DNA of 64,000 nt from a virus. How positions within the stretch are numbered: the stretch's first letter is position 1; each line of letters opens with the position of its first letter. Where the stretch lies: the IMG/VR virus record IMGVR_UViG_3300018411_000639, positions 1 to 64,000 of that record. One strand, 5' to 3'. The notes below the pieces were generated by a model. It was given only the letters and a program-made list of their open reading frames with translations. It searched no databases and was not told the origin of the DNA. Positions 1 to 64,000 of the stretch are shown here, piece by piece. A program made the translations under genes and the position numbers.

Positions 1-85
1 CCACAACGCAGCGGTCTGTCGAGTTTAAAAGTAGCGAATATGTAGCAAATCTTGACAAATGTCCATAGATTTACACAGACTTTAC

Positions 86-114
86 TTGTCAGATTTTGTT
101 TCATAGTGGATAAT
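86..114 (+). promoter_or_regulatory. Putative sigma-A promoter TTGTCA-17bp-GATAAT
   Basis: Near-consensus hexamers with a 17-bp spacer, upstream of RBS GAGGGGGAG and ATG at 148. Confidence 0.45.
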
Positions 115-147
115 AGAGGTATTCTCAAAAAGAGGGGGAGATACAAC

Positions 148-606
148 ATGCCAGGAGTGAAGCAGTACTTACAACATATGCCATCTGGTCAACTAGCTTC
201 AATGGTTTTCAAGAGTGAGTCAAGCGAAGAGAATGAGTTGATCCTGCTCCTCAAGGAAGACAACTGTATCATCAAAGAACTTAGCTCCGTTGGACTGGTC
301 TGCGTCTGGGTCACGATCCAAGAAGTAGTCGGGGTTGCCGGACTCGTAGTTGAGTTGGTTGCAACAGGTCATCACTACGAACTATGGATCGACTACAAGA
401 CGGCATACGGAAAGAAAGCCGTAGACTGTCTATGCACGCAGTCATCTGTTCGTGTGGACTTTGTCGGCACTGATGGAGAAATTCTTGGCCAAATCGTAAC
501 CAGCAACACACTAAAAGATACAGCCATCGAGTACAGAGAAGTCGCAGAGGGTTGCGACGAATGGTTGCCGGCTCAATTCCGACAACTGAAACGATCAGCG
601 AATTAG
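148..606 (+). CDS. Hypothetical protein (start probably ATG 148 rather than TTG 52)
   Basis: ORF with a purine-rich RBS before ATG 148; no recognisable motif. Confidence 0.65.
   Translation: MPGVKQYLQHMPSGQLASMVFKSESSEENELILLLKEDNCIIKELSSVGLVCVWVTIQEVVGVAGLVVELVATGHHYELWIDYKTAYGKKAVDCLCTQSSVRVDFVGTDGEILGQIVTSNTLKDTAIEYREVAEGCDEWLPAQFRQLKRSAN
570..585 (-). repeat. Dispersed 16-bp motif copy in reverse orientation (core TCAATTCCGACA exact), inside a plus-strand gene
   Basis: GGCTCAATTCCGACAA versus reverse-complement consensus GTGTCAATTCCGACAC; 12-bp core identical. Confidence 0.65.
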
Positions 607-758
607 GGGAACGATACATTCGCTTGGACTGCTTGTTGGCGTCCCCATAGGCTTTGTGCATTTCTGTCAAAGCTTGTTACGAAATAACGCATTTTGAGGC
701 GATTTCAGATTGTTTCTGTGGATGATTGGTCGTTCGTTGTCTTAAAATCCACGGCTAC

Positions 759-788
759 AAATAGAAGCTCCCGCTCGGTTACGGGAGC
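759..788 (-). terminator. GC-rich hairpin followed by TTCTATTT on the minus strand; possible intrinsic terminator
   Basis: GCTCCCG-CTCGGTTA-CGGGAGC perfect 7-bp stem at 767..788, flanked by AAATAGAA. Confidence 0.45.
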
Positions 789-930
789 CCCGTTAGACCG
801 CATTACATAAGAATTTAAAGCATCAACTCTACGCACGAAGAGGGCCACCCCTGAACAGATTGGCCTGGGCGGTGGGAGGAGGAGGCCGGGAGGACTTCTT
901 TGATGTGCACAATAGTTCGGCAAATTTAAC

Positions 931-958
931 ATTGCACATAATTCCTATTTCGTGCCAT
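931..958. other. Candidate dif-like recombination site (11-6-11)
   Basis: ATTGCACATAA-TTCCTA-TTTCGTGCCAT; arms are an 8/11 inverted repeat and the left arm resembles the XerC arm of E. coli dif (GGTGCGCATAA); 1.6 kb from an Xer-type gene. Confidence 0.35.
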
Positions 959-992
959 GTTTGAACAAAAACGAAGAGAGAGGGGTTTCTTT

Positions 993-1505
993 ATGATTTA
1001 TGTAACGAAAACAACAAACTTTACACTGGAGCAAGCCAAAGAAGCTGATTTGATTTTTGTGGAAATTGGAAAGGAAGAAGTTGAACGCCAGACTGTTAGC
1101 ACGATCGGACGGATGATGAGTATGCTTGAAGAACTAGGCGCCGACGGAAAAGAAAAACTGTTCTTGGTCTTCGATGGTTACGATGACCGGCCCGAGGATG
1201 TTTACCTGATTCCAGAGATCAAAGCGTACACGCAGCTCTTGTTGAAAATCTATCCGCACATCTTCTTCTTCCTGTCCAGTGAGGATCGGAATAGCTCCAT
1301 CATCTATTTGTGCATGATGAACTCCGAAGACATGCTGACCGTCCAGGATGACGCTACTCAAATTACGACGACCACCTTCCGCATGAATCCGGATCTTATC
1401 GCTAAGATCGTAGCCGGAACTTCACGTTACCTGCTCTCTATCGGAAGACCCTCAAATGAAGCCTATATAATAGTAGGAAAGTTCTCAGGAGCACCCGCCA
1501 GATAA
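993..1505 (+). CDS. CRR6/DUF1817-like hypothetical protein (start probably ATG 993)
   Basis: FDGYDDRPEDVYLIPEIK...YPHIFFFL resembles the D-P-R-E-L-x-E-I-P-E-V-R...YP signature of CRR6-like proteins; RBS GAGGGG before 993. Confidence 0.5.
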   Translation: MIYVTKTTNFTLEQAKEADLIFVEIGKEEVERQTVSTIGRMMSMLEELGADGKEKLFLVFDGYDDRPEDVYLIPEIKAYTQLLLKIYPHIFFFLSSEDRNSSIIYLCMMNSEDMLTVQDDATQITTTTFRMNPDLIAKIVAGTSRYLLSIGRPSNEAYIIVGKFSGAPAR

Positions 1506-1508
1506 AAC

Positions 1509-1538
1509 AAAAAAGAGCGCAGAAGCGCTCTTTCTTTT
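1509..1538. terminator. Bidirectional intrinsic terminator
   Basis: AAAGAGCGC-AGAA-GCGCTCTTT with flanking A and T tracts, between convergent genes. Confidence 0.8.
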
Positions 1539-2283
1539 ACATGCCCAACAGGCTGTACTCGGGTATCTCCTCTACCGAATCATAAGAGTAGACTGACATC
1601 GGGATACCTTGTAAGTGGGATGTTCCGCGAAAGATCAAGATGCTCCCCTTGTGACTAAAGCACTTTTCACACAACTTACCTTTCACGAACCGATTCGAGG
1701 TGTAGTACTGCAGCTCTCTTGCGAGAACCGGCAGCTGATCTTTACCAATCAGGACGTCAAGTTTCAGGTTCAGAAAGGAAGTCAGCACGGGGCCTCCTTT
1801 TGCGGCTGGCTCATAGCGATTCGACAGGATGCCGACATCCTGATGGAAGTCCCCTCTCGACCTCTTGACGGCGAAGTGTTGCCACCTGCATCCATCCGTT
1901 TCGTCGATAGCCAGCTGGCATTCGTTGGGGTGGACGGGGTCAATACTGAAGGCAATCTTCTCTTCAGGTTTCTCGGGTTGGTAGACTATACTGGGAATGC
2001 ACTCGGTAAAGGCTTCCACTTTAAAGGACGCGTCTGCTCCGTACATTTCCTGCACCTTCGGGACCACAAGCGCCTCGATGACCATGGACATCATAGACTG
2101 GGTTATAGCGGTCATGACACCTAGTACAACCCCTACCTCTTTGGTGTTATTGTCGAGTACTGTGGTAAAGACCCCAAGGGGGCGACCCCATTCCTTGTGC
2201 TCGATCAGGAAGCAACCAGAATCCTGAGACATAGCTCTTTGTACGACATGCAAGGCTTTTATTTCGTGACGTAAGTTATCCAT
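1537..2283 (-). CDS. Hypothetical protein, 248 aa
   Basis: Long ORF with AGGT-type RBS, ending at the terminator; no recognisable family. Confidence 0.7.
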   Translation of the reverse strand: MDNLRHEIKALHVVQRAMSQDSGCFLIEHKEWGRPLGVFTTVLDNNTKEVGVVLGVMTAITQSMMSMVIEALVVPKVQEMYGADASFKVEAFTECIPSIVYQPEKPEEKIAFSIDPVHPNECQLAIDETDGCRWQHFAVKRSRGDFHQDVGILSNRYEPAAKGGPVLTSFLNLKLDVLIGKDQLPVLARELQYYTSNRFVKGKLCEKCFSHKGSILIFRGTSHLQGIPMSVYSYDSVEEIPEYSLLGM

Positions 2284-2449
2284 ACTCTTTACCTACCCGC
2301 TGTCCTTGCTCAGGACTTGTATTGTTTGGGACAGGACACAACATTTCGCTAGTAAGCTTTCATCACATGCGGTCAAGTTTTGATCCCGTGAATTACAATT
2401 ATATAGATTTTTGTAACAGAATACAATTCAAAACTGATGAGATGAGAGT

Positions 2450-2475
2450 AAAATGCGAACACTTGCTCGCATTTT
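2450..2475. promoter_or_regulatory. Palindromic operator upstream of the recombinase; resembles a Bacillota LexA (SOS) box
   Basis: AAAATGCGAAC-ACTT-GCTCGCATTTT; the arms of the core CGAAC-N4-GCTCG are one mismatch from CGAAC-N4-GTTCG. Confidence 0.45.
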
Positions 2476-2546
2476 AATAGCACTCATGGGCTTGCTTTGC
2501 AAAATACGACAAGAAGCTATAAGCGCGACTGAAAGGATGCGATATA

Positions 2547-3578
2547 TTGACTAGATCAGAGAGAAATAATGCACTACCGCAGAGAGCAAAAGAGTTTGTT
2601 GCTTACCTGCCCGCGATGAAAGGATTGTCCCTGAATACCGTGGAATCGTACAGCAATGACTTGATTCTCTTGCTCCGTTTCCTGAAGCAAGAGAAAGGAC
2701 TGGTTCCGGAAGGGACGGTCTTCGAGGAGATCGACATTACCGACATCGGGGATGCATTCCTTAGGGAGATAACCGAGAACGACTTGATTCTCTTCGTGCA
2801 TTGGTCAAAGATAGATAGAGGCAACGCAGAGCGTACCCGTGCCCGTAAGATAGCTAGTCTGCGTGCGTTCTTCCGCTACCTGCACAAGAGAGCTCGCGTC
2901 ATCGACGAAGACCCAGCTGCCGACCTAGAATCCCCTAAAGTCGGGAAGAGGAAGCCTGTCTATCTTTCTTACGATGAAAGCTTGGCTTTGCTCCGATCGG
3001 TAGTGGGCAACGGACGAAACGAGAAGCGGGACTTCTGTATCCTCACCCTCTTCCTTAATTCCGGGATGCGCTTATCGGAGCTGTGTGCCGTAGACCTTGC
3101 GAGTATACGGGGAGATAGCCTGCTACTGCTAGGGAAAGGCAACAAAGAAAGACGGGTACCGCTGAACGCTTCTTGTCTGCGTGCGATTGATGCGTACCTT
3201 CCGGAGAGACAGGCTTTGGTGAAAGGCAACGAGTCCACGATGACAGCTGATACGAAGCGCGCTCTCTTCCTGAGCGAAAGACGTAAACGGATCAGCCGAC
3301 GAACCGTGCAGGACTTAGTTGACAAGTACCTGGTTGCAGCAGGCTTGTCCGGAAGAAAGTACACCACCCACAAACTGCGCCACACGGCAGCTTCATTGAT
3401 GTACCAGAATGGCGCAGACATTGTCAGCCTGCAACAACTGCTTGGCCACGACAATATTTCAACGACGCAGATTTATGTGCATATCGAAGACGACCAGATC
3501 CGCCGCGCAGTCAACCTGAATCCTCTAGACGAGGAACTCGATGACATTGTCGACCCTCCTGAGTATCATGATGAATAG
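2547..3578 (+). CDS. XerC/XerD-type tyrosine recombinase
   Basis: Full catalytic set: SGMRLSEL (R), GKGNKER (K), HKLRH, LLGH, TQIY; N-terminal core-binding domain (LSLNTVESY...RARKIASLRAFFRYL). Confidence 0.93.
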   Translation: MTRSERNNALPQRAKEFVAYLPAMKGLSLNTVESYSNDLILLLRFLKQEKGLVPEGTVFEEIDITDIGDAFLREITENDLILFVHWSKIDRGNAERTRARKIASLRAFFRYLHKRARVIDEDPAADLESPKVGKRKPVYLSYDESLALLRSVVGNGRNEKRDFCILTLFLNSGMRLSELCAVDLASIRGDSLLLLGKGNKERRVPLNASCLRAIDAYLPERQALVKGNESTMTADTKRALFLSERRKRISRRTVQDLVDKYLVAAGLSGRKYTTHKLRHTAASLMYQNGADIVSLQQLLGHDNISTTQIYVHIEDDQIRRAVNLNPLDEELDDIVDPPEYHDE

Positions 3579-3621
3579 AAAAAGAGGACTTCACATCACT
3601 ACGATGTAAGGTCCTCTTTTT
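3579..3621. terminator. Bidirectional intrinsic terminator
   Basis: AAAAAGAGGAC...GTCCTCTTTTT inverted repeat between convergent genes. Confidence 0.8.
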
Positions 3622-3628
3622 GTGTTCA

Positions 3629-4618
3629 TCATTTAATGGTGCGATGCTCTTTCTCTCCAAGGAAAGCCATGATCGCCCACCCTGTTCTTTCCATTGCAGG
3701 AGTCGCCTCTGATGTGGCGTTACTCCACCCATCCGTCATGGTGACGACGATGTAGTCTTTTCCGTTGTACGAGATGATTCCTGCATCATGGGAAACGTCG
3801 TCAAGGATGCCTGTCTTGTGGGCAAACGTAACCTCTTCAGTTAGACCTTGATTCAGGGCGTAGATTAGTTGTTGTTTGGCCAGAAGATCCAAGAAGTAGT
3901 CTGTGCTGTTCGCAGACAAGAGATGACGGCCATGCAACCGGTTTAGTAGCTTTGAAACATCCTGTGCGGTCGTTTGGAGCGTCCCTGTGACCGCCACACC
4001 GTTTTCGTTAAGGTAGGTGTTGAAGGTAGTGGCTTTGTATCCTTGCGTGAAGATAAAGTCTTCTATCCGATCCCATCCGAGGAATGAGGCCAACGATACA
4101 GCTGCTTCATTGCTTGAAACGGTAATGGCCGCATTCAACAGAGAGTCCACGGTGTAGCCGTCTATTACTGTGTCCAGTGTTATGTACCCTTGATCCACTT
4201 TAGAGAGGACTGCATACGCCACGAACAGCTTGTAAAGACTTGCACTGGTATAAACCTTCTCTTCGTTGAAAGTGACCACCTCGCCGGTCTCCTTGTCCAT
4301 GAAGATGAAGCTGTATTGTCCGGGATAGTCCTTTCCAATCATCGTCGTATTGTGGGCAAGGATAGCGCCTGCGTCCGAGATAACGTGAGCTCGGTAAGGA
4401 GTCAGACCGTCTGGAGAGATGACTTCCTTAGCCGAGGCATCCTCTGCGGGTTGAGCAACAGGAGCGCTCTCCTGAACCGCCGAAACAACAGGTTCCGCTT
4501 GGGTGATCATGTTCTGCTTTGGCTCTGAAACAAACAGGGCTACAACGGCATAGGTTAATACAATCGGTGCAAGGAAGGCTAGAACTACGGCCCTCTTGTT
4601 CTTTAATTTTCTGTTCAT
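3629..4618 (-). CDS. Membrane-anchored serine hydrolase of the class A beta-lactamase/low-MW PBP fold (start probably ATG 4618)
   Basis: SxxK (SLYK), SxN (SSN) and KTG (HKTG) motifs; basic then hydrophobic N-terminal anchor; RBS AGGAGG before 4618. Confidence 0.85.
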   Translation of the reverse strand: MNRKLKNKRAVVLAFLAPIVLTYAVVALFVSEPKQNMITQAEPVVSAVQESAPVAQPAEDASAKEVISPDGLTPYRAHVISDAGAILAHNTTMIGKDYPGQYSFIFMDKETGEVVTFNEEKVYTSASLYKLFVAYAVLSKVDQGYITLDTVIDGYTVDSLLNAAITVSSNEAAVSLASFLGWDRIEDFIFTQGYKATTFNTYLNENGVAVTGTLQTTAQDVSKLLNRLHGRHLLSANSTDYFLDLLAKQQLIYALNQGLTEEVTFAHKTGILDDVSHDAGIISYNGKDYIVVTMTDGWSNATSEATPAMERTGWAIMAFLGEKEHRTIK

Positions 4619-4646
4619 GGGTTCCTCCTGGTGACTGGGTATGATT

Positions 4647-5504
4647 TTACTGGTATCTAGTGTCGGAATTGACACCTCTAAGTTTCTTGATTGCGTTTTG
4701 TTTCTTTCGGTTGATGGTTGCACGACAGACACCATAGATTTCAGCGATCTGCGTGTCCGTCTTCTTCTCCGAGTAGGATAATAGCATGAGTCTGCGTTCG
4801 AATGGAGTCAGCACTTGGAATATAGCCCCACAAGTGATGCCGTTGATCCAGTTGACGTTCAGTATGGATGCGTCGTAAAGAGAAGAGATGTTTTCCTTGA
4901 TGGCAATACTGGAAGCATCAAGGGCTTGCTGATGCACAACCAAGTCTTCCGTCTTCGTGAACTGTCTACTGGATTCTTCATCTTCCAGTTCCCAATCATC
5001 TAAGTCTTCGTTATTGAAGCGAGAAGCGGGATCGTTCAGGTAAGGCGTAAGCGCTCGGAACGCTTCGTAGTGGAAGCATTTGTCCACGTAGTTGTGGAAG
5101 CTAGGACGCTCAAGGTCTCTGTAGCGCAGAGCCATAGACAAGAGCGCGCAGATCAGTTCGTTGCGTAGTTCGTCTTGCGGACATCGGGAGAAGGTCAGCT
5201 GGAGAAGACTGACCGTACTGTAGATGGAGTCACGGACGGTCAACTTGAATTTGTATTGATTGACGTGACTCTTTGCGCCTTTACCATTCATGAAGAGCGA
5301 GATAAAACGACGTAAGCCGGTATCGTCGATCTGAAAGATGCCAGCGCTCAACAGGTTCACGTATCGCCACAAGAACTTGTCGAATGATTGGATGATGACC
5401 TCAGCTGCATCTTGACTGCCTCCTTGATAATCCAAGACAGCCTGATGAAGTTGTTGGTAATCCGCCATAGAGAAAGGTTGTGTGTTTTCATTTTCTATTG
5501 TCAT
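4647..5504 (-). CDS. Phage sigma-70 family sigma factor
   Basis: C-terminal region-4 HTH (LTPFERRLM..SY..KTDTQIAEIYGVCRATINRKKQNAIKKLR) and region-2-like N-terminal part. Confidence 0.8.
   Translation of the reverse strand: MTIENENTQPFSMADYQQLHQAVLDYQGGSQDAAEVIIQSFDKFLWRYVNLLSAGIFQIDDTGLRRFISLFMNGKGAKSHVNQYKFKLTVRDSIYSTVSLLQLTFSRCPQDELRNELICALLSMALRYRDLERPSFHNYVDKCFHYEAFRALTPYLNDPASRFNNEDLDDWELEDEESSRQFTKTEDLVVHQQALDASSIAIKENISSLYDASILNVNWINGITCGAIFQVLTPFERRLMLLSYSEKKTDTQIAEIYGVCRATINRKKQNAIKKLRGVNSDTRYQ
4660..4675 (+). repeat. Dispersed 16-bp motif GTGTCGGAATTGACAC (exact), at the 3' end of the sigma gene
   Basis: Read directly from the sequence. Confidence 0.9.
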
Positions 5505-5518
5505 GTCATCAGCCTACT

Positions 5519-6061
5519 TTAGCCAGGGTGTGCGGATGTTCCCTTCCGCCACTTCAGGACACGAGCGACGCCGATCGAGATAGCGTCATACATGTCACTG
5601 TTCTTTTTCTTGCTCTGGGAGTCGTTGAACTCTCCTAACCCCTGTACAAGTGGGTTCTCGGGGTAGCGATCCAAGATTACTTGAGCCACCTCTTCTTTTT
5701 TAGTGTTCCCTTTTCCATCCCCCATAAAGTGAAGCTTCACTTCGGATGGCTGCATCGAGCAGACGGCAGCACCTGTCACCCTCAAGACAAAGGTGACCCC
5801 TCCTCGTAACTTGGCCAAGACGAGTCCAACTCTTTTGTTCCGCTGTACGAACCCGTCCTCCAGTCCGACATCGGTTACTCGGTACTTCTCCTTAATCTCC
5901 AACAGGCTGTCAATGATATAGGCAATGCGTTCATCTTCGTCTCCCATTTTCGTGGATGTCTGGATACGTCCAACGTCCACGACATCCAAGGTCTCCCGGT
6001 CAATAACAGACCACCCGGTACTGCTTAGGGATGCGTCGATGCCCAACACAAACTCGCTCAC
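5519..6061 (-). CDS. ruvC: RuvC-family Holliday junction resolvase
   Basis: VLGIDASLSSTGWSV, GLEDGF, PSEVK, KEEV and D-M-Y-D-A motifs match the RuvC D/E/D/D catalytic pattern. Confidence 0.88.
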   Translation of the reverse strand: MSEFVLGIDASLSSTGWSVIDRETLDVVDVGRIQTSTKMGDEDERIAYIIDSLLEIKEKYRVTDVGLEDGFVQRNKRVGLVLAKLRGGVTFVLRVTGAAVCSMQPSEVKLHFMGDGKGNTKKEEVAQVILDRYPENPLVQGLGEFNDSQSKKKNSDMYDAISIGVARVLKWRKGTSAHPG

Positions 6062-6249
6062 GCTTGGCCTCCCCTTAATTTCTTATCACCCTCTTGTCCC
6101 GAATCTTGGACAAGCGTAAAGGTTGGTTCTGTGTCGGAATTGACATGCCCATCCTTAATGGCCTGAGCGACTGACTCGTTGTATACAAGTGTACGTCCCT
6201 GGTCGTCAATTACGATTGCTTTTCCGCCGTTCATGTTCATTTCTAGCAT
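6058..6249 (-). CDS. Small hypothetical protein, 63 aa
   Basis: GGAGG RBS; 4-nt overlap with ruvC. Confidence 0.65.
   Translation of the reverse strand: MLEMNMNGGKAIVIDDQGRTLVYNESVAQAIKDGHVNSDTEPTFTLVQDSGQEGDKKLRGGQA
6131..6146 (+). repeat. Dispersed 16-bp motif copy GTGTCGGAATTGACAT
   Basis: 15/16 match. Confidence 0.9.
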
Positions 6250-6267
6250 GTTGATTCCTCCGTTTGA

Positions 6268-7050
6268 TTATATCATAGTATTAACTGTCAAACTATTGCC
6301 GCAGACACCTTTGTACATGCAGGAATAGCACTTGTCTCCGGGTGCTGCGTAGAACAATCTTTGGTCTATCGCCTTAGCAACCGAGGCTACGGTGTGCTTC
6401 AGGACTTCGTGATCACGTTCTCCACGGCTTGTATTATGGATTTTGTTCTTCTCTAATCCGTAATATAGAATGCGGTCTTCCTTCATTTCGAAGGCTTCCT
6501 GAAAGGCTAGACTTGCAGCTGAGATCTCCAAATCCTTGTCCACATGGATGCGGTTGTGGATCTTGTCCTGTACCTTGAAGTCGATGATTTGGATTTCCTT
6601 TGTCCCTTTGATCTCGACCTCTCGGATGACTTCCCATGTGCCTGTCAAAGTCAGGTCTTCATGAATCTGAATCTGATACTCCTTGTTCACAACAACGGGA
6701 AAGCCCGGATTGTCCTTGAAATTATCGTAGATACCGACAAGTGTATTGATCCCGCGTTTCCTTCTCTCGTTGTGAGTGTCACGCCAAGATGTCGGCTCCG
6801 AGTAAAGCATCTGGCCAGCTGACCGATTCCCAATCCATAGCTTACCGAACGCACGCTTTAAGGCTCCTAATGAAGGTTCCTCGAAGTTCTGAATGGATCC
6901 GAAGAAAGAGTAGACGGTCTTATGGATGTCGCTGTCGTACTTCTCCAGAACGTTGATGGTTTCCGTCTTCAGGTCTGGATGCTCGTACTTGAATTTGTAG
7001 TACATCGGACAATGGCAATAATCAACAACCTGCTTGATGGTAAGCCTCAT
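6268..7050 (-). CDS. PD-(D/E)XK nuclease-family protein (Cas4/AddB-like, probable Fe-S ligands)
   Basis: N-terminal CP..Y, IIDFK motif and C-terminal C-x2-C-x-Y-x3-C; motif II reads GTWE instead of GxID. Confidence 0.75.
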   Translation of the reverse strand: MRLTIKQVVDYCHCPMYYKFKYEHPDLKTETINVLEKYDSDIHKTVYSFFGSIQNFEEPSLGALKRAFGKLWIGNRSAGQMLYSEPTSWRDTHNERRKRGINTLVGIYDNFKDNPGFPVVVNKEYQIQIHEDLTLTGTWEVIREVEIKGTKEIQIIDFKVQDKIHNRIHVDKDLEISAASLAFQEAFEMKEDRILYYGLEKNKIHNTSRGERDHEVLKHTVASVAKAIDQRLFYAAPGDKCYSCMYKGVCGNSLTVNTMI

Positions 7051-7430
7051 TATCTCTTCTGACTTCTTTCTGCCATTAGTCCTGGTGTCCGTCTGTCCAC
7101 TAGGTTATCCAGTTCCTCGATGCAGGCCGCATGGAGGTGCCATTTGAACTCACGTTTACGCACGAAGGGGTTCTTGGAGAATCCTTCTGGAGGCATAGGC
7201 TTTCCGCATTGCTGACAGTACATGATCTCTCCCGGCTTAGGTGGTTGTGGTACTGCCCAGTTCGGCTTGGTCGTATCTCGGGTTTGGTTCTGGATGTAGC
7301 GGTTCACTTCGTTAATGGTGTTGATTTCCGTCTTATCCTGTATTGTTTCAAGGTCATCGGTCTTATCTACCTTATAGGCTGTAGGGCGCTTGCGTGGTTC
7401 AATCTTCCGTGTTCCGGGTATGTTCTGCAT
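7050..7430 (-). CDS. Hypothetical protein with probable Zn ligands
   Basis: CQQC...HAAC; overlaps both neighbours. Confidence 0.65.
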   Translation of the reverse strand: MQNIPGTRKIEPRKRPTAYKVDKTDDLETIQDKTEINTINEVNRYIQNQTRDTTKPNWAVPQPPKPGEIMYCQQCGKPMPPEGFSKNPFVRKREFKWHLHAACIEELDNLVDRRTPGLMAERSQKR

Positions 7431-7806
7431 TGGTCAAGACCTCCTCACTCATTCTTTTTAACTCATCTTTTACAGTGTCATCTACGTTCAGTTTAAAGTT
7501 CTCTCTGCGGATCATCTGTGCCCGATCCTTATAGGTGTGCGTGCAAATCGGAATCAAGCAGCTCTGACACTTAACGTGAATGTGCGAAGCTTTGTTTCGG
7601 CACTTGTCGCAGATAGGACAAGGATCGTACATCTCACAGGAGTTGAATTTAGGCTCCCCCTCTTCGAACATCACCGCGTTTCTCGCCCCAAGCTTCTTAT
7701 TGCCCTCTAGCACTCGTCTCAGCTTCTGTTCATCTAACTTGCTAAGTCCGTCATTGTCTTTTGTTTGAGCCATGTCGTACAGCCCTTTAACGAAATTGTT
7801 TGCCAC
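7399..7806 (-). CDS. Cys-rich hypothetical protein (probably metal-binding)
   Basis: C-x4-CPICDKC-x9-CQSC-x3-C cluster. Confidence 0.65.
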   Translation of the reverse strand: MANNFVKGLYDMAQTKDNDGLSKLDEQKLRRVLEGNKKLGARNAVMFEEGEPKFNSCEMYDPCPICDKCRNKASHIHVKCQSCLIPICTHTYKDRAQMIRRENFKLNVDDTVKDELKRMSEEVLTNAEHTRNTED

Positions 7807-7827
7807 AATAGTACCCTCTTCCTTTTG

Positions 7828-8187
7828 TTAAGATACCCAGATGGTATCTTTGGATTTCGTATCCCGCAGTTCAATCAGCATTTTGCGGACAACTGTGTTC
7901 ATCTCAAATTCTATCTTTCTATTGGCGCACATTTCAAGGAACACCGTAAGTCCCCACGCATGTCCGGCCGTTTGCCCACTCTCTTTGTTGTAGAGGTGAA
8001 GCAGGTAGTGCATGTTCTCGATGCTTGTCTTGTAGTAAATGTTATCGGTAGAACCTTCTGCCTCGCCGACTATCTTCTCTACGAAGGTACGAATCTCTTC
8101 GTCAATGATCTGAAGGGCCTGTGTGATTGGAGTCTTGGTCTTATTCTTCTGAGCGAGTCGGTGCTTGATCTGTTTCTTTGATATCAT
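7828..8187 (-). CDS. Hypothetical protein, 119 aa
   Basis: GAGGAG RBS, in operon. Confidence 0.7.
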   Translation of the reverse strand: MISKKQIKHRLAQKNKTKTPITQALQIIDEEIRTFVEKIVGEAEGSTDNIYYKTSIENMHYLLHLYNKESGQTAGHAWGLTVFLEMCANRKIEFEMNTVVRKMLIELRDTKSKDTIWVS

Positions 8188-8199
8188 GTTGTTCTCCTC

Positions 8200-9471
8200 C
8201 TAGTTGCTGAATACCAGACTGGCATAGTGTTTCGATGATTGAGGATCTGGTTCTTCCATTCGAGCCATCTCCGGATAGAATTCAAAGAATGCTCTCCCTT
8301 TAAAGTTGTTGAACTTGTTTTTTGCAAAGTGGACTTCGAAGATGGGTTGCTTCAAAGGATCGTTCTTCCGCAAGAAGTGAACCTCAGCGCCCTCTCCCTT
8401 GTAGTGGACCTCGTTGTAGACAAGCAAGACAGCTTTCGCTTCATACTTGATTTTTACGGACTCTCGAATGTCATCCAATGCCGGACGACGTGTGCCGTTT
8501 AGCTTCTTCAGCTCTCCCGAGCAAACGACAGGGATATCATATCGGATAGCCGTATCGGAGCACCATTGCGCGATAGCGTCGTACTTCGCCGTAGCCTGCA
8601 GGTTCGGATGTTCCTTTAGGTTCAAGTCGTGGAAGTTGTCGATGAATACGCAGATCTGTTTGCTAGAGCCTTGTGTTTCCAATAGAATCTTGATGCGTTG
8701 AATCTCAGCCTCTATGTCTTCACAGAATGTGGTGAAGTTGGCATCGTAAGCGCGGTACTTATGTACGTTCTCACGCAGCTTGTTTAGGGCTACTTTACGT
8801 CTTGCAATCATCAAAGGCAGGTGTGTGTAGTTGTTGGGATTCCGTACCGCATTCAGCAATACTTTGCTCCCAGAACCCACGACACGGGCCAACTTGTCTG
8901 GCATCGGATCATCCAGAGAGAAGTCCATCACGTAGACCTCATCGTTATGCTCTACAACCTGATTGGCTACCTGTGAGATAAAGGCCGTCTTACCGATGTT
9001 ACTGTCGCCAGCAATCATGGTGAAGCCTGACTTCAATCCGCCATCGAAAGCTTTGTCTATCTCTGCCCAACCTGTTTTGAGTCCGGTATTTAGAGGATTC
9101 CAAGCATCCGTCTCAAACTGGTTGATCGCATCCCACATCTCTTCCTCGTGGGAAAGGGTAGGTTTTGCGGGTACCGTGTACTGAATAACGATCGGTTGCT
9201 GACCAGGCAGGTTCACTGTTTCTGTTTCGATGTGAGGCTGGTCATAATTAGGTATAAACGGGCCGGGTGCGCCCAATGCCGTCGCTCCTGATGGTTGTGC
9301 TGATTGATTCGGTTGTGCAGGCGCAGCAGATGTCTGTTGCCCAAAAGAGCCGATAGGTTGAGGAGAACTGTCTTCTTCCTCTTCTTCGCCGAAGGATGGA
9401 TAGAAATCATATCCCTCGCTTGGATCTACAATATCTTCTTCACTGAAATAATTGCTAAAATTGTCTTCCAA
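8200..9471 (-). CDS. DnaB-like (SF4) replicative helicase with an acidic, Pro/Gln-rich N-terminus
   Basis: GLKTGW..ID...GG, Walker A AGDSNIGKT, FSLD, Walker B FIDN, LDDIRES and KNK motifs. Confidence 0.9.
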   Translation of the reverse strand: MEDNFSNYFSEEDIVDPSEGYDFYPSFGEEEEEDSSPQPIGSFGQQTSAAPAQPNQSAQPSGATALGAPGPFIPNYDQPHIETETVNLPGQQPIVIQYTVPAKPTLSHEEEMWDAINQFETDAWNPLNTGLKTGWAEIDKAFDGGLKSGFTMIAGDSNIGKTAFISQVANQVVEHNDEVYVMDFSLDDPMPDKLARVVGSGSKVLLNAVRNPNNYTHLPLMIARRKVALNKLRENVHKYRAYDANFTTFCEDIEAEIQRIKILLETQGSSKQICVFIDNFHDLNLKEHPNLQATAKYDAIAQWCSDTAIRYDIPVVCSGELKKLNGTRRPALDDIRESVKIKYEAKAVLLVYNEVHYKGEGAEVHFLRKNDPLKQPIFEVHFAKNKFNNFKGRAFFEFYPEMARMEEPDPQSSKHYASLVFSN

Positions 9472-9478
9472 CTTTGAT

Positions 9479-10501
9479 CTACCGCCTCTTGTTCATAAGT
9501 TTGCAGTTATCGAAATCGCAGACGGACACAACCTTCATCGAGGTACATCCGTAACTGGACTTTCCTTTATAGACGCTTCGGGCTGTGGCTCGGAGTTCCG
9601 AATGCTTGATTGGCTGCACGTTGTTGTCGTTCCACTCTGTCAAGGTTTCCATTGTTTCATCCAAGCTAAGCCCCGTATTCTTGTAAAAGCTTGTCAGGGC
9701 TGCAAGGGAGTTGTTTCTGTTTCCGCTCTGTGCGCCATTCTCCACTAGATGACGAACGCATGGCGGCATGTATTTCAAAGTGCCATTGTGTGTAATGTTC
9801 TCATTTCGCTTTATGGCTTCCTCGGCGTGCTTCTCTTTGTATCTCACGTATTGGGAGTGAGCGAAGTGATTGTATACAGGCGACTTGACATCCATGACAC
9901 GAGGATTTTGGGCCGTAGCCTTTATGTCCTCGTGTTGGAGGTCTCTTAGTTCCTGAAGGGTAATCGGAATCTTGTAAAGCCCGGTGGATTCGTGGATGCT
10001 GTTAGGTATCCGGAAGAGTCGCTTGTTGTCGTAGATCCTCATGTCCATGGTCTTATGACGGGTAAAGGATTGGACGTTCTCTGCGATGGTCCGGAAGATA
10101 CCGTTTAGTTCCTTGTCTGGCGCAATGCCAAAGATCGACGCAGGGATGATGATGTGAACACCTTTATTTCCGCTGAAATAGATGCGGATCTGTTCGCTCT
10201 CTATCTTGAAGACGGTCTTCAGGTAAGCCATCACGGTGATAGCATCTGCACGCACGGGTTCAAAGTCGTCTTTGTTATCGAAGTCGAAGTACATGTCCCC
10301 GTAAAGAAAAGACTCATCCGGGTTGTCGGTGTTGTAGCGGTAGGCTGTAGCGAAGACCCCTTGGTTTCCTCGCTCCCTCACCACTTTATTGATGAGCTTA
10401 GCCGGCAAGACGATGTTTCGGGTAAATACATTCCGAGCCTTGTCGATCCAGTAGCCCGCTTCAATGAGATAGCAATCTTCTGCGAGGCACAATCTGGTCA
10501 C
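9479..10501 (-). CDS. Archaeo-eukaryotic primase (AEP) with a C-terminal PriCT/Fe-S-like domain
   Basis: FDFD, SGNKGVH and RLFRIPNS motifs; C-terminal PPC, GNRNNSL and YGC-x6-C-x4-C. Confidence 0.88.
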   Translation of the reverse strand: MTRLCLAEDCYLIEAGYWIDKARNVFTRNIVLPAKLINKVVRERGNQGVFATAYRYNTDNPDESFLYGDMYFDFDNKDDFEPVRADAITVMAYLKTVFKIESEQIRIYFSGNKGVHIIIPASIFGIAPDKELNGIFRTIAENVQSFTRHKTMDMRIYDNKRLFRIPNSIHESTGLYKIPITLQELRDLQHEDIKATAQNPRVMDVKSPVYNHFAHSQYVRYKEKHAEEAIKRNENITHNGTLKYMPPCVRHLVENGAQSGNRNNSLAALTSFYKNTGLSLDETMETLTEWNDNNVQPIKHSELRATARSVYKGKSSYGCTSMKVVSVCDFDNCKLMNKRR

Positions 10502-11147
10502 CCCCTGATACCCGATTCTCGGTTACTTTCTTTTGGAATAGCTGAATCGCATCCGCGTAGTATTCTTTTACGTCAGATGGGACGCGCAGCTTGTTGTAAT
10601 TGTTGGTCATGATAATGTCGTTGGATATGTCAATCATGAAGAGGACGAGGTCTACTTCGAATTGATCCAACAGCCACTTGATAGCACCTTTCACACGGCC
10701 AAAGGTGACAGCTTCTTTGTGGCACAAGCCCTGCTTAGAGAGGAAGTAATTTGTCAGATCCTCAAGCGTGTAGCTTGCCCGCATCTCAAGGTAGTAGTCT
10801 TGGACGACGCGTTTGATCTCGCCCGTGTTGTAATCGAAATCCACCACAGGAGGCGGTGTCGTAACCCGCAACTCATTATGGTAGTAGAACTTCCCTGTCC
10901 TCAAAAGATTCGTTCTCTGAGGGCTTCGGCCACGGAAATGAGTGGGAAGGTCAAGACCCTTCTTGCCTTCTGTTGCTTTGTAGTGTCGGCGCAGCTCTGC
11001 ACCTAATTCTTCAGATGTCCAACCTCTGTCCAGTAGTTGCGCCAACTGTACAACGGTTGCGACCTTGAACTTCTGAGAGATGTCCTCGTTCTGATGGAAC
11101 ATCTTCAGGTAGCCATAGGTCAGGTCAAAAATAGAAACTTTTCTCAC
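10461..11147 (-). CDS. Hypothetical replication-module protein (start probably GTG 11147, overlapping the upstream stop)
   Basis: TAGTG stop/start overlap; directly upstream of the primase. Confidence 0.65.
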   Translation of the reverse strand: MRKVSIFDLTYGYLKMFHQNEDISQKFKVATVVQLAQLLDRGWTSEELGAELRRHYKATEGKKGLDLPTHFRGRSPQRTNLLRTGKFYYHNELRVTTPPPVVDFDYNTGEIKRVVQDYYLEMRASYTLEDLTNYFLSKQGLCHKEAVTFGRVKGAIKWLLDQFEVDLVLFMIDISNDIIMTNNYNKLRVPSDVKEYYADAIQLFQKKVTENRVSGGDQIVPRRRLLSH

Positions 11148-11809
11148 TAGAATAAGCTCTGGGCCATTCCATCTGCCCACTTGATGAACTCTTCCACGTT
11201 TTCCGGGTTCAGCTGACGCTTGCTGGTAATCTCCGGACGCCATAGAGAAAGATAGCGGACGAGTTGTTCGTCATTGACGATCTCAAAACGTTCCTTGAAT
11301 TTGTTCATAGCCTCGACTTTTTCTGGTGACCATCGCCCTGCTTGACTACGCGGTGTCTGTCCAGGTCCTTGTTGTTGCTGCTCTTGCGGTTGTCCTTGCG
11401 GAGCAGACATCCCGTTGTGGGCGGTCTGTTGTTTGTCGACTATATTAGTGTCGGAATTGACACGTTTTTGTTGGTCGACTGTCGCAGGTTGTCCTTTGGC
11501 ACGAGATAACGTCGAACAAGCGTTGTGTATGGCACGTTGCACCGTTTGGCGGATAACATCTTCAGCGAGAGGATTGCTTGTTGCTGCCGTTCCTGTTCGG
11601 ACAAAGCCCGGAAGATAAAGGATAACCGTTACATGGTAATTGATCCCATTCGTCGTGTAGCCTTCATTTTGGATTTCATAACTCCAGCTGATGCCCATAT
11701 CCCCCAAGAGTTGGACTACCTTGTCGGAGTTGACACGTACAAGGTAGTCTTGATATTTGGGTGACAAAGGCTCTAGGCCGAGGTAATGCGTGACCATTGC
11801 GTTGTTCAT
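11147..11809 (-). CDS. Possible single-strand annealing protein (Rad52/Sak-like architecture)
   Basis: N-terminal domain with WSYEI...VTVIL...RTGT, Q/P-rich linker and small helical C-terminal domain; first gene of the replication operon. Confidence 0.4.
   Translation of the reverse strand: MNNAMVTHYLGLEPLSPKYQDYLVRVNSDKVVQLLGDMGISWSYEIQNEGYTTNGINYHVTVILYLPGFVRTGTAATSNPLAEDVIRQTVQRAIHNACSTLSRAKGQPATVDQQKRVNSDTNIVDKQQTAHNGMSAPQGQPQEQQQQGPGQTPRSQAGRWSPEKVEAMNKFKERFEIVNDEQLVRYLSLWRPEITSKRQLNPENVEEFIKWADGMAQSLF
11448..11463 (+). repeat. Dispersed 16-bp motif (exact)
   Basis: GTGTCGGAATTGACAC. Confidence 0.9.
11721..11736 (+). repeat. Dispersed 16-bp motif variant TTGTCGGAGTTGACAC
   Basis: 14/16 match, clustered with two other copies. 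Confidence 0.7.
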
Positions 11810-11831
11810 TTATTCTGCCTCCAGTATCTAT

Positions 11832-11847
11832 GTGTCGGAATTGACAT
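11832..11847 (+). promoter_or_regulatory. Dispersed 16-bp motif in operator position, between the promoter and RBS of the replication operon
   Basis: GTGTCGGAATTGACAT in intergenic DNA about +10 to +25 from the predicted transcription start. Confidence 0.75.
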
Positions 11848-11863
11848 TTAACTTTACCTCACA

Positions 11864-11892
11864 AGTATAGATTTTAATATACCGAAAGTCAA
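11864..11892 (-). promoter_or_regulatory. Sigma-A promoter of the replication operon, TTGACT-17bp-TATACT
   Basis: -35 at 11887..11892, -10 at 11864..11869, exact 17-bp spacer; GGAGG RBS at 11818..11822 and ATG at 11809. Confidence 0.8.
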
Positions 11893-11917
11893 CACAGATT
11901 TGTAACACTTCGATACA

Positions 11918-13177
11918 TTAAACTATGGTATACCCTACCTGAACCCTTGATACGTTTGGCGTTACCTCGGTTCCGTAGAGGTGGAATTTTACCAACATCC
12001 GCTTTCCGGTCAATGTAAACGGAACGGTCTCCGGTACCTTGTGCGGCATCTCGTCACTTCCATAATAGTAGTATTCGCATTGCACGCTTCGGTCGGATAA
12101 CTCGGATGGGTTGTTCAGTACGGCATCCGCTCCATGAACGATGATGCTCCCATTCTCTTCCGGAAACACGATGTCGGTTTGGAAGGTGCTGTACTCTTTG
12201 GCGTAGGTATTCTGAGAAACGCGCATCCCTTTAATACCCAGATGGAACTCCCTCTTCCCTGCTTCAGCGCTCAGGAAATGGCGTTGGCGCAGACGGATTC
12301 TCAACTGGTTGGCGTCGATCCCTCGGAAGCAAAGCTTCAGGTTAGCTGCATCCTTCATTACAGGACGCTCATAGGCCGTACCGTAGATGTCCGTGTATTC
12401 CTCAATCAGACTGGCTCTGTGATCCTCGAAGCCGGGAACAGATGTCCAAGCGCCCTCTTTCCGATACTCCACTGCCAGTACATCCACTGCATTGACGGGA
12501 TATGGATTCAAGGTAATCGTGTTGGTTTCCCTTGTTGTGATGATGTCCTCTGGTAGCCCGATAGTGAGGTCTACCGTTACTTCGTTCACTGTTTCGTCCG
12601 TCAGTACTCGTCTGGCCCAATAAGTGCCGGCGTCCCCGTTAAAGGCGTTGATAGGGTCGCTCTCTGTAATGGAGAGGACGCCTTGCCCAAGTATTGTCGC
12701 AGCAGGAGAGAGGGCTAAGCTCAAGCTAGGCGGAACGAATGTCGCCTGCAGTCCTTCGTCATAAAGGTTTACTTTGGATGAGATGCGACTTGGTTGCATC
12801 GTGACGGACATGCTTTCCAAGTCGATGAGCGCAGCGTGATCACTACCGTCAACGGTCATCTCGTTAGGATAACGGACAATCAGCTTGTGCGCTCCACTGT
12901 TTCCGGAGAGGTCTCGGTAACGTTGGCTCAGGGTGGCGATCTTCGCCTCCAGGTCGTTCACGCGGTACTGCAGGTAGGTGTTCTCTGCCCCTACGACAGA
13001 CCTCGTTTCGTCAATCGCCTTCTCCATCCGGTTCGCTTTGTTGAAAAGATCCAGAACATCCTGAAGGATTTCATTTTGCGACTGGTTCATCTGGGCGCTG
13101 TTCGTTCCTGTTCTGTAGCCTACTTGTGTACGTTGTGTCGCAGGAATGTTGGAGATGTTGATGCTTTCGGTATCCAT
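11918..13177 (-). CDS. Putative virion structural protein, 419 aa (coiled coil plus beta-rich domain)
   Basis: Last gene of the structural cluster; coiled-coil N-terminus and NAFNGD...W discoidin-like segment. Confidence 0.6.
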   Translation of the reverse strand: MDTESINISNIPATQRTQVGYRTGTNSAQMNQSQNEILQDVLDLFNKANRMEKAIDETRSVVGAENTYLQYRVNDLEAKIATLSQRYRDLSGNSGAHKLIVRYPNEMTVDGSDHAALIDLESMSVTMQPSRISSKVNLYDEGLQATFVPPSLSLALSPAATILGQGVLSITESDPINAFNGDAGTYWARRVLTDETVNEVTVDLTIGLPEDIITTRETNTITLNPYPVNAVDVLAVEYRKEGAWTSVPGFEDHRASLIEEYTDIYGTAYERPVMKDAANLKLCFRGIDANQLRIRLRQRHFLSAEAGKREFHLGIKGMRVSQNTYAKEYSTFQTDIVFPEENGSIIVHGADAVLNNPSELSDRSVQCEYYYYGSDEMPHKVPETVPFTLTGKRMLVKFHLYGTEVTPNVSRVQVGYTIV

Positions 13178-13422
13178 TAGTTCACGGCTCCTTTCACTCT
13201 ATCCATCTGGTCAATCAGTTGATTGATGCGTTCTTTTGTGAGCATCGTTTCCGGGTTCTCTGCTTGTTTCTGAATTTCATCCAGTCCAGTCTTCAACTCT
13301 TCGAACTTTTGGCGCACAGCCTCCAGATTCCGACTAGCCTCGACGAGAAACGTATCCGTCTTCCGGCTTTCCATCGGGCCTCTGTAGCGTGCGTTGTTTC
13401 TTCTTGCGTTTGGGAATATCAT
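13177..13422 (-). CDS. Small putative virion protein, 81 aa
   Basis: GAGG RBS; RYRGP.ES motif plus coiled coil; 1-nt overlap with the next gene. Confidence 0.65.
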   Translation of the reverse strand: MIFPNARRNNARYRGPMESRKTDTFLVEASRNLEAVRQKFEELKTGLDEIQKQAENPETMLTKERINQLIDQMDRVKGAVN

Positions 13423-13434
13423 CGAAACCCTCCT

Positions 13435-15471
13435 CTATTGGCCTATGATGCGGTAGTTCAGGATTTGAGGGGAAACGGCAGCGTCTTCGCTCATCAGCAA
13501 AGCCATCAGTCTAAACTGGACTGCCTTCCCTTTTGTCAGCTCCAAGACCAGATCAGCAAAGTCCGGTTTTAGTTCTTGGTACGTCAAGTAGTACCCCATC
13601 GCTTCTGCTGCTGCGTTCTCGTCGATCGTTACGAGTCGAGGGTTGTGTGCAACCACCAAGTACCCGTCCTTTATCGCAAAGTAGCGGTAGTTGCCTACAG
13701 GTGTGCGATGCTTCAAGGTGTAGTAATTGACTTGACTCATCGGCGGTACCGCAAAGGTATCTAGCGAGTTCTCCTTGAAGTTCAGGTTGTGTGTGACTGT
13801 CCCGCCTGTTTCGGTATACAGGAGCAGTTGGACTTTGTTAACGCCCTTCTTCAAGCGGATAGCGTACTTCTCGCCGATACTGCGGATCTCTGCGCCATTG
13901 ACGAACAGGCGATGTTGAAGCGTCCCTGCGTCCACAGACAGGACTTTGTTCAGGACACTGACTTCTTCGGTTGCATCCACGTACTGCGTCAATACCTGCA
14001 GGCTTTTGTCTTTGATCGGGAACTGGTACTTGTCGCAGTCCAGATAGCTTTCCCTTTTGCGACCACCCGTTGCAGCTTTCACGACATCATCAAAGATGAG
14101 TCGGTCAATCTGAAAGGCATTCGCTGCCTGCGTGTCTGCGATGTCGTAAGTGTCCACGTGCCACATCTGATAGCCCGGCGTGAGCTTCAAGGAGTTCAGG
14201 TTGATGTTATCCGGCACTTTGGCCACACGGTGCAACTGAAGCTCTCCTTGCGGTTTCACGGCATAGCCTTCTGATAACGAGTTTACGATCCTTCGTTTCT
14301 TTCTCAGGATGCGTAAGTCATGCGGCGCGTAGTTGTCAACCGACTCCCACGACACTTTGTCTTTGCCGTTGTCGATTCCGATATAGTAATTGATGCGTGT
14401 GCCAGGGAAGACGAGATCCTCTGCCTTCAGCGTCAACGAACCCAAGAGCGTACCAAACGTGATGGGTTTGGAAACATAGACGCTCTCCTTTCGGTAGCTT
14501 TCATTCAAGACAGAAAGAGTCTGGAAGGAGAAGTAATGCTCGTAAAGGTTGTCTGCCGTGTATCCATCCGGCTCACTCTTTGTCAGGGTGATGCGGAAAT
14601 CCTTAACCGGTGTTGTCGAGAAGTTCCACTCCAGATAAGGTTGGCTTGCCACTTCGTAGAGATCCGTATAGTTGATGCCATCCTCGGAAATACTCAACAG
14701 CGCCCGCACATCCTGATAAGAAGCCATGCGCAGAGAGATGCCACTTACTTCGGAAACACTTGCTTCCGTTACCTGCAAGACGAGCGTCATCCCTTCTTTC
14801 TCCTTCGTCCGTCCGATATAGGTGTAGGTTTCACCCAAGTTGTCTTTCAGGATATTTCGGCCCTCTCCGTACTCTTCTATCGTCATAGGGGCTTTGCTTG
14901 GTCGAATAGTCAAACCTGCCTGAGAGAGGTCCTTCTTTCTGTTTGCGCGCAAATCTGTCTCGGTGTGGACTTTCTTCCGAAGAAGATCGACAAAGGCTGT
15001 CGTGGCCGGGATGTTTCGCAACTCGCTCCCGTCGAAGTCAATGTCGTAGAAGTCACGGAAGACCTGGGTGTGCCCTTCCCCTGCGGAACCGGAAGCAAGG
15101 GTGTCGTTCAGGTTCTCCAGTCTTAACTCCAGGTTCTTGATTTCAGCCATCACACGACCCGATTCTTCTATATAATGCTCCTCTATGGAAACAAGGGCAT
15201 TGTTTGCTTGGATGTCGCTTTGGTAAGCCACGGAGAGGTCTTCACTCAGATCCTGAAACATGCGATTGTAGGCGGAAGGGTTGGATACCGCATGACTGGC
15301 TTGTTTGACGGGAGCGAAGTACGGCAGTCCGGGAATGTTGCGGTCAAAGAACTCGCTCAGTCGGGTGCTGACCTCAAAGGAGTTCGGTTCGATGCCTTCT
15401 TTAAGGAGCGATTGAATGATGCGTTCTTGCTCTCGTTCGGTTTGCGAGTTGCTAATACTCAATGTTTTCAC
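13435..15471 (-). CDS. Putative virion structural protein, 678 aa
   Basis: Helical N-terminus plus beta-rich body; shares the YxSxPI/F motif and layout with the 608-aa and 734-aa neighbours. Confidence 0.6.
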   Translation of the reverse strand: MKTLSISNSQTEREQERIIQSLLKEGIEPNSFEVSTRLSEFFDRNIPGLPYFAPVKQASHAVSNPSAYNRMFQDLSEDLSVAYQSDIQANNALVSIEEHYIEESGRVMAEIKNLELRLENLNDTLASGSAGEGHTQVFRDFYDIDFDGSELRNIPATTAFVDLLRKKVHTETDLRANRKKDLSQAGLTIRPSKAPMTIEEYGEGRNILKDNLGETYTYIGRTKEKEGMTLVLQVTEASVSEVSGISLRMASYQDVRALLSISEDGINYTDLYEVASQPYLEWNFSTTPVKDFRITLTKSEPDGYTADNLYEHYFSFQTLSVLNESYRKESVYVSKPITFGTLLGSLTLKAEDLVFPGTRINYYIGIDNGKDKVSWESVDNYAPHDLRILRKKRRIVNSLSEGYAVKPQGELQLHRVAKVPDNINLNSLKLTPGYQMWHVDTYDIADTQAANAFQIDRLIFDDVVKAATGGRKRESYLDCDKYQFPIKDKSLQVLTQYVDATEEVSVLNKVLSVDAGTLQHRLFVNGAEIRSIGEKYAIRLKKGVNKVQLLLYTETGGTVTHNLNFKENSLDTFAVPPMSQVNYYTLKHRTPVGNYRYFAIKDGYLVVAHNPRLVTIDENAAAEAMGYYLTYQELKPDFADLVLELTKGKAVQFRLMALLMSEDAAVSPQILNYRIIGQ

Positions 15472-17278
15472 CCCCTGTTGTTAATTTCAGACTGTACTGG
15501 AAAAGGATCGGTGTACGGTAGGTATCGTTTGTCGGCTTCTCGATCACAACCTTGAGTTGCACGGATTTGATGTCTTGCAGCGTATTGATGACGCCTACCC
15601 CACTACGCACATCTCCGCCCAGCAATCGCTCGAAGCCGCCACTGTTGGTTTGGTACGTGCAGACACCCGAGAACGAGCGGTGTCGTGGGAAGATAGGATG
15701 CCATTTGTTGTCGTTCCCCACCTTCAGATAGTAGCTGATCCATTTGTTCGTTAAAGCTTCTCTCTCTGACTTGGTTGCGTTCGGGTTCGTTGCAAGCGAC
15801 AGTTCATCGAAGTCTGCAGGAATGAATTCGTCGGCTTCCAATGTGATTGAGGTGATTGCCTCATCGACTGTAAACTCCTGGGAGAGGTATTCGCTCTTGG
15901 TTTCAAAGCTGTAGTAGGCGACCGAGATGCCACGGATGCCGATAGCGAACCGGCGGGCAGGAAGCTGCTCAACGCCTGCTTTCACTTGCTCGGTGTCTGC
16001 CGGAATAGAGAACAAGCCTTTCTTTGCATAAGCGAAGTCCACATAGGTACGCTCTTTTCCGTATGTGGAATGCGTACTCTCTTGTGTCTTGGGGTCGTAC
16101 TTGACTCCCAGCAAGGTTACGCTTGGCATCGGGCCATCGACGCGACCATACTGACTGCTCGGACCGGGATCGAAGACACTGGACTTCAATGCGCTCGCCT
16201 TCGTGAAGTAATGATGTCCAACGTTTACAGCATAACTGGCACTCTGGGTGAACTCCAAGATGATATGATCGACCAGTTGCGGTTCAAAGACGATGACGGT
16301 ATCCCCGTCAAAAACCTGACTGACCCGCACATCTTGAATCTGCGTCTTTCCGTCGCTGACTGTGCATTTGGATATATAGCTTGGACGAACCTCTCGCTGC
16401 TCAGCAAGGAAAGGGTCTAGGCTCAACCAGTTGCAGACCGGTGAACCTGAAACACTGATCTTTAATCGCAAGCGCAGTGTTTCATCGTCCGTAATCCAAC
16501 TCAAGCCTTCTTTGTACTCGAAGCCATAGCCCCCGCAACGCTCGACCACTTCATCATCCATCGAGAAGATTTCGTATTCGAACCAAGTGTCTTCGTTCTC
16601 GTCCAGTAAATCACGGAGGTCCGTGTGGAGGTCGCTTTCGCCGGAGTAATGAATGGTGTCACCCATGACATCCGCAACGTGCGTATCACCGGGGAAGCCA
16701 TTGGATCCTTTCAGTATCTCAATCTCACTTGTTCGGGAATAAGAACGGGCATTTGTCACGCCCAACGTCAGCACGCCATCCTCGCCATTTACGGAAGCAG
16801 CTCCTTTCTGTTTGGCGTTCTGCATAAAGCGTGTGTCAGCGAAGGAGTCCGTATAGGTTACGACACCCTCTCGCTCTTTTGCATTCACGCGGTTCTGTAC
16901 ATCATCCAAGGCTCTGTTGATGTAGCGTACTTCGTTGCCCATCATCTTCCGACTCAACTCTGCATCCATAAACGATGTACTGATGGCGTCCGACAGGTTC
17001 TCGCAGTCCTGAATGAGATAGCCCATGTCATCATAGGCTTCTTTCAACATCTCGTTGTAATCTGCTGAAATCGGGGTGCTGACAGCGCGTCGGAACTGGA
17101 AGCTCGGCTTGCCAATAGAGTCGTAGAAACGCTTGACTGCGCTCTTGATGCGGTACAGGTATTCTGTTTCCGTCTTGATCTCGCCACTCTTGTACTTGCG
17201 GGTGATTTCGTCCAGAACGGATTCCGCACGGGCATTGATAGTTTTTGTCTTGTTCAAAAATTGGAGCATGTTTGACAT
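15452..17278 (-). CDS. Putative virion structural protein, 608 aa
   Basis: Long co-oriented ORF; paralogue-like similarity to its neighbours. Confidence 0.6.
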   Translation of the reverse strand: MSNMLQFLNKTKTINARAESVLDEITRKYKSGEIKTETEYLYRIKSAVKRFYDSIGKPSFQFRRAVSTPISADYNEMLKEAYDDMGYLIQDCENLSDAISTSFMDAELSRKMMGNEVRYINRALDDVQNRVNAKEREGVVTYTDSFADTRFMQNAKQKGAASVNGEDGVLTLGVTNARSYSRTSEIEILKGSNGFPGDTHVADVMGDTIHYSGESDLHTDLRDLLDENEDTWFEYEIFSMDDEVVERCGGYGFEYKEGLSWITDDETLRLRLKISVSGSPVCNWLSLDPFLAEQREVRPSYISKCTVSDGKTQIQDVRVSQVFDGDTVIVFEPQLVDHIILEFTQSASYAVNVGHHYFTKASALKSSVFDPGPSSQYGRVDGPMPSVTLLGVKYDPKTQESTHSTYGKERTYVDFAYAKKGLFSIPADTEQVKAGVEQLPARRFAIGIRGISVAYYSFETKSEYLSQEFTVDEAITSITLEADEFIPADFDELSLATNPNATKSEREALTNKWISYYLKVGNDNKWHPIFPRHRSFSGVCTYQTNSGGFERLLGGDVRSGVGVINTLQDIKSVQLKVVIEKPTNDTYRTPILFQYSLKLTTGGENIEY

Positions 17279-17288
17279 GTCTTCACCT

Positions 17289-19493
17289 CTAATCTACGGT
17301 TACGAACTGATAGGTTACTTTTGCAAGGGCCGGGGACATCCAGTTGTGCTTGTGGCTGTTTCGTCTGAAGATGCTTTTCAGTCGCACCTTGGACACGAAG
17401 TGTTGGTAATTGATTTCGATTGTGTACTCGTCAGAAATGTCCCTGTCAAAGTACAGTTTGTTTCCGTCCGTATAGTACTGGATCTTGGAACTGGTGCGAT
17501 CAAAGTTCTTATAGCTTTCCCCTTGATAGAAAGGATTGGTCACACATCGCACTTGATCAGATACCTCGCTCAACGTGTCGCCTGTATAGCGGTTCACCAA
17601 CTTGACACTGGTTACGGAAGGGCTGTCGGTGGCAAAGTAAGGATATTCGGCCAACAGGTAATGACTGATGTTCTGTCCATCCATCTTCTCGAATGAATTG
17701 CGTAAGGCCGGCGTTCCGTCTGTCGCAAAGTCCAACTCTTTCACTTGCGGAACAGGACGATAAGATACCGTGTAGGCTGCGAAGTGATCGAAGTTGGGGA
17801 TCTCGACAGCAATGACATTCCCCTCTGCGTCCTTGTTGAGGCGGTAATCCTCTCCCAGCATCATGCGGCTCTCGTTGTAGAATACGTCATGGACTTCCTC
17901 AGCAGGAAAACGGAGTGGGCTGACGCTTCCGTAAAGTTGCAGAAGCTCACACGGTATCAGGTCCACGTTCACAGGCAGTAGCGGGTACCAATCTTCGTAC
18001 GAAGGATTCTCTGCATGAGAGATGTAATACTCGATGTCCGTCATGCGTTGCGCTCCTTCCAAGGTTGGATGGTCCTCTTCGGTGCTGATGCGAACGCTCT
18101 TGATATTGCCTGCAGCTTGTACAGGGTTGGACACGTAGACGCCGGTCTTCTCGAACTCCGAAAAGTTAGGTGCGATGTTGTGGAAGCCGTAAGTGTATTC
18201 GTATTTCGTGACAGGTAGAGTGACTTCGTTCTGGACAAAGAGCAATTTCTTCACGTCAAGGTTGCGGTTCTTTGCGGTCAGGTTGTTGATGTATTTCCAT
18301 GCAGCATCCTCGGCGGCTCGGTCTGCGTAAAGCGGTTTGAAGAGAAGGTCATCTGAAAGGATCGGCTTCTCGCTCTCTTGTCCGGTTGCGCTATACCAAA
18401 GGTCGTTCTTGAATACTCCGCCATTTGGTACAAGGTACGAGTCTTTCGTGAAGTGGATCTGATTCAAGACAATGGACAGACGCTTGCAGTTGATTTCAGG
18501 GAACCGGTAAGATACCGCCTTTTTCGTCAGCTTGTTTCTGAGTAGAGGGTCGGTATGGTCAGGGTAAACAATATCCTGGAGAGGCTCCTCTGTGTCATCG
18601 GAAGTCTTGTAGCGAATCGCCACGATCTCAACCGGGTACGGCCCGTAAGGAAGGAATTGTAATTCATTCAGCTTAGTGACGGATTCCAGATTTACTTCCA
18701 GTTCACACATGGCGCCGTGTTGGATGCCGTAATAATAGTCAGCCAACGCAATCGGGTCAGTCGGCCTTTCCTTCGGATAACTGACTCGGATCGGCTCATC
18801 GGAAAGGACAGTTTCGCTCCAGTAAGAAAGTGGAGAGGTATCGACAGCCTTCTCTACTGAGTTCTTGCTGTTGCCTGCCTTGGCGAACCCGCTGCCGAGT
18901 TGCTTTTTGATTTCGATTGTCCCCATCTCGACTCCGTTCAGAGAAACAATCATGTTCTGTTGTCGGGTATACGGCAACGTCAGGACACCCTCTTCTGCGC
19001 TGAAGTGTGCGATGCAGGCTTGAGGGACGTTCTCTCCGTAACGCTCCGTGTGGAGGTCCATCCTTGCCTCGAAGCTACCTGTATCACGGAAGCCTTCGAT
19101 AGAACGCTCTGGGCTTTTTTTCTCGCTGAGAGCCGCTTCGTATCCGTCTATCTTGTCGTGGGCCCGTTCAATCTGGGCAGTCAGACTGGCGATGACGGAC
19201 TGGCTGATCTTCAAGTGCCGTGTCACCGTCCCGTCCAAGGCATCCAAGTACCCGAATGTAGTCAGGACATCAATGTAGAGTTCCTGCAGGGCTTCGTTGA
19301 ATGCTTTGGAGTTCAGTCTGCCCTCTTGCGTCTTCAAAGAGGAAACTAACTGAGTGGACAGTAGTTTTTCTTCTAGTTCGATTCGGCGCAGTGCGATGCT
19401 TTCCTCGGAATACCCTTCCGAGTAGGCGCCTGATAAGATGTGGCTGACGACAGCTTGCTTGATTTTTGTCAGGGATATTTCGTTCAGGTTCAT
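17289..19493 (-). CDS. Putative virion structural protein, 734 aa
   Basis: Long co-oriented ORF with AGGAGG RBS; YVS.P, IEYY and W.PLLP motifs shared with the 608-aa neighbour. Confidence 0.6.
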   Translation of the reverse strand: MNLNEISLTKIKQAVVSHILSGAYSEGYSEESIALRRIELEEKLLSTQLVSSLKTQEGRLNSKAFNEALQELYIDVLTTFGYLDALDGTVTRHLKISQSVIASLTAQIERAHDKIDGYEAALSEKKSPERSIEGFRDTGSFEARMDLHTERYGENVPQACIAHFSAEEGVLTLPYTRQQNMIVSLNGVEMGTIEIKKQLGSGFAKAGNSKNSVEKAVDTSPLSYWSETVLSDEPIRVSYPKERPTDPIALADYYYGIQHGAMCELEVNLESVTKLNELQFLPYGPYPVEIVAIRYKTSDDTEEPLQDIVYPDHTDPLLRNKLTKKAVSYRFPEINCKRLSIVLNQIHFTKDSYLVPNGGVFKNDLWYSATGQESEKPILSDDLLFKPLYADRAAEDAAWKYINNLTAKNRNLDVKKLLFVQNEVTLPVTKYEYTYGFHNIAPNFSEFEKTGVYVSNPVQAAGNIKSVRISTEEDHPTLEGAQRMTDIEYYISHAENPSYEDWYPLLPVNVDLIPCELLQLYGSVSPLRFPAEEVHDVFYNESRMMLGEDYRLNKDAEGNVIAVEIPNFDHFAAYTVSYRPVPQVKELDFATDGTPALRNSFEKMDGQNISHYLLAEYPYFATDSPSVTSVKLVNRYTGDTLSEVSDQVRCVTNPFYQGESYKNFDRTSSKIQYYTDGNKLYFDRDISDEYTIEINYQHFVSKVRLKSIFRRNSHKHNWMSPALAKVTYQFVTVD

Positions 19494-19517
19494 CCGCTTC
19501 CTCCTTCTCTTTTTCGT

Positions 19518-19952
19518 TTAGCGATTTAGAACACTGTACTGAACCGTAAAGTCCGGCAGGTTCTTTGTGTTTGTCGAAGCGTTGAACAGGCTGACCGTGA
19601 AAGTCTGATTCACGCCATCGACACTGGTAAGGGAAGAAAGCACGCCCGCAGGGATGACTTCGGACAAACTTGCGGTCACAACACTCCCCTCTTTTACACT
19701 GGGGTCTTTGACGGTGATCCGAACTTCTGACTGCGGTGGGATCGAAACGGCTGCTCTGCGAACTTCTCTCCCTCTCATAGCCAGGCCATCTTCTTTGAGT
19801 CGCTTCAGGGCCTCCAAAACGATGCTCTCTCTGGAGTTCTCGATGCTCTTTATCTCGGTATCAAAGAAGCGGTTAATGACGCGGATAAGGTACGTTTCGA
19901 TCCGGTCAGGCTTTTTGACGTACATATCTTGCTCTCTACTTTCTACGCGCAC
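19518..19952 (-). CDS. Hypothetical (virion) protein, 144 aa
   Basis: In operon; beta-rich C-terminal part. Confidence 0.6.
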   Translation of the reverse strand: MRVESREQDMYVKKPDRIETYLIRVINRFFDTEIKSIENSRESIVLEALKRLKEDGLAMRGREVRRAAVSIPPQSEVRITVKDPSVKEGSVVTASLSEVIPAGVLSSLTSVDGVNQTFTVSLFNASTNTKNLPDFTVQYSVLNR

Positions 19953-19967
19953 AGTGCACCCCTATTC

Positions 19968-20900
19968 CTAGAATTTCCAGTCGTAATTGCCGGCTGCTCC
20001 CGGCCCATCCACCGTGTTCGAGTCGGATGCAATGGATAGCAGCACCCACTCGTTCACGTTCTTGCTGTTCAGGTATTCGCCATAGTTAAGTGTTTCGGTG
20101 CTTGTGATGTCGTCATCCTCGTAGCGGGTGATAACTTTCATCAGCAAGCCATCCGGACTGTATTCCAGATGTGTGATCCTTTTGCCTTCTTCGATGCGAA
20201 CCAACTTGTCGTCTTGCGCTCGGTCACGAATCAGGACAGTCATCCCAATCCCGAATTGACTAAAGCGTTGCAGGTCAGGGTTGGTCAAGCCATACTCGCC
20301 CTCTACCCCTTCGTCAAAGAAGAGGACGGCCATCCCGAAGATCTGAGGGCTTTCGCCTACGGCATTGGTACGCATTTCCGCTTGTATCCGATAACCCGTA
20401 ACCTCAGCGTAAACGTGCATAGGTAGTTTCGTTTCGTTGGCGGTCAGTGGGTACTTGGCGCCTTCCCGATCGACAAGGAAGTAACGAATGTCCGAGCCGG
20501 CCGGAATGTTGTGATCGACAACTAGGAAGAAGTCCTGCAATCGAATCCCGTCACCTAGTGAACTCTGGACGATGGTCGAGCAGACAACACCCGTCCCAAC
20601 CCCGCGGTTGAGTTGGATGCTGCCGTCTTCATCCTCAAAGGAAACGTTTCTCGAAAGCGTCAGATCAAGGTAGCTTTGGTCATTGACCTCGTTGACGAAC
20701 ATGGCATTTGCGTAGTAGTTGTTGTCCAGAATATCCAGTACGCGTTCACGGAACTGCGTATCCCGCAACTTGGAGATACCTGTCTCCGCTTGGGTGAGTG
20801 CCGCTTGGACGGCCCCGATATGATCAGCACTTACAGTTTCTGCTGCATTGTTGACGTGCCTTTGGAACTTGGTAAAGACACGGTTGTTTTCGTTATCCAT
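19968..20900 (-). CDS. Putative virion structural protein, 310 aa
   Basis: In operon; AGGTGA RBS. Confidence 0.6.
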   Translation of the reverse strand: MDNENNRVFTKFQRHVNNAAETVSADHIGAVQAALTQAETGISKLRDTQFRERVLDILDNNYYANAMFVNEVNDQSYLDLTLSRNVSFEDEDGSIQLNRGVGTGVVCSTIVQSSLGDGIRLQDFFLVVDHNIPAGSDIRYFLVDREGAKYPLTANETKLPMHVYAEVTGYRIQAEMRTNAVGESPQIFGMAVLFFDEGVEGEYGLTNPDLQRFSQFGIGMTVLIRDRAQDDKLVRIEEGKRITHLEYSPDGLLMKVITRYEDDDITSTETLNYGEYLNSKNVNEWVLLSIASDSNTVDGPGAAGNYDWKF

Positions 20901-20908
20901 TCATTCAC

Positions 20909-21391
20909 CTACCTTACTATGTTATGGGTTCCTATCCGATGAGTAGCAGCCATCACAGGCTCTACCGTGTACCGAAGTCTTTTGTCTGTGTCGCAGACGT
21001 AAGTCACGACATCTTTCTTGTAGCGAACCTCGATCTTGTCGCTCTCTCTCAGGGGCAAGCTCTTCAGGATTTGAAGAAGCTTTAACTTCTGACTGTAGAC
21101 GAGATGCACTTTTTCAACCTTCACCCCATTAACAAAAACCTGTACGGGGTTGTCGATGTCGGTGTATACGTCGCTTGGCAGTCGGAAGGACTGTGCGAGA
21201 TTATAAGAGGTTTCGGTGGTGTACTCCCGCAGCTGAGGCTCCCGTGGATTCGGGATAGACCCCAACAGGGTCTTCTTGCTCCCGCCATCCGGCAAATCTT
21301 CATGTGAGTAGATGTTGTAGTGCAAGACATCCACGTTGACTAACCGGGCAAAGGTGACGGTTTGGCGCTTGTTGATTGGAAAAGATGGCAT
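20909..21391 (-). CDS. Hypothetical virion protein with a small beta-sandwich module
   Basis: VQVFVNGV...DKIEVRY pattern, also seen in the sheath insertions. Confidence 0.6.
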   Translation of the reverse strand: MPSFPINKRQTVTFARLVNVDVLHYNIYSHEDLPDGGSKKTLLGSIPNPREPQLREYTTETSYNLAQSFRLPSDVYTDIDNPVQVFVNGVKVEKVHLVYSQKLKLLQILKSLPLRESDKIEVRYKKDVVTYVCDTDKRLRYTVEPVMAATHRIGTHNIVR

Positions 21392-21401
21392 GTCGTTCCT
21401 C

Positions 21402-22883
21402 CTATAGGTCTACAAGTCGCGTTATGGGTCTGGATCTGTCGCCGTAACTGTCGTACATGTAGACGGTGTAGTTGTAGGATTCCCCTGGTAAGCAGGCGTC
21501 CTCGATGGTCAGACTTTTGAAGATGGATGCTTCTGTCAAGGTGTCCGTAGGGCTTGTGCTTTTCGGGACGTTTACGGGTAAGCTACGGCCAATGATGCTG
21601 TCGTAGTAGATGCCGTTCTTTCTGACGTAAGTCTTTATGACTGTACCTTCGTTGACCAGAGAACCGCGCATCTTCTCTGTTTCATCCAGACCTGTCACCG
21701 TTCTGCGGATGACGATCATTCGCTCCACAGGAAGGTGAGCCTCTTCTGTTTCCGTGAGGACAGGTCCTTCTTCTGACTTGAATCCTTGCAGTTCCGCAAT
21801 CAGACGGTAAGCCACGTGCGGCCGGCGGTTGAAGCGCGGATCACCTTTGCACCAAACGTTGGGCAGCGTCACGATCACCTTGTGTTCCGATAGGATATAC
21901 TTGGTATCCAGTTTCCAGTCCTCATCCGAAAACTCAGGTACGCCTGCTTCAACAGGTTTCCCGAATCGGGAGTACTCGGCTCCCTTCGGCATCCCGATTT
22001 GAGCGACCTCCCCTTTCGCAAGGATAGTCAATGGCTCCCACAAAGGATTATCGGATCTTTGGTAACTCTTGCAGACCTCCAGGATATGACGAACCGTTTC
22101 CGGCTTCTGCTTCAACTCATGCGAGAACAGAACAGAAGCTGGGGAAACTAATCCGCCTTGGACGGCCACGATACGATAGTAGTAAAGGCGCCCTTTTTCC
22201 TCAGAACCTGCATCGCTTATCTCCCACAGTGGAACGTAGGACCCGTTCTCAACCAGGAGGGATCGGGTTTTGAAAGACACATCCGGTGCAGCTAGACCGT
22301 GAGGAATCGGACCATTGTAGATGACGCCTGCTTGGACAGCAACATCATCCTGTACCTCAATCACCTGAATCGGATAGGCCAGTTCAACGAACAGAGAACC
22401 CTCGACATAGGCTTTCGGTACTTCGACAACATCCCCCGTTATGCTGACAGGGCAGTCACTCAGATTGCTCCCACCCCATATCTCGCTCTCCAGGTTGCGC
22501 TTCGTGCGAACAACTCCCGCCAAAGAACCATCCATCCTGTAAGAAAAGACAAACTGATCTGTTTCGTGCTGAAGAGTCAGGTTCGGCAAGTCGAAGTGGA
22601 TGACCAGTTCAATGTCTACCGTGTCGGATTTGACACATTTGTTTTTCAATTTATATCTTACCATAGTATCTTCTTCATTCGATAGACCTGTTCGAAGTTC
22701 CTCGCTGACCGTCAGGATAGTTGTGGCAGCTGTCGCCTCATCCACTTCCATGACCGGTTGCAAATCCTTTAACCGATCAAGGGATGCAGGGATGTCTTCA
22801 GGTTTTTCGGCTCGATAAACGAGATAGGTAAGGTTGCGATTCTCACTGACAGATAGGTTTAACTTGATTCGATTCAATTTCAT
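21402..22883 (-). CDS. Putative virion protein with FN3-like segments, 493 aa
   Basis: YYYRIVAV..G.VS and GESYNYTVY.YD.YG..S patterns. Confidence 0.55.
   Translation of the reverse strand: MKLNRIKLNLSVSENRNLTYLVYRAEKPEDIPASLDRLKDLQPVMEVDEATAATTILTVSEELRTGLSNEEDTMVRYKLKNKCVKSDTVDIELVIHFDLPNLTLQHETDQFVFSYRMDGSLAGVVRTKRNLESEIWGGSNLSDCPVSITGDVVEVPKAYVEGSLFVELAYPIQVIEVQDDVAVQAGVIYNGPIPHGLAAPDVSFKTRSLLVENGSYVPLWEISDAGSEEKGRLYYYRIVAVQGGLVSPASVLFSHELKQKPETVRHILEVCKSYQRSDNPLWEPLTILAKGEVAQIGMPKGAEYSRFGKPVEAGVPEFSDEDWKLDTKYILSEHKVIVTLPNVWCKGDPRFNRRPHVAYRLIAELQGFKSEEGPVLTETEEAHLPVERMIVIRRTVTGLDETEKMRGSLVNEGTVIKTYVRKNGIYYDSIIGRSLPVNVPKSTSPTDTLTEASIFKSLTIEDACLPGESYNYTVYMYDSYGDRSRPITRLVDL
22621..22636 (+). 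repeat. Dispersed 16-bp motif variant GTGTCGGATTTGACAC
   Basis: 15/16 match with both palindromic arms intact. Confidence 0.8.
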
Positions 22884-22926
22884 TCCTCCTCTTTTGGACG
22901 AACAGGGGTAATCTCACCCCCGCTCG

Positions 22927-25900
22927 TTAACTCTCCTCGGTTGACAGGTAAGCTTGCGGCGTGAAGTCGAAGGTATTCAGATACTCTTCTTCTACGGCCA
23001 GTGTGGATTCCGGTAACTCCTCTTTCTCATACGCCGTAACGTATTCGATGAGTGGCAGTGTCCCATGAGCCAACCACTTAGAAACTTTCGCATCCACTTC
23101 CTGATGCGTAAAGCGTCCGCCGTTCTCCGTCAGTATCCGCTTATCCAGTCGCACGATCAGAACGGCATTCTCCGTGTAAGGCTCCCCGTCCCAGAAACCA
23201 ATATCCCAATAGTGTTCGCTTTCCGGTTCCAGTTCTTTCCTGAGTCCGTCACGGATTTCTTCCAGAACACCGCCGCCTCTGCTCCTCGCATCCAAGATAC
23301 GGGTAGAACGAAGGGATGTGTTGTGGCGAACATAGATGCTTCCGATCAGAATGTCGTGATCACGTTCCGGTGCGCCGTTGTCGATCTGATGATAGACGGT
23401 GTTCTCTTGGTAGATCGCTTCTTTCGATACGGTTCCTTTGTAGTCCTGTCTCCAGATGCGTGTGTCCGTTATAGGCTTCACAACCTCTCCCGAATAAGTG
23501 CCGGAGTAATTGGAGTAGATTGGGCTGTTCAAATCATCTTCGAAATGGTAGTCGCTCTCGCTGCCCACCTTCTTCTGGTTGTATCCGATGATTTCTTTTT
23601 GGATGCTCGTGCGTGCCAATGTTCCGCGGTATCCGTCTTGATCGTAAGCAAGGGTACTCGGAACACTCGCTTCCACAAGGTAGGTCGTCCCTGTTGCCGT
23701 GGCGGTCTTCGCCTGTGCATCCGTGTAAGTTCCGGACTCAACGTAGGAAGCGCCATTCTTCACGAGCGTCCCCTTAAAGCCATCATCATCGTCATAAACG
23801 ACAACATCCGGAAAACTATTGACGCTGTTGCGACGGACAAGGAGATGATCGTTCTGCATCTCCTCGATGACAGTTGGACGAAGGAAGAGGTAAACTACCT
23901 TGTTAAAGAGGTCATGGACTTTCTTTCGCTCACGGGAGGAAGGGTTTGAGTGATCCAAGTAGGTATGGTACTGATTCGGATTGAATTCGATATCAATGAA
24001 TTTCTCTTGCGGGTCATAGAAACCTCTGTAGACATAACTCTCTTCTTCGTAAACGTAATCGACTTGGATGCGGTCGTTTTCACTGATGCGCTCCGTTAGT
24101 CGGATGACGCCTTCTGTAAAGCTCCATCGGTCAACGGCCAGCTCCTTCTCATAGCCATCTGCTGCCGTCTTGTAGACGCGGAGATTGGTAGGAGCATAAT
24201 CACTGTCCACCTTCACGTACATCGGACAGAGCGAAACTTTGATGTCATTGTCGTTCAGGACAGAAGCAACTTCGCCTTGAACCTCGACATAAGGTCTTCC
24301 GTAAGTGGTGCTGTACTCTTGTTTGTCGTATTCAGGGATGGCGTAAGTGTAGCGTTTCCGATACCCGTGTTGCTCAAGGACGTAATTGAAATGGCCGAAT
24401 TGCACACGCAGATACCAGTTTGACAGCAGGTCGAACTCTCTCGGCGCAAGCGTCTTGATTGCTCGGACATCCCGACAAGTCACTCGGTATCCCGGATAAA
24501 TCTTTCCGCCTTCCAGTTTGTACATTCCGGGAATCTGGATCATCCGTTCATGTTTGCCGGATAGCGGATCAAGGAAACCAGTGTCCTCGGTTGTTTCGAC
24601 GGATACGGGGCCTGTTCCGTCAGGTTTCGTGAAGAGGTTAAGTTTCTTCTTGTTCGATGCGGTCGTTGGGTCTGATAAGTCCAACTCCACTCGGAAAGTC
24701 TTCGTCCGTAACACTGCCTGTTCTGCTTCATCCAAGTGTTTGTCTTTGACGATGATCTCGAAGGCTGTGAGAGCTGCTCCGCTTTCTTTTGGAGATACCA
24801 CGTAGTTTCTGTTGATGAAGTCTTTCTCCTCAACACTTAGAGCATACTCTCGATTGATTGCTTCAGCGTAATGCGCTTCGGACACATACGAGCCATCATC
24901 CGCTTTTACGATGTAGCGGAAGCCGACTTTCTTTCTGTCGTCTTCGATGATCGGGTTCGTCATCAACTGGATGTACGTGCGTCTTAGCTTCTCGTTGGTC
25001 GGGATGACAGTGTAATCCTTGCCCAGCTCGAAGTAAGGTTGAACACTCAACTCCTCTGTTTTGTTTGCAGCGATATGGCCGGGACTACTTGGATCGTACG
25101 CATGGTAAACCACTTTAAAGGAGCGCGCGTTTGTTGTCAGGAATGAAGTGAACACATACGCATCGTAGATGTCTTCGTATCCCGCAACGCCTTGCTTATG
25201 AGGCACAAGCTTGATTTGGAATTTGTACTTCCGTTCGCTGAGCGGTTTCAGGTTTCCGGAGAGGATCTTAATCCCGTTGCCCTGATAGATGCCGAACTCG
25301 TCCGGCCCCAGTCGGTCATAGATGGGTTGTTTCAACTTGCAGGCGTAATAGAGTGGCACGTTATCTTTGAACAGGTTCGTGATGTAGAATAACTCGCTCT
25401 CCAGTTCTTTCAGGTTGTCGGTGCTCCACAGGACTCCTTGTCCATCCGGATACATGAGGAAGTCCCTCTGCCCCTCTGGGTTGATGTTTCCGACAGCGGT
25501 TCGTTTGACTGCAACGCCCTCGTAGAAAGCAAGTCCGTCATAGTCGCGGGTTTCCCGTAAGAGAGTCCCAGAGTAAACGGCATCCGCTCGCCAGTTCAGG
25601 ATGCGCTCCTTGTTTTTGTTGGTGGTCTTCTTAATTGTTCCTGTGTACAGTTGTTCGCCGATCCATTCGTTTTTGCTTCCGTCAGCTACGACTGCCACAA
25701 AGAAGACTTTTACTCCTGGCTTATAGGCACGAAGAAACTGAATAACCGGACGAAACTGTCTGTTTGCCACCGTAGGGTTTTCGGGATCGTAAAGAGCTTG
25801 ATCCGAGTCGAACGACCCTCCTGAAGGCGAGACAACAGAAAGATGGCTCTTGAGGAAGGACCCTTCGTTCCCAAAGTAAGGAGTTGGTGCAACCCCTCCG

Positions 25901-27012
25901 AGTGGCTGATGCTTCGTTGGCAAACTTCCAGCGGCGTTCCAGAAAGTACTAGCCCAGACATGCCCGTTAGAAGAACCGAATCTTTTCGACTCCGCTATGT
26001 CAAGGAACCATTTTGTCCCGTTTTCATTTCCGATATAGTAGTTGTTTCCGCCAGTAGGGAATGTGTCGTTAAAGTGTAAAGACCTTAACGCTGTGAATAT
26101 ATCTCCGGTTAGAGCCGGAACTGCGTCTGTAAAGTACCCTGTCCCGGTGTCGTTAGCGTTAGCGGATGTCCAATACCCATACATTCCTCCGTTACCAAGC
26201 CAGTTGAAAGTACCCCAGTAGAACTTCTCTTGCGTGATATCTTCGTAGGCTTCGCGTCTGTAAGTAATGCCATTCTCGACGATTGTGCTCGGCATGTTGT
26301 TGATGTTGTCGTAGGTCTTGATTAGGGTTTGCGTGTTCCCTATCGCAAGGGCTGATTTCTTGGTGTAAGATTCGGCACCCGGAACCTTGAGCAGCTTTCC
26401 GGAAAAACCATCCTCCGTAAAGACGGTGTTGCCGTTCGCATCTGTATAAGTGTTTGGCCAAGATCCATAGGAAGGACTCGGAAGGTTGCCCTGAAACATC
26501 TTGCGGCTTACTTGCTTGGTCTCAACGACAGCCTCTTGGTAGATGTCGGTTGCGCCTTTTTTGTAGGTTACGTCCTGCAGGTGCAATGTGCCGGAGAAGT
26601 CCCCCTCTGTGTGAGAGAGGGTTTCCGGTACGACTTGTTTGGTCACAACGCTGGCATAGTGATGGTTGTCGATTTCACGCCTATCGACATGATCATTTGG
26701 TTCCCAGTTGACCCACTTGCGTTTCATACTGCCGGTGTAGCCGTTGTCGTCACTGTACGGCACAGAGGAGAGGAAAACGTTGTCGTCCATTTTCGGCTCG
26801 GCCTTCTTCTGCATGTAAGTGCTGACCGTGATGTGGTCAATCGTGTTCTTGGGTGCTTCGGACACTAACACATTGCTTTCTGAACTCATTCTTTTGTTGT
26901 AGTAGTAAGCAAGGTTGACCGCGTTCGGCGGCACCTTTCTTCCGATACGGAAGGCATACTTGTTTATCTTGTTTTTGATTATCTCTTCGTGCAATCGGGT
27001 TGCCTCAAACAT
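22927..27012 (-). CDS. Large virion (baseplate/fibre) protein, 1361 aa, with internal D-G-[FY]-x-G-x-L repeats
   Basis: Long ORF in the structural cluster; five copies of a short repeat and an aromatic-rich central insertion. Confidence 0.6.
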   Translation of the reverse strand: MFEATRLHEEIIKNKINKYAFRIGRKVPPNAVNLAYYYNKRMSSESNVLVSEAPKNTIDHITVSTYMQKKAEPKMDDNVFLSSVPYSDDNGYTGSMKRKWVNWEPNDHVDRREIDNHHYASVVTKQVVPETLSHTEGDFSGTLHLQDVTYKKGATDIYQEAVVETKQVSRKMFQGNLPSPSYGSWPNTYTDANGNTVFTEDGFSGKLLKVPGAESYTKKSALAIGNTQTLIKTYDNINNMPSTIVENGITYRREAYEDITQEKFYWGTFNWLGNGGMYGYWTSANANDTGTGYFTDAVPALTGDIFTALRSLHFNDTFPTGGNNYYIGNENGTKWFLDIAESKRFGSSNGHVWASTFWNAAGSLPTKHQPLGGVAPTPYFGNEGSFLKSHLSVVSPSGGSFDSDQALYDPENPTVANRQFRPVIQFLRAYKPGVKVFFVAVVADGSKNEWIGEQLYTGTIKKTTNKNKERILNWRADAVYSGTLLRETRDYDGLAFYEGVAVKRTAVGNINPEGQRDFLMYPDGQGVLWSTDNLKELESELFYITNLFKDNVPLYYACKLKQPIYDRLGPDEFGIYQGNGIKILSGNLKPLSERKYKFQIKLVPHKQGVAGYEDIYDAYVFTSFLTTNARSFKVVYHAYDPSSPGHIAANKTEELSVQPYFELGKDYTVIPTNEKLRRTYIQLMTNPIIEDDRKKVGFRYIVKADDGSYVSEAHYAEAINREYALSVEEKDFINRNYVVSPKESGAALTAFEIIVKDKHLDEAEQAVLRTKTFRVELDLSDPTTASNKKKLNLFTKPDGTGPVSVETTEDTGFLDPLSGKHERMIQIPGMYKLEGGKIYPGYRVTCRDVRAIKTLAPREFDLLSNWYLRVQFGHFNYVLEQHGYRKRYTYAIPEYDKQEYSTTYGRPYVEVQGEVASVLNDNDIKVSLCPMYVKVDSDYAPTNLRVYKTAADGYEKELAVDRWSFTEGVIRLTERISENDRIQVDYVYEEESYVYRGFYDPQEKFIDIEFNPNQYHTYLDHSNPSSRERKKVHDLFNKVVYLFLRPTVIEEMQNDHLLVRRNSVNSFPDVVVYDDDDGFKGTLVKNGASYVESGTYTDAQAKTATATGTTYLVEASVPSTLAYDQDGYRGTLARTSIQKEIIGYNQKKVGSESDYHFEDDLNSPIYSNYSGTYSGEVVKPITDTRIWRQDYKGTVSKEAIYQENTVYHQIDNGAPERDHDILIGSIYVRHNTSLRSTRILDARSRGGGVLEEIRDGLRKELEPESEHYWDIGFWDGEPYTENAVLIVRLDKRILTENGGRFTHQEVDAKVSKWLAHGTLPLIEYVTAYEKEELPESTLAVEEEYLNTFDFTPQAYLSTEES

Positions 27013-27023
27013 ATGTCACCACC

Positions 27024-30000
27024 TCATCGGTTCTTGATATTGATTTCAGTTTCGAGATTGTAGGCTGCACACTTGGCTGTCAGTGCGTCTGTTCCTTTTC
27101 CTATCCCGGATGTATATCGCATCGAGATGACCCCATTTGCGTCCGTGACGAAGCTTTTGCACGCTAACCCGCCAAGGATAGATGTCACCTCTAAAGTTTC
27201 ACCAGAGACCGGATTGCCGTACACATCGGTCAGTTCTACGTGAACATTCAGTCCGTCTTTTCCGTCTCCGATTACGCTCATCGGGTTGGCGTGGATCGTA
27301 ATCTTTGTCGGAATAGGTTCTTCGTCCGAGATGAACAGGAAGCCTTGATGTTCTGTGTTGTAGATGGGATTCAAACTGATGTTACGGATAACGCGCTGAT
27401 TGTCTCGTTCGTTTGTCTCAAACATGACACGGGCCTCTGTGATGACCTTGTCCGCATGAGTTGCGATAGTTGTCGTCTTGTTCTCGATATCGAGATGTGC
27501 AACAAAGGAGTTCTGGATGCGATACGACACCGTCACCATCTGGCCTTCCGGAAGAGCGCTCTCGAATACCAGCATCTGGTTCTTCGTCACCCAGTCCGTC
27601 CGTCCGGCTCCGTCCACTTGGACCTGAAGCGTTCGTGGGTCGTAATCCGCGTACCGCAGAGGGAAAGCTTTTTGACGCTTGGATCGGTAAGCTTCTTCGA
27701 AGTCCAGCGTCAATTCCCCTGCTTCATTGTAGAAGTTCACCTCTCGTAGAGGCCCCACTTCGTCTTCCTGTACCACAATCGGGCAGAACTGCAACGGCAA
27801 TGCGTAGACGACAGCTGCGCCGTCAATGAAGTTGATATAGGCACTGTTCTCTCCATCGTCCAGTTTGATCTCCACGCCCTTTGCTTCGATGGGTGTAAAC
27901 AGCGCACCGATGTCAAAGAAGGAAACGTCTTTGAAGGTACTCCGATCCTGTGATTGACAGCTGTACCCGTAAGACTGCGGGCCTTTGAACTTGGACAGAA
28001 GAGGGTCGTCATCCAGATTGAAGGAAAGGAGTGTGCTGTCCAGAATCTCGGTGCCATTGAACTCCGTTGTTTTCGCTCGGATGGCATTGTTATCTCTTTC
28101 GATCAGGATGGTCGCTCCGTTCTCCAATGCACCCCAACCACTGCCTGTTGCGTCTTTTACGAGAGCATTCCCGTTCGCGATCACTTTTGCGTCCGTCTGG
28201 GCAAAGTTGTAGACGACCACCCACTTAGCTAGTTGCCCACCTACAGAGATACCGCCATTCATCGTCCCTGGGGAACGAAGCGCGGTCAATGTAGACTCTC
28301 GTCCAGTCAGAGGGTCTTTGTGGAAGGCAATGACCACGCCGATCACATCATCATCTCCGTTAACAGAAAAGAGCGTCGCTTGATGCTTGTACCGATCATG
28401 TTTGGAGTCGCTCACGAAACCGATGTACGTGTTGGAGTTAATCTGGCAAACCACTGAGTCCGTGTCAGCTTGGTATTCCCATTTGGTCATCTCGTCTGGC
28501 TGAGCCGGCTGAGAGCTGCCACTATGAGAGAAGCGATCCCAACTATTGAATATCTCAATCATGGCGGCTGTCTCGTCACGCGGCATGGTAATCATGTTGT
28601 ACTTGAGTTCCACTGCGTCCGAGTTCGGGGTAATCCGAACATCAACCAACTCTTGCATCGTGTATCCGGCCAAGAGGACGTTGTGTTCGATTGCATCATT
28701 CAGGTTGTCCATCACGCCATGCCATTGTCCATCAAACGGAATCTGGAAAGTAAAGCTCTCCTGAATGGTCCGAGCCTCTGACTCGGGATGGAACCGACCA
28801 ACGATACGGAAGTTTCCGACACCAGGCACTTTGCTTTCAGAGAAGGAAGTAGATTCTTGGCGGTAAAGGATGTTCAGTGCCTCGTTCTGAGGAATCGTAA
28901 GTTTGTAACGGAAGTAGCGGAAGCCGCCGATCTGAACACCATCGTTTACGAGAACCCAATTCGGACTGGACTCTACCTCTTCCCGATTGTTCGAATAAGC
29001 GAGATGGTAGTTCAATGCCCCGCCTGTCTGGTATCTCGTAAGACCCATTGCGCTTTCCGTTCCGAAGTCGATCACCTTTGATACATAGATGCCGCCCGAA
29101 GTTCCGCCGATTGATTTGATCACATCTTCTTTCAGGCTGATGTTTCGGGACAGGGTCTCATCCATGTTCTCCTTGAAGTCTGGGTAAGAGCAATGAATGG
29201 TCAGGCTATCTTTCAGCGTGCTTGTCGTGAGGGGTCTGAATTTTGCTCGGAACTGAACCGTGGCGGATGCCTGAATGTTCGGGACTTCTCCGTCGATAAC
29301 GGGTGTCCACTCATTCCACACACCTCGATCAAAGTCATAGGAGCGAATTTCAACATCAAGTCCTGCGCCCTCAGGGACGATCGCATCGAAGTTGACCGCA
29401 CCGTAAGAGGTTACGATGTTAGGGAATACGAATGGCGGGCTGATGTAGTCTATGTCCTGATACTCTTGATAGTAAGGGGTGTCGATAAGGGCTGCAGGGT
29501 AAAGATAACCTTCACGGTAAACGATGGCCGATTCGTCATCCTGGAGCAAGTCATACCGATCAACCTTCTGCAGATTGTACTGGATGGCTTTACTGTCGGC
29601 CTTCTTCAATGTCGCAAGAATGGAGAAGTGACCATACTCTTCTTTGTATTTCTGGAGCGCAAGGTAGTCTGCTTCTGCAACAAACTCCGAGTACAGGAAG
29701 TGTTCTCTTTGGTTGGCGTAATAGTAGCCGTTATGAACACGCGGGCTCCAACTAGAGGTTGCGTTCTGTTGTCCTTTTGCTCGGATCGTAACCGGAGAGG
29801 TTTCTTCTGTGAACACGATTTGGCTTGGAGCCTGAACTAGTATCACGTCGATGTTGTCCGTAGTGGCTTCCAGATCGAAACGTGTGTAATCCCTGGTCGT
29901 GGTCGGCTTAGGTAGTTCCAGATAGAAATCTTTTGCCTTGATGTCGAAGAGCTCAAAGCCATCGAAACGAGAAGAAGCAACCAACTCCCGATACTCTTTG

Positions 30001-32213
30001 TATTCGCTCAAAGTGGCTTCGGATGAGAATGTCACCGTGTCTCCGTTGAGTATTCCTGCTCCACTTGCGTTTGCGTGCTGGAAGGCGTAGGTCACAAAGG
30101 CGTTCTCTGGGGAAACCACCTGAATCAGGATATGGAAAGTGGCATCGTACACCTCTGCCGGAACCACGACTTGAGGTAAGACTACACTCATGTCTTCTTT
30201 GCCATTGTAGCCATTTGAAGAGGAGAAGCGACCATTCACGATGCCGTAAAGCGGTGCTGCGGTGCCTTCGTCGGGCAGGATATCTTGCCAAACCTTCGTC
30301 ACAGGGACCGGCTGAGAGTAGAGGTGAATGGCGTCATCCCCCGTCTTCGTTAAGCGCCATTCCATTCCCTTCGCGACTTTTGTACTGGACATGTACTCGA
30401 TGTCACCTACGCAGTCCAAGACTTCGATGTGGAGCTGGTACAACTGGTTCGGGTCGCGACTCACACCTTTCAGTACTTCGTGGAAGTAAATCGTGGTGGC
30501 CGGATCTTCATCCGAGAAGCGGAATGGAAGTCCCACTGTTTTGATGACACCGACAGAGCTACCCGTGTAGATGATTTCGCCATCAAGGTTTGGGGCAGAT
30601 AACTGAACCACGTTGTCACGGGACGCAACGTTAATCTTCGTCGATACATCGGAACCTGCGTAAGCCTCGGATGAGTCGGTTACGTTGAACAACGGCATGA
30701 TCAGATCAGCAGCAACCAATAACGGGAGATCTGTTCCATCTTCTGCCGACAAGGCTTTCTCGATAACTTTCTCAGCCTCAAACAAGGACGCCTCTGCAAA
30801 GCCTGAGATATACACTTTTCCGTCAGGATCAAAAGCATTGTTCGGGTCATAACCGTCTGAATCCCGATTAGCATAGAGCTTCGCCGTACCACTTCCGGAA
30901 GGGAAGAAATGTCTGCCGAAAGTGTGATTGTAGCGGGTCCCCGGATTGATGTCGAAGCCATAGTCGTCGTAGATAACGAAGCCGGAATATACAGCTGGAC
31001 GGATGGAGTTTCGGATCCTGTTGTCAGCGTAGCCCACCTCTTGCATGATAGTGGCCAACGTCTTGTTGTTGACTAGTTCGCCGTTTGCCGGGATCAAGTA
31101 AGCTTTCCCGTTAGCATAGCCGACGTTAGGGGTCAAAGTATGCTCGAACACAGGAGAGGTCAGCCATTGTTGTCTGGCACTGTAAGTCCCTGCGAACGGA
31201 CCGGCTTCATAGTACTCCACTTTACAAGTGACATAATACTTGATCGTAATCGGTCTGGATGCGTACTTGTAAATACGGAAGGACACTTTCCCTAATGGAT
31301 AGGCGCTGAATCGCAACGTACAGACTCCATCTTGTTCATACGTGTCGTACTTGCCTTTTGCCAGTACGCGGTAGTTGAAACCTACCTGATTGTAGCGCTT
31401 CTCGTTCTTTCCGTAAGTGCCGTAGGTCTTGGCGATGATGCCGAACTTCTCGTAGAAATCCTCCTCAGTCCTTTTCGACACGAGCAGGTCTTTTCCATCC
31501 CCTACCCCTGATCGGAATGCGTCCAGTCGCTCAGTCACTTTCGGCAACAGCGTCGGATTATCGTTCTCCAGTAGAGGAACTTCATACTTGTGACGAGCAA
31601 GACTTTCGGATAGGCTCTTGGTTCTTACACCTACAGAACCACTGCCCGGAGAGGTGCGACTAGCGTCATACTTTACAAGGCTTCGGGTGTACAGCGTATC
31701 GGGTATCAGCCCGCTCTCGGAGTAATGAAGAACCCCGATCGGCAGCTGTGCAACCAGACCACCTTTCTCGTTCAGGATGTAATGAGCAAAGTCCTGTTCT
31801 CCTTCTCCTTCGAATCGCCAGATGATAGTAGAGGAATCATAGGCTTCCCCCGTCAGAGCGGGCGCCGTCAAAGGCAGTTTCTCTGGATGTACATAGGCTT
31901 TGATGGTTGGGGATAGAGTGAACTCGCTCGATGTGTCGGAATTGACAAAGAAAACATCTACGCCCGGGGTTTCCGAGAAGATTTCGTAACTATCTACTTC
32001 GATGTCTGAATCCGTAAGGCTGTTCTCTGCAAGGTACGCATCTATCTCCTGATAAAAGTAACTCAGGATGTACGCACTGCTTAGGATGTGAAAATTATCA
32101 TAGAGGTAAGGCTCTACGGCCTGTATAGCTGTCGGAATTGACTTCTCAAACTGCTCGACTTCCCCTGTTGCCACCCGGACAACGGAGACCGTTATTTTGT
32201 AGCGAATGTCCAT
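27024..32213 (-). CDS. Large baseplate/adhesion protein, 1729 aa (FN3-like N-terminus, lectin/TSP-C-like domain, C-terminal bacterial Ig-like domain)
   Basis: GLIPDTLYTRSL (FN3-like); GDDDVIGVVIAF (TSP-C-like); LTDVYGNPVSG...VTDANG...YTSG...G.D.LTA (Big_1-like). Confidence 0.65.
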   Translation of the reverse strand: MDIRYKITVSVVRVATGEVEQFEKSIPTAIQAVEPYLYDNFHILSSAYILSYFYQEIDAYLAENSLTDSDIEVDSYEIFSETPGVDVFFVNSDTSSEFTLSPTIKAYVHPEKLPLTAPALTGEAYDSSTIIWRFEGEGEQDFAHYILNEKGGLVAQLPIGVLHYSESGLIPDTLYTRSLVKYDASRTSPGSGSVGVRTKSLSESLARHKYEVPLLENDNPTLLPKVTERLDAFRSGVGDGKDLLVSKRTEEDFYEKFGIIAKTYGTYGKNEKRYNQVGFNYRVLAKGKYDTYEQDGVCTLRFSAYPLGKVSFRIYKYASRPITIKYYVTCKVEYYEAGPFAGTYSARQQWLTSPVFEHTLTPNVGYANGKAYLIPANGELVNNKTLATIMQEVGYADNRIRNSIRPAVYSGFVIYDDYGFDINPGTRYNHTFGRHFFPSGSGTAKLYANRDSDGYDPNNAFDPDGKVYISGFAEASLFEAEKVIEKALSAEDGTDLPLLVAADLIMPLFNVTDSSEAYAGSDVSTKINVASRDNVVQLSAPNLDGEIIYTGSSVGVIKTVGLPFRFSDEDPATTIYFHEVLKGVSRDPNQLYQLHIEVLDCVGDIEYMSSTKVAKGMEWRLTKTGDDAIHLYSQPVPVTKVWQDILPDEGTAAPLYGIVNGRFSSSNGYNGKEDMSVVLPQVVVPAEVYDATFHILIQVVSPENAFVTYAFQHANASGAGILNGDTVTFSSEATLSEYKEYRELVASSRFDGFELFDIKAKDFYLELPKPTTTRDYTRFDLEATTDNIDVILVQAPSQIVFTEETSPVTIRAKGQQNATSSWSPRVHNGYYYANQREHFLYSEFVAEADYLALQKYKEEYGHFSILATLKKADSKAIQYNLQKVDRYDLLQDDESAIVYREGYLYPAALIDTPYYQEYQDIDYISPPFVFPNIVTSYGAVNFDAIVPEGAGLDVEIRSYDFDRGVWNEWTPVIDGEVPNIQASATVQFRAKFRPLTTSTLKDSLTIHCSYPDFKENMDETLSRNISLKEDVIKSIGGTSGGIYVSKVIDFGTESAMGLTRYQTGGALNYHLAYSNNREEVESSPNWVLVNDGVQIGGFRYFRYKLTIPQNEALNILYRQESTSFSESKVPGVGNFRIVGRFHPESEARTIQESFTFQIPFDGQWHGVMDNLNDAIEHNVLLAGYTMQELVDVRITPNSDAVELKYNMITMPRDETAAMIEIFNSWDRFSHSGSSQPAQPDEMTKWEYQADTDSVVCQINSNTYIGFVSDSKHDRYKHQATLFSVNGDDDVIGVVIAFHKDPLTGRESTLTALRSPGTMNGGISVGGQLAKWVVVYNFAQTDAKVIANGNALVKDATGSGWGALENGATILIERDNNAIRAKTTEFNGTEILDSTLLSFNLDDDPLLSKFKGPQSYGYSCQSQDRSTFKDVSFFDIGALFTPIEAKGVEIKLDDGENSAYINFIDGAAVVYALPLQFCPIVVQEDEVGPLREVNFYNEAGELTLDFEEAYRSKRQKAFPLRYADYDPRTLQVQVDGAGRTDWVTKNQMLVFESALPEGQMVTVSYRIQNSFVAHLDIENKTTTIATHADKVITEARVMFETNERDNQRVIRNISLNPIYNTEHQGFLFISDEEPIPTKITIHANPMSVIGDGKDGLNVHVELTDVYGNPVSGETLEVTSILGGLACKSFVTDANGVISMRYTSGIGKGTDALTAKCAAYNLETEINIKNR
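31933..31948 (+). repeat. Dispersed 16-bp motif copy GTGTCGGAATTGACAA
   Basis: 15/16 match. Confidence 0.9.
32129..32144 (+). repeat. Dispersed motif copy CTGTCGGAATTGACTT
   Basis: 13-bp core TGTCGGAATTGAC exact; read as SIPT rather than VNSDT. Confidence 0.8.
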
Positions 32214-32239
32214 AAGATACTTCCCCTCTTTAACACAAT

Positions 32240-32282
32240 AAAAGAGGGCACCGGTTTACTAATTGTTAAACCAATGCCCTCC
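32240..32282 (-). terminator. Putative intrinsic terminator
   Basis: GAGGGCA...TGCCCTC stem followed by TTTT on the minus strand, just after the 367-aa gene. Confidence 0.6.
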
Positions 32283-32291
32283 TTATGTTAA

Positions 32292-33395
32292 TTATGTTCG
32301 TTTAAATGATCTAAATCCAACGACGCTTCCATCATACAAGGTTGGCAGAAAGGCGACTCCGGACAACTCCTTGTCGGAAATGTCCCAATAAGCCTCATCC
32401 CACTTGAAATGACCCCACATAATCGGAGCCTCGGAATGAATTCTATCTCGGTAATATTTTAGCAAATCGGTTGCGGTACTGTCAACGTGAAACAGCTCGT
32501 TCCGAAGCTTCAAATCCGCGTGATCATGCACTTGATGCATTTCTAGACCTGTGATGTAACTGACCTCGAGTTCGACTCCTTCGAGCCTCGGATCACCTGA
32601 AAGCAGTACATGACCGGTCTCGCTCAGGAGCACTTCTTCTTCGGACAGGAGCTTCCCGTTGACTTGAACGGAATTGAGTACCACCATCGGGTCTTCGATC
32701 AGGAAGTCCGAACCGCCGTTCAGCCAGACCGCCTCTTTCCGTAAGTTCAGTTCTCTGGCAATCCCGTTCATAAGTCCCTCTCGGTGAGCACCTGCAGGGT
32801 TCTTGAAGACATCCATCAGGCGAGACTTGTACTCTCTGTTCCGTTCTCCGTGTATGCGCGGGCACTCCAGGATCAAACCGAACTCGTCAAAGAAATTCCA
32901 GACGGGATGGACGGAGAGCGACTGTGTGTACCTCTTCCCTTTTACGGCAAAGCTGATTTGCCCGTCCGGGCAAAGAAGGTCACTGTCGTAGGGTTGGCGC
33001 ACATACAGGATGTTCCTGCTTGTATCAATGAAGTAAAGGTCATGACCATACAATTCGTTGTACTCGATACCCACCAGACCGATGCCGAAGAAGTGAGCGA
33101 GTTTCCGTGCTTTCCGCAAAGACCCCGACGACGAGAGGACTTCTTCCAACTCGTCGCTTGCAAGGTTCATTGGGATAATCGTTTTGTAGGCTATATCAAC
33201 AAAGTCGAGGTCGGCTGTTTCGATCGTTGTTTGCTCATAGGCATATTCGAGGACGTAACGAACCTCGTCCAGTTTCACTCCCGCGATGTCCAGGAACTGC
33301 GCCCCTAAACTATCGGAAGACTTCTTACGAATCTGGAACCAGTGAGGTAGCGCGTTTAGAATTTTTTCCGTATAACGAGCGAACTTGGAACTCAT
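32292..33395 (-). CDS. Putative baseplate wedge protein, 367 aa
   Basis: FDEFG....PRI.GE.N.EY..RL motif, like the J/I-type wedge motif also seen in the 272-aa gene. Confidence 0.55.
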   Translation of the reverse strand: MSSKFARYTEKILNALPHWFQIRKKSSDSLGAQFLDIAGVKLDEVRYVLEYAYEQTTIETADLDFVDIAYKTIIPMNLASDELEEVLSSSGSLRKARKLAHFFGIGLVGIEYNELYGHDLYFIDTSRNILYVRQPYDSDLLCPDGQISFAVKGKRYTQSLSVHPVWNFFDEFGLILECPRIHGERNREYKSRLMDVFKNPAGAHREGLMNGIARELNLRKEAVWLNGGSDFLIEDPMVVLNSVQVNGKLLSEEEVLLSETGHVLLSGDPRLEGVELEVSYITGLEMHQVHDHADLKLRNELFHVDSTATDLLKYYRDRIHSEAPIMWGHFKWDEAYWDISDKELSGVAFLPTLYDGSVVGFRSFKRT

Positions 33396-33408
33396 GAGGT
33401 CCCTCCTT

Positions 33409-34065
33409 TTAGATAACGATATTCTTGAACTTCAGACCTTTGAGGTCGCCGTTGATTGTTCCAAGCGATTCTTCCGCATCCTGTATTGTGTCAACAGAGA
33501 CACCAAGATAGACGTCCAGTATGACGGCAGCTCTCACGTAATCCGTGGTATAAAAAGGAGAAGAACAGATGGAGTAGATTTTGTCCTGAAGAACCTGGAT
33601 CTTATCGTGATTCCATACTGCGTACTTCTTCATCACAATCGCCATGACTTGCTGCTCTTCGTGCGTGTAGTTCTGATTCCCTATGAAGTAATTACCGTGC
33701 CGTTTCACGATAGATTCCAAAGCTTCCATGTGGGCATTATAGAGGTGTGTTGCGTTGTCGATCTCTCCGGCATCAACCTTCTTGGCCAAGACTAACAAGT
33801 GATTGTGGAAGGTGTCTAACTGGTTGGCGAGAACGTCACGGAAAACAGCTTCCTTTCCTTTGTTCGTCATAACGAAGGTCATCTGAATGTGTTGTTTCAG
33901 CATGTCGCAACGGACGAAGAAAGGATGTAACTCCAGAGCAACAGCGTGATGTAGCGGTTCTTCCTCTTTTTGTTCGGATCTCTTTTTTGTGATGATGGTA
34001 AGGAGTCCGAAAACGCCGCTAATGAAAGCGACGAGAACTCCCTCTGTTATCAAATACGATGGCAT
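33409..34065 (-). CDS. Hypothetical protein with a single N-terminal TM helix (possibly holin-like)
   Basis: GVLVAFISGVFGLLTIII hydrophobic segment followed by KKR. Confidence 0.5.
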   Translation of the reverse strand: MPSYLITEGVLVAFISGVFGLLTIITKKRSEQKEEEPLHHAVALELHPFFVRCDMLKQHIQMTFVMTNKGKEAVFRDVLANQLDTFHNHLLVLAKKVDAGEIDNATHLYNAHMEALESIVKRHGNYFIGNQNYTHEEQQVMAIVMKKYAVWNHDKIQVLQDKIYSICSSPFYTTDYVRAAVILDVYLGVSVDTIQDAEESLGTINGDLKGLKFKNIVI

Positions 34066-34081
34066 GAGTGTGGCCTCTTTT

Positions 34082-34900
34082 CTACAGGATTATAAGCGCA
34101 TCAGCGTCCGAGCTCAGCATGAAGCGCTCGTTCCACCGACAGTCTTGGTTGACAAACATAGCAGGTAATCCATTTAAACTGAAACGCTCACAGGTATAGG
34201 TCACGATGCTTGCGTTGACATTCATGACCTCCTGCGTAATCTGATCGGTGGTGATGGCTTCTCCGACTCTGCGAGTGGCGAAGAAATCCCTCAACGCCTG
34301 TCTGACGCTGTACTTGAGGTCTTGACTGACGGCGACGCTTGTTGTGTCTTTTGTCATCAGCTTGAGTGTGAGTTTGACGCTCACGGCATCAGGGCCTGTA
34401 ACCTCAAAGCGTGTTCCGTAGGCGGTCACCTTTTCCACGTTAGACTGGACAGAGGCGATGATTTCCGGAGCAGGCTCTGGGGAGTCTGTCGTGATCAGCA
34501 CAGAGAAACTGCCCGTCCCGTAGGAGTATTTCTTGAGGATGGCATCCTGAACACCGGACACACTGAGAGCAGCCAGACGAACGGCGGTTTCGTTTGCGGT
34601 CGCCGTGGTGAGGACGCTCTTGGATATCCGATAGCGATAATCCGCATCTTCTTCTCCGACTAACCTCTCGCAAGCCATCAACGCACCAACCGCTTCTAGG
34701 TAAGACCCTGTTGCGGTTGACACGAAGGACTGCACATGATTTAAAGTCAGGACATCGTAAAGGTCTGCGATGTTTCTGTTGACGAGGCCGAGGAAGAGTT
34801 TTGCGATCGAACCCGCCGAGGTGCTGAATCCGACATTCTGGAGGTTCTGTAAATCTTCTTCTTGCAGTTCTTCAAAAGTTTTCGTGTTGAGTAATATCAT
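34082..34900 (-). CDS. Baseplate J/gp47-like protein
   Basis: TATGSYLE..G, E.DA.YRYRI, ALSVSGVQDA and GTGSFSV motifs. Confidence 0.8.
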   Translation of the reverse strand: MILLNTKTFEELQEEDLQNLQNVGFSTSAGSIAKLFLGLVNRNIADLYDVLTLNHVQSFVSTATGSYLEAVGALMACERLVGEEDADYRYRISKSVLTTATANETAVRLAALSVSGVQDAILKKYSYGTGSFSVLITTDSPEPAPEIIASVQSNVEKVTAYGTRFEVTGPDAVSVKLTLKLMTKDTTSVAVSQDLKYSVRQALRDFFATRRVGEAITTDQITQEVMNVNASIVTYTCERFSLNGLPAMFVNQDCRWNERFMLSSDADALIIL

Positions 34901-34905
34901 TTAGC

Positions 34906-35310
34906 TTAGCCTCCAATCTTGACGTTGATTCCTTTGATGAGATCGAGCTGAACAGAAAGCGACGTTGCGCTTAGTCCATCCAGAGTTCGCAGGTAAACCT
35001 GATACGTGACATCTGTTGCTGATTCCTGTTCGGCCTTGATGAAGATTTCCCCGTAATCGTAGAGGTCGCCTTCCATTAAGGATGCGAGTATTTTCTCTTT
35101 CCCTACCGCACGGGATGAAACATTGTTGGGTTTGCCGAGAAGCGCTTCTAGGTCAGCCCCGATGTGATCACTGAACCAACCTTTGCGGATGGACTTGATT
35201 CTGCAAAGAGCCATCTGAGTTCGGAGGTCGTCATCCATCTGTCGCGAAATGTCGTGCGTCTCTGCATCCATCAAGAATTCTCCGTTACTGTCTAGACCAA
35301 AATCAAACAT
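34906..35310 (-). CDS. Baseplate gp25/gpW-like sheath initiator
   Basis: Size, position between spike and J, and W...IGADLE.LLG.PN motif. Confidence 0.65.
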   Translation of the reverse strand: MFDFGLDSNGEFLMDAETHDISRQMDDDLRTQMALCRIKSIRKGWFSDHIGADLEALLGKPNNVSSRAVGKEKILASLMEGDLYDYGEIFIKAEQESATDVTYQVYLRTLDGLSATSLSVQLDLIKGINVKIGG

Positions 35311-36274
35311 CTTCTTCTACCTCTTCTCCGTTCAGAATCTTGATGATGTCGTCCCTGTTTGTGATGAACTCCCCATCCAGAAGGACTTGGGATCCCCTCA
35401 AAAGGATGCGATTATTTGCTTCCAGTGTGATGTTCTTTCCGCTCTTGACGTGAACATCGCCTTCGGAACTGACTGACCACTTCCCGACTTCCATGGTCGC
35501 CTCTCCAGTCTTCAGGGCGAAGGTTTCAGCCTCCACCCCAAAGTGTTTCTGGATGACAAGTTTCATGGAGTCCTCGACGGTGGCATTCAGGTTCGTCACA
35601 TGATGGTTTTCGTTCCGAGTGAAGAAGTTGATGGATTGCGTTTTGGGGTCGATGCGGATGCCCTGATCCCCTTCAACGAATATGTCAATCATCCCATTGT
35701 TGCGAAGTTTTATGGTAGAACCTGTCTTGGGATGCGTAATACCAGGCTCTTCCGCTTCATAGAAACTGGTATTCGTCATGGCAGACAGGAGCGTCTGAAT
35801 CGGGTCAACCGTCCAGTCGGCGTACTTGTTTGTGTTCTGGTTGGAGAGGTCGATCCAATCCTCATGAAGCGGAGAAAAAGAAGAGAAGTCGTACTCTTCC
35901 GCTCCGTTGGCTTCCACGAGGTTGTCCGGCAAGTAAGCGCCCTGCTTTTGATGCTGTAGTCGCTTCCTGCTGTGGATCTGGTAGCGTTCGTCAGCAAGTG
36001 CCACAATCTTTGGTTGAAGCAACGACTTGTTGGCGAAGGACACCCACACCTGATCACCTACAAAAGGGCCGGCTGAGTGGAAACCTCCGCTGCCAAGCTG
36101 AATCGGAACGTTCTCGGATGTAAGGAAACCTGCGTGCTTGGGGTCTTTGAAGCTGATGGTCGCTCGGTGCTTCAGTCCGTCGTAAGCCACCACTTCCGCT
36201 AGGACGGTATCGAACTGATTGTTGTCATGCGGTTTAAGGATCTTTTCCTGTATCGCTCGTTTGATCTGGGACAT
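35303..36274 (-). CDS. Baseplate spike protein (gpV/gp5-like OB fold plus beta-helix)
   Basis: P.VGDQVWVSF....P.I OB-fold motif; beta-strand repeats at the C-terminus. Confidence 0.7.
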   Translation of the reverse strand: MSQIKRAIQEKILKPHDNNQFDTVLAEVVAYDGLKHRATISFKDPKHAGFLTSENVPIQLGSGGFHSAGPFVGDQVWVSFANKSLLQPKIVALADERYQIHSRKRLQHQKQGAYLPDNLVEANGAEEYDFSSFSPLHEDWIDLSNQNTNKYADWTVDPIQTLLSAMTNTSFYEAEEPGITHPKTGSTIKLRNNGMIDIFVEGDQGIRIDPKTQSINFFTRNENHHVTNLNATVEDSMKLVIQKHFGVEAETFALKTGEATMEVGKWSVSSEGDVHVKSGKNITLEANNRILLRGSQVLLDGEFITNRDDIIKILNGEEVEEDV

Positions 36275-36307
36275 TCGTGTACCTCCTTTCGTCAGTGACT
36301 AATTACT

Positions 36308-39300
36308 TCACTCTGCATCGTCATCCGTTGGGGCTTCTGAGTTATAGACCGCATCACCCGTACCGCCCGGAATGATGTTTTTGCCTCCTTTTACGCCACC
36401 AACGAAAGCCTGTCCTTCCTTATCCAACGGGAAGAGCGTCACGCAGTTATTCCACTGGAACATGTCGAACAACCCCTCAAGAATGATATTCGTTACGACT
36501 TCCCCTGCGATCCATCCGGCCACGGCACCGACCCCGGGAAGGACCGTCCCTCCGGCTAAAGCTAACCCCGTCTTGAGTACGTCAGCAGCTTGCTCTGTCG
36601 TCCTAATTGCCTTGATTGCTTTGAGTCCCGTCTGTGCTGTCTTGACGTGACTCATCAGATCCAATGACTTGATGTAGTCGGCAGAGGTGCTGATGTAGCC
36701 TTTGTAGTCCTTGAATACCTTGCCGCTCTTGACCGCCTGATAGAAGTCCTTCGATAAGGAAACACCCTTTGTTGCGCCTTCGACCGCATTTGCTGCAAAG
36801 GTCCCTGAGCGCACCCCTTGGTTGATTGTCTTGAAGGCAGAGCCGCCACCGTGAATGACGGCACTAGCTGCGCCCATCGTGAGCTTGCGGGTAAAGGAGT
36901 TGGTAGAGGCGATACCGGCCCAAGCAAACATGCTCTTGATGACGTTCCCCTTTCCGGAGTTCTGTGCGTTCGACATGTTCATCAGGCCCGGTGTGATGGT
37001 TGTAACGAAACCTCCTTGAGCACTCATGGAGTGAACGACTTTCCGGACTTCGGCGACGCCGCGGATGCCCGTGTAGGCGTCATACATGTAAAATGTATCG
37101 CAGGGTTTTACGGAAGCGTCACCCAGAAGGAGTAGGCTTCCTTGGTAGGTTTCGCTCCAACTATCAAGCAGGTTTGACACCCCAATCTTGATGGCTGCCG
37201 CTTTCCCGACATCAAAGCCTAGCTTCTCGTAAAGCCAATCCCAACCGAGATAATCCTGAGATATGGTTGTGTCAATTACCGAGGTGTGTTGTTTTGACCA
37301 ATCAATCGACTTGTCGCTGTATAGAGTAGGAGTCGATTTGAGCTCTCCGCCCAGACTGTACATGGCGACAATGTTTGTCTTTACCTCTGAAGAGGAAACC
37401 TTGATTTGGTTGTCCACGATATCACACAAGGAATCGAAGTAATGGAACTGAGAAAAAGTCTTCCCTGCCTCGTAGAGTTTTTCATCCACAATGTCGTACC
37501 GGTACTTGGCAATCCATTGCGGGAGCCCGTAGAAGACACGGCTCTCGAACTGATGGTACATCGGCTGAGCAACAAACTCAGGAACACCTTGCGCCACCAT
37601 CTGCATACAATCCCAAACTGTCTTGTTGTAGATGTTGAAGTTGATGTTCTCTTCTCCGTCAGCGCCGATCAACCATCCATTTGACCCAATGAACGGTTGG
37701 CACTTGTATTTCCCAATATAGAGGTTCTTGCAAAGATCGTATTGCGACTCTTTGGCCAAGTCCGCGAACAAGCCGTTGTTCGAGTAGATTCCGAAATGTT
37801 CGATCCCGAAAGCATTAGGTTCTCCCCACTTTTCGGATAACATGTTCCCTAGTTTATTCTTGCGGGAACGCAACAGGGACGCAATGACATCCGAGGGCTC
37901 TGACCCGAACTTGAAGGCGCCGTTCTCCTGATCCTCTTTGGTGGACACTACGTCGTTGACTAATTCCGCTCCGTCGCTTTGGGCTATGATCGTAACAATG
38001 TCCCCTGCGTCTATGTCGGAAATGACACCATTGAAGCTGATTGGCAACGACATCGGGTTACTGCCATAGCCCATTCTCAGATGGATGCGACAGCCGGGCT
38101 TTACGTTCGCCGTATCGAAGATCATGTTCTTGAGGGCAATCATATTGTCCGTCACCTGCGGGCCGCCTAGCAAACTACCTGTTAGCTTGTACCAACCCAC
38201 GACAAAGGTGTCGCTGACTGCCTCTAGCGCAGTACCGACGAGCGCATCAGGGAGGCCGGCCACCACGTTTACATTATCTGGCGCATGGTCACCGACGTTT
38301 TTGTAGAAATCCCAATAGTCGCTGATGTTGTCACTCACATAAGGAGAGGGTATCTTCGGCGCCTTTGAGATTTCGTTGTAGGCGTTGCTTACCGTGATGG
38401 ATGCGGTGTGGACAGGTTGATCGTTTTCCTGAAAGACGGATACGTCAAGCAAGGAACGGTACGTGTAGAAGTTTGACCAAAGCTTTTGTCCGTCCAACCA
38501 TTCCCCGCCATCATCCACAATCAGGAACATGAACGTAGGGAAGGCCCGAAGCAGGCGACCTCTTGCGGAGTACTCCACCATATCGACCGTCATCCGGTTG
38601 AGCAACTCATCCCCTTCGGCTTCTTCCTGAAAGACTTCTTTGTTCCAGAACTGATCCGCCTTTTCGAAGACGGGCTTGCCGAAGTTATCGAAGTTAAGCG
38701 TTCCTGTCTTCGTTCCCAACGTCTTGCCTGCATCGGTTTGACTCCATGAATAAGTGGACACCGCAGGAGAAGCGGCGACAGAAGACCCCGGCGTACCGAG
38801 GGAGCTACCGTCATAGGCTTGACCTGTCAGCTGAGCGTAGTAGGCGGTCACGTTCGGAACCCAATGGACGTTTAGACCAGTCGGATCGTTAGCGGCTCCT
38901 ACGGGGCAGTATTTCGATCCAATCGCTTCGATCGTAACAAGCCCTTGGTCGATGTAACCTTTCTTCAGGTTGCTAAAGGTGAACGCAAGTCCTTCATCAA
39001 ATGTAGCAAACCGCTTGAGCGTGGACCAGTTGTTATTCCAGTCCATGATGCCGCCGGGGTTGTTGTAGTTACGGATAGCGTTGGATGTCCCGTTACCTGT
39101 TTCGTGAATTACGATAGCCGCAACGATTGCGGGGTCCACGCCGTACTGCTGCCCCAAGGAGATGAAGGTGGACCCTCTTCCCGCCAAGACACCTCCTAGT
39201 GTTTGGTTCATCGTATCCGCAGAAACCTTACTCTTTGTTTCAACGACTCTCGGTGCAGATTCGGTTCCATCGAAGGACAGGTTGCCTGTGGCCTTCCTTG

Positions 39301-41578
39301 TGCTTGTTGTCGCACTTGTCGTGCCTCCTGACGCAAACGCACGGACACGCCCGAATTGATAATAGTTCGCCCAACTCTTCTTTCCATTCGTTACGCCTTT
39401 TTGCGGATTCATCGCTTCAACCGTGTCTTCGTTCCCGAGGTAGATAGCAAGATGCCCGTCCGAAACCAACAAATCCCCTGGTTGTAGCTCGCTTTCGGAA
39501 ATCTTTTGCACACGGGCGGCGTCGTCAACCAAACCTTGATGGTTGGTGCGATACCCAGCCGGAGCAATCCCTAGCTGAATCCACAGCCAACAAATCAGAC
39601 CCGAACAGTCAAACGAGTTTGGCCCTGCCGCACCCCAGACGTAAGGCTTCCCTCTTTGGGCTTGAGCCAAGTCGATGAAGGCTTGCGTGCTTGCGTTTGC
39701 GCTTGTACTGCCTCCGATGGCACCACCTCCGCTCGACCCTCCGCTTCCGCCTGAGCTGCCAGACCAAGTCAGTGACCCGTCATCCCCTGCGATCGCTCCT
39801 TCCGGAATCTCATCGCCCCAATCCTTGTCCGGAACGGTGAAACTGTTCGGTGTCGGCTGCACATTCTTATGCAAGGTCGAGTTGGCATCTGGGTCCATGT
39901 CCTCGTATTTCATCGGGTAGAACACGTAGAAGTCCGGATCAAGGTAGACGGAGTAGTAACCGCCCGGCCCTTTGCCGGGGATGTAAGACACCTCTTTCGG
40001 ATACTCGGTGTAACCCAGAGGAGATAAACCCTTGTTCTTCCGGAAGGCTTGGATAGCAAGGATCGCCACGTTCACTTCTTTGTAAGTTGGAAGAAAGAGG
40101 TCAGGATAAAGCTCTACATGTTTCATCAGCTGTCGCTCTATTTCGTTGTCCTGTCTTGCTTTCCTTTCGAACCCGTCGTAATCCTGTGTAATGGTGTCGG
40201 CCATCGTCCCTTTTTGATTGACCGGGGAGAAGCCTTGGATACTCTCTTGTCGTTCTTGACGGGCGTTAAAGCTGATGCACTGAATTTGTATCTGGTAAAG
40301 GTCTGGGAACTCGGGAACGGTACTGACATTGATATCGTCAATCATAAGATAAGAAGTACCCGTCAGCGAGATGAGTTCGTTCTCGACCTTCACGAACCCG
40401 AAGGAGTTGAATTTCCTGTAGGTTCTTACCAGTGTCTTCGTCATGTTCTCCAGCTGCTGGAACTTGGCGATTACCTTCGCACTGGTTGTTTCCAGTGTAA
40501 AGGTGAAGGTGGTGTCCATGCCGCCCATGAATTGCATCGTGGGCGTGGACTGGTCAGCCAACTGTATCGTCGGAAGAAGGTTGGACAGACCGAACTGCAA
40601 CTCGGTCATCTGAACATTGTCCTCGTTCGTTACGATCGTAGTGAAGCTCTTGTCTTTCAGGAGGTTCTCTCCGATGGTGTAGTCTTCATCATCCACACCG
40701 GCAAGCAGGGTTTCAGGATTCAATGCCTTGAAAACGAAAGAGCCAGTGAGACTCGACTGATCTTTCCCGACAGGTTTCAGGTAGTTCGGCTCTTTTCCGT
40801 CCGAGGACATAGCCCTCTGATAGTAGTAGCGGAACAGATCCCAATCAATGTAATCCTCGAAGAAGATGCCAGGTACTTCTATATAAGGCTCCACGTTAAA
40901 CTCTTGCATAACAAGCGTTGCCTGCAGCGTATCGGGGAACCCCGGCATGGTGTTTACCGAGAACCCTGACAGAGCGACATTGAAGATGGCGTGGGTTGTG
41001 TTCAGGAAGTCATTCACGACTGGCAAGAACGGCGTGCATTTGAATTGAGCTAACAGAGGACGAAGGCCGTCCACATAATACGGACTCTTCGGAAAAGGGG
41101 ATTCCACTTCATACCCGTTGATCTGTTCGTACCCATTGAACACGAACTGGACCACAATCTCTCTTCGGGAATAACCGTGCTTCACTTTTGTCGAACCTTC
41201 TTGTCGGATGGAAACCACACTGTCGGTGGTTGAACTGGTTCTGACGGAGATGAACTCCGGAGGGATCACCAAGGAACAATCCCCTATCCGAAGTGTAAAT
41301 TCATCCGCACCGGTTCGGTGTGGGTATTCGAGGTAGTCGTAATAGTTCGGCGGCTCAACCCGTCGCTCTGGCGTGATTCGGCGAAGTCTGTCCATTACTT
41401 TCTGCGTGTCCTCGTCCTTGATACCTGTTGCCGTGGTGTCGTTGTAGCCTGGATCGGAACCTTTGAATGTTTTCTGCTTTGGCTTTAGCTTTCCGAGGAT
41501 GTCAGACAAGGCATCTGTTGTGTCCTTGCTGACTCCGATGGAAGTTAAAAATGTGTCTAGTAGATCGTCTGCCGGCAT
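36308..41578 (-). CDS. Baseplate hub/tail-associated lysin, 1756 aa, with NlpC/P60 and glucosaminidase/lysozyme-like domains
   Basis: GKPYVWGAAGPNSFDCSGL...PGDLL...GHLAIYLG (NlpC/P60); AAIVIHETGNG...NNPGGI...IGSKY.P; hub-like RIHLRMGYG..F.GVI. Confidence 0.82.
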   Translation of the reverse strand: MPADDLLDTFLTSIGVSKDTTDALSDILGKLKPKQKTFKGSDPGYNDTTATGIKDEDTQKVMDRLRRITPERRVEPPNYYDYLEYPHRTGADEFTLRIGDCSLVIPPEFISVRTSSTTDSVVSIRQEGSTKVKHGYSRREIVVQFVFNGYEQINGYEVESPFPKSPYYVDGLRPLLAQFKCTPFLPVVNDFLNTTHAIFNVALSGFSVNTMPGFPDTLQATLVMQEFNVEPYIEVPGIFFEDYIDWDLFRYYYQRAMSSDGKEPNYLKPVGKDQSSLTGSFVFKALNPETLLAGVDDEDYTIGENLLKDKSFTTIVTNEDNVQMTELQFGLSNLLPTIQLADQSTPTMQFMGGMDTTFTFTLETTSAKVIAKFQQLENMTKTLVRTYRKFNSFGFVKVENELISLTGTSYLMIDDINVSTVPEFPDLYQIQIQCISFNARQERQESIQGFSPVNQKGTMADTITQDYDGFERKARQDNEIERQLMKHVELYPDLFLPTYKEVNVAILAIQAFRKNKGLSPLGYTEYPKEVSYIPGKGPGGYYSVYLDPDFYVFYPMKYEDMDPDANSTLHKNVQPTPNSFTVPDKDWGDEIPEGAIAGDDGSLTWSGSSGGSGGSSGGGAIGGSTSANASTQAFIDLAQAQRGKPYVWGAAGPNSFDCSGLICWLWIQLGIAPAGYRTNHQGLVDDAARVQKISESELQPGDLLVSDGHLAIYLGNEDTVEAMNPQKGVTNGKKSWANYYQFGRVRAFASGGTTSATTSTRKATGNLSFDGTESAPRVVETKSKVSADTMNQTLGGVLAGRGSTFISLGQQYGVDPAIVAAIVIHETGNGTSNAIRNYNNPGGIMDWNNNWSTLKRFATFDEGLAFTFSNLKKGYIDQGLVTIEAIGSKYCPVGAANDPTGLNVHWVPNVTAYYAQLTGQAYDGSSLGTPGSSVAASPAVSTYSWSQTDAGKTLGTKTGTLNFDNFGKPVFEKADQFWNKEVFQEEAEGDELLNRMTVDMVEYSARGRLLRAFPTFMFLIVDDGGEWLDGQKLWSNFYTYRSLLDVSVFQENDQPVHTASITVSNAYNEISKAPKIPSPYVSDNISDYWDFYKNVGDHAPDNVNVVAGLPDALVGTALEAVSDTFVVGWYKLTGSLLGGPQVTDNMIALKNMIFDTANVKPGCRIHLRMGYGSNPMSLPISFNGVISDIDAGDIVTIIAQSDGAELVNDVVSTKEDQENGAFKFGSEPSDVIASLLRSRKNKLGNMLSEKWGEPNAFGIEHFGIYSNNGLFADLAKESQYDLCKNLYIGKYKCQPFIGSNGWLIGADGEENINFNIYNKTVWDCMQMVAQGVPEFVAQPMYHQFESRVFYGLPQWIAKYRYDIVDEKLYEAGKTFSQFHYFDSLCDIVDNQIKVSSSEVKTNIVAMYSLGGELKSTPTLYSDKSIDWSKQHTSVIDTTISQDYLGWDWLYEKLGFDVGKAAAIKIGVSNLLDSWSETYQGSLLLLGDASVKPCDTFYMYDAYTGIRGVAEVRKVVHSMSAQGGFVTTITPGLMNMSNAQNSGKGNVIKSMFAWAGIASTNSFTRKLTMGAASAVIHGGGSAFKTINQGVRSGTFAANAVEGATKGVSLSKDFYQAVKSGKVFKDYKGYISTSADYIKSLDLMSHVKTAQTGLKAIKAIRTTEQAADVLKTGLALAGGTVLPGVGAVAGWIAGEVVTNIILEGLFDMFQWNNCVTLFPLDKEGQAFVGGVKGGKNIIPGGTGDAVYNSEAPTDDDAE
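38013..38028 (+). repeat. Weaker copy of the dispersed motif, ATGTCGGAAATGACAC
   Basis: 14/16 match, same orientation. Confidence 0.5.
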
Positions 41579-41601
41579 CTTTTCACTCTCCTTTTATAGG
41601 G

Positions 41602-44600
41602 TTAAAACAAACCGGATAGCTTCTCTTGCAACCAGCTGTCGCTGACTTGAGAAGTGTCGTCTTGGGTATTCAGGTTCACGTTCAAGTTCGGGCCGTTGAC
41701 TTTCTCAACCGTTCGTTTGACGGCCGATAGAACAGCGGAACTGTCTTGGCTGCCTTTTGCTTTCACATGAAACTGAACGCCTTCGTTTCCGACATAAGCT
41801 TTTCTTTCTTTGGACGAAGGAGCGATGCGTGGCGAAACCGCAGGCTTCTGGTCAAACTGTCCGTTGGAGTCGGAGGACCCGCTTCCGTTCGGACGGTGAG
41901 AAGCCTTCAGAGCAGAAGGAGGAGCAGAGAACTGCATCCCTGCAAGCAGACTGGAAAGCCCTACGGCTACACCGACCCCAATCATCGTTTTCCCGAATTT
42001 ACCCATCGGCTTGCGGGCAATTTGTTCAACGGCATCCATCCCTGCACTGGCGACACTCTTTCTTTCTCCGGCACTTTGTCCTGTCTTGCGGATTGCGTCG
42101 TTGATGTCTGAGATACCACCCATGACTTCGTCCTCAAGGCCTCGGGTATTCTGTACGGTATGCCTGTCCATCGCTTGTCTTGCTTCCTCGATGGATGCGC
42201 CGTCCAGTGCTTCGAAGTAGTGGCCGATCTGTTCCGCAGTCTTTCGGGCTGCCTGTGTGTTTCTGGCACCAGAACTTCCTGCTTCGTAGATGCCACGCAA
42301 GTCATTCATGCTGACCTCGTTGATCTTGAGTCCTGCTTGATTGCCGAAAGCGATACGCGCCTCACCTAAGCCTTGGATATTCCGTTCGCTCAGGAAAGAT
42401 TGGATGATGTCGTTGCTGTTCCAATTAAGGTACTGCATCGCTTCGTCAGACTGACTGCTTGCCAAGGTGTCGAAGTCCTCGTCCAGTTGCTTCAGGATGC
42501 CTTGGTTTTGTGTAGAGGCTTGTCTCCAAGGGGTAAGCACGGTTTCTTCTTCCACCGCTTTACTTACGTTCTGATCGTTCAGGCGTTCTGCTGCGCTCTC
42601 GTCCAGGCCTCTCACCTGCTCGGCATAGCGAGTCGTTAACTGTTCGCTTACGTCATGAAGGTTGTAGAGTTGACCTCTCGCCCCTTCTGTCCGTTGGATG
42701 ATCTTCTGAATACCGACATCCCCGCTTGAAGGAGTTGGTATTGTGTCGGAATTGACACCTTTGACGGACGCAGCGTCTCTTGCCATCACGGAGTGACGGA
42801 CTTGTTCTCGTGATTCCGCACTGGCTCCTCGTTCACGGATCTGGTCATTGAACTGACGAATCAGCGAACCGGAGTCCTTGTGTCCCCTACTTCTTAACTC
42901 TCCGGCGAACTGGCTTGTGGCTTTACCTTCGTCCGTCCCGAAGAAACTTTCCTGTGCTCTTTTTGCGATTGCATGATCGTAGCCTTCGTGAGAGAGAATC
43001 GAGGATGCGACTGTTTCTCTTAGTCGATTGGCTCTCTTCCCTCTTTTCGTTACGGTAGACTCTAATACGTCTATTTTATCAGAAGGGGACTGTGATGACA
43101 ACGTCTTCGAGGCGACCAGTGCTTCGACCTGACGAAACTGAAAAGTATCGGCATCCGTCATCGCTTCATCGACAAACTGCTGAGCCCCTTTCGTTATGAT
43201 CTCTTCACGGAAGGCAGGTACATCGCTCCTTGTTCCGATACGGAAACTCTCTTGGATCTTCTGACCAAGGACTTCCATGTCAGCCCCATAGACACGCTGT
43301 TGCTTCTTCGTCTTCGTCTCCTGAAGGACAACGAATGGCTGACGGGAGCGCTCCCCTTGGCCGTAAGATTTCACTTGGTAGATACCCGGATCGTAAACAC
43401 CCTCATTTGGCATCAAGTAATTACTCTTGTCCAAGGCTACTCCGTCGATTCGGATAGCGGAGGGTTGTTTTGCTCTCCGGATGGCTTCCTGTTTTGCTCG
43501 GATAACCTCACTGCTTCCTTCTGCTGTTTCGTTCACAACAGACTTCAGGCGATCCATCAGACCTCTGGGGTTCGGTTGACTTCGGATAAGCGGAGAGTTC
43601 CAGATTTGGGTTGCACGAGGATCTTGGAACATCTTGCTCAAGGATAACAGGGATTGATTCATCGGGATATTCATATCGACTGATCCGTTCAGAATGTCAG
43701 CTGCCACAGGAGCCGTTCCTTTCGGGAAGATCGGACCTTCCATAGCGTCGATTACGTTCTGAAGACCCATCTCATGTTCTCCGTTGGCGAGTTGCGTCAG
43801 ACCTAAGCGGTACTTCGGAACCTTGGTAAGCTCTTCCCCACCATCCTTGATATGTTTAACGTCGATCGGCTTTTGTTCGGATTCATCTGTCATCTTCAAG
43901 AGATTATCTAGGTGGACTTGATCCTCTTTGCTGTCCTTAAACACTTCCTCACCGATTTCACGCAAGACATAGTTTGGTGTGGAGATGTAACCGATAGCCC
44001 CTTTGTTGTGCTTGTTCTTGATGGCGGTTGTAACGACAGCTTCGTTGTGCAGATAATTGTCTTTCAGTTTCCCTGTCGCCGTGTCCGTAGGGAGATTCTG
44101 CTCTCCCTGGATGTATGCAGCATGACGAAGGATAGCATCCCCGGCCTCATCTTCTGGATTGGAAGATCCAAACTTGATGGAGTCACCCACGTACTCGTCG
44201 ATTGCAGCAGCCATGTGGCCGTCTTTCCCTGCATTGGTAAAAGATTGCGCCTCGTAGAGTTTACGTGTCGCTAACTCAGCGGGGTCTTGTTCGTTCAACA
44301 GGCGAACGACATTGCGACCTTTCTCTTTATCGTAGCTGGATTCTAGGTTGAGGATCATGGCCTCCATATCTCCATCGACGTCGGCGTTCCAACTATTCGC
44401 TGTGTACCCTTGAAACATGAGGGTGCGACCCTTTAGTTTGTCGTTCAAGCGGACACTGACAGCTAAGTCGGAACTGGTCTTAAATACCGGGTCACGTTTA
44501 CCTGTCCCGAAAATACCGCGCTCCCTGACGTATTCCAAGCCCGCTTTCTCGAAAGCCTCGTCTGTCGCAGCAACGTAGGCGGGGGAGTTCTTCCAGTCAC

Positions 44601-47600
44601 GGGTTGCTTTCTTCAACTCTTTCTTTGTGGCGCCGGCAATCCCTTCCCGGGAAGGGTCTCCCGCTAAGACAAGCGACCCTTGCCCATCAAGAATACCCTT
44701 TCGGATCAACTGCTCTCGGAAGGCGTTGTCGTTTGCTAATCTTTCGTTTACGACTTGATCGCCGATGTCGCGGAAGTTTACACCCATCTCTTCCAGTTGC
44801 TCACGAGAGGTCTCAAGAACATCTCCGTACCCGATGCGACCATCTGCACCTCTCAGAGTCAGGCCCTTCGTGCTCTCTTTATTGGCGAAAGACAACTCAA
44901 TGCCGTTTTCGAGATCCGCTTTCGCTTTCTCTGCGGCTACAGCCAGTGACTCTCCTTTCATCATCTCTTCTGTTACAGGTGAAGTGATGACGGTACCGTG
45001 AGCGTACCCAGAGAACGGCATACGTCCAGATAGCATGAAGCGATTCATGATGCCGTCCTTATGATTCAGTTCATTCTCAAAGGAACCCATCATATCCTTG
45101 TAGGCATCGTCCATCCGCGACTGCATCTGTTTGATGCTTTCTCCGCTTCTAACTGATTGCCCATCCTCAAGGGCTTTTGCCGAGTTAAGCAGTGAGGCGA
45201 TTTTCTTCTGAGAGTCAGAGAAGAAGACCTGTCCATCTACGGCGTGCGTGCGAACCAATGGAATAACCACATCACCGACTCGTTCCCCTGTTTCCGGGTT
45301 CTTGATGGTTATGCCGCCCAAGTTGACTCGGAACGCATCCACGCCCTCGAAGCTTCCATCGTTCTCGTTGGCTACAGAGAACAGCGTCTGCATCATTTCC
45401 TCAACACTGGCTCCACTCTTAGGGATAAGCAAGTCCTCTAGGTTTACGTCCTGAACCCCTCCGGGACTCTTCTCCCCCATTACGTGAGTAAGGGATGCCA
45501 TGATTCCTCGTAAGGACTTGGCTCCCTCTGCATATTCCGGGGACCGCTGAATAATCCGCATTCTCCGGTCAAGGATCGGCTGTGCAACTTTTTCAAACCG
45601 CTCTCCGGTGAATATACGGAACTCTGCATCGCCCACATTGGAACCCAACATCTGATTGGATTTCGGTGTGACGCTGACCCCTTTTCCTGTATCGCCTTCT
45701 GCTCCTTTTGCCGAGTGCATCTCGGACATAATCATGCGACGAACAGGTACGCGGTAGGAGTTGGCTTGTTCCATCTGGCGCATTTCGGCAGCGACTTGTC
45801 TGACCTTTTCGTCGGGACTGTCTTGGATGGCTCGCACCATATCCCTGACACCTTCTAAGTGACCGGCATCAGAGGAAGGATTTCCCTCGATAAGGAGCGT
45901 CTTCTTCCCTGCCTCATCGAGCAGGAAGTCTCCCGTCTCGCTTCGGCTGTAACGTGCGTTCCAACTTGGCAGATGTTCGTCAGCAAGGCGTTCGAACTCG
46001 CCCTCTACACCTAGTTCGTCAAAGCGTTCCGCCATGTAGTTCACGGAGCTACCTGCGACCACGGAGCCGGATAAATGCTTCCCTAGTTCGAACTTACCGA
46101 CCAAGGCTGCGTCTCCGTAAGATTCTTTCCAGACGGCCTGAACGAGGTCATCGTATTCATCGCCCAAGTCGACGGTGGATGCGACAGTCTTCTCTACGCC
46201 ACTGATGCCGAGTTTGAGCTCTCTCAGCTGACCTTCGGCAACAAACCGCGCTTCGTCACCTTCTCCGACCATCTTGCCGGGGTTCACGTACATGGCGTCG
46301 TCTGCGATTTCTCCGACCTGACCACTTGCCTTGTTGTACACGATGTCGATGGTGCTTCCGTCCAACTCACGCGTACCGATGACATCACCCGTCTTCACGA
46401 AGTCACCCGGCGAAATGGTCATTTTTGCCGTTTCAAGGTCTTTGATCTTGAAGGTGTTCAATTCGTTCTTGTTCCACAAATCCTTGCGGAGAATCGGATT
46501 GACGAGCGAATGCTGCAGGTTCGTATCCGAGTAAAGACGGAACTCTTGCATGACGGCATCGAAGTCTTCGGAAGTATACTTGCCACCAAGTCCGGCCAGA
46601 ACATCTTCCTTGCGGGATTCCGTTGCGTCCAGAGCCTGCAGCATTTCATGGGTGTGCATCTGACGCACGTTCGCCATGACCGTTCCTTCGTAACTCCCCA
46701 TACCGGCGGCTTCCATCTTTCCGTAGTAGTTCTCTGCGGCTTCTCTCGTCACGACACTTTCACCGACACGGATATTCAAGGAGTCCAGTTTGGCTTCCTT
46801 GCCGACAAGATCGTCTTTGTCAAAAGATTGGAAAGACTGGAACTGCATCTGCACCGGACGAGTGAACCCGGTCATAAAGCCATACGAGTTCATGGCGACA
46901 CGATCCAACGTGGAAACAAATCCATCCGCAACTTTGTCTTCCCTCAGGATTTGATGCGCGCCTGTGTCCAGTAGGTTTTTGAACTCTGACACGGTCTGTG
47001 CGTCCGTGATTTCTTCGCCGTAATCCACTACCTTTTGGATAAGACCTTCTCCGTAAACAAGGTTCTTGACGTACCATTCCTGAACGGCGATATCCATATC
47101 CTTCATTTTCTTCAGACTGTTGTGCCCACCGTCGGTAAGTTGCTGACTCCAATTAGCCATGTAACTTGCTACCTTTTCATCGGTTCCCCCTACGACAGGG
47201 CTGAATACTTCGTTCAGCGTTTTTCTTACGCCTTCGTCCCGTTGATAGATCGCAGGCAAGAAGTTGATGGCAGAACTCATATCGACTAGATGGTTGGATG
47301 CAACGTCCGACATGTTCGGAATGACTTTCTTCAAGGCTTGCCCACCTTCTACAACGGTCTGCACCCCACTTAATCCGGGAGCAGCTAGTATCGGCTTGCT
47401 GAAGGCGCGGTTCACGGTCGCATTGACTGCTTGGAAATCACCACGGGAAACCATATCGGCGATCCGCTTGTTCTCGTAGATGTACTGCGTCAAGGATTCA
47501 TTCAACGTATCCTGATAATGTGTCACGAGCTTACCTGTATCCTTGTCCGTGTAGGCGTTCAGGCTGCCAATGATGGACTTCTCTATCCGACCTTTCGACA

Positions 47601-50600
47601 CGGATGCAACCGGGCCATCCATATTGATCTTGCTCATAGGGACGACTCCGGCAAACTCACGAATCTCATCCATTCCTTTTTCATCTGTGAGAGCTTCCAG
47701 TAATCGGTGAGAGTGTTTCTGATCTGTAAAGGCGAGCATCAAGTTATCGTCCGGCCCGTTGAATAGCTGTACGGCGTAATCGTGCGCCCCGACCATCCCC
47801 ATCTTCTTGTTGAAGAAAAGGCTCTCGACTTGCTTCAGGTGATGATCGTCGTAGTTCAGCTCTGCACGCAGTTGTTCTGCCACAGGCGCGAATCCTTTTT
47901 CGGACACCCCAATCGAAACCAGAGGGCGCGTACTGTTGATTGCTTGCTCTACGGTCTTCTGGATGTCATCCGGTGTATTGCCGATCGACGCATGGAACTC
48001 ATCCAGACTATTGCCCTTGTGTTTGAAACCGGATGTATCGAACTCGAGCATCGGTTGCGTTTCTGAATTAATGTAACCCCATAGCTTGCGGTCTTCATCG
48101 CTCAACGTTCCTTCGACGCTTTGTTCGTAAAGGGTGTCGGACGTTACGTCACCGAAATCGAAATCACGCATCTGCTCCGCACTAAAACGGGACTTCACGC
48201 TATCGACGGCTTGGAATAACTCTCCTCCGATTGCTTGTGCGATGTGGTAAGGATCGGTAGCGTCACCGATGACACTGTGCTTGAAGCCTGCAGGCAACAG
48301 CTGACGACCGACAAGATCATCGGCGATAGACTTCAAGGCTTCTACTTGCAGGAACTTTTTACGAGAAGGGAGTTTTTCATGTTTCCCAACCCCTCTTACG
48401 GCATTCAGGATGCCGGCCCCCGCCGAATTGTTCGAGGATGCATTGATCCGTGTATACCCGTTTCCGCCCACAACGTCCGCTACCTCGATGGAGTGAATGT
48501 CCGCAAAGGTCCGGTCGGCAATCCGTTTGTTTCCAGCGATAGAGTTTCCTGTTTCAGGGTCTTTCGTAAGCAAGCCCCAAGCTTTCCGTAGAGCCAATGT
48601 CTTCTGTGTTTCCATGTAGTTGCCTGCAATCTTCGGTGTCAGGTTGCTTGGCACTTGTGTCAGGGCTGCGTTCGTGCCGATGGTATTGATAGCTGTCTCC
48701 ATAGTGATATTGGTGTCTTTCAGGACATTGTAGAGTTCCTTGAATGTCGTCTTCTGTTGCGGAGATTTCAGTCTGCCTAGCACTTGATCCGCATTCAAGG
48801 TCTTGTCCAATTCACTGACAGAGCCGTTCTTCACAAGGAACGCGATATCTTCCATTCGGGCCGGTCTGCCGAAGGTTTCTCTGAAGGCGATGTTTACGTC
48901 CGAGTAAGTGCCGTACATCGTTTCAGCGTAACTGAATCCTCGCCCGTTCCCTAGTTGAAACATTCCCTCAAAGTTCCGTCGCGCGCTATCGGAAATCGTG
49001 CGGCCTACTTGTTGGTCCACCATGGCAGAAGTCACCTCTCCGGGGTTCAACGGAATGCGGTTCACAGCTTGATTGGACTCCAAAGCGCTTCGCAGTTCCG
49101 CTTTCCGTCGGTACTTGCTTCGACCCTGCAAACCAACTTGAGTGGCGTAAGAGCGCAAGCCTTTGAGTGGCATCTGGCTGAAGTCTGTCAGTTCCTCGGC
49201 TTCAACGACTGTATGGATGGAGAGGTCATTCTGGAACAAGGCTTGAATGTCGTCCGGGTTCGATCTGAAAATCGTACCTGTCACATTCTGATTTCCTTCG
49301 CCTGCTCCTCGGAACCGAAGAGCGAACAACCCTTCTGCTCCCGGTTGGTTCTTCGCGACTCGACTTGCGATGCTCCCGTCAAGTTCTGCTGTTGGGATGA
49401 ATTTCATCTCATCCACCTGATAGAACTGATTGCGGTTCAATGCGTAATCAAGGTGCGGCTGAATCTCTCCGTCAATCGCCATGAAGTCGTATCCGTCTTT
49501 GTCGATCTTAACCGCTTTGTTGGCGAACACCACGCTCTCGCCCGCATTGTCTGGTGTGACGGTTCGGTTGTTTGGGTTGGAGCGAATAGCTTCCACACCT
49601 TCGAGGACGTCTTGGTAACTTTTCTGAGCAAGAGTCATGGTCGCTTTCGTATCGGATTCCGCAAGATGGGCGTCAATGTCGATACCGAAGGCCGAAGCCC
49701 ACGAACCCAGACTACCCGGACTGCTTCCTGCACTAAAGCTTTCGATGCCTTGGTTGCTGGCGATACCGCTTAACGAAGACAACATTCTTCCTTGATTGGT
49801 TGCGCTCAGACCGGTTCTGGCATCATAGTGGTTCAGCGCCTTGACGGCAGGGATGCCTTGCTCCTGCAGCACGGCGTTCAGGAAAGGAATGTCATAGTTT
49901 GTGCCATTGTAGCTGAGAAGGGCTTTCCCCGGATTGTTGGTTTCGGTGATGGCGTTCCGTAAGGAAATAAGTTGCTGTCTTCCGACGTCTGTCTGGAGTC
50001 CTTGCTTGCGGCCTACTTTAGCAAGATTGGACAAACCTGACCTTGCCCGACGAAGATCCGTTGGGTCAGGGTCGAGCAGTTTGCCCAGAGCGAAACGTTT
50101 GGAACGAGGATTCATCACAAAGGCGTTGGGGTCAGAATAGACTGTCAGCCGTTTAATGGTGGACTGCTCAGCTGCACTCAACGTATCCCACCCATCTCCC
50201 TCTGCGCGGGCTATCAACTCTAGGAAGCCTCTTCGTTGCCGTTCTTCTACACCAAAGGTAAGGACTTCGCTGATTGGCTTATTTGCCTGAATCATACCCG
50301 AAGCATTCTTCGTTACCTGTTGCCGCACAAGAGCGACTTCCGTCATGGCCAGCAATCCTTTTTCGGACTCCGTTGCGTTTGGTCCGAAGTTCCCAAGGGT
50401 TTCCAAGTCGAAACCTGTAACGTCGCCTCCGTCCACCTCGAAGATGTTGCGGATGTTCTCTGCCTGCTTCTGGATTTCATTGAGGTCAAAACCTTTTGCT
50501 GCTTCAGGGTAAGTGGTGAACGCAAACGGCACACGGGATTGTCTGGCGAGAAGTTGGTTCAGCGTATCTCTTTGTTTCTGGTAAAGCTCCTGTGCGTCGG

Positions 50601-50676
50601 GATTATCCCACATTGTCCCAAGGTTGCTGTTGAAACTGCTTCTTGTTGTGTCTCGGTTGATGTCAGCTAAATACAT
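41602..50676 (-). CDS. Giant 3024-aa single-chain two-barrel DNA-dependent RNA polymerase-like protein with an N-terminal DEDDh exonuclease (probable virion/injected protein)
   Basis: Exonuclease motifs FDLET, YNGTNYDIPFL and HLAESD; beta-like PGDFVKTGDVIG and KLGISGVEK; beta'-like HKDGIMNRFMLSGRMPFSG, KRDP and NADVDGD; located in the tail operon. Confidence 0.8.
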   Translation of the reverse strand: MYLADINRDTTRSSFNSNLGTMWDNPDAQELYQKQRDTLNQLLARQSRVPFAFTTYPEAAKGFDLNEIQKQAENIRNIFEVDGGDVTGFDLETLGNFGPNATESEKGLLAMTEVALVRQQVTKNASGMIQANKPISEVLTFGVEERQRRGFLELIARAEGDGWDTLSAAEQSTIKRLTVYSDPNAFVMNPRSKRFALGKLLDPDPTDLRRARSGLSNLAKVGRKQGLQTDVGRQQLISLRNAITETNNPGKALLSYNGTNYDIPFLNAVLQEQGIPAVKALNHYDARTGLSATNQGRMLSSLSGIASNQGIESFSAGSSPGSLGSWASAFGIDIDAHLAESDTKATMTLAQKSYQDVLEGVEAIRSNPNNRTVTPDNAGESVVFANKAVKIDKDGYDFMAIDGEIQPHLDYALNRNQFYQVDEMKFIPTAELDGSIASRVAKNQPGAEGLFALRFRGAGEGNQNVTGTIFRSNPDDIQALFQNDLSIHTVVEAEELTDFSQMPLKGLRSYATQVGLQGRSKYRRKAELRSALESNQAVNRIPLNPGEVTSAMVDQQVGRTISDSARRNFEGMFQLGNGRGFSYAETMYGTYSDVNIAFRETFGRPARMEDIAFLVKNGSVSELDKTLNADQVLGRLKSPQQKTTFKELYNVLKDTNITMETAINTIGTNAALTQVPSNLTPKIAGNYMETQKTLALRKAWGLLTKDPETGNSIAGNKRIADRTFADIHSIEVADVVGGNGYTRINASSNNSAGAGILNAVRGVGKHEKLPSRKKFLQVEALKSIADDLVGRQLLPAGFKHSVIGDATDPYHIAQAIGGELFQAVDSVKSRFSAEQMRDFDFGDVTSDTLYEQSVEGTLSDEDRKLWGYINSETQPMLEFDTSGFKHKGNSLDEFHASIGNTPDDIQKTVEQAINSTRPLVSIGVSEKGFAPVAEQLRAELNYDDHHLKQVESLFFNKKMGMVGAHDYAVQLFNGPDDNLMLAFTDQKHSHRLLEALTDEKGMDEIREFAGVVPMSKINMDGPVASVSKGRIEKSIIGSLNAYTDKDTGKLVTHYQDTLNESLTQYIYENKRIADMVSRGDFQAVNATVNRAFSKPILAAPGLSGVQTVVEGGQALKKVIPNMSDVASNHLVDMSSAINFLPAIYQRDEGVRKTLNEVFSPVVGGTDEKVASYMANWSQQLTDGGHNSLKKMKDMDIAVQEWYVKNLVYGEGLIQKVVDYGEEITDAQTVSEFKNLLDTGAHQILREDKVADGFVSTLDRVAMNSYGFMTGFTRPVQMQFQSFQSFDKDDLVGKEAKLDSLNIRVGESVVTREAAENYYGKMEAAGMGSYEGTVMANVRQMHTHEMLQALDATESRKEDVLAGLGGKYTSEDFDAVMQEFRLYSDTNLQHSLVNPILRKDLWNKNELNTFKIKDLETAKMTISPGDFVKTGDVIGTRELDGSTIDIVYNKASGQVGEIADDAMYVNPGKMVGEGDEARFVAEGQLRELKLGISGVEKTVASTVDLGDEYDDLVQAVWKESYGDAALVGKFELGKHLSGSVVAGSSVNYMAERFDELGVEGEFERLADEHLPSWNARYSRSETGDFLLDEAGKKTLLIEGNPSSDAGHLEGVRDMVRAIQDSPDEKVRQVAAEMRQMEQANSYRVPVRRMIMSEMHSAKGAEGDTGKGVSVTPKSNQMLGSNVGDAEFRIFTGERFEKVAQPILDRRMRIIQRSPEYAEGAKSLRGIMASLTHVMGEKSPGGVQDVNLEDLLIPKSGASVEEMMQTLFSVANENDGSFEGVDAFRVNLGGITIKNPETGERVGDVVIPLVRTHAVDGQVFFSDSQKKIASLLNSAKALEDGQSVRSGESIKQMQSRMDDAYKDMMGSFENELNHKDGIMNRFMLSGRMPFSGYAHGTVITSPVTEEMMKGESLAVAAEKAKADLENGIELSFANKESTKGLTLRGADGRIGYGDVLETSREQLEEMGVNFRDIGDQVVNERLANDNAFREQLIRKGILDGQGSLVLAGDPSREGIAGATKKELKKATRDWKNSPAYVAATDEAFEKAGLEYVRERGIFGTGKRDPVFKTSSDLAVSVRLNDKLKGRTLMFQGYTANSWNADVDGDMEAMILNLESSYDKEKGRNVVRLLNEQDPAELATRKLYEAQSFTNAGKDGHMAAAIDEYVGDSIKFGSSNPEDEAGDAILRHAAYIQGEQNLPTDTATGKLKDNYLHNEAVVTTAIKNKHNKGAIGYISTPNYVLREIGEEVFKDSKEDQVHLDNLLKMTDESEQKPIDVKHIKDGGEELTKVPKYRLGLTQLANGEHEMGLQNVIDAMEGPIFPKGTAPVAADILNGSVDMNIPMNQSLLSLSKMFQDPRATQIWNSPLIRSQPNPRGLMDRLKSVVNETAEGSSEVIRAKQEAIRRAKQPSAIRIDGVALDKSNYLMPNEGVYDPGIYQVKSYGQGERSRQPFVVLQETKTKKQQRVYGADMEVLGQKIQESFRIGTRSDVPAFREEIITKGAQQFVDEAMTDADTFQFRQVEALVASKTLSSQSPSDKIDVLESTVTKRGKRANRLRETVASSILSHEGYDHAIAKRAQESFFGTDEGKATSQFAGELRSRGHKDSGSLIRQFNDQIRERGASAESREQVRHSVMARDAASVKGVNSDTIPTPSSGDVGIQKIIQRTEGARGQLYNLHDVSEQLTTRYAEQVRGLDESAAERLNDQNVSKAVEEETVLTPWRQASTQNQGILKQLDEDFDTLASSQSDEAMQYLNWNSNDIIQSFLSERNIQGLGEARIAFGNQAGLKINEVSMNDLRGIYEAGSSGARNTQAARKTAEQIGHYFEALDGASIEEARQAMDRHTVQNTRGLEDEVMGGISDINDAIRKTGQSAGERKSVASAGMDAVEQIARKPMGKFGKTMIGVGVAVGLSSLLAGMQFSAPPSALKASHRPNGSGSSDSNGQFDQKPAVSPRIAPSSKERKAYVGNEGVQFHVKAKGSQDSSAVLSAVKRTVEKVNGPNLNVNLNTQDDTSQVSDSWLQEKLSGLF
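42743..42758 (+). repeat. Dispersed 16-bp motif (exact), inside the RNAP-like gene
   Basis: GTGTCGGAATTGACAC. Confidence 0.9.
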
Positions 50677-50695
50677 GCCAACCCTCCTTCATTCG

Positions 50696-53600
50696 TTATA
50701 CGAGTTTGGATGTGCGAATCTTCTCTTCGATTTCCTGTCGCTTATCCTTCTTCATTTTTACATCTACACCCACATCGCGGGTGCTGTAGCGGTAATCTAC
50801 CTCTATATCTTCTAAGCCCATCTCGGTAAGGACATCCATAAGTTTGTTTCTCACCGTCAGGGCATTACTGCGGACATTCATTTTCGGAAGAGGGATTTCT
50901 CCTTCTGCATTGGCTTGGTCGATTTGATCCTGCCAAACATCGAACTCCCCGAAGTCCAGTCCCTGCTGCTTAATCATCTTGATTTTCACACTGTCGAGGT
51001 CTGTCTCCTCGTTCCACCCTTCCCACTCTGCATCGGGCAGAACGTTCTCCTGGAAGTACGCATCCAGAGAAGGCTTATCTTCGACAGGCATTCCCCATGT
51101 ACTCTCTAAAGCTCGTCGCAGGTACTTTGGAGCCAGACTCAGAATCTTGCCCTTCTCTTCTTCCGGAGCCTTCATAAAGTACTTCATGTACTGGCGGTCT
51201 GTCTTTGGTAACGCAGCTAGAATGTTGGCCAGAGGATCTCCACGATCATAACCGTACATCGTCTTCTCCGATTTGTTGTAGTAGTCGATGGCTTTGGTGG
51301 CATCTGAGGACAGGCGAGTGACGCTTCTGTCGCTTTGGATCTCGGTCAGCTCCTTATTGATTTGACCGACAATGAGTGACTGAGAGGCTTGCATGTCAAC
51401 GTACTTTGGCGCACCTGTCTTGAACTCGAACTGATCTCTGTCTGCGTAGTTCATCTTGATGAATTTCTTGAAGTCCATCAGATCCCGTTTGCGGGCTTTC
51501 TTGTCCTGTCCGTTGAACTCGGCACTCTTCATGAAGGCTTTCACGTCGAAGCCTTCTTCTTTGAGCGTCTTTTGTGCGTACTCCTCGTAGAGTCCGCGGT
51601 ACTTCACGTATTTCAAGGTGTCGATGTATTCGTTCAGATTGCGTTCCTTCTGGCGTGTTTCTGGTATCCAGCGTTCGCCTGTCGTAGCTTCTTTTGTTCC
51701 GACAATAGCTTTCCCGATGGCGGTGACAGAGAAACCTGTCAAGGCTCCCAATATCTTTCCGTAACGGGTAGATCCGAACGCTGACCCGAGCAACGTCCCC
51801 CAAATCAAACCACTTGGTCGGTTGATGCTTTCCCGAATGGCAGGAATCAGGAAGTCACGTACAGGATGCGTCCAGTTCTGGAAATCCTTGCCGTACACTT
51901 CTCGTTGCTCGTAACTCTCTGCCGCACTTCTTACCTGAAGGACTTTCGTATGAAACGGTGTGTTCAGATGGGACACAGCCTCCCATGCTTTCCCGAAGGC
52001 GATCTCCATCGGATTGTAGCGGGCATGGATGGATGCAGGAGTGAAGTCATCCTCTTTCTCCGTAGCAAGGCCGCGCTTCACCATGGTCTTGTTTACATTC
52101 AATCCGTTGCTGTAGACCACGGCCCGAATACTGTTGACGGTATCTTTTGTGACCTGATTGGCTTCATCCATATCGTAACCGATTCTCACGGATCGACCGG
52201 GTTTCAGCAGCTGAGCCAGTTGCTTGCTCGCTTCCTCTCCCGTTCCATCTGCCATCGCTTCGCTTACGTGTACTCCGGCTAGTTTGATTGGATTGTCGGG
52301 CATCTCGTTCGCGATAAAGGTGTTGTTGCTCAGCATCTTTTTGACGGTCACAGTCTTCATTTCAAGGTTCGCCGTTTTGAATCGGTACGGATAAATCCGC
52401 ATCGGCTCTTTGGCTTCGGTGACGCGATTGTCGATGGCAGACACTTCTTCTTGCTCTTCTGTTGTGATCTTCATCTTGGACAGCATAGCCTTTGTTTCTG
52501 CATATTCTCGCGAGTACGGAGCCACATCGCCTAATATCCTCAGGCGGTCAATCGGATCGTAAAGTTCTCCTCTGCCAATCGACCCATCCGCTATACCGTT
52601 CCGGATGTAATCACGGGCTGTCCGAAGGTTATTCAAGGACTCCTGAAGCAAATCATCGCTATATTTGAATTTTGCTGTATACGTCTGATTTGGGTCGTCC
52701 CGGTTTATATATTGAACATACCCGTTCCCCTTTTCTTGTCCTAGCGCCCACATATAATAATTCACTTGTTTGTGGTGGTCTGCTCGAGCCTCTCCTGTTT
52801 TGAGGACCTCTCTAAAGCCTTTGTCACTAATTGTCTTGATGTCGACTACACCTATCTTTGTTCTCGAAGATTCGTCATGAATGACGGCATCGTAGAAACC
52901 GAGGACGCCGTTCTCTTCGTCTTCGATCTTCCCTTCTGTATCAAGGGCGAGGCCGGACTTCAACCACATATCTTCTATTTTTTTGTGGTACTCCGTTCCT
53001 TCATCAACGATACTCTGCAAGCCTTCGTCCGTAATCGGGTCTTGGTTCAGCAAGTGCTTGATGATTTCCTCGGGTTCTTTTCCTAGAGTGGACGAACCGA
53101 CACGAAGCGCCGTAGGGTCTTTGATGTTCCACGTTCGCTCGTAGCCTTCTCCAGGTAGTCGCATCTCTCCCTTGGCTACTTTCGTATAAGGGTCACCTGT
53201 TTGGAAGTTGGTAAAGTAATCCTCGCCCGGCATCCATTCTGGCATCGTGTTCTTGATTGGGTTGATGTACGCAACATCATTCCTTCTTTTCGGCAAGAAG
53301 CGTCGGAAGATTTCCGAGAACTCTCCTCCGAGCCCGCCAGCGTTCTGATCCCAGAACTGGCGATTGAACGACATAGACCAACCCGGGGTGTCTATAACTT
53401 CTTTTTCAGCTTGCGCTTCACCGGTAACGAATCCTTGGATTGCAAAGCCGTAAATACCAGCTATATCGCCCCACTGGTTCGCCTGTTCGCTCAAGCTATG
53501 CCCTACACTGTTTGGTGAAGCAACATCCCCTATTGTAGGTTCAGGCGTTACTGGTGGAGTCGTGTCCACTCGCGTGTCCGCACTTACAGCTTTGCTTAGC

Positions 53601-56428
53601 GCATACTTCCTTAGATCGAAGTTGACTTCGGATAGGCCTAAGCTATTGTCTATGTTGATGACCTGCATTCCGCCGCTCGGCGTCTGGTAAACTTCGTAGG
53701 ATTCATCCTTCGGTCGTGCGCCTGCAGTTGTGCCAATATCGACACCCAGTTCCTGTAGTTTTGGGGTCAGCAGATCGCCTGCGACAGCCGCATCGTCGGG
53801 CATCGCTCGTGATGGAGAACCTCCCGATGAAACTTGGGCTGCAGCTTCCTCTCCGCCTTCGGTAGAAGGAGCCGAACCCTGTTGCCCAGGAATCGCCGCT
53901 TGCAGACTCGGATCGACAAGTGGTTCCGTGTAAGAGGTTGCTCCGCCCTTCTGCCAATACTCTTCATGCATCCGAAGACGCGGCTTGAGGATACGACCGA
54001 TAGTAGCGCCGAAGGCCGGCCCGATGACAGGGATATTCTCGCCCTCTGGGGAAGTCATGAGGTATGGTCTGTCGTTGTAGTGCTTGCGGTCATAATAATA
54101 CTTGTCGGTGACGAAGTGACGAATCGGAGCCAATGGCTGCGTGAGTGTCGGGAACCATGCGTTCTTGAAGTATTCTTCACGGCTTCCGAACTTACTGTCG
54201 GAGAATTCTGCGTCACCCATGATTCTTCTGTAAAGGTTGGGTTGGAAGTATTGGATCTTTCCACCTGTCAAAGGCGTATTACCCATGTCCCAATAGCGTC
54301 CCTTTCTTACTTCCGTCATACCGCTCTCGTAATATTCTTCCCGTTCCTCTGTGGTGCTGGTCCAGTCTACGACGTTGATGCCGGGAATGTCTGCGATCTG
54401 TTCCGATCCTGGAGTCAGGTCGGCAATCTCTTTGGCGACTTTGGTGATGCCCAAGGAGTCCTTTACGCGATGCCAGCCGAGGTCAAAGTTCTTAACGTTC
54501 CTTGCGGTTCGCATCGTGATGTTGTCAGGGCTTCCGTTCTCGTCCTCGTCTCCGCCCTCGGTCAGGTAGTTCAGGTATTGATACCCCTGATAGGCTCCGT
54601 AGACAGGAAGGAATCGTTTCAGGACGAGGTTCGCTGCGATGTGTCCGACAGAGGCTTTGCTTTCGTTACTCATGCCCGGACCGAACATCCCGATAGCTTG
54701 ATCCATTCGGTCAAACATGAAGTACGGCAAACTCGTTCTGGATGTGACGTTATCTCCGATGGTGTCCGGCCCGCCCTCTACCTTCTTGCGTCCGGCAACG
54801 AATTGGTGCGCCCAATCTTTCAGGTCATACCCTTTGTCTTCTTTGAAGGCATCACGGAGGTTGTGGCTGTCACGGAAGGCGACAATCAGATCCTCTCCTT
54901 CTGGTGCGTTACCGAAAGCCCCCGATAGGTCGTGCTGAGATGTGACGGACTTGGACGCATGGAACATGTTCGTCTTGCCCAACTTGCGTCCCATCTCTTC
55001 GATGTAATGGTCCGGCTTGAAGATGTCAGCAAGACCTGTTTCTTGTTGATAGAGGTGCTCAACGGCCTTATCTTGAAAGCCGAGGTCAAGTGTTTCCATC
55101 ATCTTGCCGTAAAGCCGTTGGTAGGTTTTACTTTTCTCATCGTGATGCTCGTAGTCCACCAAGTTCAGGTTTGCCATCTTCCGCATCTGATCGACTTCCC
55201 GAGGCAGCCCATACGGGCCCTGTTTCTCTTTGGGTATCTTCCAGACATGGTAGTTGCTCCCGACTTTCTCAAGACCACCCATATCATCGTTGATCCTGAA
55301 CACATTCCCGTCCGAGAAGAGGAGAGGTTTGTCACCAAAGACATCCTTTATTTTGCTGTCTGTTCTGCCTGCGAGCTTGGTAACGTGAGGTTGGTACGTG
55401 TTGGCGTGCAGAAGTCCTGAAGATAGCTTGGTCCGGTTCATCTGATCGACGTCGAACAAGCGGAGCGGATTGATGCCTACAGCCGGAATCTTGAAGTCTG
55501 TTGCAAGGGAGTGGACGAGATTATTCTTCGCCTTATCTGCCTTCCGGACGTCAATGAACTCCCCGAACTCGTCCACCATGATGTTTTTATCAAGCACGAT
55601 GTTCTTGTACTTGTTAGATGAAAGCAGTGTTTCGGTTACGCCTTCCTCTGTGGTGTAGGCTGTGTTGATAAACTGATTGATCCTGTCAAGCGTCCCATCT
55701 TTGTCATCCAGACGGATGCGGTCGGTACGGGATTGCACGCCCCCGTTCTTCGCTACATGGATAAGGTCTTCCAGTGTGGCAGAACGGTAGCCTGACCGTT
55801 TCATCTTCTTCTGCCCCTCTTCGGCTGCCTGCGTCATCTTTCTGCTGACATCCTGCATGAGTTGCGACTGGACAGGTTTCCTCGCCTGAGCGACCCCTGC
55901 TTTGTTCAGTCCATCTAAAGTTGACTTCATGCGGCCCATCTCGTACCCAAGGTCAGTGTCCGAGTAAGTATGGAGCGTAACGTCTTTTGCTGCCTCGGAT
56001 AGCTTTTTGTTTTTGCTGATGACTTCCTTGTTCAGGTTCTTGATGTCGCGTCGTGTTTCTGACATCATCTCATTGAAGTTCCGGGGATTCGTCATGCGCT
56101 TCAGGTTGGCTTTCGTAGGCTCCATCCGCAACAGACTTGCCTTCGGAGCTTCGGTATTGTTCTTGCTCCAACGACGCATGGTCTGCATCGTAGTGTCCCC
56201 GTACCCCTGAAAGTCATCTGCGTAGCGGAGCAGCTCTTTGATACCGCCTTTCAGCAAGCCCGATCGGTAAGCGGCGATACCCGCGATGCCGATAGCGGAA
56301 GCGATGAGTGTACGCTTTAGTGAGCTATTCTCTCGGGCCATACCTGTCGTATCGTCTTCCGTATAATCGCTATCTCTCGATCTGACTCTCTGTGTTCTTC
56401 GCTTTTCCCATTTGCGTTCGGATTGCAT
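50696..56428 (-). CDS. 1910-aa protein in the tape-measure position, with PD-(D/E)XK (Cas4/RecB-like) and SNase-like domains
   Basis: Follows the tail chaperones; GTEYH...GFYDA...VDIKT...QVNYY; VKKMLSNNTF...IKLAGV...AVVY..G.NVNK.MV..GLA; several Gly-rich hydrophobic helices; true start may be Met at 56341. Confidence 0.7.
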   Translation of the reverse strand: MQSERKWEKRRTQRVRSRDSDYTEDDTTGMARENSSLKRTLIASAIGIAGIAAYRSGLLKGGIKELLRYADDFQGYGDTTMQTMRRWSKNNTEAPKASLLRMEPTKANLKRMTNPRNFNEMMSETRRDIKNLNKEVISKNKKLSEAAKDVTLHTYSDTDLGYEMGRMKSTLDGLNKAGVAQARKPVQSQLMQDVSRKMTQAAEEGQKKMKRSGYRSATLEDLIHVAKNGGVQSRTDRIRLDDKDGTLDRINQFINTAYTTEEGVTETLLSSNKYKNIVLDKNIMVDEFGEFIDVRKADKAKNNLVHSLATDFKIPAVGINPLRLFDVDQMNRTKLSSGLLHANTYQPHVTKLAGRTDSKIKDVFGDKPLLFSDGNVFRINDDMGGLEKVGSNYHVWKIPKEKQGPYGLPREVDQMRKMANLNLVDYEHHDEKSKTYQRLYGKMMETLDLGFQDKAVEHLYQQETGLADIFKPDHYIEEMGRKLGKTNMFHASKSVTSQHDLSGAFGNAPEGEDLIVAFRDSHNLRDAFKEDKGYDLKDWAHQFVAGRKKVEGGPDTIGDNVTSRTSLPYFMFDRMDQAIGMFGPGMSNESKASVGHIAANLVLKRFLPVYGAYQGYQYLNYLTEGGDEDENGSPDNITMRTARNVKNFDLGWHRVKDSLGITKVAKEIADLTPGSEQIADIPGINVVDWTSTTEEREEYYESGMTEVRKGRYWDMGNTPLTGGKIQYFQPNLYRRIMGDAEFSDSKFGSREEYFKNAWFPTLTQPLAPIRHFVTDKYYYDRKHYNDRPYLMTSPEGENIPVIGPAFGATIGRILKPRLRMHEEYWQKGGATSYTEPLVDPSLQAAIPGQQGSAPSTEGGEEAAAQVSSGGSPSRAMPDDAAVAGDLLTPKLQELGVDIGTTAGARPKDESYEVYQTPSGGMQVINIDNSLGLSEVNFDLRKYALSKAVSADTRVDTTPPVTPEPTIGDVASPNSVGHSLSEQANQWGDIAGIYGFAIQGFVTGEAQAEKEVIDTPGWSMSFNRQFWDQNAGGLGGEFSEIFRRFLPKRRNDVAYINPIKNTMPEWMPGEDYFTNFQTGDPYTKVAKGEMRLPGEGYERTWNIKDPTALRVGSSTLGKEPEEIIKHLLNQDPITDEGLQSIVDEGTEYHKKIEDMWLKSGLALDTEGKIEDEENGVLGFYDAVIHDESSRTKIGVVDIKTISDKGFREVLKTGEARADHHKQVNYYMWALGQEKGNGYVQYINRDDPNQTYTAKFKYSDDLLQESLNNLRTARDYIRNGIADGSIGRGELYDPIDRLRILGDVAPYSREYAETKAMLSKMKITTEEQEEVSAIDNRVTEAKEPMRIYPYRFKTANLEMKTVTVKKMLSNNTFIANEMPDNPIKLAGVHVSEAMADGTGEEASKQLAQLLKPGRSVRIGYDMDEANQVTKDTVNSIRAVVYSNGLNVNKTMVKRGLATEKEDDFTPASIHARYNPMEIAFGKAWEAVSHLNTPFHTKVLQVRSAAESYEQREVYGKDFQNWTHPVRDFLIPAIRESINRPSGLIWGTLLGSAFGSTRYGKILGALTGFSVTAIGKAIVGTKEATTGERWIPETRQKERNLNEYIDTLKYVKYRGLYEEYAQKTLKEEGFDVKAFMKSAEFNGQDKKARKRDLMDFKKFIKMNYADRDQFEFKTGAPKYVDMQASQSLIVGQINKELTEIQSDRSVTRLSSDATKAIDYYNKSEKTMYGYDRGDPLANILAALPKTDRQYMKYFMKAPEEEKGKILSLAPKYLRRALESTWGMPVEDKPSLDAYFQENVLPDAEWEGWNEETDLDSVKIKMIKQQGLDFGEFDVWQDQIDQANAEGEIPLPKMNVRSNALTVRNKLMDVLTEMGLEDIEVDYRYSTRDVGVDVKMKKDKRQEIEEKIRTSKLV

Positions 56429-57095
56429 TCATCACACCCTCATTCTGCCAATGGACGCCTCCGATGAGAGGGAAGTCCATGAAGTCTTTCTTCTGGTTAA
56501 ATTCGTCTTTGAAGTATATCATCGGATCCATTCCGTTAGCCCTCAGTTCATCCACAAACGCTTTGTTGTCAGAACCCGAGTTCTCGGCGTACTCCTCTAC
56601 TTCTTGTTGGTTGGTGGTGAGTTGGATGTTATGACCTTTCAGGTTCAGGATTCTCTCTGCCCTTGCTACCGCCAGCATCAAGCGATCCCATGTCCAGTCT
56701 TCCATCTGCTCGTAGGAGTATTCCGGCATAGCCGCCTTGACGACAGCCATACACTCCTGGTCGAATTGCTTGGTCTTTCTCTTCCCTTTCTCGTAGGCAT
56801 CCAGAACGGAACCCAAACTGGTGAAGTTTGAAGCCTCGACGATCATCGGGCACGCATACGCCGACACCCCCGCAAGAGGGTAGTTCTCGAAGTCAATGTC
56901 TGCGGGCTCAAGGATGGCCGCTTGGCAGATGGCATCTTCCATGTCGTGGTCATCCTGCGTCAAGTTGGTGATGTCCCGATACTCTTTTCGCGTCAGGGTC
57001 CGAAAGACGAATTCTTTATTCTGAAAAAGGACATAAATCACTTTATGTCCTTCATGTGCTTCTTTGTGGTAAAACAAATCATAGATGGAGATCAT
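56370..57095 (-). CDS. Tail assembly chaperone-like protein 2
   Basis: FVFRTLTRKEY motif shared with the upstream paralogue; between the tube genes and the tape-measure-like gene. Confidence 0.6.
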   Translation of the reverse strand: MISIYDLFYHKEAHEGHKVIYVLFQNKEFVFRTLTRKEYRDITNLTQDDHDMEDAICQAAILEPADIDFENYPLAGVSAYACPMIVEASNFTSLGSVLDAYEKGKRKTKQFDQECMAVVKAAMPEYSYEQMEDWTWDRLMLAVARAERILNLKGHNIQLTTNQQEVEEYAENSGSDNKAFVDELRANGMDPMIYFKDEFNQKKDFMDFPLIGGVHWQNEGVMNAIRTQMGKAKNTESQIER

Positions 57096-57106
57096 TGCAT
57101 TGCCCC

Positions 57107-57712
57107 CTATAATATCTGGATGGAGTAGTCTTTTGTGAATCCGCTATTCTCCATGACGATCTGTGCATAGGTTGACGGGATGCCCGCTTTTCCGATAGCC
57201 ATCTTACGGAAGTCGTACTTGCTTGGCCAAAGCGTACAGGTCTCACAAATGATTTCTTCTCTCTGCAGAGGGTCAAGGTTTGGGATAGCTGCGAGCTGTT
57301 TGTACTCGAAGCGGTTCAGAGTGCGGAAGACGAAGTACTGTCCCATGATTTCGATAGCCATAAGGTTGTAGTCTTCCCATTGGCGCTTCCACGTTTCGAC
57401 TTGTGTGATGGTAGGTCCACCCACAAAGAGGGGTTCGTCATAAGCGTAGAGTTCAGGGTTGTCGCCGAGTTCTCCTTCTTCCGGCTCGCTTCTCAGCGTA
57501 GGTAGGTCTTCCCACTCTTCCGGTTCGTTCTGCAGATGAACACTTTCCTCGGTTTCTTCGCTTGTGTCGGAATTGACACCTTCAACTACTTCATTGTCAT
57601 CTCGGAACGATGCGTACAGGTCTTCGTTTGCTGCAGGTTCCTCACTGATTTGCTTGGATAGTTTTTCTTTGGCTTGCTTTGCTAATTGATCTAGGTTTCC
57701 TCCGCTGAACAT
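57107..57712 (-). CDS. Tail assembly chaperone-like protein 1
   Basis: Acidic N-terminus, then QVETWK...FVFRTLNRFEY...AGIP...I...SGF. Confidence 0.65.
   Translation of the reverse strand: MFSGGNLDQLAKQAKEKLSKQISEEPAANEDLYASFRDDNEVVEGVNSDTSEETEESVHLQNEPEEWEDLPTLRSEPEEGELGDNPELYAYDEPLFVGGPTITQVETWKRQWEDYNLMAIEIMGQYFVFRTLNRFEYKQLAAIPNLDPLQREEIICETCTLWPSKYDFRKMAIGKAGIPSTYAQIVMENSGFTKDYSIQIL
57564..57579 (+). repeat. Dispersed 16-bp motif (exact)
   Basis: GTGTCGGAATTGACAC. Confidence 0.9.
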
Positions 57713-57731
57713 TTACATTCCTCACTCTCTC

Positions 57732-58247
57732 TTAGTCCGTGCTTTCCTCAATATCCTGTGCAATGAAATCGTAGGTCTTGAAAAGGGGGTTCCCTGACGC
57801 ATCCACTTCCACACCTGAACTACGCAAGAACACGCGCTTTAAGGTTGTGTTCAAGGGATGGTTCGCTCCAAAGTCCACTCGGATCTCCAGATCGTTCCCT
57901 CTCAATGCTTCCGTGTTACCTTCTTTGAAGAAGGGTGTATGTTTGGGTGTCCCATCGTACTTAGGAACGCCGCCCGCTTCCTCTTCTTGTTCATATCCGG
58001 CCATAGCGTTCGTAACCAGAGCACCGTACTCTTCTTCCAGTTTAGCCTTTGTGTTGGCGTCCAGTCTCCCTGTTGCGGTCAGACCTTTCTTGGTCTGGTA
58101 AGCTTTAACGGCTTCCTCGTAAGCAAGGGTGTACTCTTTCCCGATCGCATACCCGTTCAAAGCCCCGACAGCGTTCAACATAATGCCCACTTCCTGAACC
58201 TCATCTGAGATATAAGGACTTCCGGGGACATACTTTAGTTCTGACAT
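57732..58247 (-). CDS. Peptidoglycan-binding-domain tail protein, 171 aa
   Basis: AVKAYQTKKGLTATGRLDANT PG_binding_1 signature; C-terminal Y.FIA.D tube-like strand. Confidence 0.7.
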   Translation of the reverse strand: MSELKYVPGSPYISDEVQEVGIMLNAVGALNGYAIGKEYTLAYEEAVKAYQTKKGLTATGRLDANTKAKLEEEYGALVTNAMAGYEQEEEAGGVPKYDGTPKHTPFFKEGNTEALRGNDLEIRVDFGANHPLNTTLKRVFLRSSGVEVDASGNPLFKTYDFIAQDIEESTD

Positions 58248-58301
58248 AATAGCACCTCTTTTATCTTCTCCATTTTACCATTTAACTTTGACCTTCACAA
58301 T

Positions 58302-59165
58302 CTAGGCTTTGGGGATATATACGCCAGGTTCACCTGTTTTGGAGATGTACCCTTTTGTTCCGTTGCTGAGCTGGACATAGTACCAATCCGATACAGTGCG
58401 CAGAATCCTTACGTTAGTGGATTGCTCCAGTGTTGTGATGGTTGGGTAAGTCATACCCGGACCTGTCCGTATCGCCGTATCAGGAGCCACAAATAAGTTT
58501 GCGAACGACCCTGTGTTCAATCCTTGGATGACCGCAAGTGTTTCGGTATCGAGCACGCCGGATTGATTCAAGTTGTAGTCACTCTGGATTTGACGGACGA
58601 CACCCTTTGTCTTCGTGTCGTAGAACCCGTTGATCTCGACAGCATAACCCAACTTCAGGAGTTGCGTCTGTGTTTTCCGTAATTCGTCGCTGAACTCTTT
58701 GTCCTCCAAAGACTGCAGGGAATTCAGTCTGCTTTCCTCTGCAGAGCTTGGACGGGATGAAGCTTTCCACGTAGAGCCGGACAAAGGCTGCAGGTGAGAT
58801 AAGGCGCTCTCCACCCATCCGGGGTAATTGTTCTTCTTCGCTTCCTCTGCAACTTCTTCATTCACTGAATCAACAATGGCTTCGATTTCTCTTGTGCTGT
58901 TCTCTTCGGGATTGTGGATCGGCACGCGCAACATCCCCACGACAATCCGATTCCCGATAGCGACATCATCAAAGGTACGAGAAGCGTAGCCAAAGATCGG
59001 TTTCAGTTGCTCCTGTATCTGATAACTCAAGCCAGAGATATGCGTCAGCTTTTCCCCGTTGACGTAAATAGCGACGTCGGCGCCTGAAAAGTATTCCTCG
59101 GTAAAGATGTTATGCTCCCGCGTATCGCCAGAGTTGTACTTTAAGGTAAGGCGGTCATCTGCCAT
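58302..59165 (-). CDS. Tail tube paralogue fused to PG-binding and SH3b domains
   Basis: YFSGAD....GNRIVVG tube-like N-terminus; Q.QL..LGY..NGFYD.KT (PG-binding); IRTGPG.TY...WYYV....GYI (SH3b). Confidence 0.7.
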   Translation of the reverse strand: MADDRLTLKYNSGDTREHNIFTEEYFSGADVAIYVNGEKLTHISGLSYQIQEQLKPIFGYASRTFDDVAIGNRIVVGMLRVPIHNPEENSTREIEAIVDSVNEEVAEEAKKNNYPGWVESALSHLQPLSGSTWKASSRPSSAEESRLNSLQSLEDKEFSDELRKTQTQLLKLGYAVEINGFYDTKTKGVVRQIQSDYNLNQSGVLDTETLAVIQGLNTGSFANLFVAPDTAIRTGPGMTYPTITTLEQSTNVRILRTVSDWYYVQLSNGTKGYISKTGEPGVYIPKA

Positions 59166-60847
59166 CAGTTATTCCTCCTTGTTTCAATGGTCCACTTCCA
59201 CGGCGTTTCTCCTTGAGGGTAAACAATCAGCTCCACTTGAGTCGGTTCGCTTCCTTGGTCGGGATTGTAGAGGAGCGCATCCTGTACGTCCTGCAGCGTC
59301 ATCGAACGCGAGGAGTTGGCCGGAATGATGATAGTCTTCGTAAAGACCTCCTTCTTGCCGTTAGCGTACTTGGCGATGGCGGAAACCTTCACCACTTGCG
59401 GTACGTCTTGGGTTACGCAGTCCATACCGAAAGTCTGACTGACCTCTTGCATGTTGTCCTGATAGATCAAAGTAGACTTACCTGGTTGCTTTAAGAAGAG
59501 GTACTGTGTGCCGTTCACCTGCTCTTGTTTCTCTAGTCCGGCTTCGCTTTCCAATGTCTGCCACAACTCCCGATCGACAACGCCATCAGCAGTCAGGCCG
59601 CTTTGTCGCTGAGCCTCTTTTACTGTGAGGATGGTAGCTTCATCCATTAGACCATTCACGACCACACGCCCTGCGATATACTCACGGTCAGCTAGGCTGT
59701 TGAGTGCCTTCTGTAGGACGGAAACCAAGGCCCCTTTATCGCCTTCCCTGAGTTCAGGGTAAGTACTCTCTTCTCTCTGATTCCTGTAAGCATAGACATC
59801 ATATTTGGACACGTAGCCCATCCTTGTTTCGTACCAGTCGCCTTCTTCTCCTGCTATAACCAGATCCTCTTTGTACGGATAGACAGTCAATGGTACAGAC
59901 AGAACCGAAGGACTCTCGTAAACGAGTGCGCCGCTTTTATTTGTCACGACAGCTGACGGATTGATTGGCGCGCCCCCGGCCTCATAAGACTGTAGCAACA
60001 GATAGGTTTCATCGTCCACACCGCCACTGACGCGCAAGCCCTGGCTGGATTGGAAGGCACGAACCGCATCATAAGTACGGGTGTCGTAAATGCCAGTAGA
60101 GACCAAACTGTCGTGCCCTGCAGCCCGCAGAAGGTCTTGCACTCTTCTGACATCCTGGCCACTCAAGGTGTTGGCCGGGTCCAGTGAGAGGTTTCGCTTC
60201 AAGTCCGTGCGGTAAGAGCGAAGATTCTCTGCATTCAAATCTTTGTCATAACGGATATCGAAGTCCGTCAAGGTTCGGATTGTGGCAGACCCTTGCCCCT
60301 CTGTACTGTTTCCGAACGCTTCTCCTGTGAAATTCGTCAGATCCCTTGCAACAAAGCTGAAGGTGTTCTCTGTGAAGATATCCTCTATGGAAAGAACTTG
60401 TCCTTCGTCTGTAATATCCACACCGTAAATGAACATCTGGACAGCTGAACCGTACTCATTAGCGCAGATGATCATGAGATCAAACAGAGGAAGTTCATCC
60501 GCCTTCAGTTTCCCGAACTTCTTGAGCCATGGTGCTTGGTCCAGTAACTCGTTTACCCAATGCTGATTGATAAGTGTAAAGACCATCGTGCCTGCATAGA
60601 TTCGCGTCCCACGGGTAAACCCGCCAACGTTGACCTTTCCGATCAATGGAACAGGCTTCTTGTCTCGGAACATGGAATAGGAGAAGGTAGTCAGAGAACC
60701 CAGTACGATTGGCTTTGTTTGTGGCAGTAAGGCAAACACCAGAGCATCCGTACCAGAGAAGGTTCGGTAGTATTTCGGAATAGATGAATCGGTCATTCGG
60801 CTCGCTTCGTTGTATTCTGGCAAAGCATAACACTCCTTTCGTATCAT
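59165..60847 (-). CDS. Tail tube paralogue fused to two PG-binding domains and an SH3-like domain
   Basis: TFSGTD...RG.R..AG.MVF...DELP.FD....ANEYG shared with the tube gene; two PG_binding_1 signatures. Confidence 0.75.
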   Translation of the reverse strand: MIRKECYALPEYNEASRMTDSSIPKYYRTFSGTDALVFALLPQTKPIVLGSLTTFSYSMFRDKKPVPLIGKVNVGGFTRGTRIYAGTMVFTLINQHWVNELLDQAPWLKKFGKLKADELPLFDLMIICANEYGSAVQMFIYGVDITDEGQVLSIEDIFTENTFSFVARDLTNFTGEAFGNSTEGQGSATIRTLTDFDIRYDKDLNAENLRSYRTDLKRNLSLDPANTLSGQDVRRVQDLLRAAGHDSLVSTGIYDTRTYDAVRAFQSSQGLRVSGGVDDETYLLLQSYEAGGAPINPSAVVTNKSGALVYESPSVLSVPLTVYPYKEDLVIAGEEGDWYETRMGYVSKYDVYAYRNQREESTYPELREGDKGALVSVLQKALNSLADREYIAGRVVVNGLMDEATILTVKEAQRQSGLTADGVVDRELWQTLESEAGLEKQEQVNGTQYLFLKQPGKSTLIYQDNMQEVSQTFGMDCVTQDVPQVVKVSAIAKYANGKKEVFTKTIIIPANSSRSMTLQDVQDALLYNPDQGSEPTQVELIVYPQGETPWKWTIETRRNN

Positions 60848-60851
60848 ATAG

Positions 60852-60877
60852 AAAAAGGCCGACCAAATGGCCGGCCC
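60852..60877 (-). terminator. Intrinsic terminator after the tube gene
   Basis: GGCCG.CCA..TGG.CGGCC stem followed by TTTTT on the minus strand. Confidence 0.7.
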
Positions 60878-60887
60878 TGTTCTATGT

Positions 60888-61685
60888 CTATAAGCTTGCG
60901 CTTGTAGGTTGAACGCCTTTCAGCGAGCCACCCATTTCGCGACTGTAAACGCCACGAACTAGCGGAGACAATCGTCTAGCGATGTAAGTCATCTGTCTTT
61001 CCATCACTACCGTATCTACAGACACACCGGAACTTTCGTTCAAGATGTCGATGTCATAGATTTTTTGGAATGCGGTTTGACCGTACTCATTCGCAAAAGT
61101 CAGCGTTGCATCGAACGGAGGCAATGTATCAGCGTACAAGATGTTTTCTCCACGAATCGGAGAGAACCCAGCCGGAACGTATACGTCCGCAGCGTCTTCA
61201 TAGCTTTCAACAAAGTAACCTGTGTCGTCGAAGTTCGGTTTGCCGTTACTTCCGGGTTGAGCGTTCGCCACGATTTGGCTTGTTCCGCTGAATCCGTATC
61301 CTGGGTTGTTCAGGTTAGCAGCAGCACTAGCGTTCACATTCCATTTCAGCATATTTAAAGCATCCGTAAATGCTTCGGATTTTGCTTGCACCGCGTTGCC
61401 GGCAGCTGTAAACATTGCAGCAGGAGCCACTTTGTCCCAGATAGATTGCATAGCAGTGATCAAGGAATCGTGATCGAAGACTGCGAAGACCATAGAGCCA
61501 GCAATTCCGCGTTTTCCGCGAGAAAACGAACGAGCATCAGCAGATCCCAATGTGAATACCGGAGCTTTTTCACGCTGGATCGCATAAGAGATTTGTTGCA
61601 ATTCACCTACGACTTGGTTTGCGAAGCTGACAACTAGGTCGGCACCACTGAAAGACGTTAAAGTGTTAATGGTTGGGCTTGCCAT
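60888..61685 (-). CDS. Major tail tube protein
   Basis: Immediately downstream of the sheath; SFSGAD, RGKRGIAGS and YAD.LPPFD motifs; strong AAGGAGG RBS; followed by a terminator. Confidence 0.75.
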   Translation of the reverse strand: MASPTINTLTSFSGADLVVSFANQVVGELQQISYAIQREKAPVFTLGSADARSFSRGKRGIAGSMVFAVFDHDSLITAMQSIWDKVAPAAMFTAAGNAVQAKSEAFTDALNMLKWNVNASAAANLNNPGYGFSGTSQIVANAQPGSNGKPNFDDTGYFVESYEDAADVYVPAGFSPIRGENILYADTLPPFDATLTFANEYGQTAFQKIYDIDILNESSGVSVDTVVMERQMTYIARRLSPLVRGVYSREMGGSLKGVQPTSASL

Positions 61686-61721
61686 TGAGATTCCTCCTTT
61701 GTTTATGTGGCCTGACTATTG

Positions 61722-61741
61722 CCGGGGCTTTTACACCCCGG
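61722..61741. other. Intergenic hairpin between sheath and tube genes
   Basis: CCGGGG-CTTTTACA-CCCCGG with no clear U-tract. Confidence 0.4.
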
Positions 61742-61760
61742 ATTGGTCGGCGTTGCTAGA

Positions 61761-64000
61761 TTAAGAAGCTTTTAATCCTACAACAGTTGTGATGCGACGC
61801 AATTCTTGAGGAGGAACGATCGTTAATTCGATACGAGCCTGACCTAAGACTTGGTCTTGGACGCTTGATGTTACGATGAAGTCGTAATCTAAGATCACGC
61901 CTTTTTCTTTCAAGAGACCTAATCGTTTGCTGATAGCAGCAGACAATGCGTTCATTTGTTCAGTTGTGTTCGCTTCACCGATGTAAGGCTCGGATACGTC
62001 GCGGATTTGGTCAACGGTTTCACGGATTACTTTCGTTGTCGTCAAGCGCGCGTAGTCGGAACCAGCTGCGGCAGAGGTGATGCCATCTACAACGTAAGCA
62101 GCCCCTGCGTTTGCACCTTGTTGGTCAAACTTAGTTTTGAACACTACGATTCGGTTGCCCAAGATAGCGTTCATTTGTGGGTTAGACAAGCGGTAACGCA
62201 AGCCTCTTACACCCGCAAGGCGTTTGTTCGCTGGAGCAGAATGAACCGGGATAACAGCGTTCAAGCCAACGTAAGCGACAGCAGGAGATCCGTAAGAACG
62301 TCCCAATGCTCTGCTTTGGTAAACTGGCTCAGGAGAACCGACTACTGTCAGGAAGCTACCCAAGTCGATTGGCTTACCATCGTTGTCGATGATGATGTTA
62401 CCCACTTCATCGCGCATCAGGTACGTGTTTGGCATGTTCGCCAATTTGTTCGCGTGAGCCTGAATGCCTGCCAAAGAAGTGTCTGTTGCAGGACGAACGT
62501 CGATTGCGCCCAAGGTAATCTTGCTGCGGTACGAAAGCACCGTGCAGAACAAACCTAGTTCGTAAGCGAAGTTCTGGTAGCGGCCAGGAAGAACGTCGTC
62601 AGCGTAAACGCCTAGAGGAACAACCCAATCCGTTTGGTAATCTTCTAGCAACTGGTAAGCCCCTTGTACGCTGACAAAGCCTTCACTATCACGGACACCA
62701 GATAGCGCCTCGAACAATTTAGTCTTGTCTGTCGTAATGCCGTTGTCGCCACCGATGAAGTTTACGCCATCAGCGCCGCCCTCTGCCAAGTTAGAAACCA
62801 ATTCTGATACCAAAGCGTCAGGGAAGACTGTTTTCGCGCGGTAGACGCTGTTGCTGTAGTCGCCGTTGATTGCTTCTACTAACTGACCGAAAGTAGGGTA
62901 GTCGATTGAAGTGAACACCATTGGTTGCTCAGCGACTTGTTTTCTCTTCGACAACGGTTTGATGATTTTCACAGTTTTACCTGCGACATCTCCGTTCGCG
63001 TCCAAGATATCCTCGACGATGACCGTACTCTGGTTGTAGACTTCACCTGCGAAGTAAGAGGAGATTTCGATGTTGCGCTCTACCAACTGTACATCTTCGT
63101 AGCTGTACGTTACGGCAACTTGAGACCCTAGTGGGTAGAATTTCTTCTCCAATTTTACGGTTTTCGCTGTAGCGTCTACGATGAAAGCAATCGGGTTTGT
63201 CATCTCAACGCCATTCACGTAAACATGAACCGATCCGCTAACTGGTGTGTGTGCGATGGTTTTGCTTTGCAAGCTAGTTGCAGCTGTGTAAGGTGTTACG
63301 CCGTCGCCTGTTTCAGTCGCATGGAATACGTCGGTTGTGATACCTGTGTAGTCCACTTTGATTTCGTCGCCCGCTTGTGCTGGGTTTCCGACTGCGTAAG
63401 TTGTGATTTTCACTGTGCGGTCTGTGACTTGGTAGCCGCCTTCAGCAATTTCCAATCCGCCGACAAACACATGGATAGCACCCTTTGGCTTGTAAGCTAA
63501 CTCTAAGCTAGTTTCTTCATCCAACAAGTGCGTTTCCTTTACAACTTCGGTAGTACGGTAGTGATCGTATTGCACTTGCAAGGAAGCCCCTGCGTCGCAC
63601 ACATTAGGAGCCAAGATGACTTGACCATCCGTTTCGTTTACGGTCACACCACCAGTGATCAATACACCTTTAGCGTAAACTTTAGTAGAAGCCTGTACGA
63701 TGGTACCGTTTTGCAACTGGATAGTAGTCAGGTCGTTACCCTCTGCATAGCCTAATTCTTCCGTTGACGTTTCTACGGTAGTAAGTGTTTCTGGCGTCTT
63801 CTTCAAAGACGTTTTTGCACGTGTACCAGTTACACGCATCAAGCGAATATCTCGTACCCCGTTCTCGTATAACTCTTTTGCAGCCTTAACTAAGGTTGAT
63901 CCGTTAGGGGCTCCGTTTGCGTTGATCTCTTTACCGAAGACTGTCTCCAGTGTGTTGATGTCAATCGCGACAGGTTCCATTACGGGACCGTCTACTGCTG
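61761..64000 (-). CDS. Contractile tail sheath protein, 5' end outside the window
   Basis: Frame is open to the window edge (AVDGPVMEP); C-terminal sheath domain (YIGE.N...L..L...G.I..Y.F.V...IEL.IVP..ELR.I); inserted beta-sandwich repeats. Confidence 0.9.
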   Translation of the reverse strand, partial: AVDGPVMEPVAIDINTLETVFGKEINANGAPNGSTLVKAAKELYENGVRDIRLMRVTGTRAKTSLKKTPETLTTVETSTEELGYAEGNDLTTIQLQNGTIVQASTKVYAKGVLITGGVTVNETDGQVILAPNVCDAGASLQVQYDHYRTTEVVKETHLLDEETSLELAYKPKGAIHVFVGGLEIAEGGYQVTDRTVKITTYAVGNPAQAGDEIKVDYTGITTDVFHATETGDGVTPYTAATSLQSKTIAHTPVSGSVHVYVNGVEMTNPIAFIVDATAKTVKLEKKFYPLGSQVAVTYSYEDVQLVERNIEISSYFAGEVYNQSTVIVEDILDANGDVAGKTVKIIKPLSKRKQVAEQPMVFTSIDYPTFGQLVEAINGDYSNSVYRAKTVFPDALVSELVSNLAEGGADGVNFIGGDNGITTDKTKLFEALSGVRDSEGFVSVQGAYQLLEDYQTDWVVPLGVYADDVLPGRYQNFAYELGLFCTVLSYRSKITLGAIDVRPATDTSLAGIQAHANKLANMPNTYLMRDEVGNIIIDNDGKPIDLGSFLTVVGSPEPVYQSRALGRSYGSPAVAYVGLNAVIPVHSAPANKRLAGVRGLRYRLSNPQMNAILGNRIVVFKTKFDQQGANAGAAYVVDGITSAAAGSDYARLTTTKVIRETVDQIRDVSEPYIGEANTTEQMNALSAAISKRLGLLKEKGVILDYDFIVTSSVQDQVLGQARIELTIVPPQELRRITTVVGLKAS

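Follow-up and report, generated by a model that had tools for sequence, protein, structure and literature searches.

The C1 operator of phage P1 is asymmetric, about 17 bp long, and is found at many dispersed promoters of a prophage of roughly 90 kb. To our knowledge, genome-wide regulator sites with a bias in orientation are well documented only in the Cluster A mycobacteriophages, with promoter-only forms in P1 and SPbeta. SPbeta, a 134-kb Bacillus prophage, has a 15-bp element (SPBRE) at about ten promoters which is bound by the master repressor MrpR (PMC10516654). Cluster A mycobacteriophages, with repressors such as L5 gp71 and that of TipsytheTRex, have more than 20 asymmetric sites spread over the genome, some of them at promoters; the orientation of these stoperators follows transcription and the site sequence is lineage-specific (PMC9283540).

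The freshwater phage genome studied here (112.6 kb, 50% GC) resembles L5 in that a 16-bp word, GTGTCAATTCCGACAC on the sense strand, occurs in 20 dispersed asymmetric copies that are oriented with transcription and lineage-specific, with a subset of five at promoter-like sites. The stretch analysed, called the window, comprises the first 64 kb (64,000 nt) of a 112,616-bp phage contig that may be incomplete. Unlike the L5-type 13-mer, the site is a quasi-palindromic 16-mer (5-6-5). Most copies lie inside called open reading frames, as the initial annotation had stated (11 of the 12 copies in the window and 15 of all 20), whereas L5-type sites occupy short stretches between genes. The phage is also unrelated to L5, being a distant relative of Bacillus phage 0305phi8-36 with Gram-positive-type ribosome-binding sites and lysins; no gp71-like protein was found among the approximately 59 open reading frames scanned, and the function of the sites is a predicted one here. 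SPBRE copies are intergenic promoter sites for which roadblock copies are not reported, whereas copies are also found within genes in the present genome. MrpR has a catalytically dead recombinase fold, but the sole recombinase-like reading frame here keeps all catalytic residues. P1 operators are linked to promoters only, and a C1 homologue was not seen in this phage.

The motif was present at all 12 positions previously listed for the window. With up to three mismatches allowed, the window gave 13 hits against 0.71 expected, a number reached in none of 100 shuffles; the thirteenth, at 53730, is without the invariant core and probably a chance match. The 12-mer core TGTCGGAATTGA is exact in nine places, the number originally counted. 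Over the whole contig the 20 copies stand well apart from the background, and loosening one core position at a time adds merely two or three weak candidates. The conserved information is confined to the 16 positions and the flanks of the copies show no conservation. TGTCGGA is found in every copy and TTGACA is embedded in 17 of the 20. The copies are given below together with promoter-like sites, defined as matches on the coding strand to TTGACA-N16-18-TATAAT at 10 or more of 12 positions, and the recombinase gene.

570..585, minus strand: motif copy, two to three mismatches, 12-bp core exact and arms degenerate; 21 nt before the stop codon of the plus-strand gene 148-606 and co-oriented with it
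2547..3578, plus strand: XerD-like tyrosine recombinase gene with the full catalytic set
4660..4675, plus strand: motif copy, exact; over the final codons of the sigma-like gene 4647-5504 (minus strand); a beta-lactamase-family gene (3629-4618) starts about 40 nt downstream of it
6131..6146, plus strand: motif copy, 1 mismatch; within a 63-aa reading frame, with a RuvC-like gene starting about 70 nt downstream
11448..11463, plus strand: motif copy, exact; within the 220-aa reading frame 11147-11809, last of the three copies that follow the promoters at 11864-12013
11721..11736, plus strand: motif copy, 2 mismatches; 73 nt into reading frame 11147-11809
11832..11847, plus strand: motif copy, 1 mismatch; intergenic, beginning 16 nt past a promoter-like -10 and ending 22 nt before the ATG at 11809
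11864..11892, minus strand: sigma-A-type promoter-like site, TTGACT-N17-TATACT, 10/12; intergenic
11986..12013, minus strand: promoter-like site, TTGACC-N16-TAAAAT, 10/12; 139 nt upstream of the copy at 11832
22621..22636, plus strand: motif copy, 1 mismatch; 247 nt into reading frame 21402-22883
31933..31948, plus strand: motif copy, 1 mismatch; 265 nt into a 1729-aa reading frame
32129..32144, plus strand: motif copy, 3 mismatches with the core exact; 69 nt into the 1729-aa reading frame
32371..32386, plus strand: weak candidate copy, GGACATTTCCGACAAG on the sense strand; downstream of the promoter at 32456 and upstream of the start codon at 32213
32456..32485, minus strand: promoter-like site, TTGACA-N18-TAAAAT, 11/12; upstream of the 1729-aa gene and its three copies
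38013..38028, plus strand: motif copy, 2 mismatches; deep within a 1756-aa reading frame with lysin domains
42743..42758, plus strand: motif copy, exact; within a 3024-aa reading frame, 315 nt past the promoter-like site at 43073
43073..43101, minus strand: promoter-like site, TTGTCA-N17-TAAAAT, 10/12; intragenic
57564..57579, plus strand: motif copy, exact; 133 nt into reading frame 57107-57712
64834, 67907, 85075, 85951, 102046, 102642 and 108749, plus strand: motif copies beyond the window, by sequence match
109054, reversed: exact motif copy, by sequence match

Nineteen of the 20 copies point the same way as the local gene. About 95% of the genes are found on one strand, in a 105-kb one-directional array, and because of this a gene-oriented site is told apart from a strand-specific one by the copy at 570 alone. 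The description of the motif as transcription-oriented therefore agrees with the copies but is weakly separable from strand specificity. Thirteen of 18 copies lie between -90 and +280 nt from a start codon, an interval chosen after seeing the data; the copies at 570 and 4660 fall within the last seven codons of their genes and the one at 108749 overlaps a stop codon. Translation in three frames was found as described, with VNSDT at ten sites, (V)S(I/T)PT at four and QFRQ at 570, and there is support for the proposal that selection acts on the nucleic acid.

Among the best 12 promoter matches, five carry the motif over the -35 box or 9-16 nt past the -10 box. The motif covers the -35 in promoter 67894 and starts 9-16 nt after the -10 in promoters 11864, 85981, 102667 and 109084, the last of which is an early promoter with a 12/12 consensus (TTGACA-N18-TATAAT). 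A promoter match of this kind is located within 40 nt of 4 of 18 sites compared with 0.6% of random positions (p ~4e-6), and within 350 nt upstream of 8 of 18 copies compared with 3.3% (p ~5e-8). Units in which copies follow a promoter are 11986/11864 (copies 11832, 11721 and 11448), 32456 (32371, 32129 and 31933), 109084 (109054 and 108749) and 102667 (102642 and 102046). The single reversed copy (109054) sits at the strongest promoter, 109084, which fits a DNA operator and not a sense-strand RNA signal.

Other roles for the motif were rejected. No conserved -10 that would make it a sigma-type promoter was seen at any spacing on either side, the T-run of an intrinsic terminator is absent after it, and a -10-like hexamer that could form antisense promoters with the embedded TTGACA was found at 2 of 20 copies only. 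Chi-like, pac or nick sites leave the link to promoters unexplained, and an asymmetric, oriented and promoter-linked 16-mer is a poor fit to a Chi-like signal. A parS-like site is expected to be symmetric and unoriented, in contrast to the motif, and the search for a ParB gene gave only a faint PHROG match (E = 0.009) of an 86-aa HTH protein.

Comparisons with related phages show that three of them, with 37-38% GC, carry the word as well, oriented alike and in part at corresponding positions; it is kept there despite approximately 67% DNA identity. In relatives the motif occupies the same two endolysin positions, although flanking sequence, linker peptide and promoter spacing all differ. All 11 distinct copies (up to two mismatches) in the loci of the relatives are co-oriented with the gene. 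More distant relatives, covered over about 1.4 Mb, lack the motif. The distant relative G009 has a dispersed palindrome of its own, often just past -10-like boxes. A 14-mer scan of viral contigs rendered mostly single chance matches and one record from a relative (G004), scans of metagenome contigs gave no new close relative on a long contig, and GenBank phages had no near match, only distant ones of the 0305phi8-36 kind. Portals with 58-69% identity (P0010, P0011, P0014 and P0070) are encoded on contigs of 76-150 kb. The sequencing runs listed are freshwater and wastewater metagenomes, with no RNA run among them, and four of these gave fragmentary coverage.

Of the five explanations offered by the initial annotation, an L5-like operator or stoperator fits best, while parS-like and Chi-like sites do not fit. 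The operator reading is preferred because of the link to sigma-A-type promoters, the operator-like spacing, the lineage-specific conservation and the decay of one arm. We give a probability of about 0.5 to the 16-bp word being a set of double-stranded DNA operator and roadblock sites for one predicted sequence-specific protein, similar to the L5 stoperators, for which we infer protein binding, a repressive effect and a functional role of orientation. Copies that cover the -35, or that lie at approximately +3 to +25, would be operators that stop initiation or promoter clearance by the host RNA polymerase, and the further co-oriented ones, inside long genes and within a few hundred bases of the start of units, might be back-up roadblocks to elongation. 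One protein acting on all sites could thereby silence the 105-kb nearly one-directional genome or switch it off at a given time. Ordinary operators need no orientation, so the strong strand bias, which is typical of signals that act in RNA or are coupled to transcription, counts against a plain operator. The early promoter of the relative G006 has no motif copy, which also counts against an operator.

The position on the sense strand in 19 of 20 copies could instead reflect an RNA-level element, in which the transcribed GUGUCAAUUCCGACAC, as a hairpin or single-stranded, would be bound by a phage protein for antitermination (nut/boxB-like), processing, stability or translation control. Many copies are indeed found 22-57 nt ahead of start codons or at predicted 5' ends of transcripts, and the word can be folded into a 5-bp stem with a 6-nt loop (-5.0 kcal/mol). 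However, of 33 sites from four genomes, 31 have TCCGACA unchanged and all 33 have its GACA arm unchanged, and the opposite arm degenerates with no compensation: there are no compensated changes of the inner pair, which is broken in six sites, and the outer pair is broken in 15 and formed in 18. One copy with a broken pair, G004:6433, is nevertheless positionally conserved. At the consensus early promoter the copy is reversed, so its transcript would form another loop, and no plus-strand promoter precedes it; copies at +60 to +270 are too distant from ribosome-binding sites for translational control. The earlier suggestion of an RNA hairpin is weakened by the lack of compensation, the broken inner pairs and the reversed copy, and an RNA-level element seems unlikely. 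The sense-strand orientation, the copies in leaders and early in transcription units, and the one-directional array of 105 kb would also suit an ops-like signal in the non-template strand of the transcription bubble, loading a processivity or antitermination factor repeatedly along long unidirectional operons. This is very improbable in that the exposed bubble is shorter than 16 nt, the inverted-repeat arms are left unexplained, the main promoter carries a reversed exact copy and a NusG/RfaH-like reading frame is absent among those scanned.

A contiguous, high-information word found about 20 times in one orientation is similar to T7-type promoters (approximately 17-20 copies), and it might be a promoter, pause or terminator signal for the giant RNA-polymerase-like protein of the phage. 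This protein, encoded by the 3024-aa reading frame, has NADVDGD at residues 2097-2103, and in six cases a ribosome-binding site separates the end of a motif copy from a start codon 22-57 nt downstream. In contrast to T7-type promoters, many copies are placed just inside the 5' ends of reading frames and just past host-type -10 boxes, a fixed place that such a signal leaves unexplained, and at least seven lie 60-270 nt inside the 5' ends of long reading frames, where a promoter would produce headless transcripts. The giant protein has full-length counterparts in the relatives G007 and G008 (26% identity across 3,245 aligned positions), yet neither of these has a dispersed word, which disfavours the recognition or pause site for a phage RNA polymerase proposed at first, and the 3024-aa protein is itself a putative polymerase only. 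A signal of this kind is distinctly unlikely. It is also unlikely, on the whole, that the word is either the recognition code of a virion-associated single-chain RNA-polymerase-like giant protein or an independently evolved, orientation-dependent control of elongation with a binder of new fold; either one, if true, would be the first cis-element for this uncultured freshwater phage group. Sites after promoters are also used by Spo0A for repression in phi29 and at abrB, and the 0A box (B. subtilis, phi29) is the heptamer TGTCGAA, usually in tandem. The post-promoter sites of the motif recall this repression by Spo0A, and the TGTCGGA of all 20 copies is one mismatch from the 0A box. A conserved host protein such as Spo0A, or sigma-A region 4 via the TTGACA of 17 copies, might thus bind the sites, and the word is conserved between phages that differ in GC content (50% and 37-38%) and probably in host as well. 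Nevertheless, near-identity over 16 bp is unusual for the site of a host regulon, the G at box position 6 departs from the 0A consensus in all copies, the half-boxes abut as an inverted pair instead of standing in tandem, and no -10 follows TTGACA. The 185,579 species genomes gave no prophage relative, and binding by a host protein is very unlikely.

The putative protein binding the 16-bp word is probably encoded by the phage. No CI/Xre-like or gp71-like repressor was found among the 59 or so reading frames compared with Pfam or PHROGs, about 40 being outside that scan. The only clear HTH proteins are the 86-aa HTH-zinc-ribbon protein and the sigma-like protein, and both are poor candidates: the former is conserved, with up to 60% identity, in relatives without the motif, and the latter is conserved (36%) in G007 and G008, which both lack it. 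The first early gene product (89 aa) is no more than a helical hairpin in an Atlas model, a 248-aa reading frame adjoining the recombinase has weak GNAT leads, and two divergent reading frames of 321 and 123 aa have a membrane-associated look. In the alignment of the XerD-like reading frame 2547-3578 the R, K, H-x-x-R, H and Y positions are all present, and this recombinase suggests a temperate or plasmid-prophage lifestyle.

The 16-bp word can be used as bait for the regulator, and the map of the motif gives probable transcription units for a phage without a cultured host. If the function is confirmed, the word would be a portable operator and roadblock part. The layout known from Cluster A phages is here found in an unrelated uncultured lineage, mostly within coding sequence and kept over a 12-point shift in GC, which suggests that control by a single protein guarding many sites recurs among large one-directional phage genomes.

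The dispersed motif, a 16-bp site with a 12-bp core and 5-bp palindromic arms around a 6-nt spacer, is real and lies far above chance expectation. A motif search of the window finds it at every position where the initial annotation had placed a copy, and the nine exact occurrences claimed for the 12-mer core are reproduced. With up to three mismatches allowed there are 13 matches in the window compared with 0.71 expected, a number attained by none of the shuffles; the match at 53730, where the core is missing, is probably due to chance. The whole contig holds further copies on the plus strand (64834, 67907, 85075, 85951, 102046, 102642 and 108749) and an exact one on the minus strand (109054), giving 20 copies in 112,616 bp. 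The motif family is discrete because relaxing single core positions yields only two or three weak candidates (32371, 71216, 48135). The information content is limited to the 16 positions, and the flanking sequence is random.

The phage (G000) is represented by a single virus contig of 112,616 bp with 49.6% GC, of which the window forms the first 64 kb. It is a tailed phage and distant kin of Bacillus phage 0305phi8-36 (virion protein identity 27%). According to a simple ORF and RBS caller, the minus strand carries nearly all genes between 3.6 and 109 kb.

Features identified in the phage contig (L125 and L126 are loci of this phage)
Portal gene
Holin and amidase-LysM-SH3 endolysin
Helicase, primase, RuvC and PD-(D/E)XK nuclease
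Sigma-like protein
XerD-like recombinase with the full catalytic set
HExxH protease
Giant proteins of 1361 to 3024 aa
41602-50676 in the window, minus strand: 3024-aa ORF with NADVDGD at residues 2097-2103, resembling the beta-prime metal-binding motif
3629-4618, minus strand: beta-lactamase / D-Ala-D-Ala carboxypeptidase family gene (Beta-lactamase2, E = 4.7e-39), immediately downstream of copy 4660 and adjoining the recombinase
111689-111759 (L126:7689-7759), plus strand, outside the window: Pistol self-cleaving ribozyme match (72.1 bits, gathering score 34.5, E = 2.5e-12), directly after the HExxH protease gene
94939-95066 (L125:10939-11066): cluster of five TTCAACTACTT repeats in ~130 bp, close to the start of ORF 94885-95334

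Relative to the local gene, the sense strand reads GTGTCAATTCCGACAC in 19 of the 20 copies. Copy 570 follows this rule, being reversed to match its plus-strand gene as had been noted initially, and the sole copy out of gene orientation is 109054. ORFs are overlapped by 15 of the 20 copies, and the three reported reading frames are confirmed (VNSDT, n=10; VS(I/T)PT, n=4; QFRQ, n=1). These peptides occur in unrelated proteins, which supports the earlier proposal that selection is on the nucleic acid. Among the 18 copies in the minus-strand array, 13 lie between -90 and +280 nt relative to a start codon, a range picked after the data were seen, compared with 24% of random positions (p = 2.6e-5).

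Consensus matches to TTGACA-N16-18-TATAAT with at least 10 of 12 positions were searched on the coding strand, which holds 12 such promoter-like sites. Five of these touch a motif copy.

Promoter-like sites touching a motif copy (coding strand, by -10 end)
67894: TTGTCA-N17-TATAAT, -35 supplied by the motif's left arm
11864: TTGACT-N17-TATACT, motif begins 16 nt past the -10
85981: TTTACC-N16-TATAAT, motif begins 14 nt past the -10
102667: TTTGCA-N18-TATAAT, motif begins 9 nt past the -10
109084: TTGACA-N18-TATAAT (12 of 12), motif begins 14 nt past the -10

The predicted promoter at 109084 serves the genes at the head of the long minus-strand array. At the promoter-like sites 11986, 32456 and 43073, motif copies are found 140-315 nt downstream. 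A promoter-like site lies within 40 nt of 4/18 motif copies but of only 0.6% of random positions, and within 350 nt the figures are 8/18 and 3.3%. Several units consist of a promoter-like site and then two or three copies, the arrangement to be expected if an operator is backed up by roadblocks.

Through its internal TTGACA the motif also gives antisense promoter-like matches (10 of 12) at 11730-11757 and 22630-22659 on the plus strand. Upstream of the consensus early promoter, a purine-rich gap of ~500 bp (L126:5100-5600, minus strand) contains two copies of (A)GGGGTGGGGC that are kept in the related genome G006 (L181:14450-15000). These two copies may mark an origin, an attachment region or a non-coding RNA; no Rfam match was found.

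Three close relatives are available, one IMG/VR fragment from a 14-mer scan and two more from portal searches. G004, G005 and G006 have portal identities to G000 of 64%, 76% and 62%, a GC content of 37-38% and ~67% DNA identity where alignable, and carry four, three and six motif copies; in every one of these the orientation relative to genes is the same. Two motif positions are common to the relatives and G000. One is the endolysin 5' leader, where the three genomes have the motif 9, 13 and 45 nt past an (extended) -10. The other is the endolysin's Pro/Thr-rich linker, which retains the DNA word although the peptide around it is different. A site common to G004 and G005 is missing from the orthologous G000 codons despite a similar peptide, thus sites are gained and lost via near-synonymous change. 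In 1.58 Mb of related loci the motif is confined to this subclade. Gene order and motif are kept across a 12-point GC gap (49.6% vs 37-38%), implying a marked composition or host shift within the subclade.

The more distant G009 (portal identity 38%) has another word, the palindromic TGTAACGCGTTACA, in ~20 copies, for example at L193:13115, L193:15766, L194:11254 and L195:11999 among its loci L191-L196. Many copies lie 0-6 nt past -10-like hexamers; this suggests a comparable promoter-linked system with another specificity.

An RNA hairpin had been among the initial suggestions. Of 33 sites, 31 have an unchanged TCCGACA half and every one keeps its GACA arm; arm changes are all on the opposite arm and none is compensated. 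Six sites, among them the positionally conserved G004:6433, have a broken inner pair, only 18 form the outer pair, and stem stability is at best -5 kcal/mol. The uncompensated changes, broken pairs and weak stem disfavour an RNA or single-stranded DNA hairpin and favour recognition of double-stranded DNA, with one strong and one weak half-site. The RNA explanation also conflicts with the reversed copy 109054, which matches all 16 positions and sits near +8 of the consensus promoter 109084 but points the opposite way to every other copy; no plus-strand promoter-like site was found upstream of it. A DNA operator blocking initiation can act either way round, whereas a signal read in sense-strand RNA or in the bubble needs a fixed orientation. 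Rival candidates are an RNA element, an ops-like signal, a host-factor site and a sequence recognised by the giant RNAP-like protein; against the last of these, G007 and G008 (portal identity 53%) encode full-length homologues of the 3024-aa protein (26% identity) yet have no dispersed word whatever.

Candidate binding proteins were considered among the phage genes. Neither the 86-aa HTH-zinc-ribbon protein of the early operon nor the sigma-like protein tracks the motif, since the former is conserved in relatives without it and the latter in motif-free G007 and G008. The recombinase was rejected as a counterpart of MrpR, the SPbeta master repressor (PMC10516654), being catalytically complete unlike MrpR. 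No informative family or Atlas match was found for the remaining ORFs of the divergent block, no non-core gene specifically common to G000 and G006 was found, and no motif-binding protein was identified among the candidates considered.

The best-supported explanation is a putative network of dispersed operators and roadblocks that would act on host-type transcription. Promoter-linked copies would be operators, and further copies downstream in the unit would be back-up roadblocks. This proposed mode of action is like that of the L5 stoperators (PMC9283540), and the putative network resembles the master-repressor networks of P1 and SPbeta. Among the initial suggestions, an L5-type system fits the evidence best. 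However, no homologous repressor was found among the ~59 G000 ORFs scanned against Pfam or PHROGs, and the site architecture and the placement of copies in coding sequence also differ, which puts the G000 system outside the L5, P1 and SPbeta families.

Follow-up and report, generated by a model that had tools for sequence, protein, structure and literature searches.

Thermus phage P23-45 encodes gp96, a virion two-barrel RNA polymerase (RNAP) that is fused to the tape measure (Chaban et al., 2024; PMC10770324; PDB ID codes 8h2m/8h2n) and that transcribes pre-early genes, one of which encodes a non-virion RNAP (PMC10770324). The virion RNAP of the phiKZ group is, according to the literature, packaged in the capsid. 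The assigned tape measure of Bacillus phage 0305phi8-36 is gp146, and mass spectrometry of its virions detected this protein as well as gp145 (GenBank notes). Here we describe a giant phage protein, P0001, for which gp96 is, by analogy, the closest precedent. We found no publication describing the P0001 family.

The window that we analysed is the whole 64,000-nucleotide stretch of DNA from IMG/VR virus record IMGVR_UViG_3300018411_000639. An initial annotation had drawn attention to P0001, and its observation was confirmed. We regard it as likely, though by no means settled, that P0001 travels as a "pilot" enzyme in the virion of an uncultured jumbo myophage that is a distant relative of 0305phi8-36; both its catalysis and its packaging are inferred. 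The gene and its surroundings are as follows:

36308..41578, minus strand: downstream neighbour, 1,756 aa, baseplate hub/tail lysin, homologue of 0305phi8-36 gp147 (tblastn)
41602..50676, minus strand: giant protein P0001, 3,024 aa, a single open frame at the tape-measure position within the tail module
50682..50690, minus strand: strong Shine-Dalgarno sequence, GAAGGAGGG, 5 nt before the P0001 ATG, read directly from the sequence
50696..56428, minus strand: upstream neighbour, 1,910 aa, homologue of 0305phi8-36 gp145 (32% identical along its entire length)

The genes for sheath, tube, chaperones, gp145 homologue, P0001, and hub homologue follow one another as in 0305phi8-36, and the P0001 gene sits in the syntenic slot of gp146, being, like gp146, the second after the chaperone-like ORFs. 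The initial annotation had placed P0001 between a tape-measure-like gene and the hub. This has to be revised, since the P0001 gene itself occupies the tape-measure slot and its product has the gp146 C-terminus. P0001 starts 19 nt beyond the stop of the upstream gene, and the hub gene follows 23 nt downstream of P0001; the Shine-Dalgarno sequence together with the 19-nt gap implies co-transcription with independent translation within the tail operon. The gp145 homologue contains a Cas4/PD-(D/E)xK-like nuclease segment, with matches to PHROG 1706/1990 at residues 1137–1279 and a weak SNase match, whilst the hub protein is 31% identical to ORF147 of 0305phi8-36 (tblastn, E 6e-89) and carries NlpC/P60 and glucosaminidase domains. 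The three-gene block (~1.9k, 3k, and 1.9k aa) was found in five related IMG/VR contigs, and full-length homologues of P0001 range from 2,512 to 3,430 aa.

A second polymerase gene is absent from the source record, which is only ~51% complete. However, both related records that are 100% complete, and one that is 86% complete, have a separate PF05183 (RdRP/YonO-like) ORF of 1,190–1,409 aa, and 0305phi8-36 likewise has a separate PF05183-type polymerase ORF (orf99). When P0001 was compared with the YonO-like ORFs of the related phages, hhalign returned a probability of just 0.2%.

From N- to C-terminus, P0001 comprises five parts: a DEDDh exonuclease, ~590 residues without known function, a β–β′ RNAP, a variable spacer, and a hydrophobic helix followed by a terminal domain. 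Their features, in the order of the protein, are listed below.

49642..50439, minus strand: putative DEDDh (DnaQ/RNase T/TREX-type) 3′–5′ exonuclease domain, residues ~80–345 (motifs, profile)
47857..49626, minus strand: region without assigned function, residues 351–940, with invariant D563-x2-R566-R567; predicted to fold in model 2 (confidence moderate to high)
45715..47856, minus strand: predicted β/Rpb2-like module, residues ~941–1654, with lobes, D1124, R1273-P1274, flap, second-barrel lysines, and K1533-H1534
46234..46473, minus strand: sandwich-barrel hybrid motif (SBHM, the "flap" barrel), residues ~1402–1481, holding PGDFVKTGDVIG...SGQV (structural matches)
46189..46215, minus strand: K1488-x6-E1495-K1496, with the two basic residues of a β-type barrel (conservation)
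43561..45489, minus strand: predicted β′/Rpb1-like module, residues ~1730–2372 (Foldseek, VIA)
45007..45063, minus strand: switch-2-like segment HKDGIMNRFMLSGRMPFSG, with K1873 kept in 29 and S1889 in 27 of 31 homologues
44368..44496, minus strand: catalytic barrel signature R2061-D-P2063 ... N2097-ADVDGD2103, near-invariant
43942..44043, minus strand: bridge-helix-like pair of long helices, residues ~2212–2245 (KGAIGYIS...N...R; model helices 953–967 and 970–986)
43852..43878, minus strand: trigger-loop-like EQKPIDVKH, in the model a loop between helices 991–1009 and 1027–1038
41995..43560, minus strand: C-terminal body, residues 2373–2894, the least conserved part of the family, with no family match
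41605..41994, minus strand: C-terminal anchor module, residues 2895–3024, with a hydrophobic helix (2898–2916) and a conserved tail up to W3015

The initial annotation had reported a series of polymerase-like motifs, and each was found in place: PGDFVKTGDVIG at residues 1423–1434, SGQV at 1451–1454, HKDGIMNRFMLSGRMPFSG at 1872–1890, R2061-D-P, NADVDGD at 2097–2103 (N2097 being 36 residues past R2061), KGAIGYIS at 2225–2232, and EQKPIDVKH at 2267–2275. Some of these motifs are not significant by themselves; the K-x7-K spacing, for instance, occurs nine times in P0001. They rise above chance because they are conserved across 31 full-length homologues that share only ~20–30% identity (mean column identity ~19–24%). 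Conservation in homologues had been named as a check on the polymerase assignment, and the residues in question are indeed invariant or nearly so. In the β-type barrel, K1488 is kept in 30 of the 31 homologues and both E1495 and K1496 in all of them; the spacing of the two lysines is the same as that of K979 and K987 in Rpb2 (PMC2919709). In the β′-type barrel, R2061 (replaced by K in the exception) and P2063 are each kept in 30/31, as are the metal-loop aspartates D2099, D2101 (E in the exception), and D2103. Since 35 residues separate P2063 from D2099, the signature passes the [RK]xP-x(20–100)-DxDxD filter of Chaban et al. (PMC10770324, supplement), and an R-x-P ahead of DxDxD is also the Rpb1 R446/P448 criterion (PMC2919709). 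The family profile aligns the catalytic stretch, albeit weakly, to the NADFDGD region of β′ (phiKZ gp55, E 0.04).

Further downstream, the bridge-helix-like stretch retains K2225 and S2232 (31/31 each), G2229 (30/31), and N2235 (28/31), and the trigger-loop-like stretch retains E2267 and K2274 (31/31 each), Q2268 (29/31), and H2275 (28/31). HKDGIMNRFMLSGRMPFSG is putatively similar to the β′ segment KQGRFRQNLLGKRVDYSG. N2097 itself is not invariant, as N, E, A, V, or K is found among the homologues; its presumed counterpart in E. coli β′, N458, is implicated in recognition of the 2′-OH. A single homologue, P0028, accounts for every exception at D1124, R1273, K1488, K1533, R2061, D2099, D2101, and D2103, and such joint loss is the pattern expected if these residues form one active site. 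No invariant D or E lies between R1273 and K1488 in the 31 homologues, and the equivalent of Rpb2 D837 was not located. On conservation alone, D1124 (30/31, the exception being P0028) and E1495 (31/31) could be that residue.

Two AlphaFold models (model 1, pLDDT 81.6, pTM 0.82; model 2, pLDDT 82.3) were compared with solved structures. The initial annotation had proposed a comparison of this kind, with the polymerase module beginning at residue ~1300. We place its start near residue 940. The best matches are β/Rpb2 and β′/Rpb1 chains, a result that does not extend to the distance between the lysines and the DxDGD loop. On the β side, residues 1–395 of model 1 match plastid β (8qma_A, Z 13.1), the phiKZ non-virion RNAP (nvRNAP; 7ogp_C, Z 12.2), and AR9 (7s00_C, Z 11.7). 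Residues 591–1200 of model 2 align with Pol I A135 (4c2m_B, chain residues 45–973) at Z 9.3 over 392 residues and 4.5 Å (VIA-align), and they also match Pol IV, plastid β, ASFV, Pol III, vaccinia, and Xanthomonas β, spanning second-largest subunits from chain residue ~22–60 onwards (Z 7.0–9.3). The β1/β2 domain entries 4kbj_A and 3mlq_A match model 2 at Z 5.4–5.8. The stretch PGDFVKTGDVIG...SGQV, previously likened to the sandwich-barrel insert of β, does fall within a sandwich-barrel hybrid that matches the β-flap of E. coli (3tbi_B, Z 6.0) and T. thermophilus (3woe_A, Z 5.8), and that also resembles lipoyl/biotinyl barrels (Z 6–7) and the NusG insert (Z 7.8). This flap barrel immediately precedes K1488 and the K-x7-K barrel strand.

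For the β′-like part, Foldseek gave 324 matches at E ≤ 1e-3. The 48 listed are all RNAP chains: 47 β′/γ subunits (best 7l7b_D, 5e-6) and one AR9 nvRNAP chain (7s01_d, 1e-5). In VIA, the same part matches Rpb1 (9mu7_A, Z 11.3, 377 residues aligned), vaccinia (6rfl_A, Z 11.1), Sulfolobus A′ (Z 10.8), and M. tuberculosis β′ (Z 9.5), whilst double-psi β-barrel (DPBB) domains (Cdc48-N and a designed DPBB) match model residues 626–890. The bridge and trigger stretches (2212–2245 and the helix-loop-helix 2250–2297) lie inside the range aligned to β′/Rpb1, as judged from the ends of that range only and not from residue equivalences. By sequence, neither a Pfam RNAP model nor PF05183 matched any of the 16 family members scanned. 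Taken together, the signature conservation in 31 homologues and the two models that match β and β′ bear out the earlier proposal of a single-polypeptide two-barrel RNAP, and they support a core with a β-like module followed by a β′-like one. Catalytic activity, a DNA template, and rNTP substrates are inferred for it. The RdRP/YonO type to which the trigger-loop motif had been ascribed does not hold. As modelled, the polymerase is a cellular-type β–β′ fusion, because it has the SBHM flap and lobes and because its Z-scores to β/β′ (11–13) exceed those to the single-subunit enzymes (6.5–8.3 to QDE-1, RDR2, gp62, crAss gp66, and P23-45 gp96). The SBHM insert is present in cellular-type β barrels and absent from RdRP/YonO/NCgl1702-like enzymes (PMC7824862).

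Judging by its motifs, the N-terminal domain (residues 80–345) is an intact DEDDh exonuclease, whose activity is inferred. ExoI (D90-x-E92), ExoII (N257-x4-D262), and ExoIII (H337-x4-D342) are complete, with each residue kept in 30–31 of 31 homologues, and the family profile matches TREX1, DnaQ, and ExoI chains (E 1.4e-5 to 3e-4); the Pfam RNase_H_2 match, at 18.1 bits, is under the 22-bit cut-off. Fusion to a 3′–5′ exonuclease is typical of proofreading DNA polymerases, not of RNAPs. For residues 351–940, no solved structure was matched among the matches listed, which are dominated by the polymerase part, so that the region was barely probed. Beyond the polymerase, residues 2365–2450 are of low confidence or disordered in model 1. 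No peptidase domain was found in P0001.

The C-terminal hydrophobic helix that had been noted previously corresponds to the segment 2898–2916. In 21 of the 31 homologues a hydrophobic segment lies 110–125 aa before the C-terminus, and the C-terminal 125 residues of P0001 are homologous to the C-terminus of gp146 (BLASTP E 2e-6; hhalign probability 92%, E 7e-7). P0001 itself has no Pfam or PHROG TMP match, and residues 351–2372 are predicted to be globular. For the polymerase core, a compact fold of ~125 kDa (pTM 0.82) with clamp-like elements is predicted; a tail tube could not accommodate it in folded form, so storage must be unfolded or elsewhere. We note that homology to a known virion protein is limited to the last 125 of 3,024 residues and that there is no direct evidence of presence in the virion, or of ejection.

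Packaging and injection are inferred, by analogy, from synteny, from the C-terminal homology to a virion protein, and from the P23-45 precedent. On this basis, P0001 probably lets the phage inject its own transcription enzyme. The C-terminal module would bring the protein into the tail interior at assembly. Sheath contraction would drive P0001 out together with the DNA or in front of it, and its hydrophobic helix would engage the membrane. The polymerase would then transcribe the first-entering genes without host RNAP, and its early targets would probably include the gene for the separate YonO/RdRP-like non-virion polymerase; ejection and early transcription alike are inferences. So is the role of the exonuclease, which in cis may trim backtracked or misincorporated RNA 3′ ends, or may resect a DNA 3′ end to expose template. 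P0001 may even be the first RNAP with a covalently attached 3′–5′ exonuclease working in cis with a β–β′ core, a possibility that we put forward as a doubtful one. If true, the exonuclease would replace Gre/TFIIS in removing such RNA 3′ ends or, alternatively, would resect the entering genome end and provide a single-stranded template or promoter for the injected enzyme, and P0001 plus the nuclease-bearing gp145 homologue would be an injected nucleic-acid-processing machine at the contractile tail tip.

We considered whether P0001 might be an active phage RNAP that is never packaged, being made late and acting in the infected cell on late genes or within the replication/transcription machinery, with its tail-operon location a historical accident. 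A compact, clamp-bearing core, as predicted, would be awkward cargo for a tail tube, and the terminal 125 aa alone tie P0001 to a virion protein, its presence in virions being inferred only. However, the gene lies in a tightly packed tail operon (gaps of 19 nt and 23 nt), the slot and C-terminal anchor are conserved across 0305phi8-36, Acinetobacter phage vB_AbaM_ME3 (ME3), and five metagenomic relatives, and a late-made enzyme unable to reach the next cell would be redundant with the separate YonO-like polymerase. Moreover, the homologue P0028 is catalytically dead, yet is full length with a slot-typical C-terminus, which implies a structural or assembly role. We therefore hold an unpackaged enzyme to be improbable, without dismissing it. 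The dead but full-length P0028 would also suit a structural tape measure or tail-lumen protein whose polymerase and exonuclease parts survive only as inactive relics, as would the 0305phi8-36 tape-measure slot with the same C-terminus and a weak Pfam TMP_3 match in one homologue (E 0.014). Against this, the catalytic residues of both enzymes are kept in 30/31 lineages at 20–30% identity, which amid such divergence implies purifying selection on catalysis, and the region is predicted to be compact and globular rather than a long helix; a purely structural protein thus seems very unlikely.

The nature of template and substrate raises two further alternatives. A DEDDh exonuclease fused in cis is a hallmark of proofreading DNA polymerases, N2097 is variable among the homologues, and a two-barrel fold is able to polymerise dNTPs, as PolD shows (PMC10770324). 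P0001 could, in principle, combine a proofreading exonuclease with a two-barrel DNA polymerase or primase-polymerase, making it functionally analogous to PolD, and be delivered or used for starting phage DNA synthesis instead of transcription; if its core does polymerise dNTPs it would be a bacterial-virus counterpart of archaeal PolD with proofreading. Yet the best structural matches are all RNAP β/β′ subunits, with lobes, flap, and bridge-helix and trigger-loop regions, whereas PolD has only the two barrels in common with RNAPs (PMC10770324). No PolD/DP2 chain is among the matches listed, although such absence excludes nothing, and we give a DNA polymerase little credence. The other alternative is an RdRP/QDE-1-like enzyme whose template is RNA or single-stranded and which might, for instance, counter host defences by producing antisense or decoy RNA. 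Sequence cannot reveal template choice, and QDE-1 and plant RDR2 are matched over both barrels (Z 8.2–8.3). The similarity of the models to DNA-dependent multisubunit RNAPs is clearly greater (Z 11–13), though, and the SBHM flap, lobes, and switch-2-like segment characterise the DNA-dependent clade, leaving only a slim chance for an RNA-templated polymerase.

Among described systems, gp66 of crAss-like phage phi14:2 and the vRNAP of coliphage N4 are polymerases housed in giant virion proteins whose delivery starts early transcription, and the strategy that we infer for P0001 is alike. Both belong to podoviruses; the N4 enzyme is a right-hand, T7-like polymerase, and gp66 is of the RdRP/QDE-1-like clade (Z 7.1 to the P0001 model). 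No exonuclease is known in either. The phiKZ and AR9 virion and non-virion RNAPs, along with cellular β/β′, are the best structural matches of P0001, and they have in common with it the SBHM flap in the β barrel and the NADxDGD-type loop, whilst their bridge helix and trigger loop have putative counterparts in P0001. These enzymes, however, consist of 4–5 polypeptides and are not encoded by tail-module genes, whereas P0001 is one chain, β then β′, within a tail-slot giant that includes an exonuclease.

The gp146 protein of 0305phi8-36 occupies the same slot between gp145 and gp147 homologues and is homologous over the last 125 residues, including the hydrophobic helix, but gp146 (2,537 aa; "hypothetical tape measure protein") has no DxDxD, and neither the exonuclease nor the polymerase of P0001 is detectably similar to any part of it. 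The cultured jumbo myophage ME3 has the order of the P0001 locus, with a gp145-like gene, ME3_36, and a hub gene. ME3_36 (1,603 aa, annotated as hypothetical) contains R-E-P, 40 residues, and then DHDQD, and has a hydrophobic segment ~100 aa from its C-terminus. ME3_36 is half as long as P0001, and neither sequence nor profile similarity between the two is significant (hhalign probability <1%). The predicted structure of an uncharacterised ME3 protein (BFVD, in ~800-aa pieces) matches model 1 (Foldseek E 1.4e-10), and from its size we infer that this entry is ME3_36.

P23-45 gp96 and P0001 are alike in being giant tail-module proteins at the tape-measure position, with a single-chain two-barrel RNAP, a DxDGD loop, and a membrane segment, and each lineage has a second, separate two-barrel polymerase. 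No sequence match between them appeared in PDB searches, and the structural match reaches no more than Z 6.5–6.6 (VIA), lower than for the cellular subunits. Coming from a non-contractile siphovirus, gp96 has its RNAP at the N-terminus and also carries a metallopeptidase; its polymerase has a flat shape without a clamp and falls in the single-subunit phage/plasmid clade. In contrast, P0001 is associated with a contractile tail, and its RNAP is central (~940–2370), of the cellular β/β′ type with lobes, flap, and clamp-like elements, and preceded by a DEDDh exonuclease. Unlike the paralogues gp96 and gp64, the two polymerases of the P0001 lineage have no mutual profile similarity. With presence in the virion and transcription of pre-early genes being inferred, the tape-measure slot and the membrane segment point to an enzyme that works like gp96; they do not show homology to it.

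The giant protein is read from one unbroken frame, which lies with its neighbors in a tail module that includes the following genes.

Tail-module genes referred to by position (window coordinates)
41602-50676, minus strand: giant gene, 3,024 codons, protein of 330 kDa
50696-56428, minus strand: upstream gene, 1,910 aa, full-length homologue of virion protein gp145 of Bacillus phage 0305phi8-36 (32% identity)
59165-60847, minus strand: gene for a 560-aa protein, flanked by the tube gene and chaperone-like genes

The giant gene starts 19 nt past the stop of the upstream gene, has GAAGGAGGG as its Shine-Dalgarno sequence, and ends 23 nt ahead of the next gene (1,756 aa). The window makes up the initial 64 kb of its source, an IMG/VR virus record that comprises 112,616 b and is ~51% complete by CheckV; a longer contig of 165,794 b also carries the identical protein. 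All motifs from which the initial annotation had inferred a single-chain, two-barrel RNA polymerase (RNAP) were found in the protein where it had placed them. Some say little by themselves; K-x7-K, for example, occurs nine times in the protein.

Searches of Pfam, PHROGs, and the PDB with the giant protein alone returned nothing beyond a sub-threshold RNase_H_2 match. Megablast and tblastn against 50,697 GenBank phage records gave no match at an E of 1e-3 and only chance-level rows at an E of 10, a word-indexed search of 5.8 billion proteins recovered the giant protein itself and no other, and the ESM Atlas yielded no usable match to it. A scan of genome contigs found no relative and no host or prophage copy. 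The word-indexed search being insufficient, an exhaustive HMMER search was required to reveal the family. With residues 1350-2450 as the query against 1.84 billion cluster representatives, it recovered 38 relatives, mostly of 2,800-3,400 aa and with 23-33% identity (46% for one fragment). At 50% identity the family falls into at least 38 clusters, every one of metagenomic origin, and Pfam detected no RNAP family in the 16 members searched. Because neither Pfam nor PHROGs nor a BLAST search of GenBank phages recognizes the family, pipelines label its members hypothetical or tape measure.

Conservation was counted in a MAFFT alignment of 31 full-length members. Lack of conservation of the signature residues in homologues would have refuted the polymerase proposal; despite a mean identity of only ~20%, they are kept in 28-31 of the 31. 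The residues retained at this level include D90, E92, N257, D262, H337, and D342 of the exonuclease; D563, R566, and R567; D1124, R1273, K1488, E1495, K1496, K1533, and H1534 on the beta side; K1873, R2061, P2063, D2099, D2101, and D2103; and K2225, G2229, S2232, N2235, E2267, Q2268, K2274, and H2275. Nearly all of the exceptions come from one metagenomic homologue, P0028 (3,008 aa), which lacks the ExoI Asp D90, D1124, R1273, K1488, K1533, R2061, all three Asp of DxDxD, and H2275, and is still full length. Such joint loss is the pattern expected if all of these residues contribute to one catalytic function. As far as its sequence allows us to judge, P0028 appears to be a naturally occurring copy without catalytic activity, and the retention of full length after loss of the catalytic residues indicates a second, non-catalytic (structural) role for the protein.

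Two AlphaFold2 models were built on family alignments, model 1 covering residues 1260-2450 (pLDDT 81.6, pTM 0.82) and model 2 covering residues 351-1550 (pLDDT 82.3, pTM 0.63). In a Foldseek comparison of model 1 with the PDB, 324 matches reached E<=1e-3, the best being 7l7b_D (5e-6). Among the 48 matches listed, all were RNAP chains, 47 of them beta'/gamma-type and one the AR9 non-virion RNAP. Comparison with 48,161 representative chains by VIA-align divided model 1 cleanly into a second-largest-subunit part followed by a largest-subunit part.

Parts of the giant protein, by residue, with VIA-align matches for the polymerase
80-345: DEDDh exonuclease, with ExoI, ExoII, and ExoIII conserved
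351-940: confidently folded, no structural match; search lists filled by the polymerase part
1260-1654: second-largest subunits; plastid beta 8qma_A (Z 13.1, 210 aligned, 3.5 A), phiKZ nvRNAP 7ogp_C (Z 12.2), AR9 7s00_C (Z 11.7), Pol I A135 (Z 11.7), Xanthomonas beta (Z 11.1)
1730-2372: largest subunits; Rpb1 9mu7_A (Z 11.3, 377 aligned), vaccinia Rpo147 (Z 11.1), Sulfolobus A' (Z 10.8), M. tuberculosis beta' (Z 9.5)
2373-2894: lowest conservation of the whole protein
2895-3024: hydrophobic helix and conserved tail

Single-chain enzymes span both halves of model 1 at lower Z (QDE-1, 8.3; RDR2, 8.2; P74-26 gp62, 7.8; crAss phi14:2 gp66, 7.1; P23-45 gp96, 6.5-6.6). In model 2, the beta-like match reaches back to about residue 941 and covers second-largest subunits from their N-termini (A135 residues 45-973, Z 9.3, 392 aligned, 4.5 A), and isolated beta1/beta2 lobe structures match weakly. 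This beta match was visible by VIA-align only, as Foldseek found nothing for model 2 in the PDB at E<=1e-3. Residues 1402-1481, which contain the stretch PGDFVKTGDVIG...SGQV that the initial annotation had pointed to, form a sandwich-barrel hybrid directly ahead of K1488 and match the beta-flap domains of E. coli and Thermus as well as lipoyl/biotinyl barrels (Z 5.8-7.8). A flap insert is common to cellular and killer-plasmid beta barrels and to the multisubunit enzymes of jumbo phages, and is missing from RdRPs, YonO, and NCgl1702-like enzymes (Iyer et al. 2021, PMC7824862). On these grounds, the giant protein's polymerase is a cellular-type fusion of beta followed by beta'. Eight residues are invariant across all two-barrel RNAPs (Ruprich-Robert and Thuriaux 2010, PMC2919709), and seven of these were identified (R2061, P2063, D2099, D2101, D2103, K1488, and K1496). 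The equivalent of the eighth, Rpb2 D837, could not be placed, there being no invariant acid between R1273 and K1488; D1124 and E1495 are candidates. The proposal of a single-chain, two-barrel RNAP is thus supported by conservation and by the beta-then-beta' order of whole-subunit matches to the predicted models, without residue distances. The initial annotation had also made the proposal depend on the fold bringing the two lysines and DxDGD together; conservation and the whole-subunit matches satisfy that condition only indirectly.

Beyond the polymerase, the family profile matches TREX1, DnaQ, and exonuclease I chains at an E of 1.4e-5 to 3e-4, and 21 of the 31 homologues have the hydrophobic helix 110-125 aa before the C-terminal end. 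The motif D563-x-x-R566-R567 (residues 563-567; window 48976-48990, minus strand) is invariant throughout the family. Situated between the exonuclease and the polymerase, in a 590-residue stretch without a recognized fold, it may mark a third catalytic or nucleic-acid-binding site.

The phage is distantly related to 0305phi8-36. The downstream 1,756-aa protein, with NlpC/P60 and glucosaminidase domains, matches the baseplate hub gp147 of that phage (E 6e-89), and sheath, tube, and chaperone-like ORFs lie ahead of the three genes in the same order as in 0305phi8-36. The gp145 homologue has a Cas4/PD-(D/E)xK-like nuclease segment at residues 1137-1279 and a weak SNase-like match, so that two adjacent tail-slot giants both carry nucleic-acid enzymes. 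Five related IMG/VR contigs, 123-213 kb long, have the same block of three genes (about 1.9k, 3k, and 1.9k aa). In 0305phi8-36, the position between gp145 and gp147 is occupied by gp146, which carries the annotation 'hypothetical tape measure protein' and is a virion protein by mass spectrometry. Its assignment as tape measure was made from tail length, and even the nearest relative of gp146 aligns with it over no more than the final 60 residues (Hardies et al. 2007, PMC2147016). It is this same end that the giant protein and gp146 have in common, over the last 125 residues (BLASTP E 2e-6; hhalign probability 92%, E 7e-7), and the DxDxD motif is absent from gp146. The slot and C-terminal module are therefore conserved, and the body differs. 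The RNAP core of the initial annotation stood, with three corrections: the enzyme is of the cellular type rather than akin to RdRP/YonO, its beta-like part begins near residue 941 rather than 1300, and the gene itself occupies the tape-measure slot of gp146 rather than lying next to a tape-measure-like gene.

A separate PF05183 (RdRP/YonO-like) ORF of 1,190-1,409 aa is present in both relatives that are 100% complete and in one that is 86% complete (L011, L012, and L013, from records G004, G001, and G005), with loops DCDGD, DVDGD, or DFDGD, and 0305phi8-36 also has one, orf99. Using hhalign, no similarity was detected between the giant's polymerase region and the co-resident YonO-like ORFs. 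Complete or near-complete relatives therefore carry two unrelated two-barrel polymerases per phage. PF05183 was found neither in the window's own record, a ~51% complete fragment, nor in Acinetobacter phage ME3. An origin in the style of P23-45, by duplication of the phage's other polymerase, was rejected on the same hhalign result.

Elsewhere in the module, the 560-aa protein has two PG_binding_1 repeats and endolysin-like PHROG matches; like the hub, it is a virion protein directed at the cell wall. The window also contains 12 sites (<=1 mismatch; 0.52 expected) of the 12-mer TGTCGGAATTGA between 573 and 57576, among them 4661, 6132, 11449, 11833, 31934, 32130, 42744, and 57565; one copy lies within the giant gene (42744-42755). 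Eleven copies are on the plus strand, nearly all genes being on the minus strand, and the single minus-strand copy is within a plus-strand gene. As the copies are opposite to the direction of the genes, the sense strand always reads TCAATTCCGACA, which could be a phage-polymerase promoter, a pause/termination signal, or another DNA-level signal.

Predicted structures in BFVD contain look-alikes, three of which (A0A7R7G2L5_2, A0A8S5SD80_1, and A0A075BUT7_2) resemble the whole 1,191-residue core.

BFVD matches to the polymerase model
A0A7R7G2L5_2: unnamed protein, E 2e-16, TM 0.47 over ~1,260 columns
A0A8S5SD80_1: 'minor tail protein' of uncultured Siphoviridae sp. ctnpt50, E 1e-13
Uncharacterized protein of Acinetobacter phage ME3, E 1.4e-10
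A0A075BUT7_2: Microcystis phage MaMV-DC protein, E 9e-6

On the strength of these models, tail-associated, cellular-type, single-chain polymerases may be widespread. The cultured jumbo phage vB_AbaM_ME3 has its tail genes in the order of 0305phi8-36. Its slot gene ME3_36 (L014 33172-37983, plus strand; 1,603 aa, annotated hypothetical) encodes R-E-P and, separated from it by 40 residues, DHDQD, together with a hydrophobic helix close to the C-terminus. An hhalign comparison of the giant protein with ME3_36 was not significant. ME3_36 is probably an unannotated tail-slot RNA polymerase in a shorter version, and ME3 is a cultured candidate for experiments.

The mechanism that we consider most likely is, taken as a whole, probable without being secure, given that activity, template, substrate, packaging, and exonuclease role are all inferred. 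The C-terminal module would load the giant protein into the tail; contraction would expel it, and the hydrophobic helix would meet the membrane. The beta-beta' core would transcribe whatever DNA enters first, in which the gene of the YonO-like polymerase is probably included, and the DEDDh domain would edit RNA 3' ends or resect a DNA end. This mechanism faces difficulties. The predicted core is compact, at about 125 kDa, with clamp-like elements, and so could not sit folded in the tail tube, and the eighth invariant residue remains unplaced. Fusion to a proofreading-type exonuclease is, moreover, commoner with DNA polymerases, which keeps alive the idea that the core is a PolD-like polymerase. 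We think that very improbable, and retain the RNAP reading.

Virion RNA polymerases allow phage transcription to begin without the host enzyme, and to our knowledge few architectures have been described: N4, crAss-like gp66, the phiKZ-type multisubunit enzymes, and P23-45 gp96. Our findings imply that a cellular-type beta/beta' core can be a single chain within a tail-slot giant of contractile-tailed jumbo phages. An intact proofreading-type exonuclease is permanently attached to this core, and we found no description of such a combination. The findings bear on the passage of large folded enzymes through phage tails, and on RNAP evolution via fusion and fission of beta and beta'. We found no publication or annotation library that contains or describes the giant-protein family; the observation that led to it is confirmed, and its interpretation supported with corrections.

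The sole published precedent that we found for a tape-measure-fused virion RNAP is gp96 of Thermus phage P23-45. Of the 5,002 aa of this tape measure, the N-terminal 1,200 make up a two-barrel virion RNAP, which transcribes pre-early genes, among them the one for gp64, a non-virion RNAP (Chaban et al. 2024, PMC10770324). Supplementary Data 4 of Chaban et al. has no entry with the commonest loop variants of our family (DVDGD, DTDGD, DIDGD, and DVDAD), and none for ME3, MaMV-DC, or 0305phi8-36. We conclude that in the giant protein a virion RNA polymerase is fused to the protein of the tape-measure slot, packaging and activity being inferred, and with that proviso it appears to work in the same way as gp96. 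It is not, however, a member of the gp96 family. The two have no detectable sequence similarity, and gp96 scores below the cellular subunits in structural comparison. The giant protein has an added exonuclease and, in contrast to gp96, no metallopeptidase domain was found in it. It is of the cellular type, with flap and lobes, whereas gp96 falls in a different clade; and its polymerase is central rather than N-terminal, in a phage whose tail, unlike that of P23-45, is contractile.

Follow-up and report, generated by a model that had tools for sequence, protein, structure and literature searches.

To our knowledge, nearly all enzymes known from phage tape-measure modules are cell-wall hydrolases. 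This is the case for the tape measures of T5 (pb2), phiIPLA35 and mycobacteriophage TM4, each of which has a body shaped as a long helical tape. The earliest nucleic-acid enzyme to turn up in such a module is the RNA polymerase (RNAP) of Thermus phage P23-45, where gp96 was experimentally shown to be a tape-measure-fused virion RNAP (PMC10770324). This protein sets a precedent for a nucleic-acid enzyme being delivered through a very long tail within the tape-measure module. A second point of reference is phage 0305phi8-36, for which Thomas et al. 2007 are said to be the source of the tail-length argument and of the mass-spectrometry data. Hardies et al. [quoted passage not shown] The 0305phi8-36 genome has blunt ends and a 6479-bp terminal repeat (PMC4113786).

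We analysed the window, that is, the whole 64,000-nucleotide stretch of IMG/VR record IMGVR_UViG_3300018411_000639. An ORF at 50696..56428 on the minus strand, open throughout, encodes a 1910-aa protein lacking cysteine, which by sequence comparison is a tail-module virion protein of an uncultured jumbo phage and the orthologue of 0305phi8-36 gp145 (ABS83703.1 / YP_001429636.1). Indeed, tblastn with the 1910-aa protein finds ORF145 at 34% identity with 87% of the query covered. ORF145 is annotated as a virion protein identified by mass spectrometry; the presence of the 1910-aa protein in the virion is known only by this homology. The gp145-like family in jumbo phages comprises 827 representatives at 50% identity, with lengths that group near 2000 aa. 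Megablast of region 50696-56428 against phages gave no match, NCBIfam models matched neither the 1910-aa protein nor its 3024-aa neighbour, and the ESM Atlas yielded unnamed clusters of the same family as the 1910-aa protein and nothing else. Single-sequence searches of the PDB with the whole protein, the neighbour or the isolated nuclease domain returned nothing useful, and matches were obtained with profiles alone.

The gene follows two homologues of the 0305phi8-36 'tail chaperonin' pair, as the sequence-only reading had supposed when it placed the gene after tail chaperones. These are a gp143-like gene (57107..57712, minus strand) and a gp144-like gene (56370..57095, minus strand), the second sharing an overlap of 59 nt with the beginning of the 1910-aa gene; the C-terminal domain of the gp143-like product is paralogous to the N-terminus of the gp144-like product. 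The same reading had put the gene in the tape-measure position, which is correct as far as the chaperones are concerned, but a second giant gene intervenes before the hub. That gene (41602..50676, minus strand) encodes a 3024-aa cysteine-free protein which synteny, motifs and profiles identify as the positional homologue of gp146 ('hypothetical tape measure'), and beyond it lies the gene of a gp147-like baseplate hub (36308..41578, minus strand), in which domain searches reveal NlpC/P60 and glucosaminidase domains. Two giant proteins without cysteine, the 1910-aa protein among them, are encoded in the interval from the split chaperones to the baseplate hub, and gp145 likewise lies between the gp143/gp144 chaperonins and gp146. 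The order chaperonins, gp145-like gene, giant gene, hub recurs in 0305phi8-36 and WH1, and also in Moorella phage MTATph1, where the downstream gene is shorter and IS-disrupted. Co-occurrence of the two genes, proposed earlier as a check, bore out the pairing: of the 80 related IMG/VR loci that were kept, 72 have a large gene directly 3′ of the gp145-like gene, and 64 of these downstream genes are unique. Across loci, which are not phylogenetically independent, the lengths of the two giant genes correlate only modestly (Spearman 0.44), too little to build on. Paralogy of the two proteins was rejected, as their C-termini are not similar.

The neighbour had been described as an RNAP-exonuclease, and profile searches agree. 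Its N-terminus is DEDD-exonuclease-like (Pfam RNase_H_2, 22.0 bits, at the cut-off), it contains an RNAP beta'-type R-x-P...DxDGD core (KRDP at 44488-44499, DVDGD at 44368-44382), and its C-terminus bears a hydrophobic segment. A profile of this neighbour matched RNAP beta'/Rpb1 chains only (best E 4.9e-5). Most relatives of the downstream gene also have the beta'-type core. The DxDGD motif is, however, missing from gp146 of 0305phi8-36, so that pairing with an RNAP is not universal. P23-45 gp96 resembles the 3024-aa protein in its DxDGD logic, membrane segment and tape-measure position, although we detected no sequence similarity between gp96 and either giant protein. P23-45 also differs in being a siphovirus, in having a metallopeptidase rather than nucleases in the fusion, and in that no separate nuclease-bearing partner has been described for it.

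Residues 1100-1284 of the 1910-aa protein (52577..53131, minus strand) correspond to a PD-(D/E)XK nuclease domain of the RecB/Cas4/lambda-Exo type, as judged from PHROG, profile and Pfam matches, an AF2 model and motif alignment. The complete motif set reported from the sequence is where it was said to be: GTEYH at residue 1144 (nt 52999-52985), GFYD at 1177 (nt 52900-52889), VDIKT at 1195 (nt 52846-52832) and QVNYY at 1221 (nt 52768-52754), giving a predicted catalytic set of H1148, D1180, D1196-x-K1198 and Q1221...Y1225. Cas4/RecE-type PHROG families match residues 1137-1279 (phrog_1706, E 4.3e-14), Pfam PDDEXK_1 scores 21.9 bits on the isolated domain (cut-off 22), and the profile of the gp145-like family finds Cas4 SSO0001 at E 1e-5. 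Alignment pairs the D, (D/E)xK and QxxxY motifs residue by residue with those of SSO0001, D1180 and D1196-I-K1198 with GRADA and IEIKT, and Q1221 and Y1225 with QLQIY. In the AF2 model of residues 1090-1530, which spans both nuclease folds (pLDDT 89.7; Foldseek E 3.6e-6), the domain is predicted to have a restriction-endonuclease-like alpha/beta core; the model, suggested beforehand as a check of the folds, matches both PD-(D/E)XK and staphylococcal nuclease (SNase) structures. The nuclease fold is shared with Cas4 SSO0001, LHK-Exo, lambda exonuclease, RecE and MGME1 (VIA Z 10.4-14.0), the scores being 14.0 for Cas4 4ic1 (150 residues, 3.2 A), 13.3 for LHK-Exo and 12.2 for lambda exonuclease, with a range of 14.0-10.4 over Cas4, lambda-Exo and RecE. 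All of the best structural neighbours (Cas4, LHK-Exo, MGME1, lambda Exo, RecE, Dna2 and AdnAB) are DNA-end-dependent exonucleases.

The predicted catalytic site of the nuclease is intact and conserved, and the enzyme is apparently active. H1148, D1180, D1196, K1198, Q1221 and Y1225 are invariant among 120 close homologues, in which E1146 of the GTxxH motif I is not conserved, and the catalytic residues are retained in ~85-98% of the domain-bearing 50%-identity representatives. This conservation indicates clear purifying selection on the catalytic residues where the domain is present. About 10% of nuclease-bearing members have degenerate motifs (L016, L021 and L013). In 0305phi8-36, gp145 retains GTxxH, GFFD, VDIKT and QxxNFY as well as the SNase-like domain, and differs in that a large insertion separates motif II of the nuclease from motif III. 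Identification as Cas4 proper was rejected, since the four Fe-S cysteines are absent (0 Cys in the protein). The RecB-like exonucleases named above, moreover, are free or associated with Cas or recombination systems, whereas this nuclease has no Fe-S cluster and is embedded in a 1910-aa virion protein. A search for free-standing homologues of the domain gave one 227-aa fragment and no close relative.

A helical linker in the AF2 secondary structure (residues 1285-1353; 52370..52576, minus strand) joins the nuclease to an SNase-like OB-fold domain at residues 1354-1475 (52004..52369, minus strand), supported by profile and Pfam matches, AF2/VIA and the family alignment. Pfam SNase (PF00565) scores 24.0 bits on the isolated domain (cut-off 21), the gp145-like family profile reaches SNase chains at E 1e-6, and VIA superposes the AF2 model on SNase 1sta with Z 11.9 (112 of 137 residues, 2.6 A). 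The degeneracy noticed from the motif SNNT (residue 1367; nt 52330-52319) extends well beyond it. The equivalents of the Ca2+ ligands D21, D40 and T41 are N1369, H1387 and V1388, and those of the catalytic residues R35, E43 and R87 are K1382, E1390 and S1433. Across the family, N or G prevails at the D21 position, the residue at D40 varies, T or S replaces R87, and R35 is the one position that stays basic. Alignment and model thus indicate that the fold is retained and that the Ca2+ and catalytic positions have been lost family-wide, much as in the non-catalytic SN domains of Tudor-SN, where catalytic residues are likewise replaced. An active SNase was rejected, as the catalytic positions are gone.

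Outside the two nuclease folds we found the Gly-rich hydrophobic segments that the sequence-only reading had mentioned, at residues 40-59 and 1539-1578. The first belongs to an N-terminal Gly/Ala-rich hydrophobic helix detected by hydropathy scan (residues 36-59; 56252..56323, minus strand; AF2 helix at residues 36-56). It is followed by an N-terminal body (residues 60-827; 53948..56251, minus strand) that AF2 models as a helical bundle and then mixed alpha/beta domains, with pLDDT mostly 80-95 and pTM 0.72 for residues 1-1100; conservation of the body peaks at residues 600-830, and relatives have an intein at about residues 715-726. A linker rich in A, G, S and P, predicted to be disordered from pLDDT <50 and composition (residues 828-965; 53534..53947, minus strand), leads to a block whose conservation profile is high (residues 966-1099; 53132..53533, minus strand); a second intein of relatives lies at about residues 1070-1103. 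Hydropathy and the family consensus place two glycine-zipper hydrophobic helices at residues 1539-1578 (51695..51814, minus strand), with conserved GxxxG positions and, in one relative, a weak Gly-zipper_Omp match. The remaining residues, 1579-1910 (50699..51694, minus strand), form a C-terminal domain defined by its conservation profile and without Pfam match. The AF2 model of residues 1-1100, searched whole, gave at best E 1.7 in Foldseek (pdb) and, in a wide VIA-align search, Z 6.3 on a helical hairpin; with the model searched as one piece, this failure to match does not show a new fold.

Comparison of relatives shows the nuclease to be an accessory domain inserted into a conserved scaffold. 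It has no counterpart in the Moorella and WH1 homologues or in 60 of 80 IMG/VR loci, and its presence on the scaffold tree requires at least 11 gains or losses, against 29 with shuffled labels. Some relatives have a Peptidase_S8 subtilase at the linker, away from the nuclease site (in one, the S8 domain maps to residues 835-930), and the large conserved scaffold appears non-enzymatic, Pfam finding nothing in those nuclease-less members that were tested. Because many members lack the nuclease and ~10% of its bearers are degenerate, the core role of the scaffold is not nucleolytic. The repeated gain and loss of nuclease, SNase-like and (in relatives) subtilase domains recalls the polyvalent proteins. 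Polyvalent proteins (Iyer et al. 2017, PMC5512222) are likewise giant, multidomain and encoded among virion genes, with variable nucleic-acid and peptidase architectures and predicted co-delivery with DNA, and for one BFVD relative (E 3.6e-20) the annotation reads 'Large polyvalent protein associated domain'. We detected no LPD Pfam or MuF marker domains in the 1910-aa protein, however, and polyvalent proteins are mostly head-packaged, whereas this one belongs to the tail module. Neither 0305phi8-36 nor tape measures, SNase, RecB or subtilisin come up in Iyer et al. 2017 (PMC5512222).

The two giant proteins contain 0 Cys in 4934 residues, compared with 0.64% for the window's 34 remaining ORFs, and among the window's virion proteins full cysteine exclusion is specific to this pair. 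In the wider family 216 of 265 gp145-like members and 48 of 63 downstream genes are cysteine-free. Such exclusion fits proteins that thread a narrow channel and then refold.

Taking these observations together, we favour, with a probability of about 0.55, the reading that the 1910-aa protein is a tail-module orthologue of gp145 in which a conserved scaffold carries optional enzyme inserts, and which is expelled through the tail so that the nuclease acts on DNA ends. The scaffold would be made up of the N-terminal hydrophobic helix, a possibly novel compact body, the non-catalytic OB domain, the glycine-zipper pair and the C-terminal domain. The protein would assemble inside the tail lumen or at it, along with the RNAP-bearing neighbour in the tape-measure position, and sheath contraction would expel it. 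A point against this reading is that folded 20-kDa domains should not fit a ~4-nm tail-tube lumen as a trimer, so that the protein would have to be packaged unfolded or only partly folded. The glycine-zipper helices may then help to form or anchor a membrane conduit, and the end-dependent nuclease, tethered next to an OB domain that would bind nucleic acid, may act on DNA ends at the entry site. Its most plausible substrate would be the incoming genome, whose blunt terminal-repeat ends it would resect; alternatively, it may attack host or competitor DNA. Injection, nuclease activity and the joint 'cassette' function of the two proteins are steps that we infer. A more elaborate version seems doubtful to us: that the 0305phi8-36-like jumbo myophage clade delivers a two-protein cysteine-free machine, a conduit-tethered RecB-like pilot plus a tape-measure-fused RNAP with a proofreading-type exonuclease, in which resection of the blunt terminal-repeat end would link genome entry both with early transcription and with circularisation or the formation of concatemers.

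Would the 1910-aa protein itself not be the true, length-setting tape measure, with the RNAP-bearing neighbour as separate ejected cargo? Its gene is the first after the chaperone pair, its glycine-zipper segments recall the hydrophobic segments of many tape measures, the grouping of family lengths near 2000 aa would suit a ruler, and no further tape-measure family can be recognised in the contig, which lacks PF10145 and PF20155. Tape measures with embedded enzyme domains and inteins are known, moreover (10.1101/2025.01.02.630785; works cited in PMC8570332). A tape measure is, however, expected directly upstream of the hub or baseplate, where 41602-50676 intervenes, and the part conserved beside the hub gene is the C-terminus of the downstream gene. 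Nor does the protein have the long, mostly alpha-helical extended body of a tape in modelled residues 1-1530: AF2 folds residues 1-1100 with confidence into a compact body that has many strands, ~42% helix and no helix longer than 35 residues, and predicts globular domains for residues 1090-1530. At the alpha-helical rise of 0.15 nm per residue, 1930 residues would span only ~290 nm of the 486-nm 0305phi8-36 tail, for which the tail-length argument of Hardies 2007 favours gp146. No tape-measure model of Pfam or NCBIfam matched the 1910-aa protein at E <= 0.1, which is weak evidence as tape measures diverge fast, and P23-45 demonstrates that RNAP and tape measure can be one protein. We therefore consider a length-setting role improbable, and think it probable that the 1910-aa protein is a second tail protein and is expelled into the host. 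The tape measures of T5, phiIPLA35 and TM4 are likewise chaperone-adjacent, with hydrophobic membrane segments and optional enzymes; in the 1910-aa protein the enzyme is a predicted DNA nuclease and the 1530 modelled residues are globular.

Two other explanations dispense with a delivered DNA-end nuclease. The protein could be a static structural or assembly component of the tail, for example of the inner baseplate or in tail completion, that is never delivered, its nuclease being a relic or a maturation enzyme. The annotation, which says 'virion structural protein' only, the big Pfam-free scaffold and the dispensability of the nuclease in many lineages would suit such a role, but purifying selection on the catalytic residues, cysteine exclusion confined to this pair of virion proteins, the membrane-type helices and a place between chaperones and tape-measure-position gene that is typical of lumen proteins make it unlikely. 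Alternatively, the protein may be an envelope-acting penetration enzyme, whose nuclease and SNase-like domains attack extracellular matrix DNA or other phosphodiester polymers alongside the hub lysins, as the subtilase of relatives would do. The subtilase, typically extracellular, indeed counts against the DNA-end reading, since it points to envelope targets rather than DNA, and neighbouring tail proteins are rich in PG-binding, SH3 and lysin domains. Cysteine exclusion, too, is typical of exported proteins of Firmicutes, although the window's other externally exposed virion proteins do contain cysteine. The hub of the related element BtI1 has an SNase domain (PMC2147016); the SNase-like domain here, in contrast, lacks the Ca2+ site and catalytic residues, and the enzymes closest in structure to the nuclease are DNA-end-dependent exonucleases that work inside cells. 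On balance we find envelope action very improbable.

The preferred reading, in which the nuclease acts on DNA ends after expulsion, concerns part of the family, where the nuclease usually occurs beside an RNAP-bearing protein in the tape-measure position. Cysteine exclusion is a simple sequence signature that may help to spot tail-expelled proteins elsewhere. 0305phi8-36 offers a cultivable model, as its gp145 keeps the nuclease motifs and the entry fate of its blunt-ended, terminally redundant genome can be tested there. If true, the presence of such a nuclease on another protein of the tail module would take the idea introduced by P23-45 further, and long tails would be delivery devices for genome-processing enzymes.

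The gene at 50696-56428 (minus strand) is a single open frame of 1910 codons, with a GAGGG ribosome-binding site 7 nt 5′ of its ATG. The source contig, which is viral in IMG/VR, is 112.6 kb long at an estimated completeness of ~51%, which indicates an uncultured jumbo phage as its source. On sequence comparison, the product is the orthologue of gp145 of the Bacillus thuringiensis jumbo phage 0305phi8-36, with which it shares 34% identity along 87% of its length. According to its annotation, gp145 was detected in the virion by mass spectrometry and, by homology, the window protein would also be a virion protein of the tail module. The gene order (tube paralogues, two ‘tail chaperonins’, the gp145-like gene, a gp146-like giant gene and a gp147-like hub gene with lysin domains) is kept in 0305phi8-36 and Bacillus phage WH1; Moorella phage MTATph1 shares it except that the downstream gene is shorter and is followed by a transposase insertion. 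In the latter phage (L004, 17858-25214) the gene in the tape-measure position encodes only 1309 aa, and a transposase and three short ORFs precede the hub gene; an insertion element seems to have broken up a giant gene here.

[quoted passage not shown] The gp144-like gene and the start of the 1910-aa gene share 59 nt (56370-56428), and their 0305phi8-36 counterparts share 53 nt. Just upstream of the chaperonins (57732-60847, minus strand), at positions held by tube paralogues in 0305phi8-36, lie proteins with PG_binding_1 and SH3 domains; such peptidoglycan-binding modules are unusual on tail-tube-region proteins. The gp145-like family comprises 395 clusters at 90% identity (in a length-restricted search) and 827 representatives at 50% identity, 233 of them with E below 1e-30, and long contigs carrying its members reach about 200 kb. 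Some sources label members ‘endonuclease YncB (thermonuclease family)’, indicating that the SNase similarity has already been picked up automatically; we found no published mention of the family's PD-(D/E)XK domain.

The sequence-only reading had placed two nuclease folds in this protein, and all the motifs it quoted are present at the positions it gave (GTEYH at residue 1144, GFYD at 1177, VDIKT at 1195, QVNYY at 1221 and SNNT at 1367). PHROG families annotated as Cas4-like or RecE-like exonucleases match residues 1137-1279 (best E 4.3e-14). The isolated domains scored 21.9 bits with Pfam PDDEXK_1 (cut-off 22) and 24.0 bits with Pfam SNase (cut-off 21). A profile built from 59 family members matched SNase chains (E 1e-6; SNase residues 4-110) and the Cas4 protein SSO0001 (E 1e-5), and a profile of the nuclease domain only aligned G-x-x-D-A, V-(D/E)-I-K-T and Q-x-x-x-Y with their SSO0001 counterparts. 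Structure prediction with AlphaFold2 (residues 1090-1530, mean pLDDT 89.7) bore out both folds. Residues about 1100-1284 matched Cas4 4ic1 (Z 14.0, 150 residues, 3.2 Å), LHK-Exo (Z 13.3), MGME1 (12.8), lambda exonuclease (12.2), RecE (10.4) and Dna2 (10.3), and residues about 1354-1475 matched SNase 1sta (Z 11.9, 112 of 137 residues, 2.6 Å) as well as the SN domains of Tudor-SN.

No variation occurs among 120 close homologues at H1148, D1180, D1196, K1198, Q1221 and Y1225; E1146, which the sequence-only reading had included in the motif, shows no such conservation. Roughly 85-98% of the domain-bearing 50%-identity representatives retain the catalytic positions, and these are lost in a few lineages (L016, L021 and L013). 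Thus, as judged from sequence and model, the PD-(D/E)XK site is intact and conserved, and the domain is predicted to be a nuclease of the DNA-end-dependent type. The nuclease domain of related loci L016 and L021 (10001-10780; one sub-lineage) lacks GTxxH, has N-I-R for D-I-K and E-M-N-Y-D for Q-x-N-Y-Y, and contains 22 additional inserted residues; it looks like an inactivated copy that was retained. The SNase-like domain has N1369, H1387, V1388 and S1433 at the positions of D21, D40, T41 and R87. Across the family the D21 position is N or G, D40 is variable, T41 is hydrophobic and R87 is T or S, and only the R35 position stays basic. The loss of these catalytic positions indicates a non-catalytic OB module, as had been suggested, which may bind nucleic acid.

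The window protein begins with a hydrophobic Gly/Ala-rich helix (residues 36-59), followed by a helical bundle and then confident mixed alpha/beta domains (60-827), for which the structure search returned no PDB match; the model of residues 1-1100 had a pLDDT of 76.5, a pTM of 0.72, about 42% helix and a longest helix of 35 residues. A disordered A/G/S/P-rich linker (828-965) leads to a very conserved block (966-1099), the nuclease (1100-1284), a helical linker (1285-1353), the SNase-like OB domain (1354-1475), conserved helices (1476-1534), two glycine-zipper hydrophobic helices (1539-1578) and a conserved C-terminal domain (1579-1910).

The nuclease domain is an accessory insert. Indeed, the Moorella and WH1 homologues lack PD-(D/E)XK and keep the SNase-like domain, and in only 20 of 80 IMG/VR loci does the match extend from the start of the nuclease region. 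A set of 122 near-full-length representatives, which is biased towards the query, includes 87 with the nuclease, 8 with a Peptidase_S8 subtilase and 28 with neither; five nuclease-less members tested had zero Pfam domains. The subtilase occupies a different site, in the linker (residues 835-930). In P0204, P0221 and six other representatives, Peptidase_S8 (E 5e-42 to 9e-61) is inserted where the window protein has its disordered linker. On the scaffold tree, nuclease presence changes at least 11 times, versus about 29 with shuffled labels (counts are approximate, the tree being from FastTree). Some relatives carry inteins at two of the family's most conserved sites (residues about 715-726 and 1070-1103). 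These are of LAGLIDADG type (P0016, P0028, P0049, P0182, P0221 and P0222), with both sites occupied in some.

The product of the downstream giant gene (41602-50676, minus strand; 3024 aa) is similar to gp146 only over its last 130 residues, a hydrophobic segment among them, with a weak match in one other stretch. Its N-terminus has DEDD-type motifs and matches Pfam RNase_H_2 at the cut-off (22.0 bits), and further on it carries KRDP and, 38 residues later, DVDGD (44368-44499). D-x-D-G-D is found in the downstream gene of 36 of 64 unique related loci (NADFDGD exactly in one, L017; NVDFDGD in L007 and L008), and a model of the region matches 44 of the 64. The R, P, D, D, G and D positions are invariant in an alignment of 28 such regions, the profile of which matches only RNAP beta'/Rpb1/Rpo1N chains (phiKZ nvRNAP, E 4.9e-5; bacterial beta', E 6e-4). 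The earlier suggestion of an adjacent RNAP-exonuclease is, thus, supported at the profile level. The D-x-D-G-D motif is absent from gp146, and the YonO-like RNAP of 0305phi8-36 is a different protein, ABS83659.1 (Iyer et al. 2021). Read most economically, the neighbour is a fusion of RNAP to a protein in the tape-measure position. Experiments have shown that Thermus phage P23-45 carries an active virion RNAP on its 5002-residue tape measure (Chaban et al. 2024, PMC10770324); the supplementary survey of that study does not mention 0305phi8-36 or this clade.

Could the window protein itself be the tape measure? It is the first gene product past the chaperonins, as the sequence-only reading had stressed, it carries membrane-like segments and it is a virion protein. 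However, a second giant gene lies between it and the hub, tape-measure models did not match it, and the 1530 residues modelled are globular rather than an extended tape. An alpha-helix rises by 0.15 nm per residue. At that rise, neither 1930 nor 2537 residues alone would be long enough for the tail of 0305phi8-36, which measures 486 nm (PMC4113786). Moreover, Hardies et al. [quoted passage not shown] We therefore consider it improbable that the window protein is a true tape measure. Both folds, the dead SNase site and the RNAP-like neighbour of the sequence-only reading stand, and we regard the protein as a tail-lumen or ‘polyvalent’ virion protein that carries enzyme domains.

There is no cysteine among the 4934 residues of the two giant proteins, where about 32 would be expected at the mean of 0.64% in the window's other 34 minus-strand ORFs, hub, baseplate and fibre-sized proteins included. 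Cysteine is likewise absent from 216 of 265 gp145-like proteins, the cysteine-bearing members being mostly intein carriers, and from 48 of 63 downstream genes. This exclusion fits passage through a narrow channel and refolding without disulfides or metal clusters, and may thus be linked to ejection. It would also explain why the window nuclease, in contrast to Cas4, lacks the Fe-S cluster.

The chaperonins may hold both giant proteins during tube assembly. Contraction would then expel the two once the hub lysins have opened the wall, and by inserting into the membrane they would bring their enzymes to the site of DNA entry. The DNA of 0305phi8-36 has blunt ends and a 6479-bp terminal repeat (PMC4113786), and the proteins closest to the nuclease in structure all act on DNA ends; together these favour, speculatively, resection of the ends of the incoming genome, which could allow the repeats to anneal or give the virion RNAP a template. 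[quoted passage not shown] The window protein carries DNA-nuclease folds where cell-wall hydrolases are usual, in a clade whose tape-measure-position gene is RNAP-like.
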